From Podarcis liolepis (lineage: Eukaryota), in assembly GCA_965112155.1 (NCBI GenBank), contig OZ218102.1: a stretch of DNA of 64,000 nt. The stretch is one strand, 5' to 3'. The number at the start of each line of letters is the position of its first letter. Within the stretch, counting starts at the first letter, position 1. This document shows positions 1-64,000 of this stretch, one piece after another. Under the pieces are notes generated by a model, which saw only the letters and a list, made by a program, of their open reading frames with translations, ran no database searches and was not told the origin of the DNA. Position numbers and translations under genes: made by a program.

Positions 1-656
1 AACAATCTCCAGTTATACAGCCCCAAGAGCAGCATTTCCCAGGAGGAGGAGCAGCCCCTCTTTGGCCTGCTGCCTCCCAGGCCCCATCACCCCTTCTTGG
101 GACATGCCTGGGGGTGGGGGGGCGTTGCTTTTGGGGGGCTAGTACAGCAGGCAGGGGGCTCCTGCACAGAGACAGGGCCACCAGATGGGCGACAGAGATC
201 CTGAACAGGGATGGTGCCCGTAGGAGGGGCTGCAGCTGCAAGAGGGACCCCCCCAGAGGCAGTTGCTTGCCCCAACCACCACATTGTCTTCCACAAAGAG
301 AAATGGGGTCCTGGACCTGAGAAGAGCCCCATATCTGGATGAGACCAAGTGCCAGCTGAGTCCAGCTCCCTGTTCTCGCAGTGGCCAACCAGGTGCCCTG
401 GGTTTGCGATGCCACCCAAAAGCATGTTGCCCACACAGAGTGCCTTCTGTGTTTCTAGGCAGAAGGGCTGGACGTTGCGTGAGGAGCCTGCTGTTATCTT
501 GATGTGTGGGGCGGGGGGGGGGGAGGCTCCCTCCTTTTGGACCCTGTTTTATGGCCAAGAGGCCAGTGGGGCCATAAAGGTTTGGCGCAAACAAAGGTGA
601 GGTCTCCTGCCCTCTCTTGCAGAGCCCAGAGGAAGACTCCGGCTGTGAAGACACCC

Positions 657-751
657 ATGGCAACCATCCTCGCGGCCACCCGCATCTCCCGGCCCCTCGC
701 CCAGCTGGCCACCAAGACCTCCCACCTGAAGGATGTCTCCGCCAGCCTTCG
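657..751 (+). CDS. BDH1: BDH1 coding exon 1 (mitochondrial presequence, MATILAATRISRPLAQLATKTSHLKDVSASLR)
   Basis: Acceptor ttgcAG at 621-622, ATG at 657 in cccATGG, donor CG|GTAAGT. Arg/Ser/Leu-rich peptide resembling the human MLATRLSRPL start. Phase 2 matches the next exon. Confidence 0.88.
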
Positions 752-2359
752 GTAAGTGGCCTGGGGGGGGGGTCTGCAGGGGAGTCCCTGGGGGATTGCC
801 CCTTCAGTAGCAGGGAGAGGGGCTTCCTCTCTGTCTCTGGCCACGAGGGGCCCTTCAGCAGAGCCGCCTGATTAGGGGACCGCTTCCTTCCCCCTCCAAT
901 CCCCAAATTTCCTCCAGGCATTGCAGCTTTGCCACCCTGAGGGTTTAGCAATTGGGAAACGGAAAGCTGCCGTTAGGGGTGCCCCCTGGCATCCCCTGCT
1001 GCTGTCGCTGAGCCCTCTGTGGCCCCATCCCTTGGAAGGCTGCTGGAGACGTCCTGATCAGGGCGTGACGCCAGGGCAGAGCTCCGAAGCTGCCTCACCT
1101 GCCCGCCTGGCAGGGCTCCCTAGCTTAGCCAGGACTCTGGATCCTAAGGTGGGGGTCCATTTCCCATGGAGCAAGACGCTCCTGACTGCCCCATTCAGGG
1201 GCCAAGGTGCTGCTAGGAGCCTCCTCCTCTTCCCTCCTCCTTCCTTGGAGCTTCCCAGGGGCACCTGGCTGGCCAGGGGCTGCTGGACTAGCTGGCCCCC
1301 CTGGAAGGCCAGGTGGGCTCAGGTGGTTCTGAGGGTAGGCAAGCCACTGCTGCTTGGTGTGGCAAAAGGACCTGGCAGAGTTGGCAAGGGGTGGGGGGGG
1401 GAGAGAGACCCCCGCTGAGGGGAAGTGGGTCAGTGCAGGGTCCATTTTTAAGGGACTCAAAGGCACAGGGATTTTGGGGGGGCTCTTTCCAGCCAGAAGG
1501 CAGGACCAGCCAGTTGAGAGACCTCCCCAAGAATGGCCTCTTCCCTGACTAGCAAGCCCCATTTTCTGCAGACTTGGGGAAGGAGGTGCCAGGATTTATC
1601 CTCTTTATTTGGCACCTCTGGCAGCGCTCAGCACCCCCTTTCTGGCAGAGCAGAATTGGCTCCTCTGGGAGCCTCTGCGTGGCCTCCTTGGACTGCCCCA
1701 AGTTGAGCAAACAAGTTTCAGAAGAGTCCAGAAGGGCTGTCCTCTTTCCAAAGTCCCCCTGACACGTAGCCCCCCCAAGGCTGCCGCCTGGCCCCCTCCC
1801 CTCCCTCCAGCCGCTGGGCTGACCTTTGGGAAGGATCAGCAAGATGACGTGGGGGCAAAGGGTGACCCTCGGCCACAGTCCCTCGGCGGGGGAGCTTCCA
1901 GCCCAGAGAGATGGGGGGGGTCCTGCATTTGGGTCTGCCCCTTAGGACAAGCGCTCTCTGGGGCCTGGAGATGCTGGGGGGGGGGCTTCCTTGCCCAGAG
2001 GGCACAAGGGCCTCTGCAGCTGCCCAGCCTCTCTGAATTAACACACAGAGAGGCAGGCCTGAAGGGGCCGTAATCGTAATGAGATTACCCTGCTGGGAAT
2101 AGCTGCGAGGGCGGATCCTGCCTCTCCTGAACAGCAGCCAGAAGGGGCGAGGGGCCTGGCAGGCCCGGCCTGGACTTGGCAGGAGCAGCAGTTGGAGTCA
2201 GGGAGGAAGAGGAAGAGAGATGGGGATTGCAGGTGGGGAGAGAAATGGAGGGGGCAGGAGGTCCCTTCTTCCGCCTGCCCAGCTCTCTCTTCCCTCGGTC
2301 TGGCAGGGGGGAGCCTTTCCCAGCTGACTTGAAACTGGGGGCTTGTTTGTTTGTTTGTT

Positions 2360-2562
2360 TGTTTGTTTCTATCCCACCCTTTCCCCCAGGAGCTCAAGGG
2401 GGCACGGATAGTTCTCCCCCTCCTTGTTTAATCCCCCCCAACAACCCTGCAAGGTAGGTTAGGCAGAGAGGCGCAGCGACTGGCTCAATGAGCCTGGTGG
2501 GGCTTTGAACGCTGGTCCCTCCCAGGTCCTAGCCTGACACTCTCAGCACAGCGCCACGCTGG
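2360..2562 (-). mobile_element. Degenerate tRNA-derived (MIR-like/Squam2-type) SINE with (GTTT)n tail
   Basis: 'caacaaccctgcaaggtaggttaggc...tttgaac.ctggtc.ctcccag.tcctagcc..acactct' is a typical squamate SINE core in reverse, preceded by TTTG repeats. Confidence 0.5.
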
Positions 2563-2704
2563 ATCCCTCGGGCAGCCGGAGCCAGCGCTGTGGCCCTGCT
2601 TGGGTTGGCAGCTCCTGAGAGTGGTCAGGAGAGAACAAGAGAGCTTCTGCTGAGCCCCTTGGGGAGTGGGACCCGCAGCCAAAAGTCCTTGACCCTGGCC
2701 AGCC

Positions 2705-2744
2705 GGGGGGGGGGGAGGGAGGGGAGGGGAGGGGAGGGGAGGGG
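2705..2744 (+). repeat. G11 + (GGGGA)n purine tract, G-quadruplex-forming
   Basis: Seven G-runs of 3 or more, separated by single A. Confidence 0.8.
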
Positions 2745-3456
2745 TGGTGTCATCTGATGAAAATAACCGCCTCTTGCCATGACGCCTCCTGGGAGCAGCA
2801 AACCCAGGCGAGGAGGGGCGCTGGGTGACTTCTCACGGACTGGGCTCTTGTGTCCCCCCCCCCCCAAGAAAGAGCTAGAAATTCTCAGTTTCCTGGGCGG
2901 CAGCCTGGGACTTAGTCTGAAGCAGTGCCCCCCCCCCCCTTCTGGGGCAAAAGGAAAGGGGCTGGGCCCCATTGGGAGAGGTGGGCGCACTGCCATCAGG
3001 GCGCAGGGAAATGGACAAGTGCCCATCAAGCCCAGCAGCTCCCCTTGGCTCTGGAAGAGGAGACTTGCCCTCAGTGAGGGGACGGGTGAAAAGCAAGTTG
3101 AAGGATTAAGTCAAGAGGGTCAGATCTTTCCAGAATGCCTGGGGGCTATGGGGGCCACAAGAGGACAGGCCTTTTTAGGGAATCGCGGAATCCTGGAAGG
3201 GACCCCCCGGGGCCATCTAGTCCCACCCCTGCAAGGCAGCAGTCAAAACTCGGCGTCCCGGGCAGGCGGCCAGGCTCCCCAGCTGGACTGCTCTCTGCAG
3301 GGAGACTAGCCTGGGGGTCGGGGGGGGGGGTCACAGCCAGGAGGTGCTGGAGCCCCTGGAGAAAGAGAGAGGGAGGGACATGATGTTGGGGATCAGTTTT
3401 CCCGGATGGGAGCTTCCGCTGACCCAGCCGCTGGCCTGCTGCCTTCTCCCTCGCAG

Positions 3457-3529
3457 GCCCCTGCCTGAGATCTGTTCCTCGGTGTCCCGCCTGCAGGGCC
3501 GGCGTTCCTACGCAACGGAAGTGGATGAG
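3457..3529 (+). CDS. BDH1: BDH1 coding exon 2 (RPLPEICSSVSRLQGRRSYATEVDE)
   Basis: Pyrimidine tract + cgcAG acceptor, GAG|GTGAGA donor, 73 nt, phases 2/0. GRRSYA matches the BDH1 GRRTYA presequence-cleavage region. Confidence 0.9.
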
Positions 3530-3800
3530 GTGAGAGCCTGTGGAATTCACTGCCACAAGGGGGGGATGAGGCCCATGCAGGGAGGGGCACAGAGATGGGG
3601 ATACTGGGCCGCCCTTGGCTTCTAGGGGGTCTTCCTCCAGCTTCCTGGCTGGGGTGGGGTCTGGGAGGCAGCTCAGCGGCCTTTTCTGGCGGGGCTCTTG
3701 TGAGGTGAGGGGCTTCCTCCCGGGGTGCCCCCTTGTGGCCAGCAGCAACACTGATCTTTCTGGGCTGTTTCCTGGAGGAACCTGAGCTGTCCATCCTGAG

Positions 3801-3975
3801 ATCGTAGAATTGCAGAGTTGGAAGGGACCCCAGGGTCATCTAGTCCCACCCCCACCCCCCCGCAATGCAGGAATTTCAGCTAAGGCATCCAGGACAGACC
3901 TCCAGGGAAGGAGAGTCCACCGCTCTCCTCTTGTGGAAATCGGTTCCCCTGTCAAACGGCTCTCACCATCAGAAC
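3801..3975 (-). mobile_element. CR1 LINE 3' fragment
   Basis: 'tagaattgcagagttggaagggaccccagggtcatctagtcc' is the reverse of the CR1 3' stem-loop/tail, with the same motif as the copies ending at 19097 and 26095. Confidence 0.75.
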
Positions 3976-4221
3976 ACTCTTCCGTGGAGCCAGCCTGGGC
4001 TTCCTGGTTCATCTGGGGAAATTCCCCCCAGCGCTGTTTCCTTGATGGGGCTGCTGGCATTTCTGGGAGTGTCTGAAGACCCCAAAGGTTTGCCAGCTGG
4101 AGTCCTGACCTGGAGGGTTCTGGGTGCCACCCCCCCCCCCGAGGTTGTGGGACCCCCTTTTCATGAGAGGTGGGCCTGCTCCTCCCTGGGGGGTCTCCAA
4201 CGTCCCCTTTTTGTGCTCCAG

Positions 4222-4332
4222 ATTGGCGAGAGGCCCGTCCTCATCACTGGCTGCGATTCTGGCTTTGGCTTCGCCCTGGCCAAACACCTGCACGAGCGAG
4301 GATTCATCATCTATGCCGGCTGCCTGCTCAAG
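4222..4332 (+). CDS. BDH1: BDH1 coding exon 3 (Rossmann motif TGCDSGFG)
   Basis: ccAG acceptor, AAG|GTAAGG donor, 111 nt. Encodes [37 protein letters not shown] with the SDR TGxxxGxG motif. Confidence 0.97.
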
Positions 4333-5198
4333 GTAAGGGGGGGAGCTGGGGGGGGAAGAGGGAGGGGAAGCCCAAGCCGCCAAGCCCCTCCTGGGCAGAC
4401 CCCCCCTCCAGCTGCTCTCTCCCAGGGGGCCCTGGAGGGTCCTTGTCTCTCCAAAACCCAACCAGAGGGAGCCTGTGGATGTAGGCAGGAGCAAGTGTGG
4501 GGAAGCAGGCGGCCTGGGGGAAGGTTAGTTAAAGGGCAGCTGGTCCCCCCTGGGGCCCCCTCTCCAAAGCCCCCTGCCTGGCCCGGGAGGGATGTGGGGC
4601 TCCCCCTGCTGGCCACACTCTCAAATTGCAGCCAGAGATGCTCTTCCCTTGCAGGAGAATCCCAGTCATCCTTACCATTTTCAAGGGCCCAAAATAGTTG
4701 GGGGGGGCAAAGTCTTTTCATGAGTGCCTGGCCCCCACCTGCTGGTTCTGGCAGCCCTTCCCCCCGGCTGGGAGGCCCAAGGCAGCCGGCTGCAGCTCTT
4801 GCCTGCCCCCTGGTGGCAAGACAAAATGCCTCCTCTGCCAAATTGGTGAAAGTCTGGCAAACATCACTTTGGGTGAAATAAAACCATAAAATTGGCACAA
4901 AGTCTCCTTTGCGAAGGAATGGCGCCGTTTCCTTGTGCACATGGCTAAAAACGAAGAGAGAGAACTCCCCTCACTGTACAAACCTTTTTGGTTAACACAA
5001 ACTGTTTTGTCTCCTTTGCTCCATGCAAACTGCCAGGGAGAAGATTCCCTCGTGTCACTTGGCCCTTTGCCTAAACACCAGCTTCTGGGTTCAGGGTGGG
5101 ATATTTCAATATTTAGCTGTGTGACATTGTTGCATGCTGAAAGGATGTCAAAAGAAAACAGTAAGCAAACAAATGCCCCCCCCCCCGCTCTTCCTCAG

Positions 5199-5340
5199 GA
5201 GCAGGGAAGGGGCGGCTCCAAGGATCTGGACGCCATGAAGAGTGACCGGATGAGGACCGTCCAGCTCAATGTCTGCGACAGTGAAGACGTTAGCCGGGCC
5301 GTGGACTACATGACCTCCACTCTGAAGATGCCAGAAAAGG
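5199..5340 (+). CDS. BDH1: BDH1 coding exon 4
   Basis: ctcAG acceptor, G|GTAGGT donor, 142 nt. Encodes [31 protein letters not shown]...PEKG. Confidence 0.96.
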
Positions 5341-5708
5341 GTAGGTGGGGGTCTGGCATGAGATCAGCCGAGGAAGGGGGTCCGGCAGCCCTTGGCTCCG
5401 CACGTGGCCCCCCCATCTCCCCAGCCTCCTTCTCTGGGGGGACCTTGTGGGGCTGTGCAGGTCTGAGGCATTGGCTGGGCCTGGCAAAGACGCCAGAGGC
5501 AGGAAAACACCCTTGGAGCCCTTCCAGCCCCCTCCTGGCCTGAGGGCTCGCCGGGTGCAGCGTGGCTTGTGAGGCAGTCGTGAGGAAGCCCCGCTTGGCT
5601 GTGCTTGTGGCCTGAAGCCCCGTTCATTGCTCCCCCTCGGGGCACACAAATGCAATTACAGACGGGGTTATGCGATGACTGACGTCTCCGTGGGTCTTCT
5701 CCCTTCAG

Positions 5709-5861
5709 GGCTGTGGGGCCTGGTCAACAATGCTGGGATCTCGACCTTTGGGGAGGTGGAGTTCACCAGCATGGACACCTACAAGGAGGTGGCGGAGGTG
5801 AACCTGTGGGGAACGATCCGCACCACCAAGGCCTTCTTGCCTCTCATCCGCAGGGCCAAAG
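5709..5861 (+). CDS. BDH1: BDH1 coding exon 5 (NNAG motif)
   Basis: ttcAG acceptor, AG|GTGAGT donor, 153 nt. Encodes [52 protein letters not shown]. Confidence 0.98.
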
Positions 5862-6239
5862 GTGAGTGAGACGGTGGGGCTCCCCATAGCTGTAGCTCAG
5901 GGGTCCGGACCTGCTGCAGGCTCTGCCTCCACCACCCCTAACCACTGGGCATGCTGGCTGCTGGGCAGGGTGTGTCAGGAACCCTGCAGCATCCTGGGGG
6001 GGAGGCCTTTGGGGTTGGTGGGTCTTTGGGAGAGAAGGAGGGCTGGGTCAGGGAGCTTTGCCCAGCAGCCCCCGTGAGTCAGGGGCTTCCACCCCACAAG
6101 CACCTGCAGAAGGGGCCTGTGGCCAGAGGAGGGGCTTGTTGGGGGGCCCCCGAGGCGGCCCCTGCCCCTTGCTCTTCAGCCCCTTCAGGGTCCCCCTCCC
6201 CTCATCCCCTGCCCCCCTCACGTGCGCTTCCCCCGCCAG

Positions 6240-6709
6240 GCCGCGTGGTGAACATCAGCAGCATGATGGGCCGCATGGCCAACCCGGCGCGCTCCCCCTA
6301 CTGCATCACCAAGTTTGGGGTGGAGGCCTTCTCCGACTGCCTGCGCTACGAGATGCGCCCACACGACGTCAAGGTGTGCATCGTGGAGCCGGGCAACTTC
6401 ATCGCGGGCACCAGCCTCTACAGCCCCGAGCGCATCCAGGCCATCGCCGACAAGATGTGGGACGAGCTGCCCGAGATCGTGCGCCGTGACTACGGGCGCA
6501 AGTACTTTGACGAGCAGATCGCCAAGATGGAGTCGTACTGCAACAGCGGCTCCTCCGACACGTCGCCCGTCATTGACAGCATCGCCCACGCCCTGACCTC
6601 CTCCACCCCCTACACCCGCTACCACCCCATGGACTACTACTGGTGGCTGCGCATGCAGGTCATGACCCACATGCCGGCCGCCATCTCGGACCGCCTCTAC
6701 ATCTACTGA
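6240..6709 (+). CDS. BDH1: BDH1 last coding exon (catalytic S...YxxxK and lipid-binding C-terminus)
   Basis: gccAG acceptor; GRVVNISS...[21 protein letters not shown]...[13 protein letters not shown]; TGA at 6707-6709. The six exons sum to 1044 nt = 347 aa + stop. Confidence 0.98.
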
Positions 6710-7849
6710 GCGGGGGGGAGGGGGGACCCCTGCGCCCCCCACCGCCACCGTGTCCACCTCCAGGAAGGGAAACTAATGCTAAGGGTTACCCTGTACAAAT
6801 TTCTCCGTAGTCGCTTGTCTAGTTGAGGTCCAAGTACTGTATTTTTAGGGCTAAGCTGTTGTTAATTTAAGCGTTTGAGGCTCCCTTATTCCTTGCATGG
6901 TGTGTCTCCAACCAGTGCTATTTATTTCCAATAGACCCATTTCCCCCCTCCCATCTCAGCTGCTTTGGTCAGAGTCCCTGCTGCATCGACAGCTGCCCTC
7001 CCTTGGGAGCCCCCCTTGAGTGGCAGGCGGGGGGGGTGGACCCTGTGCCCCTGGCTCCTTCCGCCCAGCGCCCAGAAGCCCTAGAGCCCCCCCACTCTGG
7101 GCTGGAGCTGGGGCTCCAAAGGAGCCATTGGGCCTCCTCCGGCCTTGCCGGCCTTTTGCACACTCCTTCCGGGGGGCGACTCTGTGGACCAGAAACACAA
7201 ACACTCCCCCCCCACACTAGGCAGGCTCATTCCCATGCACTCCTGCGAGCAAGCGAGTGATGTTCTCCTGAGCCGGGCACTTTGAAGAGGGGCTGCAGAG
7301 GCAGGGTGGGGGGAGCTTCTGGGGGAGCCCCCACCCCTCAGTTTGGGCAGCCAGATGCTCCTAAAGGGCAAGGAGGGTCCCTTGGGCTGGACAGGGAATT
7401 TTTTAGAGGACTTTTTAGAAGTTCAAACTCTTTCCGGCATGCTGGCAGGGGGGGGGGAATGCCTGCCCCCTTTGCTCCCCAGGGCCAGCTGCGCTCACAG
7501 GGCACTGCAGCAATAAGTGGCTCTCGCTGTCGGTAGCGCACACCAAGGAGCGGCAGGCTAGCCATGCCCCCCCCCAGCCACTGAGCGAGGACGGGGGGGG
7601 GGGGGCCTCTGGGAAAGGGAACAAGCCTTGCGAGCCAGGACGGCAGAGTCTCTGCTCCACTGCAGTTTTAGGAACACACTTTTGTACAAAAAAGCCACGT
7701 GGAGATATTTTTGTGATGCTTCAGAGGCGAACAAAACTGTCACTGGAAGCTGATGAAAAGTGTTTATGAAAGTGGGGGGCAGGGGGGGCCTGCACTTCTG
7801 TAACGGGGGAGGGGGAGTCTGTGATCAAATATCCTCTGCCTTGATTAAC

Positions 7850-7855
7850 ATTAAA
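7850..7855 (+). terminator. Candidate BDH1 polyadenylation signal (ATTAAA)
   Basis: Variant hexamer about 1.1 kb after the stop, followed by pyrimidine/T-rich sequence. No transcript evidence. Confidence 0.3.
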
Positions 7856-9514
7856 CAACAGTGACAAGGAAGACGCTGCCAGACTCCTTCCTTCCTCTCT
7901 CTGCTTCTCTATATTTGCCTGCAAATATAGACGTCGTCTTCTTTACAATCCCTCGTGTCTTTGATAGAAGTAACATCAACTTTGTTCTGGCAAACTCGGC
8001 GTTTCTTCCCACAGACGAACTTAATCATCGAGCTGCAGAATGAAGTAGTAAAGAAGCAATCGCTTAGAAAACAGGGCAAATCTGTGCCTGTATTAATATT
8101 TCCCTTGAAGGAAGGCTAAGAAATAGAAGGATGAAGAGCCTGTCTCTGTGCTTCCCTTGGGAAAGAGAAGTGGGGATTGTCAAGAAAAGGACGACGTCTA
8201 TATTTGTCTGCTTGTCTGTCCTCCTTATTGCGAAGCACTTGTCCGTGGTGATATATTTTTCTGTGACTTTGCATTGTGCTATTATATCACCACCCTCTGT
8301 ACTGCCTGTTGAAGCATCTGGCTGGGGCTGAGCCCCCCCATGTTAGGCAGCCAGTCTCTTCTGCAACGGGGGCCATGGGGGGGGTCTCTTGGCCATGCCT
8401 CGCCAGAGCTGCCACCGGGCATTGTGGGGAGCCTGTCTGGCGGATTGGGGGTGGGGGGAGAGTAGGGTCAGTGCTTGGGGGGGGTCCTTTAGGCCACAGG
8501 AGGGGGCTCCTCCTTCCTGGGTGGAAGCCCCCCCCATGTATGAAGCAGAGATGGGGACCCCCTTTCAAAAAAGTGTTTTCTTGTGAGGCCTGGCAGGGCT
8601 GACCCAGGCGCTGGGAAGCTAAGCGCAGGGCTGGCCTGCCCCTCCCCCCCATTTCCCCAGCATCCCCCTGGGCATAGTGACCCTCGAGGGTCTTCGTTCT
8701 GTGGCATTTGCCTGCTGTGCCAGGTGCCAAAGGCCTCCATCCTCCTGGCTGGGTCAGGGGCTGCCTGCCAGAGCTGGGCCAAGAGTGCAAGAGGAGCCCA
8801 TGAGAGAAACTGCCCCTTCATCGCAGGCCAAGGGCAGCTTTTTAGGGGGGAAATGGCCCAGGGGGGGGGCAAGGCAAGGAGGTGCTAGCAGCCCTAGAGC
8901 CCGAGGTGGAAGGCAGAAGCCTCCCCAGTTCATCCTTGTCGCTGCCCCCCCCCAGCTGCACAGCCCCCAGCCTCATGGCAGGATGGCATGGAAGGGCAGC
9001 ACCTGTTTCACGAAGGGCAGGCCTTGTCTGCCTTCACTGGAGGGCTTGCCAGGAAAATGCTCTTGGAAAATTTCCTGGTGGGGAAAAGGGATGCGCAGGA
9101 AACAGCTGCCTTGTGCCACCCAACAACCCGCAATTCCTGTCCAAATCAGTGAGAAAAGCTAAACGCAAAACCAGGCAACTTTGCCAGAGCAGCCTCCCAT
9201 CACCAGGAGGCCAGAACTATTTCAGCAGCCAGGACCGGCCGGCAGAGAAGCCTTGCCCTGTGCCTCAGTCCAGATGGCAGCCTCAGAGGAGCCCCCTTTG
9301 CTCCCCAAGACCAGCCTTGCGGGAATCTCAGCCTTGCTTGGGAGAGCGGCAGCAACCACTGGGCACCTATAGTGTTTATTATTTATTTATTATGTATTCA
9401 GTTTATATACTGCACTTTATCCAAAAATCCCAGAGCAGTGTACAACACGAAAACATAATTTATATAGCATAATAATAAGAATGAAGAAAAAAAAACAATC
9501 AGGGAAAAAATTGT

Positions 9515-9641
9515 GTATCTGAAGAAGTATGCATGAAAGCTCATACCAAGAACAAACTTAGTTGGTCTCTAAGGTGCTACTAGACAATTTCTTTTATATA
9601 TTTCTACTGCATCAGACCAACACGGCCACCTACCTGAATCT
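9515..9641 (+). mobile_element. Penelope-like pLTR fragment (copy A) with degenerate minimal hammerhead motif
   Basis: GTAT-CTGAAGA-agtatgcat-GAAAGCTC-ATAC followed by 'cttagttggtctctaaggtgctact...cagaccaacacggc.acctacctg'. Homologous to copies B-D. Confidence 0.75.
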
Positions 9642-9689
9642 AGAAAAAAATCATAATAGTCTCTTCACTTTTAAAAGGCCATAATTTAA

Positions 9690-10400
9690 TGGCCAGAGGC
9701 TTGGGTAAAGATAAATGTTTTTGCCTGGCACATAAAGACCATATAAGGACGGTGCCAGGTGAGCGCCTCTCCTGGGGTGACTCCACAACTGGGGAGTCGC
9801 CACAGAAAATGTCCGTTCTGGTGTTGTCACCCTCCATAGAGAAAGGTGGGAGAAGGGTCAGGTGACCAGGGCAGAGTCCAGGGTGGTTTGCATGGGGAGA
9901 GGCGGCTCTGAAGGCATTGAGGTCCTGAGCCTTGTCTCTGGATTGAGCCTCCGTTGGTGGGCTCTCATCCAGTCTATTACTGAGGAAAGACAGCGTTCTG
10001 GCACATCTACTGCTTGGCCTGTGGATATAAAGGAAAAAAAGAGCTGGGCATCACCAGCATATTGCTGCCAACACACTGCACATCTCCGGATGACTCCGCT
10101 CAGTGGCTTCATGGTGGGTGGAATGGAGCCTGAGGGACCCCCCAGGGAAGGCTCCTTGGGGCTCCTGAAGACAACCATCCAAGGAGGACTGGAACCACTG
10201 CAGAGCCCCACCACGTGCCCCCAACTCAGCCAGCCTCTCCGGGAGGAGTCTGGGGTGATATCGAAACCTGCGAGAGGAAGACTAACATTGCCCGTCTCTC
10301 TCAACAGAGGTCATCATATATGGATCTAAAGAACCAGTCTGCTCCAAGAGCACCTGGATCTGGTCAGCGAACAGAACGGCAGACAAAAGCGCAGAGGGAT
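9690..10400 (-). mobile_element. Degenerate L2 LINE (RT remnant + 3' end)
   Basis: Minus-strand peptide CWQQYAGDAQLFFSF...CLSSVIDWMRAHQRRLNPET resembles the L2 RT YADD...WMxxNxLxLNP segment. Confidence 0.75.
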
Positions 10401-10504
10401 CCCCAAACGACCCTTTGAGTGAAGTGCAGGTCTCAGGTCTCAAAGTGCCGGCCAGGGCCGGCCTCTGCACTGACTGGCAGCAAACAGGATTGGGGCCTTG
10501 AGCA

Positions 10505-10641
10505 GGCGAGGCAGATGCCTTCCTTGGAAGTTTTTAAGCAGAGGTGGTGCTGCCACCTGTCATGGATGCTTTAGCTGAGATTCCGGAATGACGGGGTTGG
10601 ACTAGATGACCCTTGGGGTCCCTTCCAACTCTACGATTCTA
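10505..10641 (+). mobile_element. CR1 LINE 3' fragment
   Basis: 'ggggttggactagatgacccttggggtcccttccaactctacgattctat' is the CR1 terminus. Confidence 0.75.
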
Positions 10642-12499
10642 TACTCTGCCATTGAGCTGCAGCCCTCGCTCATTCTGGACTCTGCTTAGCTACAGGCTGT
10701 GCCTGTCACAGGGCAGCAGGAGAGGACAAGACCCTGATTGTCATCGTCCTCCTCCTCCTTCGGGATTCATGGCTGAGAGGAGCCCAGCAGAGCCAGGAGT
10801 CTGGCCTGGGCAAACGGAAAGGGGGGGAGGAGGAGGAGAAGAGAGAGGCCTTCTCCAGGCCTCCACCCTCCTCCAGATACGGTTCTTGTGGCCTCAGCAG
10901 CAAAAGGCATTCAGGATGCTGCAGAAAGCAGCCCCACCAGCTCCTGGGGAGACAAGTTTCTCTCTGCTGGGTGGGGAGGGAGAAACTAGAGGGCTCCCCC
11001 CCCACACACCCTGGCCTGATCCAGCTACAGGGCTCTCCTCACATCCCAAGGGCTGCCCACCACCTGCGGCCAGGAGAAGACGGAGCTGCCCACCAGTGCC
11101 CGTCTGTGCCACCTCCACTGCTGCTCTGCCTCCTGCACTGACACCCAATTGAGTCCTGCACTCCCCCCCCCCATGCGCCCTCCCTCATGCACACGCGGCC
11201 TCTGTGTTGTGTTCATGCCCAGATCTGAGCAAGTGGCCCATCTGGGGTGAACTGCCTTTGTGCTCCAGGGGGCATGATGAAGACCCAGGGGCGTGGGGCT
11301 GGGGCAGACCCTGCCCCTGCTGGCGCTCCTCCTGGAAACTCTTCGTGGGTGGTGGTGTGGGGCAGGGGGGGGCAGGGTCCGTCTGTGCACAAGATACCAG
11401 GCTGGCTCCCTTCTGCGCTCCTGGGGGGGGGGCAGGCGGGGCGTCTGCAAGAGAGGCGTCACATACCAAGGCACCCTGTCTCCCTGCTTGGCGCAGGCTG
11501 GCACCACCATGGGACGCTGGCCCTCCCAAAGTGGCTGAATTGGGCTTTGTGCGGAAAGCGAGCTGTGCCCAGCTGGGAGGCGGCCCCTGCTCCGCTGTCG
11601 GGCACAGCCCTCATGCTCCCCCTCCCTGGCGCGGCTCAGGCCATCCCTCCAGGCCAGGCTAGTTACCTGCTTTTCAACTGAAGCAAACTTTCAAAGTGAA
11701 AACAAACAAAATGCATTCAAACCTCTGAGGAGAAAATACAGTCATTTTTAAACAAACTTTTATGAAATAAATCAGCAGCATTACTTTCACCGCAAGGCGA
11801 GTAATGCGAATGCAGCCCCCAAGCCTGTTCCACTTGGAGGGGAAAGTCTTGCTTAGGAGCCCCACTGAAAGGGCATCCAGCCATTCTCCAGCAGCAATGA
11901 AGACACAGGCACAGGCGGGGGGGGGGTGGCTGCCACGAGCCCCCTCAGCCCCAGAGGAAAGGAGGAGGCGCAGCCCAGGATCTCAGTGATGTTGTATGCT
12001 GCTCCCTGCCTACATGGACACAGAGTCAGGGCAGTGGTCTGGCAGAGACCAGCAGGGGTGAGATGCTGCTGTCAAGACGTGAGATGCCCTGTCAAGGTCT
12101 GCAGGGAAGGAAGCAGACCTCTGGGAGAGCCCTTTGCCTCAATGCTGGCTCACCTAGAAACGGGGAGGTCCTGGAAGAGGACATTTCCCCTTCTCAGCCA
12201 AGGCTGGGTGCGCCTGCCAGAGTGGGAGCTGCCATGCTTGAGCAAGTCGTCAGGAAAGTGGCATGCGTGGTGCAGCAGGACCTTTGGGTGGGCATGGAGA
12301 GGCTTCTGAGACACCTCCAAAAGGCCATTTTGCCAGTGCCTCCCTGCTCCGCCCATTTGCAGAAGGAAGAGGAGGGCAGAAGGAAGGGAAGCAGCCACCG
12401 CCCAGGCCAGCTCATTGCTGGCTCTCTGGAGCATCCCGGATCGAGGCTCTTCAGTAAACTAGGAGACTTGTGAAATTATTATTATTATTATTATAAATC

Positions 12500-12862
12500 A
12501 TTTTTATTAAATTTTCTGTTTTACAATTTCAAATACACATTAAGATATCAATGACTTCCCTTCTTCTCTTTCCATGGTTCTTTTTACATATCTTACATCC
12601 CTGCATATTTTACTAAAACTACGCCAATCGGTTTTCCATTATTGCATCCATCAAAACGTCTTTACACTGTTGAATTGATCTTAATGCTGCCAGCGTTTTT
12701 AGCTGTGCACAATTATTTTACATATATTCAATAAACGTTTTCCAATCTTCTTTAAACATATTTTCTTCTTGTTCTCTTATTCTACGTGTCAAGTCTGCAA
12801 GTTGTGCATATTCTGTCAACTAAAGTTGCCATTCTTCTTCGGTTGGGACCTCCTCGTTTCCC
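12500..12862 (-). mobile_element. L1-type LINE 3' end (ORF2 C-terminus + 3' UTR)
   Basis: Minus-strand translation NEEVPTEEEWQL*LTEYAQLADLTRRIREQEENMFKEDWKTFIEYM resembles the reptile L1 ORF2 C-terminus. AATAAA and an A-rich tail at the left end. Confidence 0.65.
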
Positions 12863-13676
12863 ATGAAACTCATTAAATTAGGTCAGAAGCAAGCAGAAAA
12901 TCTCCAGGACAGAAGTAAGAGGCTCCGGTGGCTAACCGGCTGGCTGATGGACTTTCCTGTGTTGGCAGCTCTCATGTGCAGCGCAAGACGCCAGTCAAGA
13001 GGTCAGCAGGGCATGCCTCCTAGCAGGGTCACCTGGGGTCTCTTTCCCCAGCAAGGACGTGACTGGCGCACATTCTCTGCCAATACAGATCTCACCCCCC
13101 CCCCCCGGCTCCAGTCAGGAGAGCACACCCCCGAGGTCTCCTGACAACTGCCTAAAATAGCTCCGCTTTCAGGGATTCAGCTAGGATTTCTACAGGGCAG
13201 CTGGCCAAGATCCCTTAAGCTACCAGGAAGCCACCTGGACCCATAATTTTCCTGGGATCAGACCACCTTAATGAACCCACCACCCTACAGAGGCCAGAGG
13301 TCACCCAAACCCAAGGACATAAGAAGAACTTGTTGGATCAAAGCAGTGGTCCATTTGGCACAGCCCCTCAAGTTGGAGAGAGCCCCGGTGGATGAAGGGT
13401 TAAGCAGACATGCAAGGAGAGTGTCAGCAACACCAATTTATTTAGTTAGTTATTTAATTGAAGCTGATCAACTGGATCAGAATTATCTGCTTGTTGACAC
13501 TCTCAAGAGTGCTGTGGTTTCTTTCAAGAGTGAAGTGGTTTCTTTCTATATGTTGGGTTATTTTATTGTTAACAGCACTTTCCACCAGTTTCCCAGGGAC
13601 AGACTTACGGTAAGCTAAGCAGCCTGTAATTTCCAGGATTCCCCCTGGATCCATTTTTAAAAATTGGTGTGACATT

Positions 13677-13822
13677 TAACTTAATTTATTAATACGGTCA
13701 CAGACCAGCTTCAACACACACAATATCACAAATCATAAAAAATATCAGAAGTACAAGGGACAATATGCAATAACAAGAATTTAAATATAAAAATTAAAAT
13801 TGTTAGCGTGCCCCCTGTAATT
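13677..13822 (-). mobile_element. 146-bp AT-rich retro-insert with 14-bp TSD, nested in an old CR1 ORF2 fragment
   Basis: ATTGGTGTGACATT at 13663-13676 and 13823-13836. Removing the insert restores minus-strand EDWKIANVTPIFKNGSRGNPGNYR (CR1 RT). Confidence 0.7.
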
Positions 13823-14296
13823 ATTGGTGTGACATTGGCTATTTTCCAATCCTCACATTTGAGTTCTTTGAGGACTCTTGGATAGATACAATCTGCCCCA
13901 GGTCCAGGGTCACCTCCCCTCTGGATGATTCCAACATCAACTTGTCTGAGCTACAGTCATTTAGGCTATCTGGAAATCCTACCTCTGTCATGATGGGAGC
14001 ACACATGTGGCCATTCTATGTGAGTTGAAGTTGCCCATTACTACACGGTCTCTCCTGTTAGATGCTTCCTTGATTTTCTTCTTCATCTCAAGATCTCCTT
14101 GAGCATTTTGACCAGGCAGATAAAAGCGCATCCCAGTACCAAACTACTATTGGGGGCCAGTATTGACACCCACAATGACCCTGCCCTTGGGGGGATTTCT
14201 TCTTTGTTCGACGTGATGCCTTCTTTGACATACAGAGTGACACCATCTCTGGTATGTCCTTTTCTGTCCTTCCTATAGAGTTCATAACCAGATAAA

Positions 14297-15010
14297 GGTA
14301 CATTCGCAGAGAAACCAAAATGCTTGTTTACAAAGCTATCATACTACCAACTTTACTGTACACTTGTGAAACATGGACCACTTATAAACACCATCTCCAA
14401 CTCCTAGAAATATTCCATCAAAGGTGTCTCTGAAAATTTTTACACATCATTTGGGAAGACGGGTGAACTAATGCCAGTGTACTGGAAGAAGCAAAGATCA
14501 CCAGTGTCAAAGCAATGATTCTTCAACATCAACTTCGTTGGACTGGTCATGTTGTTTGGACACCTGATTATCGTCTTCTAAAGCAACTATTCCCAACTCA
14601 AGAATGGAAAGTGTAATACAACAACAAAAAGAGGTTTAAAGAGGTTTATACAACAAAAGAGGTTTGAAGATGCTCTCAAGGCAAATCTTTCAAAATGTAG
14701 TATAAGCACTGATACTGATAACTGGGAAGCACTGGCCTGTGAGTGCTCCAATTGGAGAACAGCCTTTAACAAAAGTGTTGTGGACTTTGAAGAAGCACGA
14801 ACTTCAGACGAAAGGGAGAAACGAGCTAAGAGGAAGGCACACTTGGCAAACCCTCACCATGATCAACTCCTGCATGAAAACCTATGTCCCCACTGTGGAA
14901 GGATGTGTGGATCCAGAATTGGCTTCCACAGTCACTTACTGTTAAGACTGTGTTCATGGAAGACAAACTTACTTGGCTAGGAGTGATCACCAAAGAGAAG
15001 ACGAAGAATA
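14297..15010 (+). mobile_element. RTE-clade LINE 3' fragment (non-BovB) with C-terminal zinc finger
   Basis: IRRETKMLVYKAIILPTLLYTCETWTTYKHH...QLRWTGHVV... then NLCPHCGRMCGSRIGFHSHL. Contains stops and frameshifts; GAA-rich tail. Confidence 0.8.
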
Positions 15011-15650
15011 TCCAGATATGCATGTCCCACTGGTTCTCTCCATTCCACCAGGTTTCCGTTATGCTCTCTATATCAGTGCTGTCCGTCCTGTAAGACCAAA
15101 CACTCTGGTTTGCCCATCGTGGCTCGGAGGCTTCTAGCACTGATGCATAACACTTGCACACTATGTGCGGTCCTTTGGCCTCTCTGAATTGCTTCTTGTG
15201 CCCTTGCACTCATAATGTCTAGTTCCTCTCAGCCTCCATATGAATTGTCATCCCTGTTATCATCTTCACCCCTGGGAGGAGATTCATTTGAACCTCCTCA
15301 GCTCTTTTCAGCTTTCCCCCCAGTCAGTTTAAAAGCTGCTCTGCCCCCTGTTTTATTGTAAATACTAACAATCCGGTTCCATCCTTCTTCAAGCAGAGCC
15401 CGACCCTTTTGTTCAAACCGGGCTTGTCCCAGCATGTTCCCTAGTGCCTAGCAGATCCAAGCCTTCCTCCCGAGACCACTGTCTCTCCCACTCACTGAGA
15501 CCACAACGGGGAGCCTGGCTGGGCGGCCCCGGGCGTGGAACCAGCTGCCAGAAAGCTGCCATAGAGAGTCTGACTTTCAGAATCCTACCTAGCAATCTAC
15601 ATCCAGCTTCCGGTATCTCATTTCTGGCCATCATCTTGTGCCTAGTGTGA

Positions 15651-15804
15651 TCATAAAATCCTAGAATTGTAGAGGAGGAAGGGACCCTGAGAACCATCTA
15701 GACTAACCCCCTGCAAGGCAGGAATCTGCAGCTGTCCCATTCGGGGACTGAACCTGCAAACTCGGCATGATCAGCACCGTGCTCTAACCAGCTGAGCTAT
15801 CCAG
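15651..15804 (-). mobile_element. tRNA-headed SINE with CR1-derived tail (Squam3/POM-type)
   Basis: Reverse strand reads GGATAGCTCAGCTGGTTAGAGCACGGTGCTGAT (A box)...GGTTCAGTCCCC (B box), then the CR1 3' 'agggtcccttcc...caattcta' tail. Confidence 0.75.
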
Positions 15805-17029
15805 ACTGGCATCTATCAGGCTATCTAGGCAACATTTGCAGCCTTCACCCCAGGCGGACAATTCACCCTGCGATTTGCATGCCCACCGTGTACCCAAGTA
15901 TTTACGTTCCTTATGACTGAGGGTCCTTCTCTGAACTGGATGAATCTCCTCAGCACATGAGGGCATTTCTTGCTCCTGCCAGGCAGGTGCCCCTTTCTAA
16001 ATGACCACTTCTGCTTCCTCTGAGTGACAGCCCTTCTTGAGAGCTCCAAGGCCAGCCAGCAGCCTCCTCCTGCCTGGTGGTGGCAGAGGCCTCTGCAGAG
16101 GCTGCCCTTCCCCAGCCCAGCTCCTTAAGGACAGGGGAGGCCAAGGGAGGGAGGGAGGGGTGCCATGCCAGGGTCAGGCCTCCATGCCCTTTCCTCCCTC
16201 CACTCCTCTCCAGTCAAGGGAAGAGAAGACAACAGCTTTGCATCCAGCGTCCCCTGATTTCAAGAGGGCAGGTCTTCAGGCACAGCAGAGGCTGCTGATA
16301 GGGTGGGGTGTGAAGGAGCTTCGGCCCTGCTGGCTCTGCTGGAAGCACAACTCAAAGGGCACCAAAGAGGTTGTTTGAATTTGCAGCCGCCAAGTCCTGC
16401 CATTAATCCTCTGGCCAAGTCCACATTAATTTGCTCTCTACTTAGATCAACGTGAAGCTGCCCATTGGGCTCTGGTTGGCCTTTTCAGGGTTCGCTGCTC
16501 TTGAGGCGCCGGGAAGTGGAGATTTGGGGTTTCTTTCAAATGCTTTGAGCGCTGCCGGGTGATCCTGGCTGGCATCGTGGCAGCAAGAAAGATCCTGAAC
16601 ATTGCCCGAGTGGCAGAATGAGGCTGAAGATCCGACTAGCCTTTATTTAGTTATTATTCATCTGTTTAAAGCATTTGCACCCCATCCTGCTGAGTATGTA
16701 AAAAACATGTGGGGGTGCACCTGAAAAATGGAGTTTGGGGCCCCTCAAAACCTTGTGCCTTGAGTGACATGTGGCTGCTCTCCTGGCAAAGTGGGAGCAT
16801 GAACTGGAAGGCTCAAGGCTTCTTGTGGGAGTACAGGATCAGTTCCTCCCTTATTTCCACTTGCATTGGCTGCTGTTGTCACTCAGACCCACTTGCTGGT
16901 GTTTTGGAACCAACCTTTCAGCTTTGGCAGACGGGGCTGTGAACACCCGGATCTAGAAGCCCCTTTCCCCTTGCCCCGCGCAGACTGTGCCATTGTCCAC
17001 CATAACATACAAGAACGGACTGTGTCTCT

Positions 17030-17166
17030 ATACATTGCAACATTTCACCAATGAAAATAGGGGCAGCCTAAGGAAAAGCAGGACATTCTGGGATCAAATC
17101 AGAAGCCAGGATGGCTTCTGTAAATGCGGGGCTGTCCCTGGAAAATAAGGGCACTTGGAGGGTGTG
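17030..17166. mobile_element. Short non-autonomous DNA element (MITE-like)
   Basis: Imperfect terminal inverted repeats (atacattgcaac...ttggagggtgtg) around an 'aaaatagggg...gggatcaaatcagaa...ctggaaaataagggc' core. Confidence 0.35.
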
Positions 17167-17864
17167 TGTCTCTGTCCTGTGCAGGCTTCTTGGAGGAGCC
17201 GGTCTGAGGTGAGGGTGCAGAGGACGGAAAGGAGGCCTGTCGATGTGGCGCTAGGAAGACCTGCTAGGTTGGCAGGAGCTAGGACAAGAACAGGAGGAAT
17301 CCTTTACCCAGGGAGACCTGTGGCTGAGAGGGGTGCAGAGCAGCTTCCGGATCTTCAAAGGATGCGCCATAAATCTTTGAACAGCAGCAAACGTGCTTCA
17401 TGCAAAAGAGAGTTGCAGGATGGCAGGAAGCAGTTGTGATGGCGGGGGGGGGGCAGGAAGGAGTGCACCTTCAGCAAATTTGGGAAGAAAATGCATGCTG
17501 AAGTGGCCCAAAAGGGGGCTTTGGGGGCTTCAAAGTCTACCTGGATGCAATTAGATGAAGATCAGCAACAAACCACAATGCACAGCATTGATAGCCAGGA
17601 CCAATTTCTGGTCACTGTGCAGCACGGCCTCTGAGCAACCACCATTCCCTCACCCAGCACAAATAGAAGGCGCCATAAATCTTGGTATTATGGGATGGCA
17701 GCTCCCATCATCAGCCCAGGCAGCCAGCATGAGTAGTGGTTAGGGAGGAGGGTGAGGGCTTCAGGCTCTCTCAACACTCCTCTGGCCGGCCACAAAGGGC
17801 GCCTTCTGCCCAGCCCAAAACTGAGGTGTGGCTGGCAGTGCTGAAGGGACAGAGTCCAACAGCC

Positions 17865-19097
17865 ACTAACCTGATCTCGTTTTACTAACCTGATCTCGTT
17901 TTTTGACAGAATTACAAGCCTGGTAGATGAAGGGAACGCAGTGGATATAGCCTACCTTGATTTCAGCAAGGCATTTGACAAGGTGCCCCATGATATTCTT
18001 GTAAAGAAGCTGGTAAAATGCGGTCTTGACTCTGCTACCACTCAGTGGATTTGTAACTGGCTGACTGACCGAACCCAAAGGGTGCTCATCAATGGTTCCT
18101 CTTCATCCTGGAGAAGAGTGACTAGTGGGGTGCCACAGGGTTCTGTCTTGGGCCCGGTCTTATTCAACATCTTTATCAACGACTTGGATGATGGACTCAA
18201 GGGCATCCTGATCAAATTTGCAGATGACACCAAACTGGGAGGGGTGGCTAACACCCCAGAGGACAGGATCACACTTCAAAACGACCTTGACAGATTAGAG
18301 AACTGGGCAAAAACAAACAAGATGAATTTTAACAGGGAGAAATGTAAAGTATTGCACTTGGGCAAAAAAAATGAGAGGCACAAATACAAGATGGGGGACA
18401 CCTGGCTTGAGAGCAGTACATGTGAAAAGGATCTAGGAGTCTTGGTTGACCACAAACTTGACATGAGCCAACAGTGTGACGCGGCAGCTAAAAAAGCCAA
18501 TGCAATTCTGGGCTGCATCAATAGGAGTATAGCATCTAGATCAAGGGAAGTAATAGTGCCACTGTATTCTGCTCTGGTCAGACCTCACCTGGAGTACTGT
18601 GTCCAGTTCTGGGCACCATAATTCAAGAAGGACACTGACAAACTGGAACATGTCCAGAGCAGGGCAACCAAAATGGTCAAAGGCCTGGAAACGATGCCTT
18701 ATGAGGAACGGCTAAGGGAGCTGGGCATGTTTAGCCTGGAGAAGAGGAGGTTAAGGGGTGATATGATAGCCATGTTCAAATATATAAAAGGATGTCACAT
18801 AGAGGAGGGAGAAAGGTTGTTTTCTGCTGCTCCAGAGAAGCAGACACGGAGCAATGGATCCAAACTACAAGAAAGAAGATTCCACCTAAACATTAGGAAG
18901 AACTTCCTGACAGTAAGAGCTGTTTGACAGTGGAATTTGCTGCCAAGGAGTGTGGTGGAGTCTCCTGCTTTGGAGGTCTTTAAGCAGAGGCTTGCCAACC
19001 ATATGTCAGGAGTGCTCTGATGGTGTTTCCTGCTTGGCAGGGGGTTGGACTCGATGGCCCTTGTGGTCTATTCCAACTCTAGGATTCTATGATTCTA
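17865..19097 (+). mobile_element. 5'-truncated young CR1 LINE (RT half of ORF2 + 3' UTR)
   Basis: [35 protein letters not shown] in one frame, broken only by stops at 18619 and 18925. Ends in the ATTCTATGATTCTA tail. Confidence 0.96.
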
Positions 19098-19757
19098 AGG
19101 GAATGTTGAGAAAGAATTCTGCAGGAAACTACACATCAGGTTATTTGTGCTTCTATAATGCTCTTCTATTCTGAAGAAAAAGCAGATGTAACATCTCTGT
19201 TGGAAAGTGAAGAGTGTTTGTTATTCCCACTGAAAATCAAATATTGGGTGCTTTTACTTGACTTGACCTTGAACAGATGGAGACAGCTGTATGAGCTGCA
19301 GAAAATATGGGTGACCTGTGTGACTGGACAGGGCCCTTCCGGTGATGGCTCCCTCCTTGCTTTGGGATGGATGCCAACAAGTCACAGCCTAGCTTGCCTT
19401 GCTTTGCCCAACCTGCTCATTGGCTGGAATTCCAGTGGCTGGAAGGCGAATACCTTTTGAGGTTTGCTAAAACTTTTTCAGCCCATTGTCATAGAATCAT
19501 GGTCACCTCCAGCATTTTGCAGGAAGGATTCTGTCTCATGCTGGAAATTTAGGTTTGTGCAATGGGAGTGGGTGAAAGTACTCAGTCAGAACAAATCCCC
19601 TTAAAAAACAACAACAAAGACTTTTTGAAGTTCAGAAAGTGATAGTGAAGTGTGCTAGAAAGTGTGGGGAAACAATCCGTTGTCTAACCTCCATGCAAAC
19701 AAGTCAGAGCAAATGCCCAAAGAGGAGGGACCTTGCTTAATTTCTGAGGTAGAAGCT

Positions 19758-22616
19758 TTGTTGTTTAGTCGTTTAGTCGTGTCCGACTCTTCGTGACCCC
19801 ATGGACCAGAGCACGCCAGGCACTTCTGTCCTCCACTGCCTCCCGCAGTTTGATCAAACTCATGCTAGTAGCTTCAAGGACACCATCCAACCATCTCATT
19901 CTCTGTCATCCCCTTCTCCTTGTGCCCTCCATCTTTCCCAACATCAGGGTCTTTTCCAGGGAGTCTTCTCTTCTCATGAGGTGGCCAAAGTATTGGAGCC
20001 TCAGCTTCACGATCTGTCCTTCCAGTGAGCGCTCAGGGCTGATTTCCTTCAGAATGGAGAGGTTTTATATTCTTGCAGTCCATGGGACTCTCAAGAGTCT
20101 CCTCCAGCACCATAATTCAAAAGCATCAATTCTTCGGCGATCAGCCTTCTTTATGGTCCAGCTCTCACTTCCATACATCACTACTGGGAAAACCATGGCT
20201 TTTACTATACGGACCTTTGTTGGCAAGGTGATGTCTCTGCTTTTTAAGATGTTGTCTAGGTTTGCCATCGCCTTTCTCCCAAGGAGCAGGCGTCTTTTAA
20301 TTTCGTTACTGCTGTCACCATCTGCACTGATCATGGAGCCCAAGAAAGTAAAATCTCTCACTGCCTCCATTTCTTCCCCATCTATTTGCCAGGAGGTGAT
20401 GGGCCCAGTGGCAATGATCTTCGTTTTTTTGATGTTGAGCTTCAGACCATATTTTGCGCTCTCCTCTTTCACCCTCATTAAAAGGTTCTTTAATTCCTCT
20501 TCACTTTCTGCCATCAAGGTTGTGTCATCTGCATATCTGAGGTTGTTGATATTTCTTCCGGCAATCTTAATTCCGGCTTGGGATTCATCCAGCCCAGCCT
20601 TTCGCATGATGAATTCTGCATATAAGTTAAATAAGCAGGGAGACAATATACAGCCTTGCCATACTCCTTTCCCAATTTTGAACCAATCAGTTGTTCCATA
20701 TCCAGTTCCAACTGTAGCTTCTTGTCCCACATAGAGATTTCTCAGGAGACAGATGAGGTGATCAGGCACTCCCATTTCTTTAAGAACTTGCCATAGTTTG
20801 CTGTGGCCAACACAGTCAAAGGCTTTTGCATAGTCAATGAAGCAGAAGTAGATGTCTTTCTGGAACTCTCTAGCTTTCTCCATAATCCAGCGCATGTTTG
20901 CAATTTGGTCTCTGGTTCCTCTGCCTCTTCTAAATCCAGCTTGCACTTCTGGGAGTTCTCGGTCCACATACTGCTTGAGCCTTCCTTGTAGAATTTTAAG
21001 CATCACCTTGCTAGCGTGTGAAATGAGTGAAATTGTGCGGTAGTTGGAGCATTCTTTGGCACTGCCTTTCTTTGGGATTGGGATGTCGACTGATCTTCTC
21101 CAATCCTCTGGCCACTGCTGAGTTTTCCAAACTTGCTGGCATATTGAGTGTAGCACCTTAACAGCATCATCTTTTAAAATTTTAAACAGTTCAGCTGGAA
21201 TACCATCACTTCCACTGGCCTTGTTATTTGCAGTGCTTTCTAAGGCCCATTTGACTTCACTCTCCAGGATGTCTGGCTCAAGGTCAGCAACCACACTATC
21301 TGGGGTGTACGAGACATCCATATCTTTCTGGTATAATTCCTCTGTGTAATTTTGCTACCTCTTCTTGATGTCTTCTGCTTCAGTTAGATCTTTACCACTT
21401 TTGTCCTTTATTATGGTAATCTTTGTACGAAATGTTCCTTTCATATTTCCGATTTTCTTGAACAGATCTCTGGTTCTTCCCATTCTGTTGCTTTCCTCTA
21501 TTTCTTTGCATTGCTCGTTTAAGAAGGCCTTCTTGTCTCTCCTTGCTATTCTTTGGAAATCTGCATTCAATTTCCTGTATCTTTCACTATCTCCCTCGCA
21601 TTTTGCTTGCCTTCTCTCCCCCGCTATTTGTAAGGCCTCGTTGGACAGCCACTTTGCTTTCTTGCATATCTTTTTCATTGGGATGGTTTTAGTTGCTGCC
21701 TCCTGTATAATGTTGCGAGCCTCCACCCATAGTTCTTCAGGCACTCTGTCCACCAAATCTAAATCCTTAAACCTGTTCCTCACTTCCACTGTGTATTCAT
21801 AAGGGATTTGGTTTAGATTGTATCTTACCTGTCCAGTGGGTTTTCCTACTTTCTTCAGTTTAAGCTTGAATTTTGCTATAAGGAGCTGATGATCTGAGCC
21901 ACAGTCAGCTCCAGGTCTTGTTTTTGCTGACTGTATAGAGCTTCTCCATCTTTGGCTGCAGAGAATATAACCAATCTGATTTCGATGTTGCCCATCTGGG
22001 GATGTCCATGTGTAGAGTCGTCTCTTGTGTTGTTGGAAAAGCGTGTTTGTGATGACCAGCTTGTTCTCTTGACAGAACTCTATTAGCCTTTGCCCTGCTT
22101 CGTTTTGATCTCCAAGGCCAAACTTGCCAGTTGTTCCTTTTATCTCTTGATTCCCTACTTTAGCATTCCAATCCCCTATAATGAGCAGAACACCCTTCTT
22201 TGGTGTCACTTCTATAAGGTCTTGTAAGTCTTCATAGAATTGGTCAATTTCAGTTTCTTCAGCACCAGTAGTTGGTGCATAAACTTGGATTACTGTGATG
22301 TTAAAAGGTCTGCCTTGGATTCGTATCGAGATCATTCTATCATTTTTGAGACTGCATCCCAGTACAGCTTTCACCACTCTTTTGTTGACTATGAGGGCCA
22401 CTCCATTTCTCTTACGGGTTTCTTGCCCACAGTAGTAGATATGATAGTCATCCGAACGGAATTCGCCCATTCCCGTCCATTTTAGCTCACTGATGCCCAG
22501 GATGTCAATATTTATTCTTGCCATCTCATTTTTGACCACATCCAACTTACCCAGGTTCATGGTTCTTACATTCCAGGTTCCTATGCAATATTTTTCTTTA
22601 CAGCATTGGACTTTCC
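19758..22616 (-). mobile_element. BovB (RTE clade) LINE, near-complete APE+RT ORF
   Basis: GTWNVRTMN...ILGISE...GDWNAKVG...SDHQLL (APE endonuclease) and FIDYAKAFD...QGCILSP...LRYADD (RT). C-terminus VHGVTKSRTRLND*, (CAA)-type tail. One frame with nonsense codons at 21355, 20065 and 19906. Confidence 0.97.
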
Positions 22617-25248
22617 TTAGTGCAAGCAAAGAAGGAAGGGGGCTCAACAGACAGGTGGACAGGAGGACCCCAGAAGGGGATACAGAACCATAGAACTGGA
22701 AGGGACCCCAGTGGTCATCTAGTCCATCCCTCTGCAATCCAGGAATTCAAGCAGGCATCCTTGTCCTGGCATTGGAGGGGCATTTCACGGATTTCAGTGC
22801 TTCCTGGTGCCTGCTGCTTTTCCATGCCTATTTTCCCCCTAATAACGGCCCTGAACATTTTCCTGGAAAGTCTCCTGATAAGTGCAAGGGTCGCCAATCT
22901 CTGGGTTTTGCTCCCTCTTTCCCTCCCCTCAGCAAGGCTGCCCCTGTTGCTCAGACATTTTGCACCCTTCTAGGGGGCCTGATTCTGGAGGAGCAGACTC
23001 CTCTGCGTGGCCCTCCCTCCCCATCAGTAAAAAGGGACAGAGAGTGGCTGGTCCATCCCACAGAACTGCTTTGTGGGCAACCACTGAGGGATATCCCTTT
23101 GCACATTTTTACCGGGTCCATTTTGCTGGCAAAACTCCACCTGCAAAGGGCCAATGCCAGGCTTAGCCAGTCTGAGCCCAAGTCCTCCGGCCTGGAGCCT
23201 GGGAACTTGGCTACGTGATCTCTCTGCCCCACAACACTTTCCAGTGGGGCTGGCTCCACAAACGCCAGAGCTTCTTAGCCACAGAATAAGCTTGGCTGTT
23301 CAGAAGAATTTTCCTTTGCAATCATGAGAAATAAACATCTCCAACGTCATTGCCCAAATGTGGCTGTGGAAAGGTTTGCTCATGATCAGCTCAGCCACCT
23401 CCCTGGCCAGACCCAGCTTCAGCCTCATTCCAGAGGCAGCTCAGCTTTGGCCTCCAAGCAGAAGAACGAGAGGAAGACCTTCCTTTGGACGCTGCCGCAC
23501 GGCAGTTGGCCCAGGCAGGGCTGCCTCCTTCCCTGGGAACCTGGAAACATTTTCTGGAAGCTCCAGGTCACTGAGCCTTTGAGCTCAGCATCACCTGCCC
23601 GGGCTGGAAGCAGCTCTCCAGCAATCCAGGACAGGAGCGTCTCCTTGCCCACCTGGGATGCCACAGGGACTGGCCAGGGATCTTCTGCATGCCAAGCAGC
23701 TGCCCCACCCCAAGCCGTAGCCCTTCCACCCCCACCAGCCGACCACAGGAGCAGCTATTCCACGCACTCCCTCTCAGAAACCTCTCCTCTGTGAGCCCTG
23801 ACAGGCAAAGCGGGATTTCCGCCTTTGCATTGGGAGGAGGCGGGGGCAGCATATGTGAGCACATCCAGTGGTCCACCAGCCCTCTGGCAAAATTGGGCTG
23901 GCTCAGGAAACAGAAGCAAGAGGCCGTTCTTCTTTCTGGATCCCCCAAGACCTCCGCCATCCTTCCCTCCAGTCCTGGGGTTGACACTGGCTGGTCCAAC
24001 ACCTGTTAAATTTAATTCAAGCCCCCCCCCCCCGGCATTTGCTCAGTGCACTGTGCTTCTATTAACGTCTTATATATTTTTTATTTTGAACCTCACCTTG
24101 ATACTGTTGTGGACTGGCTCCCTGCCCAGCAGCCCAAGCCTTGTGGGGGCCTTCATGGCAGCCCACCCAACGGTCTGGCCGGCCTCCAGGTGCCCCAGCC
24201 ATCGAGGGCATCTCTCCCAAGCCATCTGTGGAGAGAGCAAACAATGGCCTTGCCCTGAAGGGAGGAAGAAGGCTGTGCCAAGAGATGGGATCTCCCCTGA
24301 AGGAGAGGCGCGCTCTCTCTCTCTCTTTCCTGAAATGCAGCAGCAGGATCCAGATTCTGGTACCCAGAGTATGCCTTTGGGAGGCTGCAAGATTTCCATG
24401 CTTTTGGGTCCAAATGCCCCTCCCTGCCCCAGGGCTGGACTTCTGGCCACCCGAAGACCCGCCGCCACCACCGGACCTCTGCTCAGGACTGCCGGGTGTC
24501 CCCAGCCTGGCAGGAACCCACTCTCATCTCACGGGCCCTTCCCACCCCAGGAGCCCAATGATCCTAGTGCCCAGCCGGGACCCAGGGCTGCTTGAGAGCG
24601 GGAGGGGGGGCGCTGACGGGATTCCCGCCCCATATGGCGGAGGGAGGCCCATGGCTGGCCTTTCCGAGTCCCGGCTCCAGCTCGGAGCCCCGGGGGCCTT
24701 GGCTGCTTCAAAGAGGCCTCTTCCCTCTCAGCAGCTTCGGCGGGACAAGGGACCTCCCGCTGCTCCTTGGGTTCCCCAAGGCTCCTCTGACAGACCCGGG
24801 ACCCTCGGCCCGGGACCCCCGTCCAGTCCCCGCTGCGGACTAGCGCCTTGGGCAGCCCTCTCTGGGCGAGCGGGGCGGGGTGGGCGGGGCTCCGGCCGGC
24901 CGCCTCTCACCTGTCCCGCCCCGCCCCGTAGGTAGCGGGCGGCGGCGCGGATTGGCGGGCGGGCGCGGGAGGGGCGTGTCTGCCCCGCCCTCCTCCTCCG
25001 CCGGCCAGGCCCGCGACGCCATCTTGCCTGGAAAGTTTGGAATTTCGGAGCGGCCCCCCCGGAGGAGGGAGCGCGGCGGAGGCGAAGGCGGCGGAGGCGA
25101 AGGCGGAGGCGGAGGCGCGGAGTCGGGCGGGAGCGGAGCCGGGGCGGGAGGAGGAGGCGGCGGCGGAGGAGGAGCCCCCTGGGCGCCCGGCCGGCCGGCG
25201 TGGAGGGCGAGGCGAAGGCGGCCCCCCCCCGCTCTCCCGCGCCCCGCC

Positions 25249-25267
25249 ATGCCCGTCCGCAAGCAAG
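25249..25267 (+). CDS. DLG1: DLG1 beta first coding exon (MPVRKQ-D)
   Basis: gccATG Kozak context, 19 nt, AAG|GTGAGG donor. MPVRKQD is the SAP97 N-terminus. Confidence 0.95.
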
Positions 25268-25500
25268 GTGAGGCGCCGGAGGGGAGGCGGGCGGGAAAGT
25301 TTTCCTCGGCGGGGCAGCCGGGCGGAGGCGGGCGGGAGGGCGGCGGGCAGCCCCGGCCCTGGAGGAGGAGGAGGGGGGGGCCGGCGCCGCTCGGGAGCCT
25401 CTGAGCGCGTGCAGAGCGCGGGCGGCCGCCAGGGAGGAGGGCCGGGTGGCGGCGGCGGCGGCGGCGGAGCCCCCGTTCAGCGACGGTGTCCCTTTTGCAG

Positions 25501-25632
25501 ACACGCAGCGCGCCCTGCGCCTCCTGGAGGACTACCGCGCCAAGCTGAGCCGGGCGGACGAGAGGCAGCTGCGGAGCTCCGTCGAGAGAGTCATCGGCAT
25601 CTTCCAGAGCAGCCTCTTCCAGGCTCTGCTAG
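25501..25632 (+). CDS. DLG1: DLG1 L27 domain exon
   Basis: ttttgcAG acceptor; [44 protein letters not shown]; 132 nt; ends at a non-canonical AG|GCGAGT donor. Confidence 0.92.
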
Positions 25633-26094
25633 GCGAGTATCGGGGAGCTGGGGGGGGGGGAGGGAAGAGGGCGCCTGGAGCCGCGGGGACACACGGAAAC
25701 GGAATGGCCTTGGCTGCCCTCCTGCATTTGCAGCACATGCACTCAGTTTGGCAAGTTCCTGTGTCTAGACAAACTTGGCTACTCCTCCTCTGCTTGCCCC
25801 TGACTCGAGATCATTTATGAGCAAGTTTAAAAGGCACAGTTTCTGTATCTCCCGTTGGAAAAGTTTCACTACCATTTAGCCCACTCCTAATCCACAAAGG
25901 GCCTCTCCTCTTAATCCATGATTGCTAGGTTTACTCAAAGGTCTTTGAAGAAGTATCTTGTCAAAAAATTTTAAAAGTCAAAGTACACAAGGACAGTCAG
26001 ATCACCTCTGCCTGCCTCCCTGTTGATGCTCTTGGAGAGAGCAGAGTTTGTGAGACAGACTTTTTCCTTGCAGAAGCCTGTTGCTTCCGCTTCC

Positions 26095-26925
26095 TAGAAT
26101 AGAATCATAGAATTGTAGAGTTGGAAGGGACCCCCAGAGTCATCTAGTCCACCCCCTGCAATGCAGGGATCTCAACTAAAACATCCCTGGCAGTTGGCCG
26201 CCCAGCCTCTGCTTAAAAACCTTCCAGGAAGGTGAGTCCACCACCTCTTTCCATTGTCAAAGAGCACCCGCCCTGTGGAACGCCCTCCCGTCAGATGTCA
26301 AGGAAATAAACAACTATCTGACCCTGTTTAGGGAAGTTTTAAGGTTTGACATTTTTTCGTGTTTTTAATGTTCCGTTGGGAGCTGCCCAGAGTGGCTGGG
26401 GCAACCAAGTCAGATGTGCGGCATACAAATAATAATAAAATAATTATTACTATTAATGTTAACTGTCAGAAAGCTCTTCCTGATGTTTAGTTGGAATCTC
26501 CTTTCTTGTAACTTGAAACCATCTTGTTCCCTCCTCCATATGACAGCCCTTGAAATATTTCCTCTCAGTCTCCTCTTTTCCAGGCTAAACATACCCAGCT
26601 CCTTCAACTGCTCCCTATAAAGCTTGGTTCCCAGACCCTTGATCATCTTGGTTGCCCTCCTCGCACACATTCCAGCTTGTCAGCATCCTTCTTAAATTGT
26701 GGTGCCCAGAACTGGACACTGGACTCCAGGTGGGGTCTGACCAAGGTGGAATAGAGTGGGATTATTACTTCCCTTGATCTGGGCACTCAACTTCTGTTGA
26801 TGCAGCCTAGAATAGCGTTAACATTTTTTGCTGTGGACTCACGTTATGCTTGTGGTCTACCCCTAGATCCTTTTCACATGCACAACTGATAAGCCAGGTG
26901 TCCCCTATCTTATGTTTTCAGTCAT
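26095..26925 (-). mobile_element. CR1 LINE 3' fragment interrupted by an L2 3' end (~26264-26455, + strand)
   Basis: Minus-strand RATKMIKGL...[13 protein letters not shown]...ERRFQLNIRKSFLTV, with a TAGAAT tail at the left. The nested piece 'ctgtggaacgccctccc...gcccagagtggctggggcaacc.agtcagatg...aataataataaa' is an L2 terminus. Confidence 0.85.
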
Positions 26926-27346
26926 TCGTGTTACACTGGCTGCTTTCCAGTCCTCAGGTGTGGAGGCTGATCTCAGTTAAATTTTTCTGTTAGAAGCTTA
27001 GCAATTTCACATTTCTTTTCCATGGGAACTCTCAAGTAGATGCTAGAAAGCCTGGAAAGGTTTTCTCATTCTAAGAGTTTACTGCCCCCCCATCTTGTAT
27101 AATTGGCTGTATATCCTAAAGTTGTGCTTTCTTTACAGGCTTTGTAGGTTCTGCCACTGACAGTTAGCATGTCTCTTTGTGTGTGTGCCATGTGGCGCTG
27201 GTGTTTTTGCTCACAAGATGCTCCCTTATTCTGATGGAGATCTGATTATAAATTGAAGGTGGGAGGAAGATCAAGTAGAAAGCAGCAACTGTATACAGCA
27301 TCTCTTCTGAAAATCAAGTGCTGAACCATATTTTCTCAATCTCCAG

Positions 27347-27513
27347 ATATTCAAGAATTTTATGAAGTGACTTTACTTGACAATCCCAAAAGTGTTGATC
27401 GCTCAAAGCAGATTGAGTTTGTACAGCCTGTGAATACATGGGACTTCTCCAGCCTTCCAAGCACAACAGTGACTTCTGAAACACTGCCAAGCAGCCTTAG
27501 CCCAACCACAGAG
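27347..27513 (+). CDS. DLG1: DLG1 beta exon 3 (end of L27 + Ser/Thr linker)
   Basis: ctccAG acceptor, GAG|GTATGA donor, 167 nt. Encodes [56 protein letters not shown]. Missed by the ORF track. Confidence 0.96.
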
Positions 27514-28541
27514 GTATGACTTTAAAATGTTTGCTCTGGCTCTTGAGCCAATGGGATGGCCATTCTTAAATCTAGATCTCCTGTACAGACTTGTGGTCAG
27601 CTTGACAGTAAATCAAAGACTGATGGTTGCCAAGCTTGTATCCTTGTGTGGCAGGGAAGCTGCATTCTTTTTCTGTTTGGGCAGTGGGCTGGAAACACCA
27701 GAGTTGGAAATGGGGGTCAGGTAGGGTGTGCCCACCACCCCTCACTTCTTCCAAGTTCTACAGTCTTCCTGTTTCTCCATACAGAAGTCATTGAAGAGTG
27801 AACGGTTGTGCCTCAGTGACTAGAAATAGGGCCATGTCTGTGGGGAACCCAGGCTTATGAAGCTTGCTAGTTGGTGGAATTTGAGGAATGCTGCTGTCCT
27901 TCAGTTTAATCAACCTACAAAACTCTCTGAGTTTTTGTGGCATCAAGAGATAACAGTATGTAATAGTTGTTTGTTCCAGTGGAAATGTCCACAAGAGTAC
28001 CTTGTCATCTGTTGCCCCACTGAGGTTATGGAGGGATGTGGAATGTTCTGTGTGTTGCCAAAGGTGGAAGTGAGCAATCTGAAAAGAAGTTGTAAAACAA
28101 AGGCACACACATTTTTGGATTTTATTGTTTGCAGTGAAAGCTCACTGTGTCATCCGGTCTCTCTGTGTTCTTGGGCAACAGCATGTCTTCATTATTCAGC
28201 CTGCCTCTGTTTTCCCCGTGATCTTTCAAGACCTTCTTAGAGAGGCAGCTGGTTCCAGCTGCACGTTCATTGCACCTAGTCCTACCCTATCCCTGCTTGG
28301 ATGGTCGAGTGTGCTTTGCCTTTAGGATGTAGGAGTCCTCCTGAACTAGCCCCTGGTGGCTTTCTTCTAGGGGTCAGCTTAAAAGCTGCTCTTCCACGTT
28401 TTTGATATTAACTTCCAGGTTGATTTTAACTTCAATTTCAAGTAAAATCATCCCCTTTTGTACATCCTGGTTTGCCCCCAAATGTTTCTCAGCACAGAGG
28501 AACCCAGGATACCTCCTCCCTCCTCCACTGTATCATCCATA

Positions 28542-28985
28542 CAGTGGTACCTTGGTTCTCAAACTTAATCCGTTCCGGAAGTCCGTTCCAAAACCAAAGC
28601 GTTCCAAAACCAAGGCACGTTTTCCCATAGAAAGTAATGCAAAATGGATTAATCCGTTCCAGACTTTTAAAAACAACCCCTAAAACTGCAATTTAACATG
28701 AATTTTGCTATCTAACAATGAAAGCAATAAACAACGTACTGCAGTCAAACAATAAATCAATCAGCTGAACTAGGTTCCACATAGTCACAAAAACAAAACA
28801 AAAAGAGGTGCAAAAACGCAGAAACAGACAGACCTCAGTGTAACACTCAAAACGGAAGCGTAACACTCAAAACTGAGTATGTTTGGCTTCCAATAAAAGT
28901 TCGCACCCTGGAACACTTACTTCCAGGTTTGCAGTGTTTGGGTTCCAAGTTATTTGAGTACTAAGGCATTTGAGAACCAAGGTAC
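28542..28985. mobile_element. Tc1/mariner (Tigger-like) MITE
   Basis: TA|CAGTGGTACCTTGGTTCTCAAA ... TTTGAGAACCAAGGTAC terminal inverted repeats. Near-identical 5' part to the 30019 copy. Confidence 0.85.
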
Positions 28986-29467
28986 ATGGATTAACTCTGC
29001 TTGTCCTGCTGGCCGTACATGCAAAATACCTTGGAGGTACCATATTCCAGCGTTCTACCTAGCAACCTAAATTTTGCTTCCAGGACCACACCGTGACTTA
29101 TCCCTAATGTACTGTGGCTGCCGGCCTGGGGGCTGGCCTATCACAAATCCAGAGGCGTATGCTCAGCATGTCAGCATGCTGTGCTTCATCCTCCAAGAGT
29201 TCCTTCTGAGGAATCGTTCCCTTCCTTTCCTGAGACCCTCCATCTCTGTGAGGGCAGAGGAGCTGTCATCCTGGGAGTGGCATGTCGCCACCACGTCCTT
29301 GGGGGCCTCATCCTCAAATCTGTCCAGCCTTTCTCAATTTCTCCAGCTGAAGAAACTTGTACCTGGAGGACCAAGAGCTCATTGCACTTGGCACACGCCC
29401 CTGACTTCTGTTCAGCTGTCATGCATGCAGCGCTCTGTCATGCAAGACGCATATTGTGTTTTTGTGT

Positions 29468-29592
29468 TACAGATAGGTAGCCGTGTTGGTCTGCCATAGT
29501 CAAAATAAAAAAATTCCTTCCAGTAGCACCTTAAAGACCAACTAAGTTAGTTCTTGGTATGAGCTTTCGTGTGCATGCACACTTCTTCAGAT
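29468..29592 (-). mobile_element. Penelope-like pLTR fragment (copy B) with hammerhead core on the minus strand; 13-bp TSD
   Basis: TGTGTTTTTGTGT at 29455-29467 and 29592-29604. Reverse strand reads ATCTGAAGAAGTGTGCATGCACACGAAAGCTCATAC. Confidence 0.85.
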
Positions 29593-30018
29593 GTGTTTTT
29601 GTGTGTCATTTTCACTAATCTCAGCATTTCTCTTACACTCCCTTAATAGTCGGTTGGGGAAACGCACCACAAAATTTGGGGAAGTGTGGATTCTGAAAGA
29701 AGGATGCATCGTTTCAGGAAGTTCAAAGTAGAAATCCAAGGCGGATTTCTCACCCCCCCCCCAACCTATAGCCCTCTCCTTAGGCAGACGTGGCAGGATT
29801 TTGGAACGCAGAAGCCTGAAGGACTCTTTCCCAAAAAGTGCGAGGAGCAGCAGGACCTTCTTTCAAATCCAGCCTTAGGCTGCACGTTATTAAAACAAGC
29901 CACATCCTAGACACGGCTGCCTGCTTTTGCAAGACATTTCCCTGTGCCCCACCCACCCGGCTATAAACCGCTGGCCAGTTAGGCCAGCCCCAAAATTCCT
30001 TGTACACTCTTTCTAATA

Positions 30019-30685
30019 CAGTGGTACCTTGGTTCCCAAACTTAATCCGTTCCGGAAGTCCGTTCTAAAACCAAAGCGTTCCAAAACCAAGGCGTGTTTT
30101 CCCATAGAAAGTAATGCAAAATGGATTAATCCATTCCAGACTTTTAAAAACAGCCCCTAAAACAGCAATTTAACATTAATTTTGTTATGAAACAAGACCA
30201 TTGATCCCTAAAATGAAAACAATAATCAATGTACTGTACTATAAAATAAATAAAACAGTATTGTAGATGATAAATATTAATTTTTTTTTTCGTACCTGCA
30301 CTGATGATAGTCATTGTTTGGATGGGGGGCTTTTATCCATTTCCACAGTCACACAATCAATCAGTAGCTGAACTGGGTTCTAGTCACAAAAACAAGTCAC
30401 AAGTCAGAGTCCCATAAAACGAAGAGCAAGCCACAGTCACAAAAACAAAAATGAAAAAAATAGCAAAAACGAAAACACCATCACCTCAGAACGGAAACAG
30501 AAGGCTTCAATTACAATGCGGGGGGGGGGGCGCAAATTAGCAGCGCATCAGTACAAACGGAAGCTCAGGAGCACCTTTGGCTTCCGAAGCAAAGTTTGCA
30601 AACCGGAACACTGACTTCCGAGTTTGCGGTGTTGAATTTCCAAGTTGTTTGGAAACCAAGCTGTTTCAAAACTGAGGTGCCACTG
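30019..30685. mobile_element. Tc1/mariner (Tigger-like) MITE
   Basis: TA|CAGTGGTACCT...AGGTGCCACTG|TA: TIRs and TA duplication. Confidence 0.88.
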
Positions 30686-32312
30686 TATACTCTTAATAAA
30701 GTTTCATAATTGGACCAGTGAGGTTTGTGTGTGTTTGCCATTCTCAGGATTGAGGAATTCCTGTGCATCTAGGTGGCTTTGGGTTCCACCTTGTTGGAAG
30801 ACCAGAGTCAGTAAAGCCGGGAACTTGCCTTGTTCTCAGGGAGAAGCAGAGGTCCGGAGAGCTGGCTTGATGTTCTGTAAATTGCAAGGGATTTGCTGGA
30901 GGTGCAAGGTGCGCTGGTCCAGGATCCCGGGATTTGACTATTGATCATATATTCAGTGCCCCCCTTGTTTCCTGGACTGGTTGGTGACCTAGAAAGGGTA
31001 AGATTCAACAGGCAGCAGTTAGACAGGGAAGGGGGAGGAGAGGCTCCCCTGAGTATCCCTCCTCCTTCAAGTCTGTGTCTTGTTCCTTTTAAGTTTGGTA
31101 ACTTAAGGCTTTGCCAGTGGTGCTAAGAGGGGCTCCCACTCCCACCTGTGGAGCAACTTTGTAGTCTTAGCGCAGACACGCGCATGGACTCGGTTCCTGC
31201 ACAGTGAACTCCAGATCTCTCCATCGTTCATGGTCACGCGGGTCTGGTCTATGCAAGGCGAGGGAGGAGGAGAGCTCAGCCTGGCTGCCAGCCTCGGGAG
31301 CCCAGAGGGTCAGAGTCACCGGGTTCCTCATCTACCAACGAAGTTGCACTCACAGTAGACCCCTTTAAATTAATGGACCTCAATTAGCCATGGCCATGAA
31401 TCTCACTGGGTCTACCAGATAGAGCACACAATTTATGTAATTTGTGTGTGATCAGCAAAGCTTGCAGGAGTGCCGTTGGTCTGGTTGTAGCAGCTCCTGA
31501 GTCTTTATAGGGTTTACTTAATAATAATAATAATAATTCTGGAATCATTTGGGCATAGGCAGAAGTTGTCTTAGGCAGAGACAAACCGCTAGTCGGTCTT
31601 GCTCAATACTGATTCTCAGCCCTGCTGCCTGAGCCCTTTGGATTGGGAAGAAATTGGGGTCTTCCGTGTGCCAGCAGGTGCTGCCTTTGAGACACACCCT
31701 GTGAAATCTGGTACATTCAAGACGGGCAAGTGCTAAAAATAGTTAAAATCAAGCTTTGTTGTTTGTCTTCCTAAGCTCTGCTTTCACTTCCCACCCCTTC
31801 AGAAATTCTACATGGAATATTCCATCTGTTATCTTATTGACTCCAGATGCTGAAATTGTTTAATGGGGGAAACCTTTGCATGTAACTGTAGCTTTCATTC
31901 GCTGGAATGCTTCGTTGGGGAGGGAGAGAATTTTTTTTATTCAGCGGTTTATTCAAAATATGTTTAATTAAATACAGCTTTGAATCTCATCCATCAAGCC
32001 ATCTTTAGAACTGGGAGCAAACTGCATGAAGAAGCAGGTTAAACCTCAGGAATAATTTGGAGCCCATTGGAAAAGCCCCCTTCCTCTACAGTTGCTTGCT
32101 TGTTTGTTTCTAGGGAGCTTTTCTCATTTCCCATCGTGTTTCTGCCTATTGGGTTCTTTCTTCCTTGGCTGCATCCTGCGACAGGTCTTGATGCTTTGAC
32201 CCCCCTTTCTTTCTTTCCCCCTCTTCCCCCCTTATTCCCCCCCCCCAGTTTTCAGTAAACAACCACAGGCCAAATAATGGACTTAAAGTAAACTAACTGG
32301 CTGTGTGGAGCA

Positions 32313-32342
32313 ATGGACTGCCTTTGCATTGTAACCACCAAG
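32313..32342 (+). CDS. DLG1: DLG1 alpha-isoform first coding exon (MDCLCIVTTK, palmitoylated C3/C5)
   Basis: gcaATGG context, 30 nt, AAG|GTAAGA donor, phase 0 into the 43044 exon. Peptide identical to the alpha-SAP97/PSD-95 N-terminus. Confidence 0.95.
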
Positions 32343-35300
32343 GTAAGAGACGGAGTTTCAGCAGGGCTGGTGGCTGTGTTTGTGGGAAGCCGTATGTTAA
32401 CTTCCATGCTTTGCAACTTTTTGTAGGGAGAATTTCATTTCAAGCCAGTCACTCAGCCTCCTCTGGGATATCTTAGCTTGCTTAGCAGGACACAAAACGA
32501 GTGCATGTAAATGGATGTATTTTCTCTTCAACTTAATACTTTATGGTATTGAATGTATACAAATGCTGCATCTTCTTGCTGCTTTGCTTGAACTCTCAGA
32601 ATAGAACTCATATGCTAGTTTTACATAACCTTTAATCTTCCCTTTTTAATGGTTATCTTAATCTGAGGAAGCTTTATTGGGATTCCATTTTTCAATGTCC
32701 TGTGACACAAAGGTTCCATGTTGGCTGTGCTGATGCTGCCCAGTGCTTTACAATGGTCAGTCTTCCTCATTGCTTGCAAACGGCCAAGCGTCCTGACTTG
32801 GGGAAGCGGAATAGGGGTCTGAGCGGAAGAGGTGGGCTGAGAGAGGACTGGCGTGCTCTGTACTACTGAAGACCTTATTCTTCCTGTGAGACGCTTAAAA
32901 GCCCATCCCCACCCCCGTAATTCTGCCTTCAGCAAGCACAGTCATTGGAATGAAACAAAAACTACTTCATCAAGTCTGCATGTGAGAATAGAATCTGGCA
33001 ACTTTTAACGAGAGTATCTTGGCAGTTTACAGGTGATGGCTTTTTTAGAGCAATAGATGTGAAAGCCTCTGAATTTTTCTTACGGTAGGAAAATGAGCGC
33101 ATCCTTTCATACCTACTCTCTGTTTGCGCAAATGTCGTCTTCAAAGGGTTTTGCCTTGATGGCTGAAACAGATGAAGTCTCGTCTTTTGCCTGACAGTTT
33201 TGTCTTAGAGTTCTGTTTAGAGCTCAGGGAATGTCTAAGTGAGCGTTGCATTTGTGTTGGATCCAGAGTTGATGTCATTAAGATAATTGGCATTGCACAT
33301 TTAGGGTCCATTTAGAGTGTCAGTCCCTGAGTAGGAAAACTTCTCTGGACCTTCCAAGCTCTGAGCTTTAATAGTGAACCTTCCAAGAGGTTTGACTTCA
33401 TTCTGTATAGCAGGGTGCTGTTCTGGGGTTTAGAAATTTGTCTCAAGCAGTGTGAGCCGGTGCCGCGCAGAATGAAGCGTTCAGGTCATGTATTATTTAT
33501 TTTAAGAAATGTATAACCCATCGTTTAATAAAATTGCAACATTTCAAAACAATCAAGAAAATTAAAAACATGTAAAAGAAAAGCATATAAAATATACTGA
33601 AAATAGATTATGCTCTTCCTTTTTTAATTTTCACACTTTTGAAACAACAAAACTTCACAGGTAATCATAATATTAACCATAAATTTAACATCTGGGGCAC
33701 TAAAAAACCATCTGTTCTAAGAAGATTACAAATAAATGGTTTAATCACATCAGTTCAATCTCTGTATTACTCAAAGTAATCAGTTGTTCAATATGCTACA
33801 AAAGGATTCTGTATGTTTTAAAATTACATTTCTTTAACTTATTTTGTGTCACATGTGTGTGTTGTGGTTTTCAGCATATTCTTGTTCTTGGAACATGAAT
33901 CTTCCATTTAGATATTTTTAATATTGGTGAGGAGCAGATTTTTTTTTAGCTGTCAGTGATACCTCACTATTATAATACCAATATAATTATGTAGAAGGAA
34001 TCTAATGTTCAGATTGCCTTCCCTTATTAATATTCCTATGTTTTATCACATTCTGCTATAAACACCTGAAGCAAATGCAAAGCCTTGCTTAGTAATAGGG
34101 CAGCCTTGCATTCTTGTAGCTCTTCCTGATGCCTTAGCGATAGTGAGCCTGAGACAGAGAAAACCTGCTGGAAAGTAACTTGCCTATTGATTACAATGGG
34201 CCTAGTGTAACAACTGGGTGCTGCTGTTATCATTAGTATTATAACTGCTTATTACCTGTCCTTCACTGTAAGGTCGCAGGGCAGGTTATAACATTAAAAC
34301 ACAGTATTTAAAACAGTTTTACACAACTTAACCATCACAGTAATAAGATGGGTAATAGACATTTCATTTGTCGAATGCCAGGCTAAAGAGGTGTGTCTTC
34401 AGAAGCTAAATAATATAGGTGTCAGACATACCTTTTATTGTGAGTTGTGGCAGTTTCTTTGCCATATAATATTAACTTGCATTTTTGCCGCGATGACTGT
34501 AGCTGGTATAAAGGCTGATAGTCTCCAAAACAGAAGCATCTTTCAAAATCTTGATGATCAAAGAAACAGCACCTCACCTTGGCAATCTCTCCCTCCCCTA
34601 CTATATCGTCAGTATTTTATAATTATTTTCAACACCTCTACTTCTGAAGTATGACATCTTATACCTTTGCTAACATTTACACATCTTGAAGCTAAAGTTT
34701 ATAACTAGATCCTGGCCACCATTGTTTAATATAAATAATATTTCAAACAACTCAAATACAGAAGGGAGGTGGTTTCTTGGGGACTGTAGGATACCAACCA
34801 CATAACTAACGCTTAAGTTAAACTCCCAAGTTCCATCTGTTAGACCTTTGGGGAAAGAGAATGTGCTTTGCAGGTACAGTCCCAGGTTTGATCCCCAAAT
34901 TCAGTGGAAATGAATTCTTATTTTATATATATGTCCTTTCCTTTTACATGGTTACACATTTGTACAATTGCAGTGCTTACGTGTGCACAGTATCTTTGCA
35001 ATGGAAGGAGGTTTGGAGAAACCCAGAGCAAGTCAACCACTGCACTGTCTGTGGCCCCCGGAGGCCCCACCAGGTCCAATGGCCACCATCCACCACTGGC
35101 TTAAAGGCCTAGCCCACCAATTCAGGAGGTTTAGGGCACAAATCTGTGATGAAATGTCTGCATTCTTCCACTATTGTAGTTTTGTTCTATTTACTTTGCA
35201 ACGTAAGTTTTTATTCATTTATAAGGCACCCTAACAAAGGACAGTGTGTATTTATTGTGTAAATAAGCTGAAAAGTGCCTACCTTTGGTTAAGATGGTTC

Positions 35301-36535
35301 TGTTTCCTGCATTGCAGAAAGGTGGACTCGATGTGACCGGGGGGGGGGGGGATTCCTCCCACTTCTGCCATTCTGTGTGTCAGGGAAGAGACCAGTCCTG
35401 ACCCTGTGATTCTATGGTTCTGGAGCGTGTTCAGGAATAGAGAAGGCATGCTGCCCTCTGCTGCTGGCAAAAGGCAGGTCTTACTCTGACAACCACTGTG
35501 AGGAAAATGAAAGGGTTGGATGTGTTGCATCCATTTTGAGCAATGGGAGGAAAGGAATTGTGGGCCCTTTGCAATAGCAGTTTGCAGGTGGCTGATTCTC
35601 TGTGGAAGACAGAAGAGGAGCTCTGAGCATCCTCACTGTGTCTGGATGAGATTATTGCAATAATATGATCACTTTCTCTCATGTGTGCTCAGAAATATCA
35701 GGGCAGGAAAGCATCTAGATATAATAAATAAGGACGAAAACTTTCAGAGCTTTATAAACATCTTCTCTTTATGCCAAACTTTTGTATTCCTAATGTTGAA
35801 AACTTTGTAGCCCTTTGTTGTGACTTTGCAACTTTTTTCACCAAAGTCTCATCTTGAGTCTCTTCTACGTACCTAGAGAGACCTAAAGTGTAATGCTGGC
35901 CCCAGAATTGCTTCCATAATCTTTTGTAAGCCTATTCCAGCTTTATTGATTTCAAACCTCTATTAGCCACTCTTCAGCTGTAGCTCTCAGCTGTTCACAA
36001 AGTATAATATTAAAAACACAGCAAATAGCTAATTACAGCAGATGGAACAATCAGAATTAAAACCAAATAGAATGAAAAGGCCGGGATTTCAGCTGATGCT
36101 GAGAAGAAAATGAAAAGGGTGCCACTGAACCTCTTTTAAGAATGGAATTCCAAAAATGGGGCACTCCCCCCCCCAAAGCCCCTCTTGCTGCAGCTGCTGC
36201 CCGCATCTTCTCTCCCTTGGAGCAGCAGCCCCTCAGAGGCTGATCCTGCTGGAGGGAGCCGGCAACCTTAAACCATCCGGCACAAGCCCCCAGTTCCTTA
36301 TAACCAGATGTCACAGAATCAGACGTGTACTTCAGGGCTTTATCATATTGTCACTGTTGATTATTATATACTTCCCATGAATTAAACGGGCCTCTTTTCC
36401 CCTGAGACAAATTCTACTTGTATATGCATTTTCTGCTTCTAAAGCTGGCTTGAGAGATGTATTGTGGACCATGGTTTCCTGTGAACCGTATATGTTCCTA
36501 GTATAGGCAATATCAGTCTGGTAGAGTTCCATGTA

Positions 36536-36732
36536 CAGTGGTACCTTGGGTTACAGACACTTCAGGTTACAGACCCCGTTAACCCAGAAATAGTACCTCG
36601 GGTTAAGAACTTTGCTTCAGGATGAGAACAGAAATCGCGCGGTGGCAGTGGGAGGCCCCATTAGTTAAAGTGGTACCTGAGGTTAAGAACAGACCTCCGG
36701 AACGAATTAAGTTCTTAACCCGAGGTACCACT
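36536..36732. mobile_element. Short Tigger-like MITE
   Basis: TA|CAGTGGTACCTTGGGTTA ... TAACCCGAGGTACCACT, with internal repeats of the TIR (gtacct.gggttaagaac). Confidence 0.82.
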
Positions 36733-39109
36733 CTGTTGGCTGCTTTGATTTCAATTAGAAAAGATGGCAAAACCATCTATGCATTGGTATTGTGCTGGTT
36801 TGGATGATTGTGAGCAAGTCCTTTGGACAAGCGGATGTTTGCAAGGCAGCCATTGACTTGCCTTGCTGAAGTGGGAGTCTTTGTCCATCGCATTGTTAGG
36901 CAAGACAACCTCTTAATGCGCCTCAAATGCATTCTCTGGGTGCGCCTGGCGGGGTGGGTCTTGAGGCATCATCCAAGAAAATGGGCTGAGAGCTTGTGAT
37001 TCCCCACCCCCAACACTGTATGGACCCAAGGACCACATCCTGCCCCTTTTATGCCGCTTGCCCAGGTTGGCTAAATCTTGGAGAGCCTGTCTGACTGTTA
37101 TGTTATTTTAGAAAGCAGGCCTTCGCAGAATAGGTATGGATGAACTCAAATGGAAACACACCAGGCATTTGAAAAAAAGATCTGCAGTGTTCCTATTCTG
37201 AGGGCAATTAGTCTAAATCATTTATTCTAAAACCACGTGGAATGAACCGCCTGCGATGTTTGTGAAAATGATACACACATTAGCTGCCAGTTGTTGTGTA
37301 CTGGATGTGGCCCTCCAGTCCATCACTTGGCTTCCAAGGTGTTCCTGAAGCTGAAGAGGTTCCCTGCCGGAGAGAGAAGGAATCCCACGCAGTTCAGGTG
37401 TGGTCCTTCTGCCCTCTCTGCTGTGTGTGAACCTGGCTAGGAGGGCTGGCTGAGCCCAAGTAAAATAGCTGGTCCCGGAATAAAACAGCCATGCTTGGAC
37501 CAAATAAGTTCTGCCAGTGCGCTCTGGGCTAAAAAAGCCCTCCTCCTCCTGGGGGAGGAGCGCAAAAGAACTAAACTAGCCCCTCAAAGCGGGCCCAAAC
37601 TATTCTGAGAAGTTAGCAGTGTAGTGGGATGGAACTTCCGCCTGTTTTTACCCTTTCCACGGCCACACTGTCCTTGGGAGGGTTGTGTCTGTTTTCTAGA
37701 CTTGGTGATCAGAGGGGGTACGGGGCACCACATTGCCTTGCCCTGGCTGCTTCCCTTTGTTTTTGTTCCAAAGCGGTGCAAGCGGGACCCTGCATCAAAA
37801 GTGCCATGTGCTGATAGATGGACCCCCCTTAGGCGGCAGCATAACGGTCAGATGAACGGTCAGCTCTGCCAGTTCCAGGTCTAAGTGCAAGAGCGTATTG
37901 TTTGAGGGGACAGATGAAACAATAAATCCTCTCTGTTGCAATTTCTTTAATGCAGCAGTGAATATTGCTATTGGATTGCCCTTTTGTTTCAAATCCTTAT
38001 CTAGTCTCAGCAATAAATGCTGCTGCCCCAAAGCCATTGTCCAGCCCTGCAAAACTGGCTGTAAGGCAGGATAGATTTAACAGTACCCTGCAGCGCTAAT
38101 AACTCTTATTGCAGTCTGTGGGTTGGAAATGAAGGCGCAGTGGTGAGAAGGGAAGCCCCTTTTATTCTGATGGGAATGTCTGGGTGATTCATGGCTGCCC
38201 ACACTGATTTCAGCTTTTCATTCCTGGTGCTGATTCACTGTGAAGCATTCCACGTATGCAGGCTGCAATAATTAACATTGTTCTTTGCTACCCACTAACA
38301 CTGCTGCCCCTCCGTTGCCCTGCCATTGCAATGAAACCTCTGCTGATACCCGATGTCTCCGTTCACCAATGGAAATGGGCTCCAAGAGAGACAGCTTCAG
38401 GATGCCCCATATATTGGTTGACTGTTCCAGGTGCCAGCCCTCCCTGCCTTCCAGGTAGACAGAAGTAACAGACAGGACCAGGAAATGTGCAGCGAGTGGC
38501 TGGATATTTTGAAGTTGGCTGCATTTACTTGGATTTCCAAGTTCCTGCTACAGTCTGAAGTGTGCTTGCTGGAGCCTCTCTCTCTCTCTCTGGCGTGTGC
38601 GTGTGTGTGCCCCCTGCCATGATGATGGGTCGGTTGCTGCAGCGTTTTGCCCCTCCCCCTCAGCATCTGGCATCAACGGAGCAGTGGCTGCAGTCAGATG
38701 AGCCGCTTTTATCCTTATGGAGGAGGTAGCGGAGCTTACTTTGCCTGCAGCAGGTGGAACTGCCTCGTCCCCTTCTCTCCCTCCCTCCCTGCTCCCCTCC
38801 CTGGAGATTTTTGGCCAAGAGGATTCCAAAAGGGAGCCCTTGCAGAGTTCTCTTCATGCTGGTGCCTTTTCTCTAGCTGAAGAGGGAGCCACCCTCTTGG
38901 AAAGGGACACATGGACCTCTTCGGCTCGACCCCGCAGGCGGTGGGGACTTCTGCCACGAGAAATAATTCCGTGCTGTTTTTCTGTCTCAGCTTTCTGTTG
39001 AGAGGATCATGGACTCACACGTCCAAGGCAGGCAGCAAGCCCTTCTTTCCCAAAGCATTCTTCTTGAATCTCGGTTGCTGAATGATGGAGGTGTCCTGGG
39101 TCTGAAAAG

Positions 39110-39211
39110 ATGTCTCCTAGCACAAAAAACGTGGATTGCTTTTCTCCCGTGCTGTGCCACTGCAAAGTAGCATGCAGCAACAACACTGTCTCTTTAATGT
39201 TTGGATGCAAG
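39110..39211 (+). CDS. DLG1: DLG1 alternative first exon, PSD-93-alpha-like (MSPSTKNVDCFSPVLCHCKVACSNNTVSLMFGCK)
   Basis: aagATG start, 102 nt, AAG|GTGGGT donor, phase 0. Aligns without gaps to the recalled DLG2 N-terminus MSPVVKDPDCFTPMICHCKVACTNNTLSLMFGCK. Confidence 0.85.
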
Positions 39212-42200
39212 GTGGGTCCGAACGGGGTTTCTGGCGAACCTCTGGCACATCTAAATAAATTAGCAGCATCTCCTTGTTAATGGGATCTGTAGCAATAGAA
39301 TTATGCCATGGGATGGGATTAAGTCATATGCTTTTGGTGACGTGCTGGGGGCAGGCAGGCAGGCAGTGGCGATCTCTGCTCGGTCGGTGTGCCTTGTGGA
39401 AGAGGGATATTGCACACGCACCCTCTGCAGGAGAACAATTAAAAGGCAGAGTAGAAAAACCTCCGGGGAAGGCTGAAGCACTGCCCTGGCAAAGCACGGC
39501 ATGTTTTTGTAGTTACCGCTTTTACTTTGCAATATTCATACCCTGTTCTTTTCTTTATGGGGCTCCTGGGGTGGCTTACAGTAATAAAAAGGTATCTACA
39601 GCAGGAAGTAGCTATTCTGTGGCTATCAAGGGTTCTGTCTGTCGGAATGGAAGCCTCCTGAGGTCCCTGGGGGAACACCTGAGGGCTTTGGGGGCTGTGA
39701 TGGGGCAATGAAGGGGGCTTAGTGACCTTTAATGCAAAGCATCCATTTGGATTGACTTGATGGCTTTTCTTTCTTCCCTCCTTTTTAAAAAAGTGAAATG
39801 CATGTTATTATCCAGTATTTGGGGGTTTCCTCATAAGTATGTGGGTTGAGATACCCCAGGCTGCGATTGGTTTCCAGATACTTGAGAGAGAGAGCAGCTG
39901 AAGCATGCCTTTTGCCTCTGAGAGGATCTTCAGGCAAGTTCAGTTGACCCAGCCAGGGTTCTTGAGGACTGACTTGCAGCTGAAATGTTGCAGGGAAAGT
40001 GCAATGATTGGAGGACAGCTTTGGGGTTGGCACTGGGAGGGAAATGGGGGAGAGGGTTGCAGGAAGGCAATAAAGAGTTTTCAGTGACGGCAGCTGCCTC
40101 ACAGCTGCCCCTCTTGGGGAATGGCAAAAATGTTCAGCTCCATTCTTTTTTAAAAATCTTCCTGTGGGGTGCATGTTTCATGTGAAATCTCAGCAGTTTG
40201 TATATTAGCACTTCCAACTTCCAGTGTGGCCTGCAAGTACCCAGGGCTAGCCGGACCCTTTGATTTAGTGGCTGAATAGCCAGTCCCTTCACAGAGAGGT
40301 GTGTCTGGCACCTGTGTTGTGTAGCTTTTGTTATATGCTGAAGAGGCACATCTTTGCCCTGGCTTTTGACGCCTGAGACATATTTGGACCCACCCTATGT
40401 TTTTGACCATGATTTGTTGTAACAGATTTTAATGTTGTGTTTTAAAATAGTTGTAACCTGCCCTGAGACCTTGTGGAAATTCTGGATGGCAGCTAAGACT
40501 TTCCCTACCACTCAGGCTGTGTTTTGCATGCTGGTTGTGAGCAGAGGAGGTTTAATATGCCAGGAGAAAACTTGCCCTGGAGAGGTTATAGATGCTGCCT
40601 GCAACTTCAGATTCGTGTTTCCTTCTCTTCCCCACCAGTGACGGAACAATAACTTTTGGGGGGGGGCACAAGTTGAGGTTTCATGATGTTTCCCCTTCCT
40701 CAGCATTGGCCTGGGGTGAGGTGCAGCGCATCTCCACATTCCATTGTGGTTTCCACAAGGCTGCCAAGGTTTGTCTCTGCATATGCTCCCAAGCACTCTG
40801 TGTGCGGGTATCTTTTTCCAAAGTACCATTTTAAACTTATTGGTTCCAGAGGCTGGTGAAGCCTGGGGAGTCCCAGTGGTGCTTGCAGGTATGTTTGTAG
40901 GTCCCCTCCCCAAGTTGTTTATTGCTGTTACTCCTGAAGCATATCCAGTCCATGGGAAATGATTAAAATGCTCTGTTAATGGTGCTAACTGTGGTGGTTG
41001 AAGGACCAGGCAAGCCAGATCCAAAATGGAGAAGCTTACTTAGAAGTGCTTATTTCTGGTATGCTTTTTGCACAAGCGGGCTAAGAAATAACATGCCCAG
41101 GACATGTGAGCAGTATTCTAGCCTGACCTGCACCAACGCCAGCCCAACTTCAGTGTTACTCACATTTGCAGTATCCTCTGTCTTGGCAGAAAGGAAGAAC
41201 CATATCTTTGGCTTCTGTTACTGGTCTAATGAAACAGTGACCAACACATGGCTCCTAGCTCCAGCTGCTGTTTCCTGAGTGCCAATGGTTGTGCGCCTTT
41301 TACAGTTCTTGTGCAGAACTTCAGATATTTATTCCACCAAGGAGGAGAAAGGTCTCTTTCTCTTCTTCCTCTTCCTCTTGGTTGTCTTCTTTAAATAATC
41401 CCTTGGCTCCATGGACTGATTCTTCCCTGTGACAGCTGATTTCCTCCTCCTGGCCATCTTTTGTTCGCAGAATGATTCAGACTGCTGGGCAGAAGAGGCG
41501 GGAGGGCTGCAAGCTGCCATTTGCCCACTGCACTGAAACGGGTGGGTGAATGCTGGAGTTGGCAGCACTCTGTCTGCAGAGGGAGAACTGGGAGCCGCAG
41601 GGCAGAGAGCGCACTTGAATTCCCAGCGCCTGGCTCTGAACAAAAGGCAGAGTGTGGCCTTTTGTTTGAGTGCTCAGGCAGTCTCCAAGCTGAAACGCAC
41701 AGTAGGGATAAGCTGTGAAGTTTTTCTACACCCAAGCAGTATATAATTTTGAATGAAATTTTATGAAATAAATAAATATCCACTGGCACCCCATTCAGCC
41801 AGTGCCCCCCTGGGTAAGGTGGGATGGGTTGGCCTCTCAACACACACGCAAGCACCCCGCCCCTCCTCAACGATTCGATGGAAAGCCCGGGCCTGCTGGC
41901 TATGCCTAGATGGCCTTGGCGACTGGTCCACCGGGATGCCTTTCCCCAGCATCATTTGGTGCACCAGCCGCGGTCCCTTTGGTTCCAGGATGGCCTCGTG
42001 CCAGGTGTCCCCACGTGAGTCACATCCTGACTCACTTTCCTCGGTGCTTGTGCTGGGTCAAGCAGGGCATCCAGGCTGTTGACCAGGGGCTTGTGGTCAT
42101 GAGCCTGTTGGCTTGGCTCTTCCAGGGGACTCTCTTGGCTCCTGGCTCATTTCTGGGCACAGTTCTAAATGGTGGCTTTAGAAATGGTGGCAGGTGGGTT

Positions 42201-42682
42201 GTCAAAGGCCTTCCTCTTGGCCTGTGAACCTGCCCAGCGTCTTCAGGGACCTTCGCTTGTGGGTGGGCTTTCTCTGGAGAAAACGTCTTCCTTTGTCTCT
42301 CCCCTCTCCCCACCCCACCCTGGCAGGGGAGTTCTCCTGCCATCTTGTTCACTAGCCTGTGGGCACGAGGTAAAATCTGTGTTTCTCTTGGCTTTTGGTT
42401 GTTAATGTGCTAATGGTTTGTTTTTGTCCAAGCTCTTTAGTTTAGGTTATAGAACTGGTTTTCTAATGGCTAAAATGTTTAATGGTGGCTTTTGGTGTCT
42501 TCCAGGATTTCTTTTTTATTTTGCTATTATTTTTTTGTTTTTTATTTTGCTTGAATGTATACTTTTTATTTGGCTTTATTCATTGATGCTTTATTCTGGA
42601 TTGTTTTATTTGATGTTTTAATGTAGGTTGTAAGCCACTTGGAGATTTCTTTCTTAAAAGCATAAAGTAGCATAGAAATGAA

Positions 42683-42684
<2 letters not shown>

Positions 42685-42733
<49 letters not shown>
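42685..42733 (+). repeat. (TAA)~16 microsatellite at the tail of a degenerate L2 3' end
   Basis: Perfect TAA array preceded by 'gttgtaagccacttggag...aagtagcatagaaat'. Confidence 0.9.
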
Positions 42734-43043
42734 TTATGGCATTTTCTGGGATGAGTATGTGTGTCATTTTGACTTAAGGTGTCTGCAGAAAGATGGAATT
42801 TAAATGTCATCAATAAGTAAAAGTGGGTGGTTCTGCATGGGGGGGTGGAGTCTGGCAGGGACTGCACAAGCAGAGGGGGGCAACCTTGATGTGCAACTTG
42901 GGCAGCCTGTGCTGGGATCGTTGCAGAGAAGGCAGAGCTCTCTTGTTGCCGCCTTCTTCCCCTCTTAAGTTGGGGAAGCAAGTTGTGTTGTTGAGGTTTG
43001 CCTTGTAAAACTGGTCTCCTTTTGAACCTTTTTCCTCCCCCAG

Positions 43044-43214
43044 AAATACCGTTCTCACGATGACGATGACACGCCTTCGCCAGAGCACGGCTCCCCCCGG
43101 GAAACTCCCAGTGAGGCAGCAGCTCCAGAGCTTGTGCAGGTTTCCGAGAAGAGCCTCTCTCAAGTTGAGAGCGTCCATGGATTTGTGTCCCACTCTCACA
43201 TTTCGCCAGTCAAG
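43044..43214 (+). CDS. DLG1: DLG1 common N-terminal exon (MAGUK_N_PEST region)
   Basis: ccccAG acceptor, AAG|GTAGGA donor, 171 nt. Encodes [57 protein letters not shown]. Confidence 0.95.
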
Positions 43215-44439
43215 GTAGGAGGCGTGCACATGTTTCAGAGCCTCTTTGGGTATGATGGGTCAGGTGTCCGGTGAAAAGCTGCATGCCTTCTTCCTGCTGT
43301 AAAGATTTCATGTTCATTCCAAGTCCTACCCTTATGTCTTTCTAATTGGTGGGTTCTCATCATAACATGAAGTTCTGACGTGTTATTCATTCATTTCCTA
43401 CTGCATCTCTGAAGCAAGGTAACCGGTTCTTCCTGTTTGAGGAATCTAAGGTTTCACTCTCTCACAAATCATTCTTTTGATGGCTGTGTAGGATTTTGTC
43501 TGCAAATTCTTAGTCTATTTCTAGGTTATGGCATGAAAACCCGAGTATTCCTCTGTTGTGAGATTTTTTTATTCAGTTGAGTTTAGGGTTGAGAGCAGGG
43601 TTTCCCAACAATGTCCAAAATTAGCCAGGTGTCAGGGGCATTTTATAATTGGCTATCAGCTACTTACGAGTAAGTGAAGATGCCTGGGTACCAGGATGGT
43701 GCCTGACACTTCCACTATCTGGAGGTGCATGCCTGGGGATCAGTGGATCTGGACTGTTTTCACATACTAATACCCCATCCTGTAGAAATCCAGTTGTTAT
43801 CTTTTATCTGCACAATCAGAATGAAAGCAAAATGCTTTTTCTGTGCAGCCTGAGCAGGAACAGTGAATGGCTTACATTTTGCCTTCACTTATCCCACCCC
43901 ACAGTTTCTCTGATAATAATAATATGTGACCTTAAAAGAGGGGTGCTCAGAACAACACACACAGGAACTGGACTGCTGGCAAATTTTGAGCCTGCATGAC
44001 CTGGCACTGACCTTTTGTATCATGGTGGCAGCAGTGGGAGTGGCGTGGGTTTCTGAGATTCAGGAGTTCCCTGCTCAGCACAAGGTTGCCTTGGGTGGCG
44101 AGTTCTGGGCAGTGGGTTCAAGAGGGCTGTGGAGAAGCTGCCAGTGGGGCTGGAGGACAGCTGTGAGAAGGGCGGGACCCTGAAGCAGTTCTTTCAGTAC
44201 CAGGGAGCAGCAGCTGGTGGGCTGTTTTTGAAAAGCGGAATGGCTCGTGGGCTGGGATGGAAGGACCGTGATGAACCAGACAAGAAGAGTCCTTGTTTAA
44301 ACAACAGAGAGGTGGCTGGTGGCTGGTGTAAAAGCAGTTCAGGAGAGGGGAGGCTGCCATGGGAGGTTGTGGTGCAGCTGGCACAGTCCAGATGGTGTGC
44401 TGGGAGGCTGGGCATGAGCTCCTCAGGCCATCCTCCCCC

Positions 44440-44562
44440 AACATGCTGCCCTCCAGCTGCAACTGGTCTGCAACTCCCATCATCCCTGAACATTGACCGT
44501 GGTGGGTGGGACTGATGGGAGTTGTAGTTCACCAACTGGGGGGCACCAGGTTGGGGAAGCCC
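44440..44562. mobile_element. Palindromic non-autonomous DNA element
   Basis: Inverted arms caactcccatca / tgatgggagttg, a common squamate MITE form. Confidence 0.6.
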
Positions 44563-46600
44563 GCCTTAGGAAAGCAGCTGCACCCTCAGCCCCCTCCCTA
44601 TTGCTACCACCTGCAGAATAGGGTTGCTTCTCTCAAGCTGCTTCATAGGAATGCATGTGAAGTATGTGGAATGATGCATCATGCAAAATTCTTCTTGGGC
44701 TTTGGGCACACCCAGTGTTTGAAACTCCCGTTGTTCTAGGCGCATTTTGTGACAGGGAATTTCATTAGCTTGAGCAGTTTCTGAGCTCTGGGTACAAATA
44801 CTGTGCCTAAGACCTTTTTCTGCCTCCCCACTTCCAGCTACTTTCTGAAGACTGGAGAAGAGACCCTCTTCAGAATATTAGGGAGGGGGGCACGCGAAGG
44901 ACGAGACCATGTGAAAAATGAACATAATATTTTAGCTGCAGTTCATTCATTTTCAGCTTTGTATTCTTGTTATAAAAAAGACATTCCGTTGACATTCCGT
45001 TGTTGCGCCCTTTAAAGGTCCCTTTAGCTCCTGGCTTTCCTATCTCTGTTTCTAGCCCTGCACACATTGGGGCCTGAGGTGTGCTAAAGGAGAGGCTGAA
45101 TGAATTATTTGCCTCTGCCATCCTCACAGTCAGAAATGTAGTGCAGATAGGTGAGCCTGGACTCACTTTGGCAGGAAGGGGGCTTGAAGAACTGAGGCAG
45201 ATCGCGGTGTCAGGCAGGGAATACGGGAAGCTGGTGTCAGAACTTGGAAGTAGCCCACAGCAGTCAATGGCCGATGCCTCTTGGCCCTTCCTTCTCCCCA
45301 GCCCTGCCTTGAAACACACCCTCATGCCAGCCTCTTCTTACCTGAACCAGCCCAGGGGAGGATGGGACTTGGCAGAGCAGGTCTCCCAGCTCCAGAAAGA
45401 CAGGAAGACGCAGCCTGCTCAGGGATTCGGAGGGGGGGGGGCAGCTGCCTGTGTCTGCCTTCCTCTGCTAGGAGCAGAATCCTCAGGGACTGGGAAGCGG
45501 CTTAAGGCAATGGAATGTGGACTGTGGGTCTGCAGAGGCTGGCTGGCTGGCTGAGGAATTCGAACTCTGCTCTGTGGTGGTTGTCCCTCTGAACAGAAAT
45601 CTTTGGCAGTGCATTTGCTTTTGTAATGGCCTCTAGGGGGAGATGTTGCAAAGGAAGACCTTGGCCACAGGCCTCTCAGGTTATCCAAATACTGTTTTGG
45701 CTGCATTCACATGACCATTGATTCCCCTCTCATGGCCTTCCCCAACTGTTGATTTCCATGTTAGGTTTGAGTTTTCACACAAGGTAACAGCCACTTCCAG
45801 AACTATAGTGGAATATAGTGGATCATATGGAATCAAATGCTAAACTCGCTCTATTATTTGGAAACAATTTTTTTCTGGAAGCAAATATGAGCACTAAGCT
45901 TGCACTCCACTACGATAGTTTGAGAAGTGGTTTTTACGTTGTGTGAAAACTGAAATATAATGTGGACTTAACAGTTAAGGAAAAGTCATGAAAACGAAGT
46001 AAACTGGCAGGTGAATGCAGCCCTGTTTGTTTGTTTGTTCAGTTTCATTCCAACCTTTCATCTACGCAGTCCCAGGATGTGATACATAATAAACATCAGT
46101 CAGCAGTGGTGCCATCTGTATGCTGATAATAGTCAGCACAGTTTCTGTGACATCTGTGGTGTGGCCAGGGAGACGCGCCTGGACTCTGTGGTGGGCTGGA
46201 TGAGGGCCAGCAAACTGAAGTGGAATTTTGACAAGGCCAGAGGTGATCTTGTGGGTGGGTGGGCGGTTCTGGGGCCTGGGAATGAGAGAGACTGCCTGTT
46301 CAGGAGGGGGGTGCTCCACCTGGAAGGGGCACCCATGCGCCCTGGGGCTGCTTCCAGAGCTGGCGCGGCTGGAGGCTTGGTTGCAGCCATTCCTATGCCT
46401 GGAGCTAATAACAGATGAATGGGTAGGCAGAGGAGGTGTAGCGCACGTCAGGCCGTCCAGGCGAGGCAGAGACTGTGGAGACATGTCCCCCAGCGCCACT
46501 CTCTGAGACCAGGTCTGCAGGAAGGATGGGAGCTCCAGCGCTGCCCTGCGCCTCCCAAGCCACACAGACAACTGATCCAGAAGCAGACTATGATCTATGG

Positions 46601-46790
46601 CAGTGCTTCCCAATTGTTGGTCCGCGGACCCCAAGGGGTCCGCGCAACCCACCCAGGGGGGGGGTGTGTGTGGTGCCATACACATAACAAAAACTACCAG
46701 AGAGATCAAAATTTTAAAAAGTAGGGGGTCCATGGCTTGACTTTTGAAAAACAGAGAGTCTACAATGCTTAGCTAATTGGGAACCAGCTG
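46601..46790. mobile_element. hAT-type MITE with 8-bp TSD, inserted in an L2 RT remnant
   Basis: TSD ATCTATGG at 46593-46600 and 46791-46798. TIRs CAGTGCTTCCCAATT / AATTGGGAACCAGCTG. Host reads TIDHSLLLDQL...SFLQTWSQRVALGD on the minus strand. Confidence 0.82.
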
Positions 46791-49700
46791 ATCTATGGTG
46801 ATCTGCCATGTCTATGATGATGATCCCCCCCCCCCCGGTATGAAGGGTGTGCGCTACAAGCATTGCTTTGGGTAGTAAATGTTCCCCAATGTAAACCCAG
46901 GGTCAGCTTGGGATCTGTTTGCAAAGCACTGATGAAGAACAGGTTCCAGGTGTTTTTGTTGGCTGGAGGTGAGGCATCTTTCCCCTCTAGGTGGGAGCAG
47001 AAGGGTCTCAGTGGGCGGCTCCTTGACCTGGATAACTGGGCAAGAAAGACTCTTCACTTGGGAGCAGCATAATCTGTAGATCTGAAGTGGGCAGAACGTG
47101 TAACAGACGGAAGTTGGATTAATCAAGAGGCACTAAGGGGGGGGGGAGGCAGTGCCCGTCTGTCCGTCCATCACAGCTGCTGCTTGGGATTCTGCTTTGA
47201 GCTGGGCTGTTTGCTTCTCCACTGCAAGACGTTTTTGGAGCAACTTGTAATAAGGCCACCATGTTCATTTCAATGTGGCATGCTCAGAAGATGAGCAGGA
47301 GGATCCTGAAGAGTGTCCGGGAGTCCAGGCACTTCAATCTTCATATTTTGGTAGGTGAACTAACATAGCCTAATGATGGGGAGATACTTCTGATGCATAG
47401 AAAATGTGTCTCTTCCTTTGGCATTCTGCAATTTACAAATATTTAAACCACGCTTATTACGGGGGTGTTTTCAAGACCAGAGGTGGGGAGATCCCTGGAG
47501 TCAGATTCAGGAAGATTTCGGGCATCTTCAGGTGGTCCTTTGCTTTTGTACAGTAATGCTTGTGCACGTCGTTGCTTGGTGAGGCAGCTGGATCCAGAGC
47601 TTGACTGATGCTGGGCTTCTCTGGTGGGGCTGCCAAATCTTCCAGAGCTCAATCTGTTTGTTCCTAGGCCCAAGCCACATCTTCCCCCAGAGGTGCTGTT
47701 TTTTTGCTTTGAATGTGTGTGGTTTTTTTTTAAGAAAAAGAAGGAATGATGCTTAATGTTCCACATCTCTGCCATTCAAGGATTGGAAGATTTATTAGCC
47801 TTTGTGTCCTCTCCCCTCTTGAGTGCATATACCTGATGCCTCTACTCTTTATTTGAGTGTGGACCCAGGCAAGGGGATAGGTAGAAGCTTTTACTAGGAA
47901 TTGGGGTCATCCGATAAAGCCAACTGGCAGGCAACGTGCTTGATCTGAGCCCAACACAAAACTCGCAGGATATGCAATGGGATCTCCCCTCCCCACCCCG
48001 TGAGTTCCCTGTGGTGGTGGTGCTTCCGTCCAAGGGCCTTCTTCCTTGTCTCCAACTCTTTCTCCCTCCCACATTCTCCTTGCTGTGATCCACTGGTCAG
48101 GAGAGAAAGAAAAAGAAAACCAGCCCTTCCAGACAAGATGTAGAAGACAGCGCCAAAGAGATAAACCCACAGCAGAAAAAAACAGCACTGCCAAAATGTC
48201 TTTAAAATGTCAACAACTGTTTTGAAAACTAGAAGCCCTGGGGAAATAAGGTCTTCAGGTTGCACTGGAAAAGACCACACCCAGGGCTGCACCCCCTCCT
48301 TGGTCTCAAGTCTTTGTTCTTCTACCCGTGGTGCCCATTGCAGCTATGAAGAAGGAGCAGGCCATTTTGCACGTGGCTTCAGTGGCTGGTGGGTCCCATT
48401 GAAGTGCTTGTGCTCCCTGACTGGTTTAGCCTTCCTGGCTGAAGCCCAGCAAAAAGCTTCTCTGCTTAACACACATCCATTTCAGTAGCATTTGGACAAC
48501 ATCAGTTATGTGGGGTGGAAATTTTGGAATTTTTAGAAATGCACTGTTTCCTGAAATAAAATAGGAACATAAATAAATGAACATAATGCCAGCCATCCAG
48601 CATGCTACAGTTAGTGTGTTGACCGTATTCAGTGCCTATATATTTTCTTTAAAATAAGGTAAGGGTATGACATTGAATCATAGGGCTGGAAGGGACCCCA
48701 AGAGCCATCTAGTCGAACCCCCAAAGCTGTCATGTAAGTATTCCAATAAAAATAGTTTCCAAGTAAAGCTTTGAATCTGTTTGCTGTGTCACTGTAACCT
48801 CACTGGCAAAAGCCAAACTTTCTTCTCCTGCAACTTCTGTATTGTGGCCTCCAAAGGCAGCCCCCCCCTGTTCCACCTGCAGGACCCCCCCCCCCCACCA
48901 CAGTGGAGAAGTGAGAGGCCCACCGCATCCTCTGGCCCCTCAGCCATCCCTCCTAGGATTGCTCTAAGTAGGCTAAGTCTCCCCCCCCCGCCCCCCGGTT
49001 TGGATTCCAGTAAAAAATCCCCACAGCTTTTACCTGTGATAGCTTCTGTTTCTGTTTTGACAATGTTGATTAAAGTAATCTTAGCTTGGTTTCCTTTGGG
49101 ATGTCCCCATGTGATACGCGAGAGAAATAGCTTGATACTTCTGCAAAGAGGAACGTGATATTATTGCTCATGTAGTAATGTTAATCATCTGTTAATTACA
49201 TTGTCCCTATTACGGTATAGCTTTTGCATGTAAATAAATTCTATAAAAAGAAAGCAAAATCCCCCACCTCTCAGATTGCAGCAAAAGTCATTTATTTACA
49301 TTCCCTCTCAAGGCTCCTTGTAGGAGCCTCACATGTCATTGGCTTCTGTGAAGACTGGATGTCATTTTAAACCAAAATAAATTAAATCTTGCACATTAAG
49401 CCAGGCCCAAATTAGAGCAGAGGTTCTTATCTTTGATGCTGACTCGGCCGCGGGCTCAAGTAAGGAAGACACAGACACGCCCAGGGCCTCACCTTTCTCT
49501 CCTGACAGTCACTAAAGGAGAAACTTTAAGAGTTAAAATTAATTTTGATTGCATATTGTTGAGACGTTGGAGGATATTAAATCACTGTATGCTGCTGTTA
49601 GCCAGTAAGCGGTTTTAGAGGTTTGCTGCTGCTCTGAGTTGATAATTTCCCAGCTTCCTGCAGGTTTTTCCATGTTTACTTGTCTGTTGAGTAAGCTCTG

Positions 49701-50046
49701 AACTGAGCACGAGCCCTCGAAGGCTCCCACTCTCACATGCTTCTGGAAACCAGTTCCAGGAACTGCAGGAGAAGAGAGGAGCTGCTTGGGGACTTCCCAT
49801 AGTGGCATCTGGTTGGCCAGGGAGAGCAGCGAATGTTGGGCCAAATGGGCCCCTGGCCTCATCCAGATGACTCTTCTGGTGTCCCAAGGAGCTCTTTGCA
49901 TTTTTATCTCATTAATGACTTAGGGGAGGTGATCAAAAGTCCATCTAGAACTTTTTCAAGTGCCTACAGAATACAGTACCATAATTCTAAATGATCTGAA
50001 TAATTCCTTCCAGAAACCACTCACCTAGCATTGTTGAATATTCATA

Positions 50047-50270
50047 TACAGATAGGTAGCCGTGTTGGTCTGCCATAGTCAAAATAAAAAAATTCCTTCC
50101 AGTAGCACCTTAAAGACCAACTAAGTTAGTTTTTGGTATGAGCTTTCGTGTGCATGCACACTTCTTCAGATACAGGTATCTGAAGAAGTGTGCATGCACA
50201 CGAAAGCTCATACCAAGAACTAACTTAGTTGGTCTTTAAGGTGCTACTGGAAGGAATTTTTTTATTTTGA
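50047..50270. mobile_element. Penelope-like fold-back insertion (copy C): 95-bp inverted arms with a hammerhead motif on each strand
   Basis: Arms 50079-50173 and 50176-50270 with one mismatch. TSD TTGAATATTCAT at 50034-50045 and 50267-50278. Confidence 0.88.
50175..50214 (+). ncRNA. Minimal type I hammerhead ribozyme motif (sense to the DLG1 pre-mRNA)
   Basis: Stem I GGUAU/AUACC; core CUGAAGA plus one extra A; stem II GUGUG-CAUG-CACAC; GAAA; palindromic AGCU stem III; predicted cleavage after C50209. Confidence 0.7.
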
Positions 50271-50285
50271 ATATTCATGTATATA

Positions 50286-50533
50286 CAGTGGAACCTTGGG
50301 TTGTGGACATAATCCATGACAGAGGCAGGTCCACAACCCGCAGAGTTCGCATCCTGAAGTGCCACGTCTGCGCTGGCGCGATTTGGCGCTTCTGCACATG
50401 TGTGAAGCACGATTTAGCGCTTCTGTGCGAGCAGCAAAACATGGAAGTAACCCGTTCCGGTACTTCCAGGTTTCCTGCGGTCCACAACCCGAAAACACAT
50501 AACCTGAAGTGGCCGTAACATGAGGTATGACTG
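50286..50533. mobile_element. Tigger-like MITE
   Basis: TA|CAGTGGAACCT ... GAGGTATGACTG|TA. Confidence 0.78.
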
Positions 50534-52448
50534 TATTATTATGCAGTCAGTCTGTGGGGCAGCTTGCAGGATCAGATAAGCGAAGAGCAGGAGGAGCACA
50601 ATGAGCAGCCGCATTACCTAGCCAGGCCTTTAGGCCACCTGGCCTGGTCCTGTCTCTGTACCAACTGGCAGCGGCTCTTGTGATGTGAGGCTGGAGTTGC
50701 CTACCTGGAGATTTTTGCACCTGCTGTGTGTGCTCCATCACTGAGCTGGGCCCCTTCTCTGGAGAGGGAAGCTTGCAACAGAATGGAAAGTGCTAGGACT
50801 CGGAGTGATGGGCAGCAGCCAAAGCCAAATGACTCTCTGGAGAACCTCTGTTGTTATTTGCGAGTCAGCAGCTCGAGGAGCTACAGATTTTCCATTAGGT
50901 GGTTGTATTCATTAATTTATGTATGAAATTTATGTGCTGCTTAAGATAAGCATAAATCTCTTAAGCAGTTAAAATATAATCAGGAGCAAAAGAAAAACAA
51001 GACATTTTCCTTTAGGAAGCTCAAGAAGAGAATAAAACTATATACCATAGATAAAACTTAGTGGAACACTAAAAGAAAGCTTAAGAACCAGGAATCGGAG
51101 TCCAGGGAAGTTTGGGTAAACACAAACGTCTACAAGAGGCATTTAACCTTGCTTGTTGTCTCCGTCTCTCAAGCCAAGGGTGCTGCTGCCACAGCACGAG
51201 CCCTCTTCTGGGGACCCTGGTTCCAAGTTGCTCAGGGCTTGGACCCTGAACTTGGCTCAGTAGCTGAGAGGCAGCTAGTGGAGAGCTTGGTGTGTGCCAA
51301 GCTGGGTGCCCCACTGAGCAGCCGAGAAGCTGTATTTTGTATTAAGTACCGTTTGTGAAGCCCAGTCTTTCTCATTTTCTGCTGTGGCACCTTATTTTTG
51401 GATATTCACAGGGCTGTTGCATCACCTTAAAAAGAGAGGATGTGGCCTGTTGGGGACACAGGAGCACTTCTGCGTAGGGGCTTTTGCTTCAAGAGAATTA
51501 TTTGGACGTGGTGTTTTCCCCCAGTGACATGAATCTCCATCTCTGGTTCCAGTTTTCTTCCTCCCCTTTGTGTGAGATGTGTCCTGTTTTGCGGGTGTCT
51601 CAGTCTTGCCTTGTTAGCCTGCGGGCAGGGATTGTGAACACCTAACGATACACAATATAGCAGCTGCTTGTTGGTTTATTATGGGATGGAGGAAATAGTA
51701 TGAGCAATTACTGTTGCTGCTAGTTTCTAATAGGTGAGAAATGGAACCTGCTTGTTGGGCTTGCCAAAGCTACCACTTGTGTAGTTTCAGAGGTTTGTTC
51801 TGAGGCTTAAAAGGGGCTTCTGGTCTGTGTGTGTTTAAAGATGCTTCCATATTATTAATAACTGTTTGGCCATGAGGTGGGTGGGCAGTGCTTCTCCCCC
51901 TTTTCTGGAGTGGCTGCAAGCCGCCGCAAGGCACCTCTGGCTTTTTCGCACAGGCGCTGGTGGCGATTGGCTCCGGGTGTTCCTCCCACCCGCCCAGCGC
52001 TGTGCTTTGTCAGGCGTCCCCAGAGAGCATCTGTTGTCTGATGCCGGCAGCATCCCTCTCTACCTGCTAATGGGTCTCGCTCCCCGAGTTCCACTCCGCC
52101 TGCCTCACTGATGACAAAAGGAGGAGGTTTTTGATCTTGGCAGACCACCGAAGAAGCAGATAATAGCCTGGAAGGTGGCAGGATTGCCCCTTTGCCTTCC
52201 ACCCATGGAAGTGCCCCCCGGGGGAGTAACAGGTGCGGCAAGAGTCTGGCCACGGGCGCGATGGATGGGAGCTGGCCTGGAGAGGAGCCTGAGTGAGGGA
52301 GGCTGGCTGCTCTCCTTCCCTGAGTGATGCAGCTGTAATCCTGCCTGCCTGCCGTTTGGCTGATCACTCACTGTGGCTCAGCAGCTGACGGGGACCCACG
52401 CCTGCCCGCCTGCCTGCCTGCCTGCCAGCCACCTGCTGGGCTGCAGAG

Positions 52449-52691
52449 ATGAATTACATTTTTGGAAACAACACTCTGCTCTACTCGCGCACCAGTCGGG
52501 GCGGCAACACTGGATCCGGCCATAGCTCGGGAGGGCCCAAGCAGAAGCTGTGGGCAAAGAAGGGCTCTGGGGATGCCCTGCCTTCCGAGGAGGCCGAGAC
52601 TTCGCGCTGGCAGCAGATTGCTGCCTTCTTCACTCGCAGGCATCGCTTCTTCTTCTTTGACTGCATCTCTGTGGCTGCCAGCTCCAGCCAG
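52449..52691 (+). CDS. DLG1: DLG1 alternative first exon (MNYIFGNNTLLYSR...CISVAASSSQ)
   Basis: gagATG start, 243 nt, CAG|GTAAAG donor, phase 0. Matches the recalled human DLG1 isoform start MNYIFGNNTLLYSRGSRGGNT...RWQQIVAFFTRRH. Confidence 0.92.
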
Positions 52692-53374
52692 GTAAAGCGT
52701 CACTTGTTGAAATCGGGGGGGGGGGGGGAGGGAGGGAGGGCAGCCATTGATAGAAGGGCTGGATCTGGCAATGGGCTCTCCTTCCACAGCTGCCAGGATT
52801 AGGGCAGGGTTAGAAGAGGAAGGAATATTGCAGTCAGCCTCATAGGTTCCTGGGTTTGGCTTTGAGCATATTAAAAACTTGCATGAACACCAGCTTGGTG
52901 GCTTAACATTTCTTCTGACCTGCCACATAAATAGGGATTTTGGCACAAATGCCTGACACGATTGGGGCTGCAAAATTAGACTTAGTCAAACAGCTGGATT
53001 CCAGGGAGAGGCTAGGAGGGCAACCTGGGCCACAAGTAGCAGGCTGCATGGCTTTGTTTGGGTGGGTGGGCAAGCGTTGTCCTGGAGTGAAGAGTCCTGA
53101 CTCTGTTCCGAGGGCTCTGGGTCGCCATGGCTGAGATGTCTGACCCCAACGGGGTCTTGGTAGGCCTGGTGAGATAAAGGAAGAGAACAGAGTTGGAAGT
53201 GCCTCTTGACAGGAGCTGGCAGCCACGACCGGGAGGCTTGTCTCTGCAGAGCCCCAGGAAACGACCAGGCCGGGGGGGGGGGCAGTGAGTTCAGTTTCCC
53301 ACCCTGAGGGCAGGAAAGGAGAGCACTCTTCTTCCCAGAGCATCCCTGGGATTGTAACTTGCCCAACTTTCAGT

Positions 53375-53590
53375 TACAGATAGGTAGCCGTGTTGGTCTG
53401 CCATAGTCAAAATAAAAAAAATCCTTCCAGTAGCACCTTTAAGACCAACTAAGTTAGTTCTTGGTATGAGCTTTCGTGTGTATCTGAAGAAGTGTGTATC
53501 TGAAGAAGTGTGCTTGCACACGAAAGCTCATACCAAGAACTAACTTAGTTGGTCTTAAAGGTGCTACTGGAAGGATTTTTTTTTATTTTG
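53375..53590. mobile_element. Penelope-like fold-back insertion (copy D) with a + strand hammerhead motif at 53496-53533
   Basis: Inverted arms around a duplicated TATCTGAAGAAGTGTG. TSD TTGCCCAACTTT at 53359-53370 and 53588-53599. Confidence 0.85.
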
Positions 53591-56500
53591 CCCAACTTTG
53601 TTTGAAAAGTTTCCAAGGGGTGAATTTCCACAGCTTTGCAAGGCAGCCTTGGCTCCTGCTGGGCTGCTCTGAGAGCTCTGAAAAAATGTTGGGCTGCTTC
53701 CTTCCTGTAACTCAAGCACGTTCCTTTCATGATCCTTCCTGGGTGGATATAGATAGGGCAAGTTTTCTCCTCCTTTTTGGCACCTTGGTCAATATCTGAC
53801 ACCCACATGCTCCCTCCCTTGTGGCCTTTTCTCAGCCTTTACTTAGGACTTGCCTTTTCGACTTGAGCTCTCCCACCTCCGTGGTTTATTCCAGCCACAA
53901 GCCCACAAGACAGGCCTGCATTGCAGATATAGGCAGAGAGGGAAGGGGGCAGGTGGGCTGCCATGTCCTAGTGAGTTTGGGGCTGAGCCTGGGTGCTTCC
54001 TGGCTTCCAGCTCTCCCTCTGTCTCTCTTTTCTCTGCAGCCCAGTGGAGGCCCAGTGTCCTCCAGGCCTCTAGTTGCCAGCTAAATCTTAGTGCTGCTGC
54101 AGCACCTCATGAGCTCTCTGGCCTCATCCTTCTTTGCACATGTTCAGGCCCTTGATGTCCATACCACTTTTTTGCCTGCATTCTGTTGCTCTTCGCTGCC
54201 CAAGCATCCCATTCTCTTGCTCCAGGAGCATCATCCCATTCTGATGCTCCTGCAAGAGCATTGACTTAGACTTCCTGCCAAATTGTTCCAAAGATGCTGA
54301 CAATCCTTGAACCAGCTGAATTTCTCTTCTCCATCTGATTCCGATCTGCTTTAGTTTGATCTTGGCATATGTATTCAGTAAGTTTGGTATCTTTTGGTGC
54401 TTTCATCTACTCTGGTAAGACAAGTATAGCTGCTCCTGAGTTCGGATCCCTCGACCACAGTTGTCCGTGCAGTTGTCCTCAAGCTTGGATTACTGCAGTC
54501 GGCTCTACGTGGGGCTGGCCTTTAGGTTGGTCCAGAGGGCAGCTGGTGCCTGTCTGCCCACGTTTCTGTTCTCACAGTGGCCAGCCCGATGCTCCTATGG
54601 GGAACCTGCAAGCAGGACACCAGTGCTCTCCCCACTGTTGTTCCCCAACAGCTATTATTCCGAGACCTCATATCTGGAAGCCGTTGAGCTTAATCCTTCA
54701 CCAATTTGGCTAAACCCTTTCAAAGCCGTCCATTCAAGATGGTGGCCATCGCTGCAGCCCCTGGGAGTAAATTCTATAGTTGTAAGTCTGTGCTGTGTGA
54801 AGAAATACTTGCCCATCTTTAATTCTCCAATATTTAGCTTTGTTGGATACCTCTGGGTTCTTCTAGTATTATGTAAGAGGAAGACAAAGTTGTCTTTATT
54901 TCTACCACACCCGGCATGATTTCATGGACTTCTATCATGCCACACCTAAACTAGTTTTTAAAAATAGTTTAGTGTTGTTGTTTTCCAAAACCAAAAAGCC
55001 CCTCACAGCCTTTTCTCATAGGGGAATTGCTCCAACCTCTTTAGCACACCTTTAACTCCCTTGTTCTCAAATGGTCCAGTTGCTTCCCCTGATTCACTGA
55101 AATAATTTTTTGTGTGGATTCTAATGGTCTTGGCTATCTGCTGCTTGGATTCTTTTTTTGTACCCCTTACTGTCTGCTTGTCTTCCTTTTGCCAAAGTTT
55201 GTGTTCCTTTTTGTTCCCCTCATGTGAGCAGCCCTTCTGGTTTTTAAAGGGAGCCTCCTGGCCTCCTCACAGCTTCCCTGACTGCTTGCTGACCACACGG
55301 GCACCCCCTTGACCTTGGTGACACTTTTCCTCATCTATAGTATACATAACCACCATGACTGCTTTTTACATTGATTTGTCACTTGCTACAAAATCGGCTC
55401 AAAACAACGTCAAATTATAAAGGCATTCCTAATATAAAATGTAACACACACACACGTATACAGGAACATTAATTAGCCAAAATCTTGCAAGAATGTAAAA
55501 AGAACAGATGCTTCTTGAACACCTGTGAAGACTTGGACATGGCCATACTTGTGATCCGATGCTGGGGTGACAGGAGCACGTTGTCTGGCACCTGGGGGAG
55601 CTTTGCACAGTTGGGGAACCCCCAGGGTCAAGGCCTCTCTTCTTGTGGTCGCCCTGTGGACCTCCCTCAGACGGTCCTGGCTGAGTTCCTATGCTGGTGG
55701 CTTTGAATAACCCCCAGGCATTTATCCTGGACTGAAGGCTCCTTCGCTCCTGTCTGCCCCCCCCCCCCGGACTTGTCTGCTCAACTTTTTAGTACCAATG
55801 GATTGCATAAATGGAGTCACCTTTTTATTTTAAAAAATCCATTTATTTTACATTGTTAGCAAGTACACCTCCCACAGCATACACCCACACCCACAAACCC
55901 ATAGAAATGGATTTTTTTTGTTTGTTATTTATTTATTTTTATTAAAGATTTTCTTGGTTTACAAAAGTATGTGCAATGTCTCTCTCTTCTTTTTTTTCAA
56001 GTAACATTTTTTACAGATCAGTTTCATTTGTTGAGACATTAGGAAGAAAAGGGGGAAAGAGGTGGATGGGGGGAAAGGTGAGTGGGAGTGGGGTGGGGTG
56101 GCGAATTTTTGTTATTTATTGTATTTGTTTGGCTCCCAGCAATAAAATGTATAATAATGTAATTCATCAAAAGTTTATCAGCTAAAACAATAGTACTCGT
56201 TAATTGCGTTCCTCCAGAATAATTAAGTATGACCAGACGCACCCCCAAAGCCTCAGACCCATGGCCAAATGCCAGGGAAGAAGAAGCTGCCCCTCTCCTG
56301 TGGAAGAGGTCTTGGGGTGGGCATTTGGTCCACAGGGCGGGGGTGGCTGAGTGCTCAGACAAAGGCCTGAGGCTCCCAGGGAGGCTTGTGTGGGGAGAGG
56401 GGAGGATGCAGGAGGTTTCCAAGAGTCGTAGGTTGAAACCAGCCTGTGGGGCTGGGCTTGCGAATGAATTGGCAGCCAGGTCTGAATTAGTAAAACAAGG

Positions 56501-59500
56501 TGGTTAGTGTATGAAACATGGAAAGAGCAGGCCTGTCTGGATGCTTCAGTGCAGGGGGCAGCAAGAACGCGCATCGCCCCCAGGGATCCCTGTACTCTGG
56601 GCCCTGGTGGCTGCTGCTGAGGAGTTCTGCCAGGTGCTGCTCTGGAGTCACCCTGCTGGCGCCAGTAGCGCCCGTCTCACAGGCGCCCAAACACCAAGGG
56701 ACAAAAACGCCCCGCAGCAGCTTGATGCCGTTATTTGTGGCAGGGATCCTGCAGCATCCATTGTGGGCAGTTGCAGCCCAGTAGCTGCGGTTGCCACTGC
56801 AGAGTATGAAAGCCTTTAAGCACTCCAGTGGCTTTCAGGAGAAGCTTTTTGGCAATGACCCACCACGGAAAGGCTGAGCCAGGGATGAATGGGGAGGATT
56901 AGCAGGGTGGGGCAGGGTTAGCTGGGGTGGATGGTTAGGAGCCAGCAGGTGTCTTGCTGTCCCACAGGCAGAGATGCAAAATTTCGGTGAATAACAAACA
57001 AACATGCTATTGCAAAAGGCTTGGGAAACTCTTTATCTATGCACGTGGAGCAGTTAAATCTCAATTTGGTCTGGCATTTTTCTCCAAGGTGTTGCTTGAG
57101 CTTAAATGCTTCTAAATTGCAATCAGGAAGGCTTGCTGTGTGTTTAATTTCAACTCGCCAGCCCTCAACATCCCTAGAAGGGGTGGCTGGAGGAGGAGAG
57201 GGATGGAGATTCTTCCTGTGTGCATCACATTTCCTTAGTAAGTAGAGCTCTATTTAGCTGAAGCTGAAAGCCACTTGGATTTTCAATACTGTATTGTGAA
57301 TAATTTGGTATCACCTGCAAATTTGGTCACCTCTCAGCTCACCCATAACTCCATGTTGTTTGTGAAAACTTTGAAAAGCGCCCGTTCTTATCTGTCTTCA
57401 TTGTGAGAGCTACTCTGCTATCATATCACATTAGGTGCCGAGTTCTGGCAGCTGTGTAGCACAAACAAGATGACGGAGAAACAAGAGGGGGGTGTATCAG
57501 ACTGTGCAGCATCCCCCCTCCCCGCAAACAAAGGTTTGCAAAAGTAGGGGGGGGGAGCACAAACTGAGGGCTGGTGTCAACCTGTGTCATCACATCCTAC
57601 TGACGATTGAACATGCTCAGTGTCTTAGAAATCCCGACGGTCTGTTGGTTTATGGGGGGTGGGAATAGAAAACTGGCAGGTGGGTGAAAAGCAAGACTGG
57701 CTGCCTGCACACCAAACAGGAGCATTTTCTTTGGCAACACCTTGTTGTAGATCTCATGCTCTGTTTTGTATTCTTTAACCATTTACCCATTCAAATGAAG
57801 ACTTACCTGCTAATTCCAGGACTGTGAAGGTTGCTCAAGAACCTTCGTCAGGGAATTGGTGGAAACCTTTTGAAAGTACAAGAATTTGATGTCTACCAGT
57901 TCATCTGTCTACTAACTTGCTTGTTGGCATTCTAAAATGACAGTCTGAAATGTTAGTAAGGATTTCCTTTTGCAGAAGCCACGTTGATCCAGCTTCAGCA
58001 AGACTCAAGAGTTGTATCTCACAAGTTTCCACCCTTCGGTCTGGAACAAATATTAAGCTAACTAGAGCTGGGAAATATTAGGTTTTAACATCGCAGTGTG
58101 TCACCAGCCAGACATCGCGGTTTGCTGATAATACCATGATGTTGAAAAAAGCTGCATTGGTCCCATCCCTTGCGGTGGTGGGTGAAACTGCCACATCTCT
58201 CCCTGCGGAGCCGAGGCTCTTTCATCCCAGAGCCTTGCAGGGCCCAAGCCCCCTGCGCAGCTGGGGGGGGGGAGGCTTGCGCCCAACAGCTGAGTGAGCC
58301 AGACCACTCCCCAAGATGGAGGGAGCCCTGATAGGCTCCCTTGGCAAGGCTAGTTCGCCTGCGAGGGGAAGGGGGGGCAAGCAACCTCCTTCTCCTGGGA
58401 GAAAGAGGCCACTTGCTCCCCCCCCCCCCCCAGCTGAGTGAGTCTGGATCCTCCTCCTGCTCTTGTGCAAACAGAAAAATTATTGGGGCTTCCTCAGCTT
58501 GGGAGCAGGAGCAGATTTACGCCCCCCCCCCCGATGACTTGTGTGAACTGGTGGCGGGTCTGGGTTTCCGTCAAACTGCTTGGCTAGTAAAACCACCGTG
58601 GCTCCTGAGTCCCTCTGCCTCCAGCCCAGCCCGGCTGCAGCTTGTTTCTCCCTAGGCATGCTGAGTGCTGGGGGGGGACGGGGACTGAGGAGTGGCAGAG
58701 GTTTCACCTGTGATACAGCGCTGAGTGAAACCCCCATTGTGGTGAGCCCCTCATACCGGTCCTGGGCAATATATCGCCAGGCCTGAAGCTGACCTGCCTA
58801 TAATTTCTTCAGTCTCAAGTCTTACTTTGGCTACTTTCCAGTTCTCTAGAATGTAGGCTGATTTTAGGGACAAGTTATGTAATTTCCTTAGAAGGCCAGC
58901 ATTCCCATTTACATTCTTTAACTCGCAGGTGGATGCTGTGGGGACCTGGTGACTGGTTAACTTTTAATGTCAATAAGCCCTTGTTGGCATGTGGCTCAAT
59001 TTTTTGGGTCTCTCTCTCTCCCCCCCCCCCTCTCTCTCACACACACACAGATTAAATTCCGCTTCTCTCCTTCCCAAGTACTCTGTTTGCTCCCTTGTGT
59101 AATGCTCCATCATCTCCCCGGCTGGTCTCTTGCTTCTGGTGTATTTAAAGACATGGCTGTTGTTTTCATTATGCATCTCTCAGATTTTTTCTGCCTTCCC
59201 ACTCGCTGCCGGGAACTAGAGCAGTGCTTCTTGCCAGTGGTGTCTGTTTGGCAGGGATTGTGTGAGCTGTCAGTAGATTTGAAGAGCCCAGGTTGTGCCT
59301 CAATTCGCCGGCCGTTTCCCAGGGCCAGGAGTGGGGCTGCAGCTTTAGCCCTCTCTCTGAGGTCATGTGCTTTCCCCAAGCCAGTGCTTCTTGCAGATGG
59401 GTGCGTGAAAAGAAAGCCCCGTGGGCAAGCGCCTGCCTGTGTGTGAAAAGGCTCCATGCCGCTGGGACACCTGCACAGCCGAGTGCCTCAGCCATGTGGA

Positions 59501-60003
59501 GCCCCTACTCACGAGCAGGCACTTGCAAATGGGGCTCCTTTCTCGCACAGCTGTGTGCAGCATGTGGCTCTGGGTGGTGTGTATGCGTAGGCAGCTCTAC
59601 GGTGCCAGGTGAGGCCGAAAGGACAGCCCTCTGCTCCCCACACTTAGGCCATGGAGTCTGGAGAGGGTCGCATCCTGCCCTCTTGTGTGCAGTTGTGTAC
59701 GGAAAGGGCTTGGGGATTCTCCAGTGATGGATTCGTTGTCATGCAGACACACAACCAATGCGGAAGCACCAGCAGATGTTTCCCGTCACGTCTTTACAGT
59801 ATATCACAGATGTCATCCTGAGCCACCAAATTGCCCCTCTTCCTTTCTCCAGACAACGACTTCTTCTTCTTCTTCTTTTTCTTCCCCTGTAATGTTGGAT
59901 GAATAATAATAATAATATAGGTTGCCAGTTCATGTTTTTAGGTGAGGTGGTGCATCATATTTTACTTCCAGTTTTAAAAGAAGCCATAGGAGATGCTTCC
60001 TTG

Positions 60004-60016
60004 GTTACCTAGCAAC
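60004..60016. promoter_or_regulatory. RFX X-box motif with nearby CRE-like site
   Basis: GTTACCTAGCAAC fits GTNRCC-N-RGYAAC; TGACGTGA at 60070-60077. Confidence 0.4.
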
Positions 60017-60477
60017 TGTGTGATATCCCACCTGGGTCCCCACCTCCAGTAATTCCTTTTAGCTCCTGCTGACGTGAAACCAGCTGGAATCAGACCCTCC
60101 TGCGCTCACTTTCCTCTTGTCTCTTAAGTTAAGGTTTCAGCCAGGGGGAAAGTGCCTTATCTGGGACCAGTTGATGACCTTCTGTGGGCCTTCCTCTTCT
60201 CCCTAGTAAGAGGCAGAGTGAAATCATGTCCTGCTCTGTCTTCCCTCCATTGTAAGGCGCATGGTATGTCCTGTGGCAGATCAGGCTGTGAGCAGCTTGG
60301 CCCATTCAGGGGATACTTGGGACAGGTCTCTTGTCCTGGGGCCATGTGATGAATCCAGAGGCAGCTAATCGTGTGCTCCTTGCTGTGTTCTGCACCTGAG
60401 CTTTGCCAGCTTTTTATTCATGTATCTCAAGGATTTATATGTCCCCTTTTAGGGCATAGCCCTTACAAGATCATATA

Positions 60478-60682
60478 CAGTCGTACCTTGGATCCCAAAC
60501 ACCTTGCAACGCAAACATTTCAGCTCCCGAATGCAGCAAACCCGGAAGTGAGTGTTCTGGTTTGCAAATGTTCTTTGGATCCCGAACGTTCGATGCGGCT
60601 TCCAATTGGGTGCAGGAAGCTTCTGCAGCCAATTGGAAGCCGCGCCTTGGTTGTCAAACGTTTTCAGAAGTTGAACAGACTG
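60478..60682. mobile_element. Internally deleted Tigger-like MITE
   Basis: TA|CAGTCGTACCTTGG start; 'aacccggaagtgagtgttctggtttgc' core shared in reverse with the 30019 copy; ends GACTG|TA. Confidence 0.72.
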
Positions 60683-61917
60683 TACCATGATGAGGAAAGT
60701 TCCATTAAGATCCAACAGAATGGTCAGACCAAAAGAATTCTGTGTCCTAAGAATGCCAGGAGGAAACAGCAACCTAAAAACTTTGGGGAAGGAGAATCTT
60801 CAGGTCAGGAGCCATCTTGGATTAAGCTGTTCTGCAGGCGTTGGTGTCCAGTTTTCTTTCTCCTGTTCCCTCACAGTGGTGGCTCTGGCTTGCCTCAGAG
60901 GAGGTCTTGGAAGTCACACATGACCCCTGCTTCCCAGGAAGGGGCTGAAGAAATGGTCTGCTCCCCAGGGAGTCCAAGAGCTGATAAACCCAGGGAAAGA
61001 GGCCCCAGAGTGTCTCAACGGTGGGCCCCTGCGCCTCTCCGCTGCATCCACTGCCCCCTGAATTCTGAGCTGTCGAGTGAGGTGGATGCAGACCCTCTTT
61101 CTAATCCACAGAGCCCGTCTCTAAGGACTAGTTCCCACCCGGCAGCCCCTTGAACCTCCACGACAGAAGCACAGCAGCCTTTGGAGGTAGGGGATCAGAG
61201 TTGTGGCCTTCTCGTACTCTACCACTCTTTGTCTTCAGCAGCTGCAATCCACAAGATTAGCTTGGGGGCAGGATGGTTTGGGAGGTCTCTGGAGTCCTCC
61301 TCACCTAGCAACTGGAGGCCACCACACCACACACTCCCTCACTTGGTAGCTCCTCCAGCAGGGACGCTTCCTCCTCCGCCTCCTTCGCCCTCTCTGAGGG
61401 GGGCTTTTCCTTTGCTTTGGAGAGAGGCAGTGTGTTTCCAGCAGTGCTGGGGGGGGGGTTACAGCTTTTGGGTATCTTTGTTGCCTCCTTTGCAGGGCCT
61501 GGAGGCAGCATTCCATTTGAGCGCAGAAGGGCTGGCCTGGCCTTGGCAAGCAGACCTGGCCCTCCCCAGCACACCTGCAGCCATGTGATGTACTGATGAG
61601 CATTTGCCCTCATGCTCAGTCGTGGCGCAGGGTCTCAGGCTTCCTTGCCGTGTTGGAGTTTGCGGCATAAAGGCACTGTGGACGTGCCAGGTGACCTTTG
61701 GCGCAGCTTCTCTTCCCTCTGCAGAGCATTGATTCTGTTTGCCTGGCAAAGGGGCCGGCAGCGTGTTGCCCAATGGGACGCCTTCTGTCTCTGGAGAGGG
61801 CGTGCAAAGCCAGGCTTCTGCTGGACTGGCCGGGAGAGCATTTTGCTCGGCTGCCTGGAGGAAATGTGCCTCTGCCTCTCGGCTTCTGCCTGGGCTCCCT
61901 TTTAGCTGGGCTCCTGG

Positions 61918-62232
61918 ATGGCCGCCTGCTCCCCCCCACGCAAGTGCTGCTGTGGGGCTCCTGACGGCTGTGCAGTGGGGCCTCTGAGGCAAGCTGGCTC
62001 TGCCACCAAGGCCTGGGCAGACGCGGCACCTCCTCCGGGGCTCCAGCCCCAGGATGCAGCCGGGCAGCCGCCTTGTGTTTCAGCCACGCTGCCTGTGGCA
62101 CCCAAACACAGGGGCAGGTTCACCAACCTGCGCGACAGTGTGAAGAAGAGCCCCACCAAGAGCCCCGCCAAGGTGAGGGCTGCCAGCGGGTGGGGCTCCG
62201 ACAGCTCCTGGTCCCATTGCTCCTCGGAGAAG
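61918..62232 (+). CDS. DLG1: DLG1 alternative first exon, PSD-93-delta/SAP102-like; two in-frame donors (62172, 62232)
   Basis: MAACSPPRKCCCGAPDG...SATLP...LRDSVKKSPTKSPAK|VRAASGWGSDSSWSHCSSEK|. AAG|GTGAGG and AAG|GTAAGC are both phase 0. Motifs match the recalled DLG2 SQTMP and LWDSVRKSPHKTSTK. Confidence 0.72.
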
Positions 62233-64000
62233 GTAAGCCCCCCCCGCTCCGCCCCAGCCCCTTCTCCCTCCGTGCAGGACTCCAGCGCAAGGCGTCAGCT
62301 GGAAGGGGGCTTGCGTGCTCCTGAAGCGCTTTCCTGCTCCCTTGAGCTGCCACCATGTCAGGCCAAGGAAGGTGGTTTCCCCACAAGTTGGTTGTGAGTG
62401 AGTGTGCAGGAAACCTCAGGTTGGTTTTCTGAGGCTTTGGTTTTCTGTGAATGGAACTGTAAAATTGTGCAACCCCCAGAGCCCACCCTTTGGAGGGGGC
62501 TTCAGCAGCAGGAGTGGTCTTTTAAGCACTTTAAAAGGTATTTGGATGAGTGGGGGGCACTGAGGGGGGAGGCTGCGTGTTTGTGGGTAGGAAACAAGGG
62601 GCAGCGCATGATGATGAGCAGGGCTCTCCAGTGACCATATTGATTCTGTCCAATTCCAATAACCTATTTATAAAGCAGGTCACATGCTGTGTGCTTGTAG
62701 AGGATTCAGTTGGACCAGGGCTTGGCAGCCTTTTCTCTCACGCTTATCTGCTGACCGGGAGAAGGAACAGACTGGGTGCTGGCCAGGATCCTGCCCCTCT
62801 TTCTCTGACCCCCTCTTCTCTCCCTTTTGGCCCAGGTCACTCTGCCTCACTAGGGGGCCATTGGCATTTGGTTGAGGGCTCCGTAAAAATAGGCCAGATA
62901 ATTTGCCTGTGGCCCCAATTTAGAGGCCGGCTTGCTGGTCCTTTGCTTCTAAAGGGTGGCCGGGCTTGAGAGGTCTTTAGGGCACTTGCTTGCATCTTTA
63001 GTAGTATTAATTTACATGTGCTGAACATTTGCATAATGCCCAAGGGAGCTGTTTCTGCTTCACACCCTGGCCAGGCTTGTGCCCTGGGGAGTCACTTTGG
63101 CAGCGGTTTGACTTGACTCCCAGAGGGACACTCCGTTGTCTCTTGAGGCAGATGGATGCCAGCAACAACCATTTATTTATTAACTTTTTTATACTGCTCT
63201 TCATCTGAAGATCACAGGGCAGTTCACAACATAAGCTTACGAAAGAAGAACACAAAGAACATCAGGAAAAACAAAAGTAAACTAATAATCTCCGTCCCAC
63301 AAACACATTTCCAAGGCCGTTTGAGTGTGTAATCAGCAAAAGGCCTGGTTATGGAGGAACATTTTCTCCTGGCACCCAAAGGTGTATAATGAAGGCTCCA
63401 GGTGAGTCTCCCTGGATGGATAGGATAGATGGACTCGGCCTTCGACTTGCTGTGACGGCTGTCTGTCCTGCTCCTTTCTCCTTTGTTCTTTAGTCTTAAT
63501 AAACTCCCTGAAATTGATGTTGGGCTTGGGTGCATTTCTGCAAGACTCAAGAGGAGAGAGTGCGAGGGCTTGGGCAGTGGAAAGCTAGGTAAGTTGGGTG
63601 GTCTCTCTGCTTTCCTTCTAAAGGTTTGCCTTGTACTCCCAGAAAGAGCCTCCCCTGCCTGTGGCCGCCCCTTGAGAGGCCTACCTGGGCTGGCCGTTGT
63701 GGGAGGAAGGCGCCCAAAGGCCTCCCCTCCTTCTGTTACAGTACTTGCTGCTCACTCTTCCTTGCTCTCTGGAAGTGCCTAATAGGACCAGTGAAGTAAA
63801 AAGGGCAGGTGCATTATTCTTTTGAGTGATTGTGGATTCAGCCTTGTGTGTGCTGGATGCCTCTGGGTAGGTGGAGATGTCTTAATAGCATTGTGGCCCA
63901 CCCCCCACCCCCCGATTCCCCCCCTGGCAGGGGGACGCAAGGGGAGGAAGGGGCACTCAGCCGCAGTTCTGCTCTGGCTCCCAGCAAGCCCAGGGCTCCC

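Follow-up and report, generated by a model that had tools for sequence, protein, structure and literature searches.

Six start modules are arranged along the 5' end of the DLG1 gene of a lacertid lizard, Podarcis liolepis, and five of their types are homologous to start exons of DLG2, DLG3 or DLG4 that follow one another in the same order. This points, with a probability of roughly 0.8, to inheritance from the single vertebrate Dlg gene that existed before the genome duplications. The window analysed is a stretch of 64,000 nucleotides, in which the start modules, the KYR exon and the BDH1 exons all lie on the plus strand. The gene is the ortholog of DLG1 (SAP97) and shows the neighbour order BDH1–DLG1–MELTF. 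Exons for L27, three PDZ domains, SH3 and GK were all mapped in order by tblastn in the window and the downstream flanking stretches, giving a coding span of about 76 kb, from 25249 to roughly 101046. The presence of the I1A exon, the adjoining BDH1 and MELTF genes and the location of the other three paralogs elsewhere (C4, C14 and C21) identify it as DLG1 and not DLG2-4. The ORF translations at 4167..6709, used as context for orthology, correspond to the 3' coding exons of BDH1; human DLG1 has the same two neighbours.

The preliminary description had listed five alternative starts, and an ATG with an open frame is indeed present at 25249, 32313, 39110, 52449 and 61918, with the shared KYR exon beginning at 43044, directly after AG. 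The count was one short, since another phase-0 exon that begins with an ATG, the sixth, occupies 47261-47350. Thus, three starts precede the KYR exon, as described, and three rather than two follow it. The statement that all of them end in phase 0 holds for the MDCLC, MSPS, MNYIF, MAAC and KYR donors, but not for the first L27 exon, whose 19 coding nucleotides end in phase 1.

Start modules upstream of the KYR exon

The L27 (beta) module is preceded at 24750..25248 by a CpG-rich segment (CpG o/e 0.88 against a background median of 0.27; GC 0.79), which on sequence grounds is a putative promoter and 5' UTR region; among the DLG1 starts, only this one has a CpG island. The module is built of three exons of 19, 132 and 167 nt, whose sum of 318 nt restores phase 0. 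Exon 1 (25249..25267) encodes MPVRKQ plus one nucleotide and has an equivalent phase-1 micro-exon in lizard DLG3 (C21:3863976). Exon 2 (25501..25632), with a GC donor, matches L27_1 (PF09058, E 2.4e-18) and has paralogous exons in DLG2, DLG3 and DLG4, so that it is found in all four loci; exon 1 of mouse Dlg2 is likewise 132 nt long in supplement 3 of PMC6389146. Exon 3 occupies 27347..27513. The first coding exon of the corresponding DLG4 module was not located in the lizard DLG4 locus. In DLG3, an upstream L27 module is present in lizard and snake, and among the gene models matching an L27-bearing DLG3, 17 of 30 are named DLG3, all from squamates.

The alpha (alpha0-type) first exon, MDCLCIVTTK, lies at 32313..32342 (Cys3/Cys5; phase-0 donor GTAAGA after 32342). 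An identical ten-residue exon followed by GT occurs in DLG2 (C4:93232393) and DLG4 (C14:3555369), and these three are the only matches genome-wide, with none for the reversed control; the copies differ pairwise at 5-6 DNA positions, all of them synonymous. The alpha2-type first exon (MSPS...CHCK...FGCK, 34 aa) follows at 39110..39211, with a phase-0 donor, GTGGGT, after 39211. DLG4 has a paralogous exon at E 4.5e-9 and DLG2 one at E 1.4e-7, with differences among the three genes mostly at third positions; homology, the Cys10/Cys16 pair and the site just upstream of the KYR exon place the lizard DLG1 exon in the PSD-93 alpha2 class. MSPS-type exons were present in 4 of 13 candidate proteins, more than expected by chance, and a lungfish DLG1 model (P0008) joins such an exon, with 30 extra residues, to KYR. 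Supplement 3 of PMC6389146 lists mouse Dlg2 alpha2 with palmitoylation at C10 and C16, and by analogy the lizard cysteines are likely to be palmitoylated as well.

An exon of only ten codons that is identical at 10/10 residues in three paralogs, together with the capacity of short Cys motifs to converge, might suggest that the shared exons spread after duplication, by gene conversion or exon shuffling, or that they converged on short palmitoylation motifs. This is regarded as very improbable: each of the four loci lies on a separate contig, there are differences at synonymous sites (5-6/30 nt; 11-22/66 nt), the five exon types are collinear around the same constitutive exons, and the delta- and alpha2-type exons are already present in DLG1 of shark, sturgeon and lungfish.

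The shared KYR exon (43044..43214, 57 aa; phase-0 donor GTAGGA after 43214) matches profile positions 1-55 of PF10608 (E 2.9e-17), the first half of the MAGUK PEST domain. It has paralogs in DLG4 and DLG2, and the DLG3 exon found at this site is a positional equivalent only, with z at most 2.7 against 2.5 for an unrelated control.

Start modules downstream of the KYR exon

The first start after KYR is a 30-aa exon (MFISMW...) at 47261..47350, which combines a perfect Kozak context (GCCACC-ATG) with a phase-0 donor (TTG/GTAGGT) and is, like its DLG4 counterpart, 30 codons long. The name epsilon for such WYAKK-type exons is given provisionally, by position in the mouse Dlg2 map. Homologs occupy the same place in DLG1, DLG2 and DLG4: among 13,293 segments, the DLG1 exon was matched by DLG4 at E 2.3e-5 and by DLG2 at E 0.032, with shuffle z values of 12.4 and 9.4 and identities to the paralogs of 37%/31%. 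An atlas search with the epsilon-type exon returned three unnamed and uninformative matches at 0.76-0.77, and no RNA or database gene model was found for it in DLG1.

The MNYIF first exon (81 aa) extends over 52449..52691 as an open frame with a phase-0 donor (GTAAAG after 52691), and a human DLG1 isoform presumably starts with the same residues. The last 72 of its 81 codons have no paralog above the antisense control in the DLG2, DLG3 and DLG4 stretches searched. An origin as a diverged epsilon or delta exon was rejected (z at most 1.3). Similarly, the alpha1-type exon of DLG2 is its own single match genome-wide and was not found in the DLG1, DLG3 and DLG4 stretches searched. MNYIF in DLG1 and alpha1 in DLG2 are likely later, paralog-specific additions.

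The delta-type first exon (MAAC...CCC...NLRDSVKKSPTKS, 105 aa) lies at 61918..62232, between KYR and I1B, with a phase-0 donor, GTAAGC, after 62232 and a second phase-0 GT inside it at 62173. Among 543 candidate proteins, MAAC-type exons were present in 6, each of them named DLG1, and in 17 representatives, which is more than chance. DLG1 isoform models of turtle, sharks, ray, sturgeon, paddlefish and bird join such a start to I1A or I1B. Profile A1 matches DLG2 delta at E 1.2e-6 (hhalign 94%; best antisense E 3.9), and direct comparison of DLG1 with DLG2 delta gave z values of 6.3-10.7 (6.5 in the start-exon class test; 0/1000 shuffles). DLG2 delta in turn matches DLG3 exon 1 (z 9.2; 0/1000 shuffles), as do the DLG1 delta exons of shark, sturgeon and turtle (z 8.8/5.7/5.1; each 0/1000 shuffles). 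Because direct comparison of the lizard DLG1 exon with DLG3 exon 1 gave no match (z -0.1 local and 2.1 global; hhalign 51%; DLG3 missed by profile A1), the link between delta and the DLG3/SAP102 head is transitive. The core of the delta exon has changed very little between shark and lizard, and the 5' half is diverged in the lizard (42-55% to closer relatives in A1), with four Cys and no His in the first 12 residues; fish orthologs carry His-x-x-Cys-Cys or similar. None of the alpha2, epsilon, MNYIF and delta exons corresponds to a Pfam family.

One shark model (P0002) extends the delta frame upstream and the lungfish alpha2 model has its additional residues, which would agree with the less familiar exons being chance ORFs or internal cassette exons instead of first exons. 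This reading is barely credible, given in-frame stops 4-20 codons 5' of all five ATGs outside L27 in lizard DLG1, a Met mostly kept at the same place in orthologs and paralogs, and the description of the DLG2 counterparts as promoter-bearing first exons (PMC5518101; PMC6389146, section 18).

It is also conceivable, albeit unlikely, that the cassette is ancestral and that some DLG1 exons, epsilon above all and perhaps alpha2 or delta, are decaying, untranscribed relics in the lizard. Seventeen sequencing runs were considered, of which none is recorded as RNA and four were guessed to be RNA. In the contig sets of these four, no spliced joint was found over 38500-48500 at MSPS, KYR or epsilon, and contigs of low depth passed through the epsilon donor without splicing; most depth there came from repeats and even KYR, a known exon, had no coverage, so that this result weighs neither way. 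In favour of decay, epsilon in DLG1 is the most diverged of its three copies, the I1A donor is weak (CAG/GTTTTT) and the 5' half of delta has changed as described. Against decay stand the intactness of all ORFs, ATGs and phase-0 donors, the Kozak context and length of epsilon and the conserved delta core. Words of the delta region occur at 0.21-0.28 in the four guessed-RNA runs and at 0.31 in two DNA-sized runs under the same organism label, which is a lead only. The gene models of other species used for the alpha2, delta and L27-DLG3 starts are predictions.

Splicing, and the cassette in four paralogs

Each DLG1 start module is likely under its own putative promoter. To judge from position and from the gene models of other species, L27, alpha0 and alpha2 would be joined to KYR, and epsilon, MNYIF and delta to I1A (66088-66177; L001:5088-5177) or I1B (67564-67617), losing half of the PEST segment; these acceptors and the VNG exon acceptor (70319-70369) lie in the extension past the window. 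Promoter choice would thereby place different targeting heads on one PDZ-SH3-GK body. The L27 head would lead to CASK/LIN7 complexes and the Cys3/Cys5 head to palmitoylation, both established in mammals (alpha/beta functions in PMC6502786 and PMC6365469). The epsilon head is basic and hydrophobic, and membrane or calmodulin binding would be a guess. The Cys-rich delta head may act like that of SAP102, which is Cys/His-rich and binds zinc (PMC10620527; bioRxiv 10.1101/2020.10.02.323568; PMC7962242) and is not palmitoylated.

The four loci were compared within the same genome, C4 and C14 carrying DLG2 and DLG4 (best single-domain PDB match) and C21 carrying DLG3 (named proteins). DLG2 was covered in full from KYR to PDZ1, with about 36 kb in pieces upstream. 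Its order is L27, MDCLC, alpha1, CHCK, KYR, epsilon, delta, I1B and VNG, collinear with DLG1. The layout had been proposed to parallel that of DLG2, a different order there counting against the proposal, and both lizard DLG2 and the mouse map bear the parallel out: start-exon order is identical in all four lizard loci and in mouse Dlg2 (PMC6389146, supplement 3), and the cysteines listed there (alpha0 C3/C5, alpha2 C10/C16, delta C35) occupy the same positions in the lizard exons. L27 is found in DLG1-4; MDCLCIVTTK, CHCK and epsilon in DLG1, DLG2 and DLG4; and delta in DLG1 and DLG2, and in DLG3 via fish orthologues. In DLG4 (C14:3455001-3595000), which has two extra starts (alpha2- and epsilon-type) and a full-length KYR exon, the search did not find delta, and in DLG3 (C21:3795001-3905000) it did not find alpha0, alpha2 or epsilon.

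Hence, the suggestion of an ancestral cassette stands for the L27, alpha0, alpha2, epsilon and delta classes and not for MNYIF and alpha1, for which no paralog was found. Its probable pruning is seen by paralog, DLG3 and DLG4 carrying subsets that complement each other and keep the order; by lineage, the comparison is of lizard with published mammalian descriptions only. Given the published tree (Dlg1,4),(Dlg2,3) (PMC4685586), each of the five shared classes is represented in both branches of the first split. The age of the cassette is read from the distribution of its classes among the paralogs. After two genome duplications, each paralog would likely have lost a different subset, DLG4 lacking delta and DLG3 keeping L27 and delta.

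Relation to known DLG isoforms

The closest known arrangement is that of mouse and human DLG2 (PSD-93), which as given in PMC6389146 and PMC5518101 runs L27, alpha0, alpha2, KYR, epsilon, delta, a 54-nt and a 51-nt exon, and shares exon sizes (132/54/51), the alpha0, alpha2 and delta Cys positions and the bypass of the KYR-type exon by epsilon and delta. Here, however, the layout belongs to DLG1, for which the reviews consulted give only alpha and beta N-termini. Lizard DLG1 adds MNYIF and I1A, and neither alpha1 nor gamma was found in it; a short-motif search, a weak test, did not find a gamma-type exon in lizard DLG2 either. The alpha/beta pair of SAP97 and PSD-95, with L27 or Cys3/Cys5-palmitoylated starts feeding KYR (PMC6502786; PMC6365469; bioRxiv 10.1101/2020.10.02.323568), is likewise recognizable, but with four further starts in lizard DLG1 and two in lizard DLG4. 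The first exon of lizard DLG3 occupies the place of delta and shows homology to DLG2 and fish DLG1 delta, whereas the SAP102 head is described as unique, and L27 as absent from DLG3 (PMC7962242), unlike the lizard and snake genes; a figure legend in PMC6365469 does give SAP102 an L27 domain, in conflict with other sources. In isoforms predicted at NCBI, the delta, alpha2 and L27-DLG3 starts occur with the splicing proposed for the lizard (P0001 turtle, P0002 and P0003 sharks, P0005 sturgeon, P0008 lungfish, P0016 bird, P0029 lacertid DLG3), but these models are unnamed, X-numbered and not linked between paralogs, and none was found for DLG1 epsilon. The pieces are thus mostly annotated already, and the synthesis across paralogs was not found in the literature: a search by title or abstract returned no paper making a cross-paralog comparison of start exons, though some further papers may discuss such homology.

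Read from sequence, it appears somewhat more plausible than its opposite that the pre-duplication Dlg had a five-way promoter cassette, and that the textbook identities of SAP97 (L27), PSD-95 (palmitoyl) and SAP102 (a zinc-binding head and no L27) would be the outcome, in mammals, of different losses or preferences; reptiles would still express an L27-bearing SAP102, a SAP102-headed SAP97 and a PSD-93-headed PSD-95, and mammalian DLG1 and DLG4 may hide unannotated remnants. How duplicated genes diversified vertebrate synapses is commonly illustrated by the four DLG scaffolds, whose differences are largely ascribed to the N-termini. If these all predate duplication, the paralogs diverged by dividing existing promoters and not by inventing heads; the SAP102 head, PSD-93 delta and the DLG1 MAAC exon would be exact homologs, unstudied isoforms would be predicted in non-mammalian models and annotators would be guided to missed exons. 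Such first exons matter, since the deletion of two formerly unannotated first exons of DLG2 is associated with developmental disorders (PMC5518101).

Start exons of the DLG1 locus

In the lizard genome, the window lies at 103788001-103852000 of contig C5, and the DLG1 exons, all through GK, were mapped across the window and stretches L001-L005. The last ends near extended position 101046, which gives a coding span of about 76 kb. Upstream exons on the same strand are presumably BDH1 and the downstream gene is presumably of the transferrin family, the human order being BDH1-DLG1-MELTF. Between BDH1 and DLG1, LINE reverse-transcriptase fragments, which we take to be CR1-like and RTE/BovB-like, occupy 17875-18927 (plus strand) and 20065-22746 (minus strand). 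A trypsin-like protease exon (L010 near 799) lies near the end of C5, approximately 88 kb beyond the window.

The start-exon cassette of lizard DLG1 is real. The five ATGs of the preliminary description, with their reading frames and donors, were found at 25249 (L27), 32313 (MDCLC, alpha0-type), 39110 (MSPS, alpha2-type), 52449 (MNYIF) and 61918 (MAAC, delta-type). Its statement that all starts end in phase 0 fails for the first L27 exon (19 nt, phase 1) and holds for the three-exon L27 module (318 nt in total). L27 exon 2 terminates in a GC donor (25632/25633), at which all three paralogs have GT. Moreover, querying with the epsilon exons of the paralogs revealed a sixth putative start, missed previously, at 47261-47350, with a GCCACC-ATG start, a phase-0 GTAGGT donor and the 30-codon length of the corresponding DLG4 exon. 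This is the first putative start 3' of the shared KYR exon (43044), and neither a transcript nor a database gene model was found for it. Since the I1A, I1B and VNG exons sit immediately beyond the window end, a phase-0 acceptor is on hand for every start 3' of KYR. The donor of the I1A exon (L001:5088-5177) is weak (CAG|GTTTTT); the exon has two candidate acceptors 6 nt apart and is three codons shorter than that of turtle.

Support for the MAAC and MSPS exons comes from predicted gene models, not experiments. The MAAC exon matches 6 of 543 candidate proteins, every one annotated as DLG1 and together coming from turtle, two sharks, sturgeon and paddlefish; in them this sequence forms the N-terminus and is spliced on to I1A or I1B. 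A search of 50%-cluster representatives gave 17 matches with an almost invariant core, including a bird DLG1 model, and further sharks and a ray are members of the matching clusters. The MSPS exon matches 4 of 13 candidates; one of these is lungfish DLG1, in whose model the exon is spliced to KYR. The region upstream of the MSPS ATG (39026-39109) aligns with a 30-residue extension of the lungfish model and contains two in-frame stops in the lizard; a short upstream ORF from 39082 is out of frame.

Shared order and homology across the paralogs

The same genome carries four DLG loci. DLG2 and DLG4 were assigned to contigs C4 and C14 by best single-domain PDB match, and DLG3 lies on C21, where one exon shares 98-100% identity with proteins of Podarcis, Lacerta and Zootoca, which makes the organism a lacertid lizard. 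On C4 (plus strand), L27 (93097794), MDCLC (93232393), alpha1 (93373871), alpha2 (93465193), KYR (93542370), epsilon (93594274), delta (93652192), I1B (93698224) and VNG (93714246) follow one another. On C14 (minus strand) are L27 (3569054), MDCLC (3555369), alpha2-type (3509765), KYR (3490236; L021:5072-5236), epsilon-type (3478595) and I1B (3463401), and on C21 (minus strand) the L27 exons (3863976/3858831/3854648), a KYR-position exon (near 3844120), a Cys/His-rich exon (3825741) and I1B (3805159). The start-exon order in all three agrees with that of lizard DLG1 and with that of mouse Dlg2, given in PMC6389146 (supplement 3) as beta, alpha0, alpha1, alpha2, exon 5, epsilon, delta, gamma, exon 6 and exon 7. 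The mouse cysteines listed there (alpha0 C3/C5, alpha2 C10/C16, delta C35) also fit the lizard positions; alpha2 C10 and C16 are both present in the lizard DLG1 exon, and only C16 in lizard DLG2.

The MDCLC pattern has three genome-wide matches, one each in DLG1, DLG2 and DLG4 (none with the reversed control), and the DNA differences between these exons are all synonymous. A profile made solely from 12 DLG1-type delta exons (alignment A1) finds DLG2 delta with E 1.2e-6 in a set of 13,293 sense segments; the second sense match is at E 3.6, and 13,483 antisense segments give nothing better than E 3.9. Among 23 pairs compared with 1000 shuffles each, z was 9.4-18.9 for the three epsilon pairs, 6.3-10.7 for DLG1 delta versus DLG2 delta (four pairs), 9.2 for DLG2 delta versus DLG3 exon 1, and 5.1-8.8 for DLG1 delta versus DLG3 exon 1 in three of four pairs, the fourth, with the lizard's own DLG1 delta exon, not being significant. 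None of six MNYIF pairs and none of three pairs with the DLG3 KYR-like exon was significant in local alignment.

Ancestry of the cassette and L27 in DLG3

L27 is found in DLG1, 2, 3 and 4, alpha0, alpha2 and epsilon in DLG1, 2 and 4, and delta in DLG1, 2 and 3; MNYIF was found in DLG1 only and alpha1 in DLG2 only. On the tree (1,4),(2,3), as reported in PMC4685586, each of the five shared classes occurs on both sides of the first split, and parsimony would thus put all five before the first duplication. The proposal that the cassette may be ancestral and pruned differently in each paralog and lineage withstood a direct test, the exon order being the same in DLG2, DLG3 and DLG4, and gained in scope. 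That DLG genes use alternative promoters is already known, and most pieces are already present as unnamed database isoforms; the literature searched, outside the primary J. Neurosci. papers, yielded no cross-paralog map, no DLG1 epsilon exon and nothing that ties the SAP102 head to PSD-93 delta.

The C21 L27 exon matches PF09058 at E 5e-14 and 30 of 31 candidates, 17 of them named DLG3 isoforms from lizards and snakes only, whose models splice the L27 module to I1B-VNG-PDZ1. The lizard module of three exons and a strongly diverged KYR-position exon precede the usual first exon (L034:3700-3831, L034:8976, L033:9529-9648 and L032:8979-9119, minus strand), and both occur in squamate database models. 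In contrast, mammalian DLG3 proteins are stated to lack L27 in PMC7962242, and bioRxiv 10.1101/2020.10.02.323568 and PMC10620527 call the SAP102 N-terminus unique, although one review legend (PMC6365469) gives SAP102 an L27 domain.

Possible consequences of start choice and remnants

Exon anatomy, phases, homologies and order come from the present analysis, and promoter and head functions from papers or inference. PMC5518101 and PMC6389146 describe the DLG2 counterparts as promoter-bearing first exons, and PMC6502786 and PMC6365469 describe alpha heads as palmitoylated and beta heads as binding via L27, with different synaptic placement. Each lizard DLG1 start may likewise have a separate promoter, whose choice would determine the targeting head and also whether the PEST segment keeps its first half. 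The alpha2 head would be palmitoylated, and the delta head may act like the SAP102 head, which is zinc-binding and not palmitoylated according to PMC10620527.

The lizard DLG4 KYR exon stays open through all 55 codons as far as the donor position common to DLG1 and DLG2, with an internal GT exactly at the mammalian PSD-95 exit point, and thus the short mammalian exon looks derived. Finally, a broken copy of part of DLG1 L27 exon 2, with a stop codon and similar upstream intron sequence, lies at C2:118252717-118252803 (L081:7717-7803, minus strand) and is probably a duplicated genomic fragment.

What the first reader, a model, noticed from the sequence alone, without database searches (positions are those of the whole stretch)
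39110..39211. DLG1 carries a PSD-93-alpha-type Cys-rich first exon
Seen: an ATG-initiated 34-codon exon, MSPSTKNVDCFSPVLCHCKVACSNNTVSLMFGCK, with a phase-0 donor upstream of the KYR.. common exon. It is too short for the ORF track. Known (recalled): this N-terminus, CHCKVAC.NNT.SLMFGCK, is the palmitoylated alpha start of the paralog DLG2/PSD-93, while SAP97 is normally described with only the alpha (MDCLC) and beta (L27) starts. Inference: the exon predates the DLG1/DLG2 duplication and gives a second lipid-anchored SAP97 isoform with five Cys. The internal Met of MICHC is Val here, so only the long form can be made.
Basis: partly seen in the sequence, partly recalled or inferred. Interest (0 to 1): 0.85.

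Follow-up and report, generated by a model that had tools for sequence, protein, structure and literature searches.

The report
Known Cys-rich alternative DLG1 first exon
The 34-codon cysteine-rich exon is real and belongs to DLG1/SAP97, but genome annotations from fish to mammals already list it, so it is an ordinary conserved alternative first exon; the only local oddity is that this lineage has lost the 30-codon leader found in other land vertebrates.

Summary
Window 39110-39211 (+) is an ATG-initiated 34-codon frame, MSPSTKNVDCFSPVLCHCKVACSNNTVSLMFGCK, with five Cys and a phase-0 AAG|GTGGGT donor. It lies between the MDCLCIVTTK exon (32313) and the common KYR exon (43044) of a gene that is DLG1/SAP97 (its L27 exon matches the SAP97 L27 structure).

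The homology claim holds. The same exon type heads DLG2/PSD-93 and DLG4 models, so it predates the paralog split.

The novelty claim fails. 325 full-length proteins carry this exon. The 120 listed are all DLG1 or dlg1-like models, from primates, monotremes, birds, a crocodilian, turtles, gar and teleosts. They include the cDNA-based Swiss-Prot entry for zebrafish Dlg1l (Q5PYH5), which starts at the same MSPS Met.

Other tetrapod models start 30 codons further upstream in the same exon. Here that leader is a wreck: ATG became ACG, there is a frameshift, and there are two in-frame TGAs. Two strong-context upstream AUGs remain.

RNA-like contigs of two related species cover the exon up to the donor. 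No 39211->43044 junction was seen. In one raw RNA-seq run all 14 reads entering 43044 came from the L27 exon.

Palmitoylation is inferred from PSD-93, not shown. The scan holds no earlier finding on this exon.

The parts
39110..39211 (+). Coding part of the alpha2-type alternative first exon of DLG1: 34 codons, five Cys (C-x5-C-x-C-x3-C-x10-C)
   Evidence: sequence and translation. (64 phmmer hits, best E 9e-13). (listed DLG1/dlg1l models carry MSPSIKNLDCFSPMLCHCKVACTN[SN]TISLMFGCK joined to KYR...). (up to 30/34 identical to DLG1 versions, at most 26 to DLG2 and 25 to DLG4).
39212..39217 (+). Splice donor GTGGGT, phase 0
   Evidence: The contig of run X1 stops matching exactly at 39211 and the contig of X3 ends at 39215, consistent with an exon end. 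The junction itself was not seen.
38858..39109 (+). 5' untranslated part of the exon, as far as contigs of related species cover it. It carries upstream AUGs at 38911 (56 codons, ends 39081) and 39009 (53 codons, out of frame, overlaps the main ATG, ends 39170), both with A at -3 and G at +4.
   Evidence: X4 contigs 38858-39009 and 38980-39181; X1 38922-39211; X3 38952-39215. (ATG list).
39019..39109 (+). Relic of the 30-codon leader that begins the exon in other tetrapods. The initiator is ACG (39019-39021). SKAGSK lies in another frame (39022-39039), so there is a frameshift before 39053. In-frame TGAs lie at 39065-39067 and 39083-39085. The last residues, CPGSEK, are still in frame.
   Evidence: tblastn of the first 64 residues of the Gavialis, Dermochelys, bird, echidna and lemur DLG1 models against the window. 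(leader sequences). (species B contigs differ from the window only at 39047, 39102 and 39148, so they share the lesions).
43044..43214 (+). Common exon 2, KYRSHDDDD...[13 protein letters not shown], the expected splice target
   Evidence: 14 raw RNA reads of X21 enter at this acceptor from the L27 exon, and two alternative continuations leave at 43214.
32313..32342 (+). Classical alpha first exon MDCLCIVTTK with donor GTAAGA
25249..25631 (+). Beta start: MPVRKQ exon (donor G|GTGAGG) and the first L27 exon (about 25500-25632)
   Evidence: (PDB 1rso, SAP97 L27, E 5.2e-16).
27347..27513 (+). Second L27 exon (DIQEFYEV...SLSPTTE), spliced to 43044 in RNA reads. The start coordinate is approximate.
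   Evidence: The loose-end consensus at 43042 matches 27482-27513 with one mismatch.

Best explanation
This is the local ortholog of a conserved, already annotated alternative first exon of DLG1/SAP97, called 'alpha2-type' after PSD-93alpha2. The 5' end of the gene holds an array of alternative starts: the L27/beta exons, the MDCLC alpha exon, then this exon. Each has a phase-0 donor that fits the common KYR exon at 43044. Transcription from a promoter just upstream of about 38860 would give an mRNA whose protein begins with MSPSTKNVDCFSPVLCHCKVACSNNTVSLMFGCK in place of the L27 domain. By homology with PSD-93alpha2, the Cys cluster is probably S-palmitoylated and would tether this SAP97 variant to membranes. 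That step is inferred, not shown. In this lineage the ancestral 30-codon leader upstream of the MSPS Met has decayed, so translation can only start at 39110, as it does in zebrafish Dlg1l and cyprinid dlg1 models. The isoform is minor. Two strong upstream AUGs probably lower its translation further.
For: The sequence and donor are as described. The host gene is DLG1. The exon gives 64 phmmer hits, best E 9e-13. 325 full-length proteins carry it. The 120 listed are DLG1/dlg1l models of primates, a shrew, monotremes, birds, gharial, turtles, gar and teleosts, and almost all show it joined to KYR.... Accessions include XP_019359076.1, XP_043348462.1, XP_038605417.1 and XP_015216223.1. Zebrafish NP_001012388.1 = Q5PYH5 = cDNA record AAV68500.1 starts directly at MSPS. 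The paralogous exon occurs in DLG2 and DLG4. The mouse Dlg2 gene has the same layout, with alpha1 and alpha2 exons both spliced onto the common exon (PMC6389146). PSD-93 has two palmitoylated N-terminal variants (PMC6365469). The core is 85% identical to the sauropsid DLG1 consensus (29/34, all changes conservative), against about 68% for constitutive exon 2. The one coding difference seen in contigs of the related species (39148 C>A) is synonymous. RNA-like contigs of two related species from three studies cover about 38858-39211 and stop at the donor. X1 and X4 show no other unique intron coverage.
Against: No read or contig joins 39211 to 43044. In raw RNA-seq run X21 (about 12% of it read) the exon has zero depth, and all 14 reads entering 43044 come from the L27 exon. 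The runs that hold the exon are only guessed to be RNA. X3 also covers introns at a similar depth, and one of its contigs runs 4 nt into the intron. Upstream AUGs at 38911 and 39009 in strong context would hinder initiation at 39110. Leader loss could be the first step of decay. Palmitoylation of this peptide has never been tested here or, as far as the held papers show, for any DLG1 version.
Confidence: 0.8

Rival explanations
1. The exon is a decaying relic in this lineage. It may still be transcribed at a low level but is no longer translated into a functional SAP97 N-terminus. The intact 34-codon frame would then be residual.
For: The ancestral start codon is ACG and the leader carries a frameshift and two TGAs. 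Two strong-context upstream AUGs exist, one of which overlaps the main ATG. Birds, the crocodilian and turtles show no replacement in the 34 codons, while this lineage shows five. There are no exon reads in the raw RNA-seq run.
Against: The 34 codons and the GT donor are intact. All five changes are conservative and none falls on the five Cys, the Pro, the Lys after the C-x-C motif or the FGC motif. The core is better conserved than constitutive exon 2 in this same fast-evolving lineage. Zebrafish Dlg1l and cyprinid dlg1 models also start at the MSPS Met without a leader. Three related species share the frame, with only one synonymous difference.
Confidence: 0.15
2. One reading: a DLG1 N-terminus that has not been recognised before, a hidden second lipid-anchored SAP97 isoform.
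For: A review states that SAP97 has only alpha and beta N-terminal variants (PMC6365469). The peptide string occurs in none of the held papers.
Against: The exon heads hundreds of RefSeq, Ensembl and UniProt DLG1/dlg1l entries across vertebrates, and a cDNA-based Swiss-Prot entry.
Confidence: 0.03
3. The peptide is a chance open frame, or the locus is DLG2 rather than DLG1.
For: None beyond the short length of the exon.
Against: E-values down to 9e-13 against 1.84 billion proteins. The window holds the SAP97 L27 exons, the MDCLCIVTTK exon and a DLG1-like exon 2. The peptide is nearer to DLG1 versions (up to 30/34) than to DLG2 (at most 26/34).
Confidence: 0.01

Closest known systems
Predicted DLG1 isoforms of tetrapods and gar in RefSeq/Ensembl (e.g. 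XP_019359076.1 Gavialis X14, XP_043348462.1 Dermochelys X26, XP_038605417.1 Tachyglossus X9, XP_015216223.1 Lepisosteus X10)
   Same: The same exon at the same place in the same gene: MSPSIKNLDCFSPMLCHCKVACTN[SN]TISLMFGCK joined to the KYR exon. 29-30 of 34 residues are identical and all five Cys are kept.
   Different: Those models start 30 codons upstream in the same exon (MSKTGSKQRLQRHFSGISVTDRLKCTGSEK or MFKTVSKQH...). Here that leader is destroyed. Position 14 is Met there and Val here.
Zebrafish Dlg1l / SAP97B (Swiss-Prot Q5PYH5, NP_001012388.1, cDNA record AAV68500.1) and cyprinid dlg1 models
   Same: The protein begins directly at the MSPS Met with the 34-residue Cys-rich exon, followed by KYR....
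   Different: This is the teleost-specific dlg1 duplicate. Other teleost dlg1l models carry a long Gly/Ser/Arg-rich extension (MVRAGSSS...) upstream.
PSD-93alpha2 (DLG2) N-terminus, MICHCKVACTNNTLSLMFGCK
   Same: Paralogous exon with the same Cys pattern and the same splice onto the common KYR exon. It is reported to be palmitoylated (PMC6365469).
   Different: A different gene. The rodent protein is described from the internal Met (20 residues before KYRYQDED), whereas turtle and carnivore models include the full 34 residues. Function was tested only for PSD-93.
SAP97alpha / PSD-95alpha first exon, MDCLCIVTTK
   Same: An alternative first exon of the same gene (window 32313), with a phase-0 donor onto the same KYR exon. 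It is Cys-containing and palmitoylated at Cys3/Cys5.
   Different: It has 10 residues and two Cys and is not similar in sequence. It is a separate exon 6.8 kb upstream.

Membership tests
Alpha2-type Cys-rich alternative first exon of DLG-MAGUK genes (DLG1/DLG2/DLG4) | Sequence similarity over the whole 34 residues | tested here: met
   64 hits, best E 9e-13, most aligned over 1-34; up to 30/34 identical to DLG1 versions.
Alpha2-type Cys-rich alternative first exon of DLG-MAGUK genes (DLG1/DLG2/DLG4) | Cys pattern C-x5-C-x-C-x3-C-x10-C plus FGCK at the exon end | tested here: met
   All five Cys are present here and in the listed DLG1, DLG2 and DLG4 versions. The rare exceptions are P0045, P0053 and P0063.
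Alpha2-type Cys-rich alternative first exon of DLG-MAGUK genes (DLG1/DLG2/DLG4) | Position between the L27/alpha exons and the common KYR exon, on the same strand, with a phase-0 donor | tested here: met
   L27 exons at 25.2-27.5 kb, MDCLC at 32313, this exon at 39110, KYR at 43044. The mouse Dlg2 layout is the same.
Alpha2-type Cys-rich alternative first exon of DLG-MAGUK genes (DLG1/DLG2/DLG4) | Spliced onto the KYR exon in mRNA | tested here: inconclusive
   contigs of related species end at the donor, but no junction was seen, and 14/14 raw reads into 43044 come from the L27 exon. Orthologous database models and the zebrafish cDNA do show the join.
Alpha2-type Cys-rich alternative first exon of DLG-MAGUK genes (DLG1/DLG2/DLG4) | S-palmitoylation of the Cys cluster | not testable with these tools
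   Reported for PSD-93 variants only (PMC6365469).
DLG1/SAP97 gene (as opposed to DLG2, DLG3 or DLG4) | SAP97-type L27 domain, MDCLCIVTTK exon and DLG1-type exon 2 | tested here: met
   (1rso SAP97 L27, E 5.2e-16). (exon 2 scores 175-191 against DLG1 and 143-151 against DLG2)..
Tetrapod form of the exon with the 30-codon leader | An open frame from an ATG 30 codons upstream of the MSPS Met | tested here: not met
   ACG in place of ATG, a frameshift, and TGAs at 39065 and 39083.

The most novel reading that the evidence does not exclude
A third, Cys-rich 'SAP97alpha2' N-terminal isoform is conserved across bony vertebrates, and its exon type is shared with DLG2 and DLG4 and so is older than their split. 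It would be functional and palmitoylated, yet it is absent from the SAP97 literature, which counts only alpha and beta. The loss of the leader in this lineage, with the 34-residue core kept, would point to that core as the functional unit.
Probability: 0.5. Interest if true: 0.4.

Novelty: already known. Interest (0 to 1): 0.2.

Why it matters
Work on SAP97 in synaptic AMPA/NMDA receptor trafficking contrasts a palmitoylated alpha form with an L27 beta form. A second Cys-rich start would be a further way to target the protein to membranes. The exon itself is no discovery, because annotation pipelines and one cDNA-based reference protein already contain it. The useful points are smaller. The reviews lag behind the databases. 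DLG1, DLG2 and DLG4 all keep both an MDCLC/MFFACYC-type and this alpha2-type exon. This lineage is a natural case in which the leader is gone and the core remains.

Tried and rejected
1. Direct junction evidence. The single read-laying run (three contig runs and one raw RNA-seq run of related species) showed no 39211->43044 joint. The raw run had no reads on the exon.

2. The 30 letters that an X4 contig joins to 38980 were searched in the window with up to 3 mismatches and gave 0 matches. A possible upstream non-coding exon could therefore not be placed.

3. Literature. The string CHCKVAC occurs in no held paper. Searches on Dlg1 alternative first exons, SAP97alpha and PSD-93alpha2 and on SAP97B/dlg1l found nothing on this N-terminus in DLG1.

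4. Earlier scan notes held nothing on this exon.

5. The spliced exon 1 + exon 2 protein was never joined or searched; each exon was searched by reference. Two hits named Homo sapiens DLG1 (P0115, P0138) and the unnamed Logan cluster of P0001 (mammal-type leader, one member on 310 contigs, possibly human or another primate) were not looked up further, and no contig of theirs was fetched.

6. Rejected readings: chance ORF, and a DLG2 locus.

7. The identity of the species was not pursued. By its rate of divergence it looks like a fast-evolving sauropsid, but that was not tested.

Full report
**The observation**

Window 39110-39211 on the + strand reads ATG...AAG and translates to MSPSTKNVDCFSPVLCHCKVACSNNTVSLMFGCK: 34 codons with five Cys. 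It is followed by gtgggt, a phase-0 AAG|GT donor. In the same frame a TGA lies at 39083-39085, so 39110 is the first usable ATG. The proposed target exon, KYRSHDDDD...[13 protein letters not shown], is at 43044-43214. It is in phase 0 at both ends and sits behind a strong polypyrimidine-CAG acceptor.

**The gene**

The + strand of the window carries the 5' part of DLG1/SAP97:
- MPVRKQ at 25249, with a G|GTGAGG donor.
- An L27 exon at about 25500-25632, whose translation matches the solved SAP97 L27 domain (1rso, E 5.2e-16; 3lra, DLG1).
- A second L27 exon ending at 27513.
- The classical alpha exon MDCLCIVTTK at 32313.
- The exon in question at 39110.
- The KYR exon at 43044.
- An MNYIFGNNTLLYS... 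first exon at 52449.

Exon 2 aligns better to DLG1 of gharial, turtle, bird and echidna (scores 175-191) than to DLG2 (143-151). The locus is therefore DLG1, not DLG2.

**Not a chance frame**

phmmer with the 34 residues against 1.84 billion representative proteins returned 64 hits at E<=1e-3 and 12 at E<=1e-10, the best at 9.2e-13. Most were aligned over residues 1-34. Many hits are genomic open frames that run through the donor into VG..., which shows the same exon-intron boundary in other genomes. Others are spliced models that continue with KYR....

**Already annotated**

A word-indexed search was run with the exon region of a salmonid dlg1l isoform. It allows full-length candidates and found 325 proteins. 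The 120 listed are all DLG1 or dlg1-like models. Nearly all show MSPSIKNLDCFSPMLCHCKVACTN[SN]TISLMFGCK followed by the KYR exon.

They come from primates (including two entries that their source names Homo sapiens DLG1, which I did not pursue), a shrew, a donkey, platypus and echidna, many birds, gharial, sea turtles and a tortoise, gar, paddlefish and many teleosts.

Accessions obtained include XP_019359076.1, XP_043348462.1, XP_038605417.1 and XP_015216223.1. Zebrafish NP_001012388.1 = Swiss-Prot Q5PYH5 (DLG1L_DANRE) = AAV68500.1 is a cDNA-derived record whose protein begins exactly at this MSPS Met.

The exon is therefore known to the sequence databases as a DLG1 start. The review literature has not caught up. 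PMC6365469 states that PSD-95 and SAP97 exist in two N-terminal variants, alpha and beta, and that PSD-93 has six, two of them palmitoylated. A 2020 preprint likewise treats SAP97alpha exon 1 as residues 1-10 and PSD-93alpha2 exon 1 as the 20 residues before KYRYQDED. The peptide string is in none of the held papers, and two further searches found nothing on it.

**Paralogs**

The same exon type heads DLG2. P0210 (Caniformia) and P0020 (Caretta) read M[SC]P.VK.PDCFTPMICHCKVACTNNTLSLMFGCK followed by KYRYQDEDA.HDH.LPRLTHEVRGPELVHV...HGYVLQSHISPLK. That exon-2 sequence is the one found in a macaque brain cDNA which its source calls similar to DLG2/chapsyn-110 and which starts MFFACYCALRTNVK.

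It also heads DLG4:
- P0051 reads MSPPVRNLKCPSPVMCQCKVICSNRTLSLMFGCK + KYRYQDEETPPLEHSPAHL. Its best match among solved structures is DLG4/PSD-95 (2xkx, E 1e-227).
- In Caretta one DLG4 fragment starts with this exon type (P0225) and another with MDCLCIVTTK (P0291).
- Skate models carry the DLG4-type version as well (P0217, P0034).

So DLG1, DLG2 and DLG4 each keep an MDCLC/MFFACYC-type exon and an alpha2-type exon. Both splice onto the common KYR exon, as described for mouse Dlg2 (PMC6389146). The window's peptide is nearest to the DLG1 versions (up to 30/34), then DLG2 (at most 26) and DLG4 (at most 25). In that script the Cys positions were required by the search pattern, so their invariance there is by construction. 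The unforced lists show them kept, with three exceptions.

**What is particular here**

In mammals, birds, gharial and turtles the models start 30 codons upstream of the MSPS Met, with MSKTGSKQRLQRHFSGISVTDRLKCTGSEK or MFKTVSKQH... Genomic open frames such as P0001 and P0002 show that this leader lies in the same exon.

tblastn of the first 64 residues of five such models against the window shows the leader as a relic:
- SKAGSK is recognisable at 39022-39039, but in another frame and preceded by ACG (39019-39021) where the Met should be.
- The rest aligns in the coding frame as KHSS*ISVAE*WRCPGSEK, with TGAs at 39065-39067 and 39083-39085.

Contigs of a related species differ from the window between 38952 and 39215 only at 39047, 39102 and 39148, so they share these lesions. 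The reason is broader than Val14, however: an ancestral 64-residue form has been lost.

The core has five replacements against the sauropsid consensus (I5T, L8V, M14V, T23S, I26V). All are conservative. None falls on the five Cys, the Pro, the Lys after the C-x-C motif or the FGC motif. The core is 85% identical to that consensus, against about 68% for constitutive exon 2 in this lineage. This suggests the core is still under constraint.

Two points weigh against efficient translation. The upstream AUGs at 38911 and 39009 both have A at -3 and G at +4. The second opens a 53-codon frame that overlaps the main ATG.

**Expression**

No listed holder of the exon is on record as RNA. The eleven small holder runs (X1-X11, of three related organisms) are only guessed to be RNA. 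I laid three of them and one raw RNA-seq run on 37600-43400.
- **X1:** a 295-nt contig matches 38922-39211 and stops matching exactly at the donor, with 5 letters unplaced. A mismatch close to the contig end could also cause that clipping.
- **X4:** contigs cover 38858-39009 and 38980-39181 and no other unique part of the intron.
- **X3:** one contig covers 38952-39215, that is 4 nt into the intron. X3 also has low intronic coverage elsewhere, so its signal could be pre-mRNA.
- **X21 (raw, stranded, about 12% read):** depth is zero on the exon. All 14 reads that enter the 43044 acceptor carry the end of the L27 exon (...CCAACCACAG/AG|AAATAC).

The only coding difference seen in these species, 39148 C>A, is synonymous.

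In sum, transcription of the exon in close relatives is likely, the junction is unproven, and the isoform is minor next to beta. I did not build or search a joined exon 1 + exon 2 protein; each exon was searched by reference.

**Mechanism and verdict**

The best reading (about 0.8) is an orthologous alpha2-type alternative first exon. It replaces the L27 domain by a Cys-rich peptide that is probably palmitoylated, by analogy with PSD-93alpha2. Palmitoylation is inferred, not shown.

A lineage-specific relic that is no longer translated is the main rival (about 0.15).

Novelty: already known. Interest is low. The modest value lies in the gap between reviews and databases, the retention of both alpha-type exons in three paralogs, and the loss of the leader in this lineage.

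Noticed in passing
window 25620-25645: The first L27 exon ends CTGCTAG|GCGAGT. The reading frame (Q A L L, then G+AT = D of DIQEFYEV) requires the intron to start with GC, which looks like a GC-AG intron.
   Followed up: no
window 38965-38985: An X4 contig joins 113 letters that are not in the laid stretch to position 38980, right after an acceptor-like ttttctgtctcag. The 30 letters shown do not occur in the window with up to 3 mismatches. This could be an upstream non-coding exon outside the window or a chimeric contig.
   Followed up: partly
window 43214/43215: Raw RNA reads of X21 leave the KYR exon with two different continuations (4 reads each): one starts ATACCAGAAGCTGTTCC..., the other CAAATCCTCCTCCAGTGGTGGTGAAC (ANPPPVVVN). 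From my own knowledge, not a tool result, this matches the known alternative I1 insertion of SAP97.
   Followed up: no
window 52449-52700: A further alternative first exon, MNYIFGNNTLLYSRTSRGGNTGSGHSSGGPKQKLWAKKGS..., lies downstream of the KYR exon and so must splice onto a later exon. Another first-reader note (s1-847972) flags one more candidate first exon at 61918-62232.
   Followed up: no
window 42590-42633 and about 42690-42760: A short dispersed repeat is covered at very high depth in all four runs, with unrelated flanks. Next to it is a long tri-nucleotide run that translates as poly-Ile.
   Followed up: no
proteins P0225 and P0291 (Caretta), P0217 and P0034 (skates), P0051 (Salvelinus): DLG4/PSD-95 of turtle, skates and teleosts also has an alpha2-type Cys-rich first exon (..CFSPV.CQCKV.C.N.TLSLMFGCK) beside MDCLCIVTTK. 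Several of these models are named 'disks large homolog 1-like' by their source, although P0051 matches PSD-95 best.
   Followed up: partly
proteins P0044, P0045, P0031, P0074: In some teleost models the Cys-rich exon is followed by an extra exon, NRPPAVQG..PH..QPP.CM.P..MN.PW, before the ..YQ(E/D)(E/D)D exon. P0074 places it behind an L27 region in what looks like a read-through gene model.
   Followed up: no

Follow-up and report, generated by a model that had tools for sequence, protein, structure and literature searches.

A probable alternative first coding exon of DLG1/SAP97 in Podarcis liolepis, conserved between fish and birds and represented in public gene models

The stretch of DNA analysed here (the window) comprises 64,000 nucleotides of Podarcis liolepis contig OZ218102.1, and holds the 5' half of DLG1 (SAP97) on its plus strand, as tblastn and the translations of its exons show. 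An open reading frame begins at position 61918, with the KYR/PEST exon of the gene 18.7 kb upstream of it, and raises the question of how it comes to be there: as an alternative first exon, as an internal cassette exon, as a small gene nested within the intron, or by chance. Our conclusion is that DLG1 very probably has a conserved alternative first coding exon here, with 61918-62232 as its coding part. An initial annotation, made from the letters alone, had assigned the frame to DLG1 and placed it downstream of the KYR exon. Both points stand: the L27, alpha, second Cys-rich and KYR exons all lie upstream of it on the plus strand, and 61918 falls well beyond the KYR exon at 43044-43214. Among these neighbours, the second Cys-rich alternative first exon at 39089-39211 is, judging from its tblastn match, real. 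No later DLG1 exon was found by tblastn between 62233 and the end of the window at 64000. The features of the locus are collected in Table 1.

Table 1. Coordinates in the window of the exon at 61918, its parts and donor sites, and the neighbouring DLG1 exons (a slash in a nucleotide string marks the exon-intron boundary)
Feature	Position	Strand	Basis and remarks
DLG1 L27 exon, first part	25488..25631	+	tblastn of P0031 (Labeo rohita), 65% identity; tblastn extent
DLG1 L27 exon, second part	27334..27492	+	tblastn of P0031; approximate, start estimated from similarity onset
DLG1 alpha first exon, MDCLCIVTTK	32313..32342	+	donor AAG/GTAAGA
Second Cys-rich alternative first exon (…CHCKVACSNNTVSLMFGCK)	39089..39211	+	tblastn of P0030 (Crenichthys baileyi), 76% identity
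DLG1 KYR/PEST exon (KYRSHDDDD…)	43044..43214	+	57 codons, starting and ending in phase 0; 53-59% identical to P0030/P0031 by tblastn
DLG1 alternative first coding exon (probable), coding part	61918..62232	+	105 codons (long form); ORF, donors, profile match
N-terminal Cys cluster (Met1, Cys4, Cys10-12, Cys18)	61918..61971	+	ORF translation
Conserved core, codons 55-85	62080..62172	+	S-x-T-L-P ... K-x-R-x-[KR]-F-x-N-L-R-D-S-V-K-K-S-P-T-K-S-T-A-K
20-codon tail VRAASGWGSDSSWSHCSSEK	62173..62232	+	coding in long form
Proximal donor GTGAGG	62173..62178	+	AAG/GTGAGG after codon 85; 85-aa form; consensus score 11.3
Distal donor GTAAGC	62233..62238	+	AAG/GTAAGC after codon 105; 105-aa form; consensus score 10.9

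In the translation of the 64-kb window, the frame opened by the ATG at 61918 runs to a stop codon at 62395-62397. Its product starts with MAACSPPRKCCCGAPDGC, in which Cys occupies codons 4, 10, 11, 12 and 18, and goes on to SATLP at codons 55-59, codons 71-85 encoding LRDSVKKSPTKSPAK; the Cys cluster and both motifs had been described beforehand, and are borne out to the base. A further ATG, at 61864, shares the frame of the main one and is closed by the TAG at 61903-61905, 12 nt before the main ATG, and would make a short upstream ORF if the transcript start lies further 5'; in P0003, a homologue from a related species, the frame of this upstream ATG stays open.

By itself the 61918 ORF proves nothing, since frames of 100-170 codons are common around it, on both strands, in this GC-rich DNA. 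That many such frames overlap here, and that scans of the exon product against Pfam and NCBIfam found no family, are the points from which one might argue that the ORF arose by chance in an intron rich in GC. It is conservation that settles the matter. A profile built from 20 homologues, with the row of the window left out, gives the 61918 ORF 113 bits (E 1.4e-33), whereas the next-best six-frame ORF in the 64 kb reaches 7.5 bits against the same profile; together with conservation from fish to birds this match refutes a chance origin, to which we attach practically no probability.

The extent of the conservation was assessed in several ways. Searched by phmmer against 1.84 billion cluster representatives, the 105 residues gave 17 matches, with E from 2e-15 to 1e-4, and word-indexed searches added many homologues to these. 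A 21-sequence profile, applied to the 8000 candidates that shared most words within a length limit, yielded 107 protein matches, every one of which has the core sequence NLRDSVKKSP, exactly or with one residue changed; more than 100 homologous ORFs display an almost invariant core, F-x-NLRDSVKKSPTKSTAK. Invariant positions in the alignment (A1) are P59, F68, N70-V75, K77-T80, S82, A84 and K85, and M1, T57, R65, K76, K81, T83 and V86 are kept in at least 90% of its rows.

Against this background the Podarcis liolepis copy has some features of its own. It starts MAAC, where most homologues have M-T-T-[YH]; it has Pro83 (62164) where at least 90% of homologues have Thr, and Pro62 (62101) where most have Ser. 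A close relative carries the consensus residues Thr83 and Ser62 (62164 C>A, 62101 C>T), so the two prolines are private to the lineage of the window. These two changes sit beside or within the most conserved motif. The MAAC start, Pro83 and Pro62 could reflect relaxed constraint in this lineage. In the same relative two 3-nt deletions within the exon (62025, 62029) keep the frame, the indels in the nearby intron being of 1, 2, 3, 7, 9 and 23 nt. Frame-disrupting indels in close relatives had been named at the outset as evidence that would count against the exon; in the one relative examined no frame break was seen.

The N-terminal Cys cluster, with which the initial annotation opened its description, is not constant in the family. 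Among the 101 homologues with a recognisable start, at least two Cys within the first 24 residues are found in 38, and no Cys at all in 47; the conserved function cannot lie in a cluster that about half of the homologues do without. The spacer between start and core is expanded in teleosts by Gln- and His-rich runs (P0011-P0015, P0022, P0112, P0113), and between 51 and 250 residues separate Met from the core. At least three sequence types of the exon occur in teleosts, which suggests several paralogous copies there.

Several of these homologues stand at the head of DLG1 gene models. The 'disks large homolog 1-like, partial' of Mesitornis unicolor (XP_010191602.1) opens with the exon, continues from it as …CSNCSLEK/PTEAVPSSSP… (the slash marking the junction) and runs through PDZ1-2; a DLG1 model of a second bird, Apaloderma vittatum (XP_009871624.1), likewise starts with the orthologous exon. 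In teleosts, the Oncorhynchus nerka 'discs large homolog 1-like protein isoform X4' reads …PFSFEK/ANPPPVVVNTDS… and extends through PDZ1-3 and SH3, the Tachysurus ichikawai 'disks large homolog 1-like isoform X24' reads …AQWK/QTDVTPPSS…, and further models with the exon come from Labeo rohita, Lucifuga dentata, Lates japonicus and Danionella cerebrum. The orthologous exon supplies the start codon in DLG1 models P0009, P0021, P0022, P0024, P0026 and P0102. According to precomputed Pfam content, the spliced models comprise PDZ, SH3, MAGUK_N_PEST and PDZ_assoc, and L27 is absent.

Two statements of the initial annotation are touched by these models. It had deduced that the isoform lacks L27 and the PEST exon, and this is exactly what the annotated bird and fish models show. 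It had also called the exon hidden, which it is not: NCBI models of two birds and several teleosts already list it as a DLG1 N-terminus. The exon is thus genuine, conserved from fish to birds, and known as a sequence feature; already contained in public databases, it does not count as an element of a new kind. Our search of the open literature accessible to us found neither a named delta- or gamma-type SAP97 isoform nor the core peptide in print, and the SAP97 literature searched treats the alpha and beta N-termini only.

One database entry could be taken to mean that the ORF is a separate small gene nested within a DLG1 intron, an idea that we regard as very improbable. In this entry, XP_064858812.1 (P0011) of Oncorhynchus nerka, the DLG1 exon together with a long Gln-rich insert is annotated as a protein of its own, 'myb-like protein I'. 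The exon is, however, spliced to DLG1 PDZ exons in several models, including isoform X4 of O. nerka itself, and the name evidently derives from the Gln-rich insert. XP_064858812.1, in which the exon is called as a separate gene, is probably a mis-annotation.

Assembled sequence data bear both on where the exon begins and on where it ends. Ten small sets of Logan contigs (44-162 Mb), none of them on record as RNA, were guessed to be RNA, and four of them were placed on 59001-64000; neither expression levels nor strand can be read from such contigs. Set X5, from a relative about 95% identical to the window, provides a contig of 413 letters, depth 16.8, lying on 61902-62233, with 61 unaligned letters before 61902 and 26 letters past 62233 that are unlike the window; cover in X5 is zero over 62234-63008 and only about 2 deep upstream of the exon. 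Set X1, from the same organism as X5, provides a contig of depth 3.3, the level of introns in that set, which is colinear with the window over 61902-62305. In set X17, which is labelled with the window's own species, cover is confined to repeats. All four sets reach depths of hundreds to thousands at 60337-60670 and 63176-63509, which are interspersed repeats, and the contigs have many loose ends and opposite-strand joints there.

As to its beginning, the exon might not start with Met1 at all, and be instead an internal cassette exon, entered through an acceptor at 61905/61906 (ccctttTAG/CTGG) and joined in frame to the KYR exon. No stop interrupts the frame from 61906 onwards, and the end of the KYR exon is in phase 0; the X5 contig has its 61 unaligned letters on this side, and the ab initio models P0030 (Crenichthys baileyi) and P0031 (Labeo rohita) chain L27, KYR and this exon. 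But the X1 contig, which runs on into the downstream intron, stops aligning at the same base, 61902, so the boundary looks like local divergence rather than a splice; and P0030 and P0031 arrive at their chain by reading through introns, on which ground we rejected them as proof of an internal exon. Met1, moreover, is nearly invariant in the homologues, and the models that have XP accessions or isoform names begin at Met1 or inside the exon. We consider a cassette exon improbable, though less so than a nested gene. Around the exon the observed/expected ratio of CpG is only 0.33-0.52, which, as a CpG-island test, lends little support to a promoter of its own.

At the other end of this first coding exon two donor sites come into play. 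Both are phase 0, they lie 60 nt apart, a rough consensus matrix, with the frequencies of the standard donor consensus, puts both among the best 0.4% of the window's 3268 GT sites, and they are the sole strong donors between 61900 and 62400. Conservation picks out the distal site. The tail that precedes it reads VKA(A/T)SGW(V/W)SD(G/S)S… in tetrapod-like sequences; teleost tails differ, yet always keep Trp and end in [FLS]-x-[KQ]. In read-through ORFs a Val codon (GTN) follows the tail directly in at least 90% of rows, and similarity stops there, which is the pattern that a conserved distal donor predicts. All spliced models but one use this site, the exception being Danionella DNTS_024675 (P0093), which reads KSTAK/ANPPPVVVNT. 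The X1 contig continues in colinearity past 62233, so the break of the X5 contig at that point is not species divergence, and fits a splice at the distal donor in the close relative. The distal donor, giving 105 amino acids, is the conserved and used one.

That both donors are used, so that 85-aa and 105-aa N-termini arise in this species from 5' splice sites 60 nt apart, we think unlikely, although it has more in its favour than any of the readings set aside above. The proximal GTGAGG (11.3) scores as well as the distal site (10.9), both being strong and in phase 0. Codon 87 is AGG (Arg) in the window, whereas Lys is the residue of most homologues there; should the codon for this Lys be AAG, the change to AGG places a G at +5 of the proximal donor. 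The Danionella model, too, joins KSTAK straight to ANPPPVVVNT. Against this, none of the contig pieces listed from the four sets ends at 62172, the other spliced models and the contig of the relative use the distal site, and the 20-residue tail is kept as protein, including in the roughly one in ten homologues that have no Val (GTN) after ..AK. Of the tandem donors initially proposed, then, two strong in-frame sites 60 nt apart, giving 85 or 105 aa, are there, and the distal one is conserved and used; use of the proximal one is seen in a single fish model.

The following course of events would account for the exon. A transcript would start here, probably under a promoter of its own within the intron that follows the KYR/PEST exon; translation would begin at ATG 61918; and the distal donor would be spliced, at 62232/62233 and in phase 0, to the next DLG1 exon, presumably a proline-rich exon of I1A type or of ANPPPV(L/V)VNT type, both of which would lie beyond the end of the window. 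The product would be a DLG1 isoform that has PDZ1-3, SH3 and GK and is devoid of L27, of the alpha palmitoylation motif and of KYR/PEST. Such an isoform would be unable to join L27 partners, and would be without the lipid anchor of alpha.

What the exon would put in their place is predicted to be a disordered extension of some 105 residues bearing short linear motifs. AlphaFold2, run with the alignment, returned a mean pLDDT of 54 and a pTM of 0.13, with no secondary structure, indicating that the N-terminal segment is disordered. A profile search of the PDB gave chance-level matches only (E 0.24 or worse), a search of the ESM Atlas with the exon product gave no usable match, and no Rfam family matched anywhere in the window. 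The constrained part of the extension is the basic, Ser/Thr-rich motif F-x-NLRDSVKKSPTKSTAK, followed by the Trp-containing tail. S-P-T-K, within the core, fits S/T-P-x-K/R, the minimal proline-directed kinase consensus, and the core may thus be phosphorylated by a kinase of that class. By analogy with other DLG N-termini, the five Cys in the first 18 residues of the window copy could serve in metal binding or acylation.

In the gene models, then, DLG1 has an isoform whose N-terminus is of a third kind, with a core almost invariant from teleosts to birds. This is useful for annotation, and offers a reasonable lead for work on the part that MAGUK N-termini play in synaptic or membrane targeting. 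We judge the chances to be evenly balanced that this third class of vertebrate DLG1 N-terminus, with neither L27 nor MDCLC, is a true paralogue of the N-termini of PSD-93-delta and SAP102. Were it so, the multi-promoter plan (beta, alpha, second Cys-rich, KYR, delta-type) would predate the vertebrate genome duplications, the SAP102 N-terminus would not be unique, and the invariant F-x-NLRDSVKKSPTKSTAK motif would be a docking or phosphorylation site for regulation throughout the family.

The kinship with PSD-93-delta and SAP102 that the initial annotation proposed is suggested by gene position and by a presumed likeness of motifs. PSD-93-delta would resemble the DLG1 exon in S-x-T-M-P and DSVRKSP, and presumably all three N-termini have in common S-x-T-[LM]-P, DSV[KR]KSP, an end rich in K and a tail some 20 residues long. 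A phmmer search of the whole library, all lengths and E up to 1e-3, brought up no DLG2 or DLG3 representative; the profile search found only DLG1-type and no DLG2-delta-type ORFs among 8000 word-sharing candidates within its length limit, which is no evidence against paralogy. A full-text literature search with short peptide motifs of the DLG1 core, and with motifs of SAP102 and PSD-93-delta, found no paper.

The closest parallel in gene plan is with PSD-93. In Dlg2 of the mouse, the first exons of the epsilon and delta forms come after exon 5, which is common to alpha and beta, and are spliced onto exon 6 (PMC6389146). The first exon of PSD-93 delta thus occupies the same position as the DLG1 exon, after KYR and spliced onto the following exon, and its N-terminus, which has Cys up to position 92 (PMC6389146, supplement 3), is similar in length to the 105-aa form of DLG1. 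The order of exons in DLG1, L27, alpha, second Cys-rich, KYR, delta-type, mirrors that of mouse Dlg2, in which beta, alpha0-2 and exon 5 are followed by epsilon/delta/gamma (PMC6389146). By this analogy the DLG1 exon may well be paralogous to the N-terminus of PSD-93-delta, at a likelihood that we would put at roughly one half or rather better.

For paralogy with the N-terminus of SAP102 we would put the likelihood somewhat lower. That N-terminus is long, flexible and rich in Cys and His, binds zinc and is not palmitoylated, and has been called unique among MAGUKs in a review (PMC10620527). SAP102 is without L27 and has a Cys-rich start, and the DLG1 isoform would likewise be without L27 and without the alpha-type palmitoylation motif. 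Unlike the Cys/His segment of SAP102, however, the first 18 residues encoded in the window contain five Cys and no His, and about half of the DLG1 homologues are without the Cys cluster.

Nearer still are the known products of the gene itself. SAP97 alpha and beta follow the same principle in the same gene, that of alternative first exons setting the targeting of the scaffold: alpha begins with MDCLCIVTTK, a palmitoylation motif, beta has L27 (25488-27492), and both include the KYR/PEST exon that the isoform starting at 61918 would skip. The nearest relatives of all are the annotated bird and teleost DLG1 isoforms, which have the same M-T-T-type start, S-x-T-L-P, F-x-NLRDSVKKSPTKSTAK core, Trp tail and phase-0 donor, are spliced to exons of I1A type or ANPPPV(L/V)VNT type, and include neither L27 nor KYR/PEST; from these the Podarcis liolepis copy differs in its MAAC start, in Pro83 and Pro62, in being without the Gln/His-rich inserts of teleosts, and in its stronger proximal GT.
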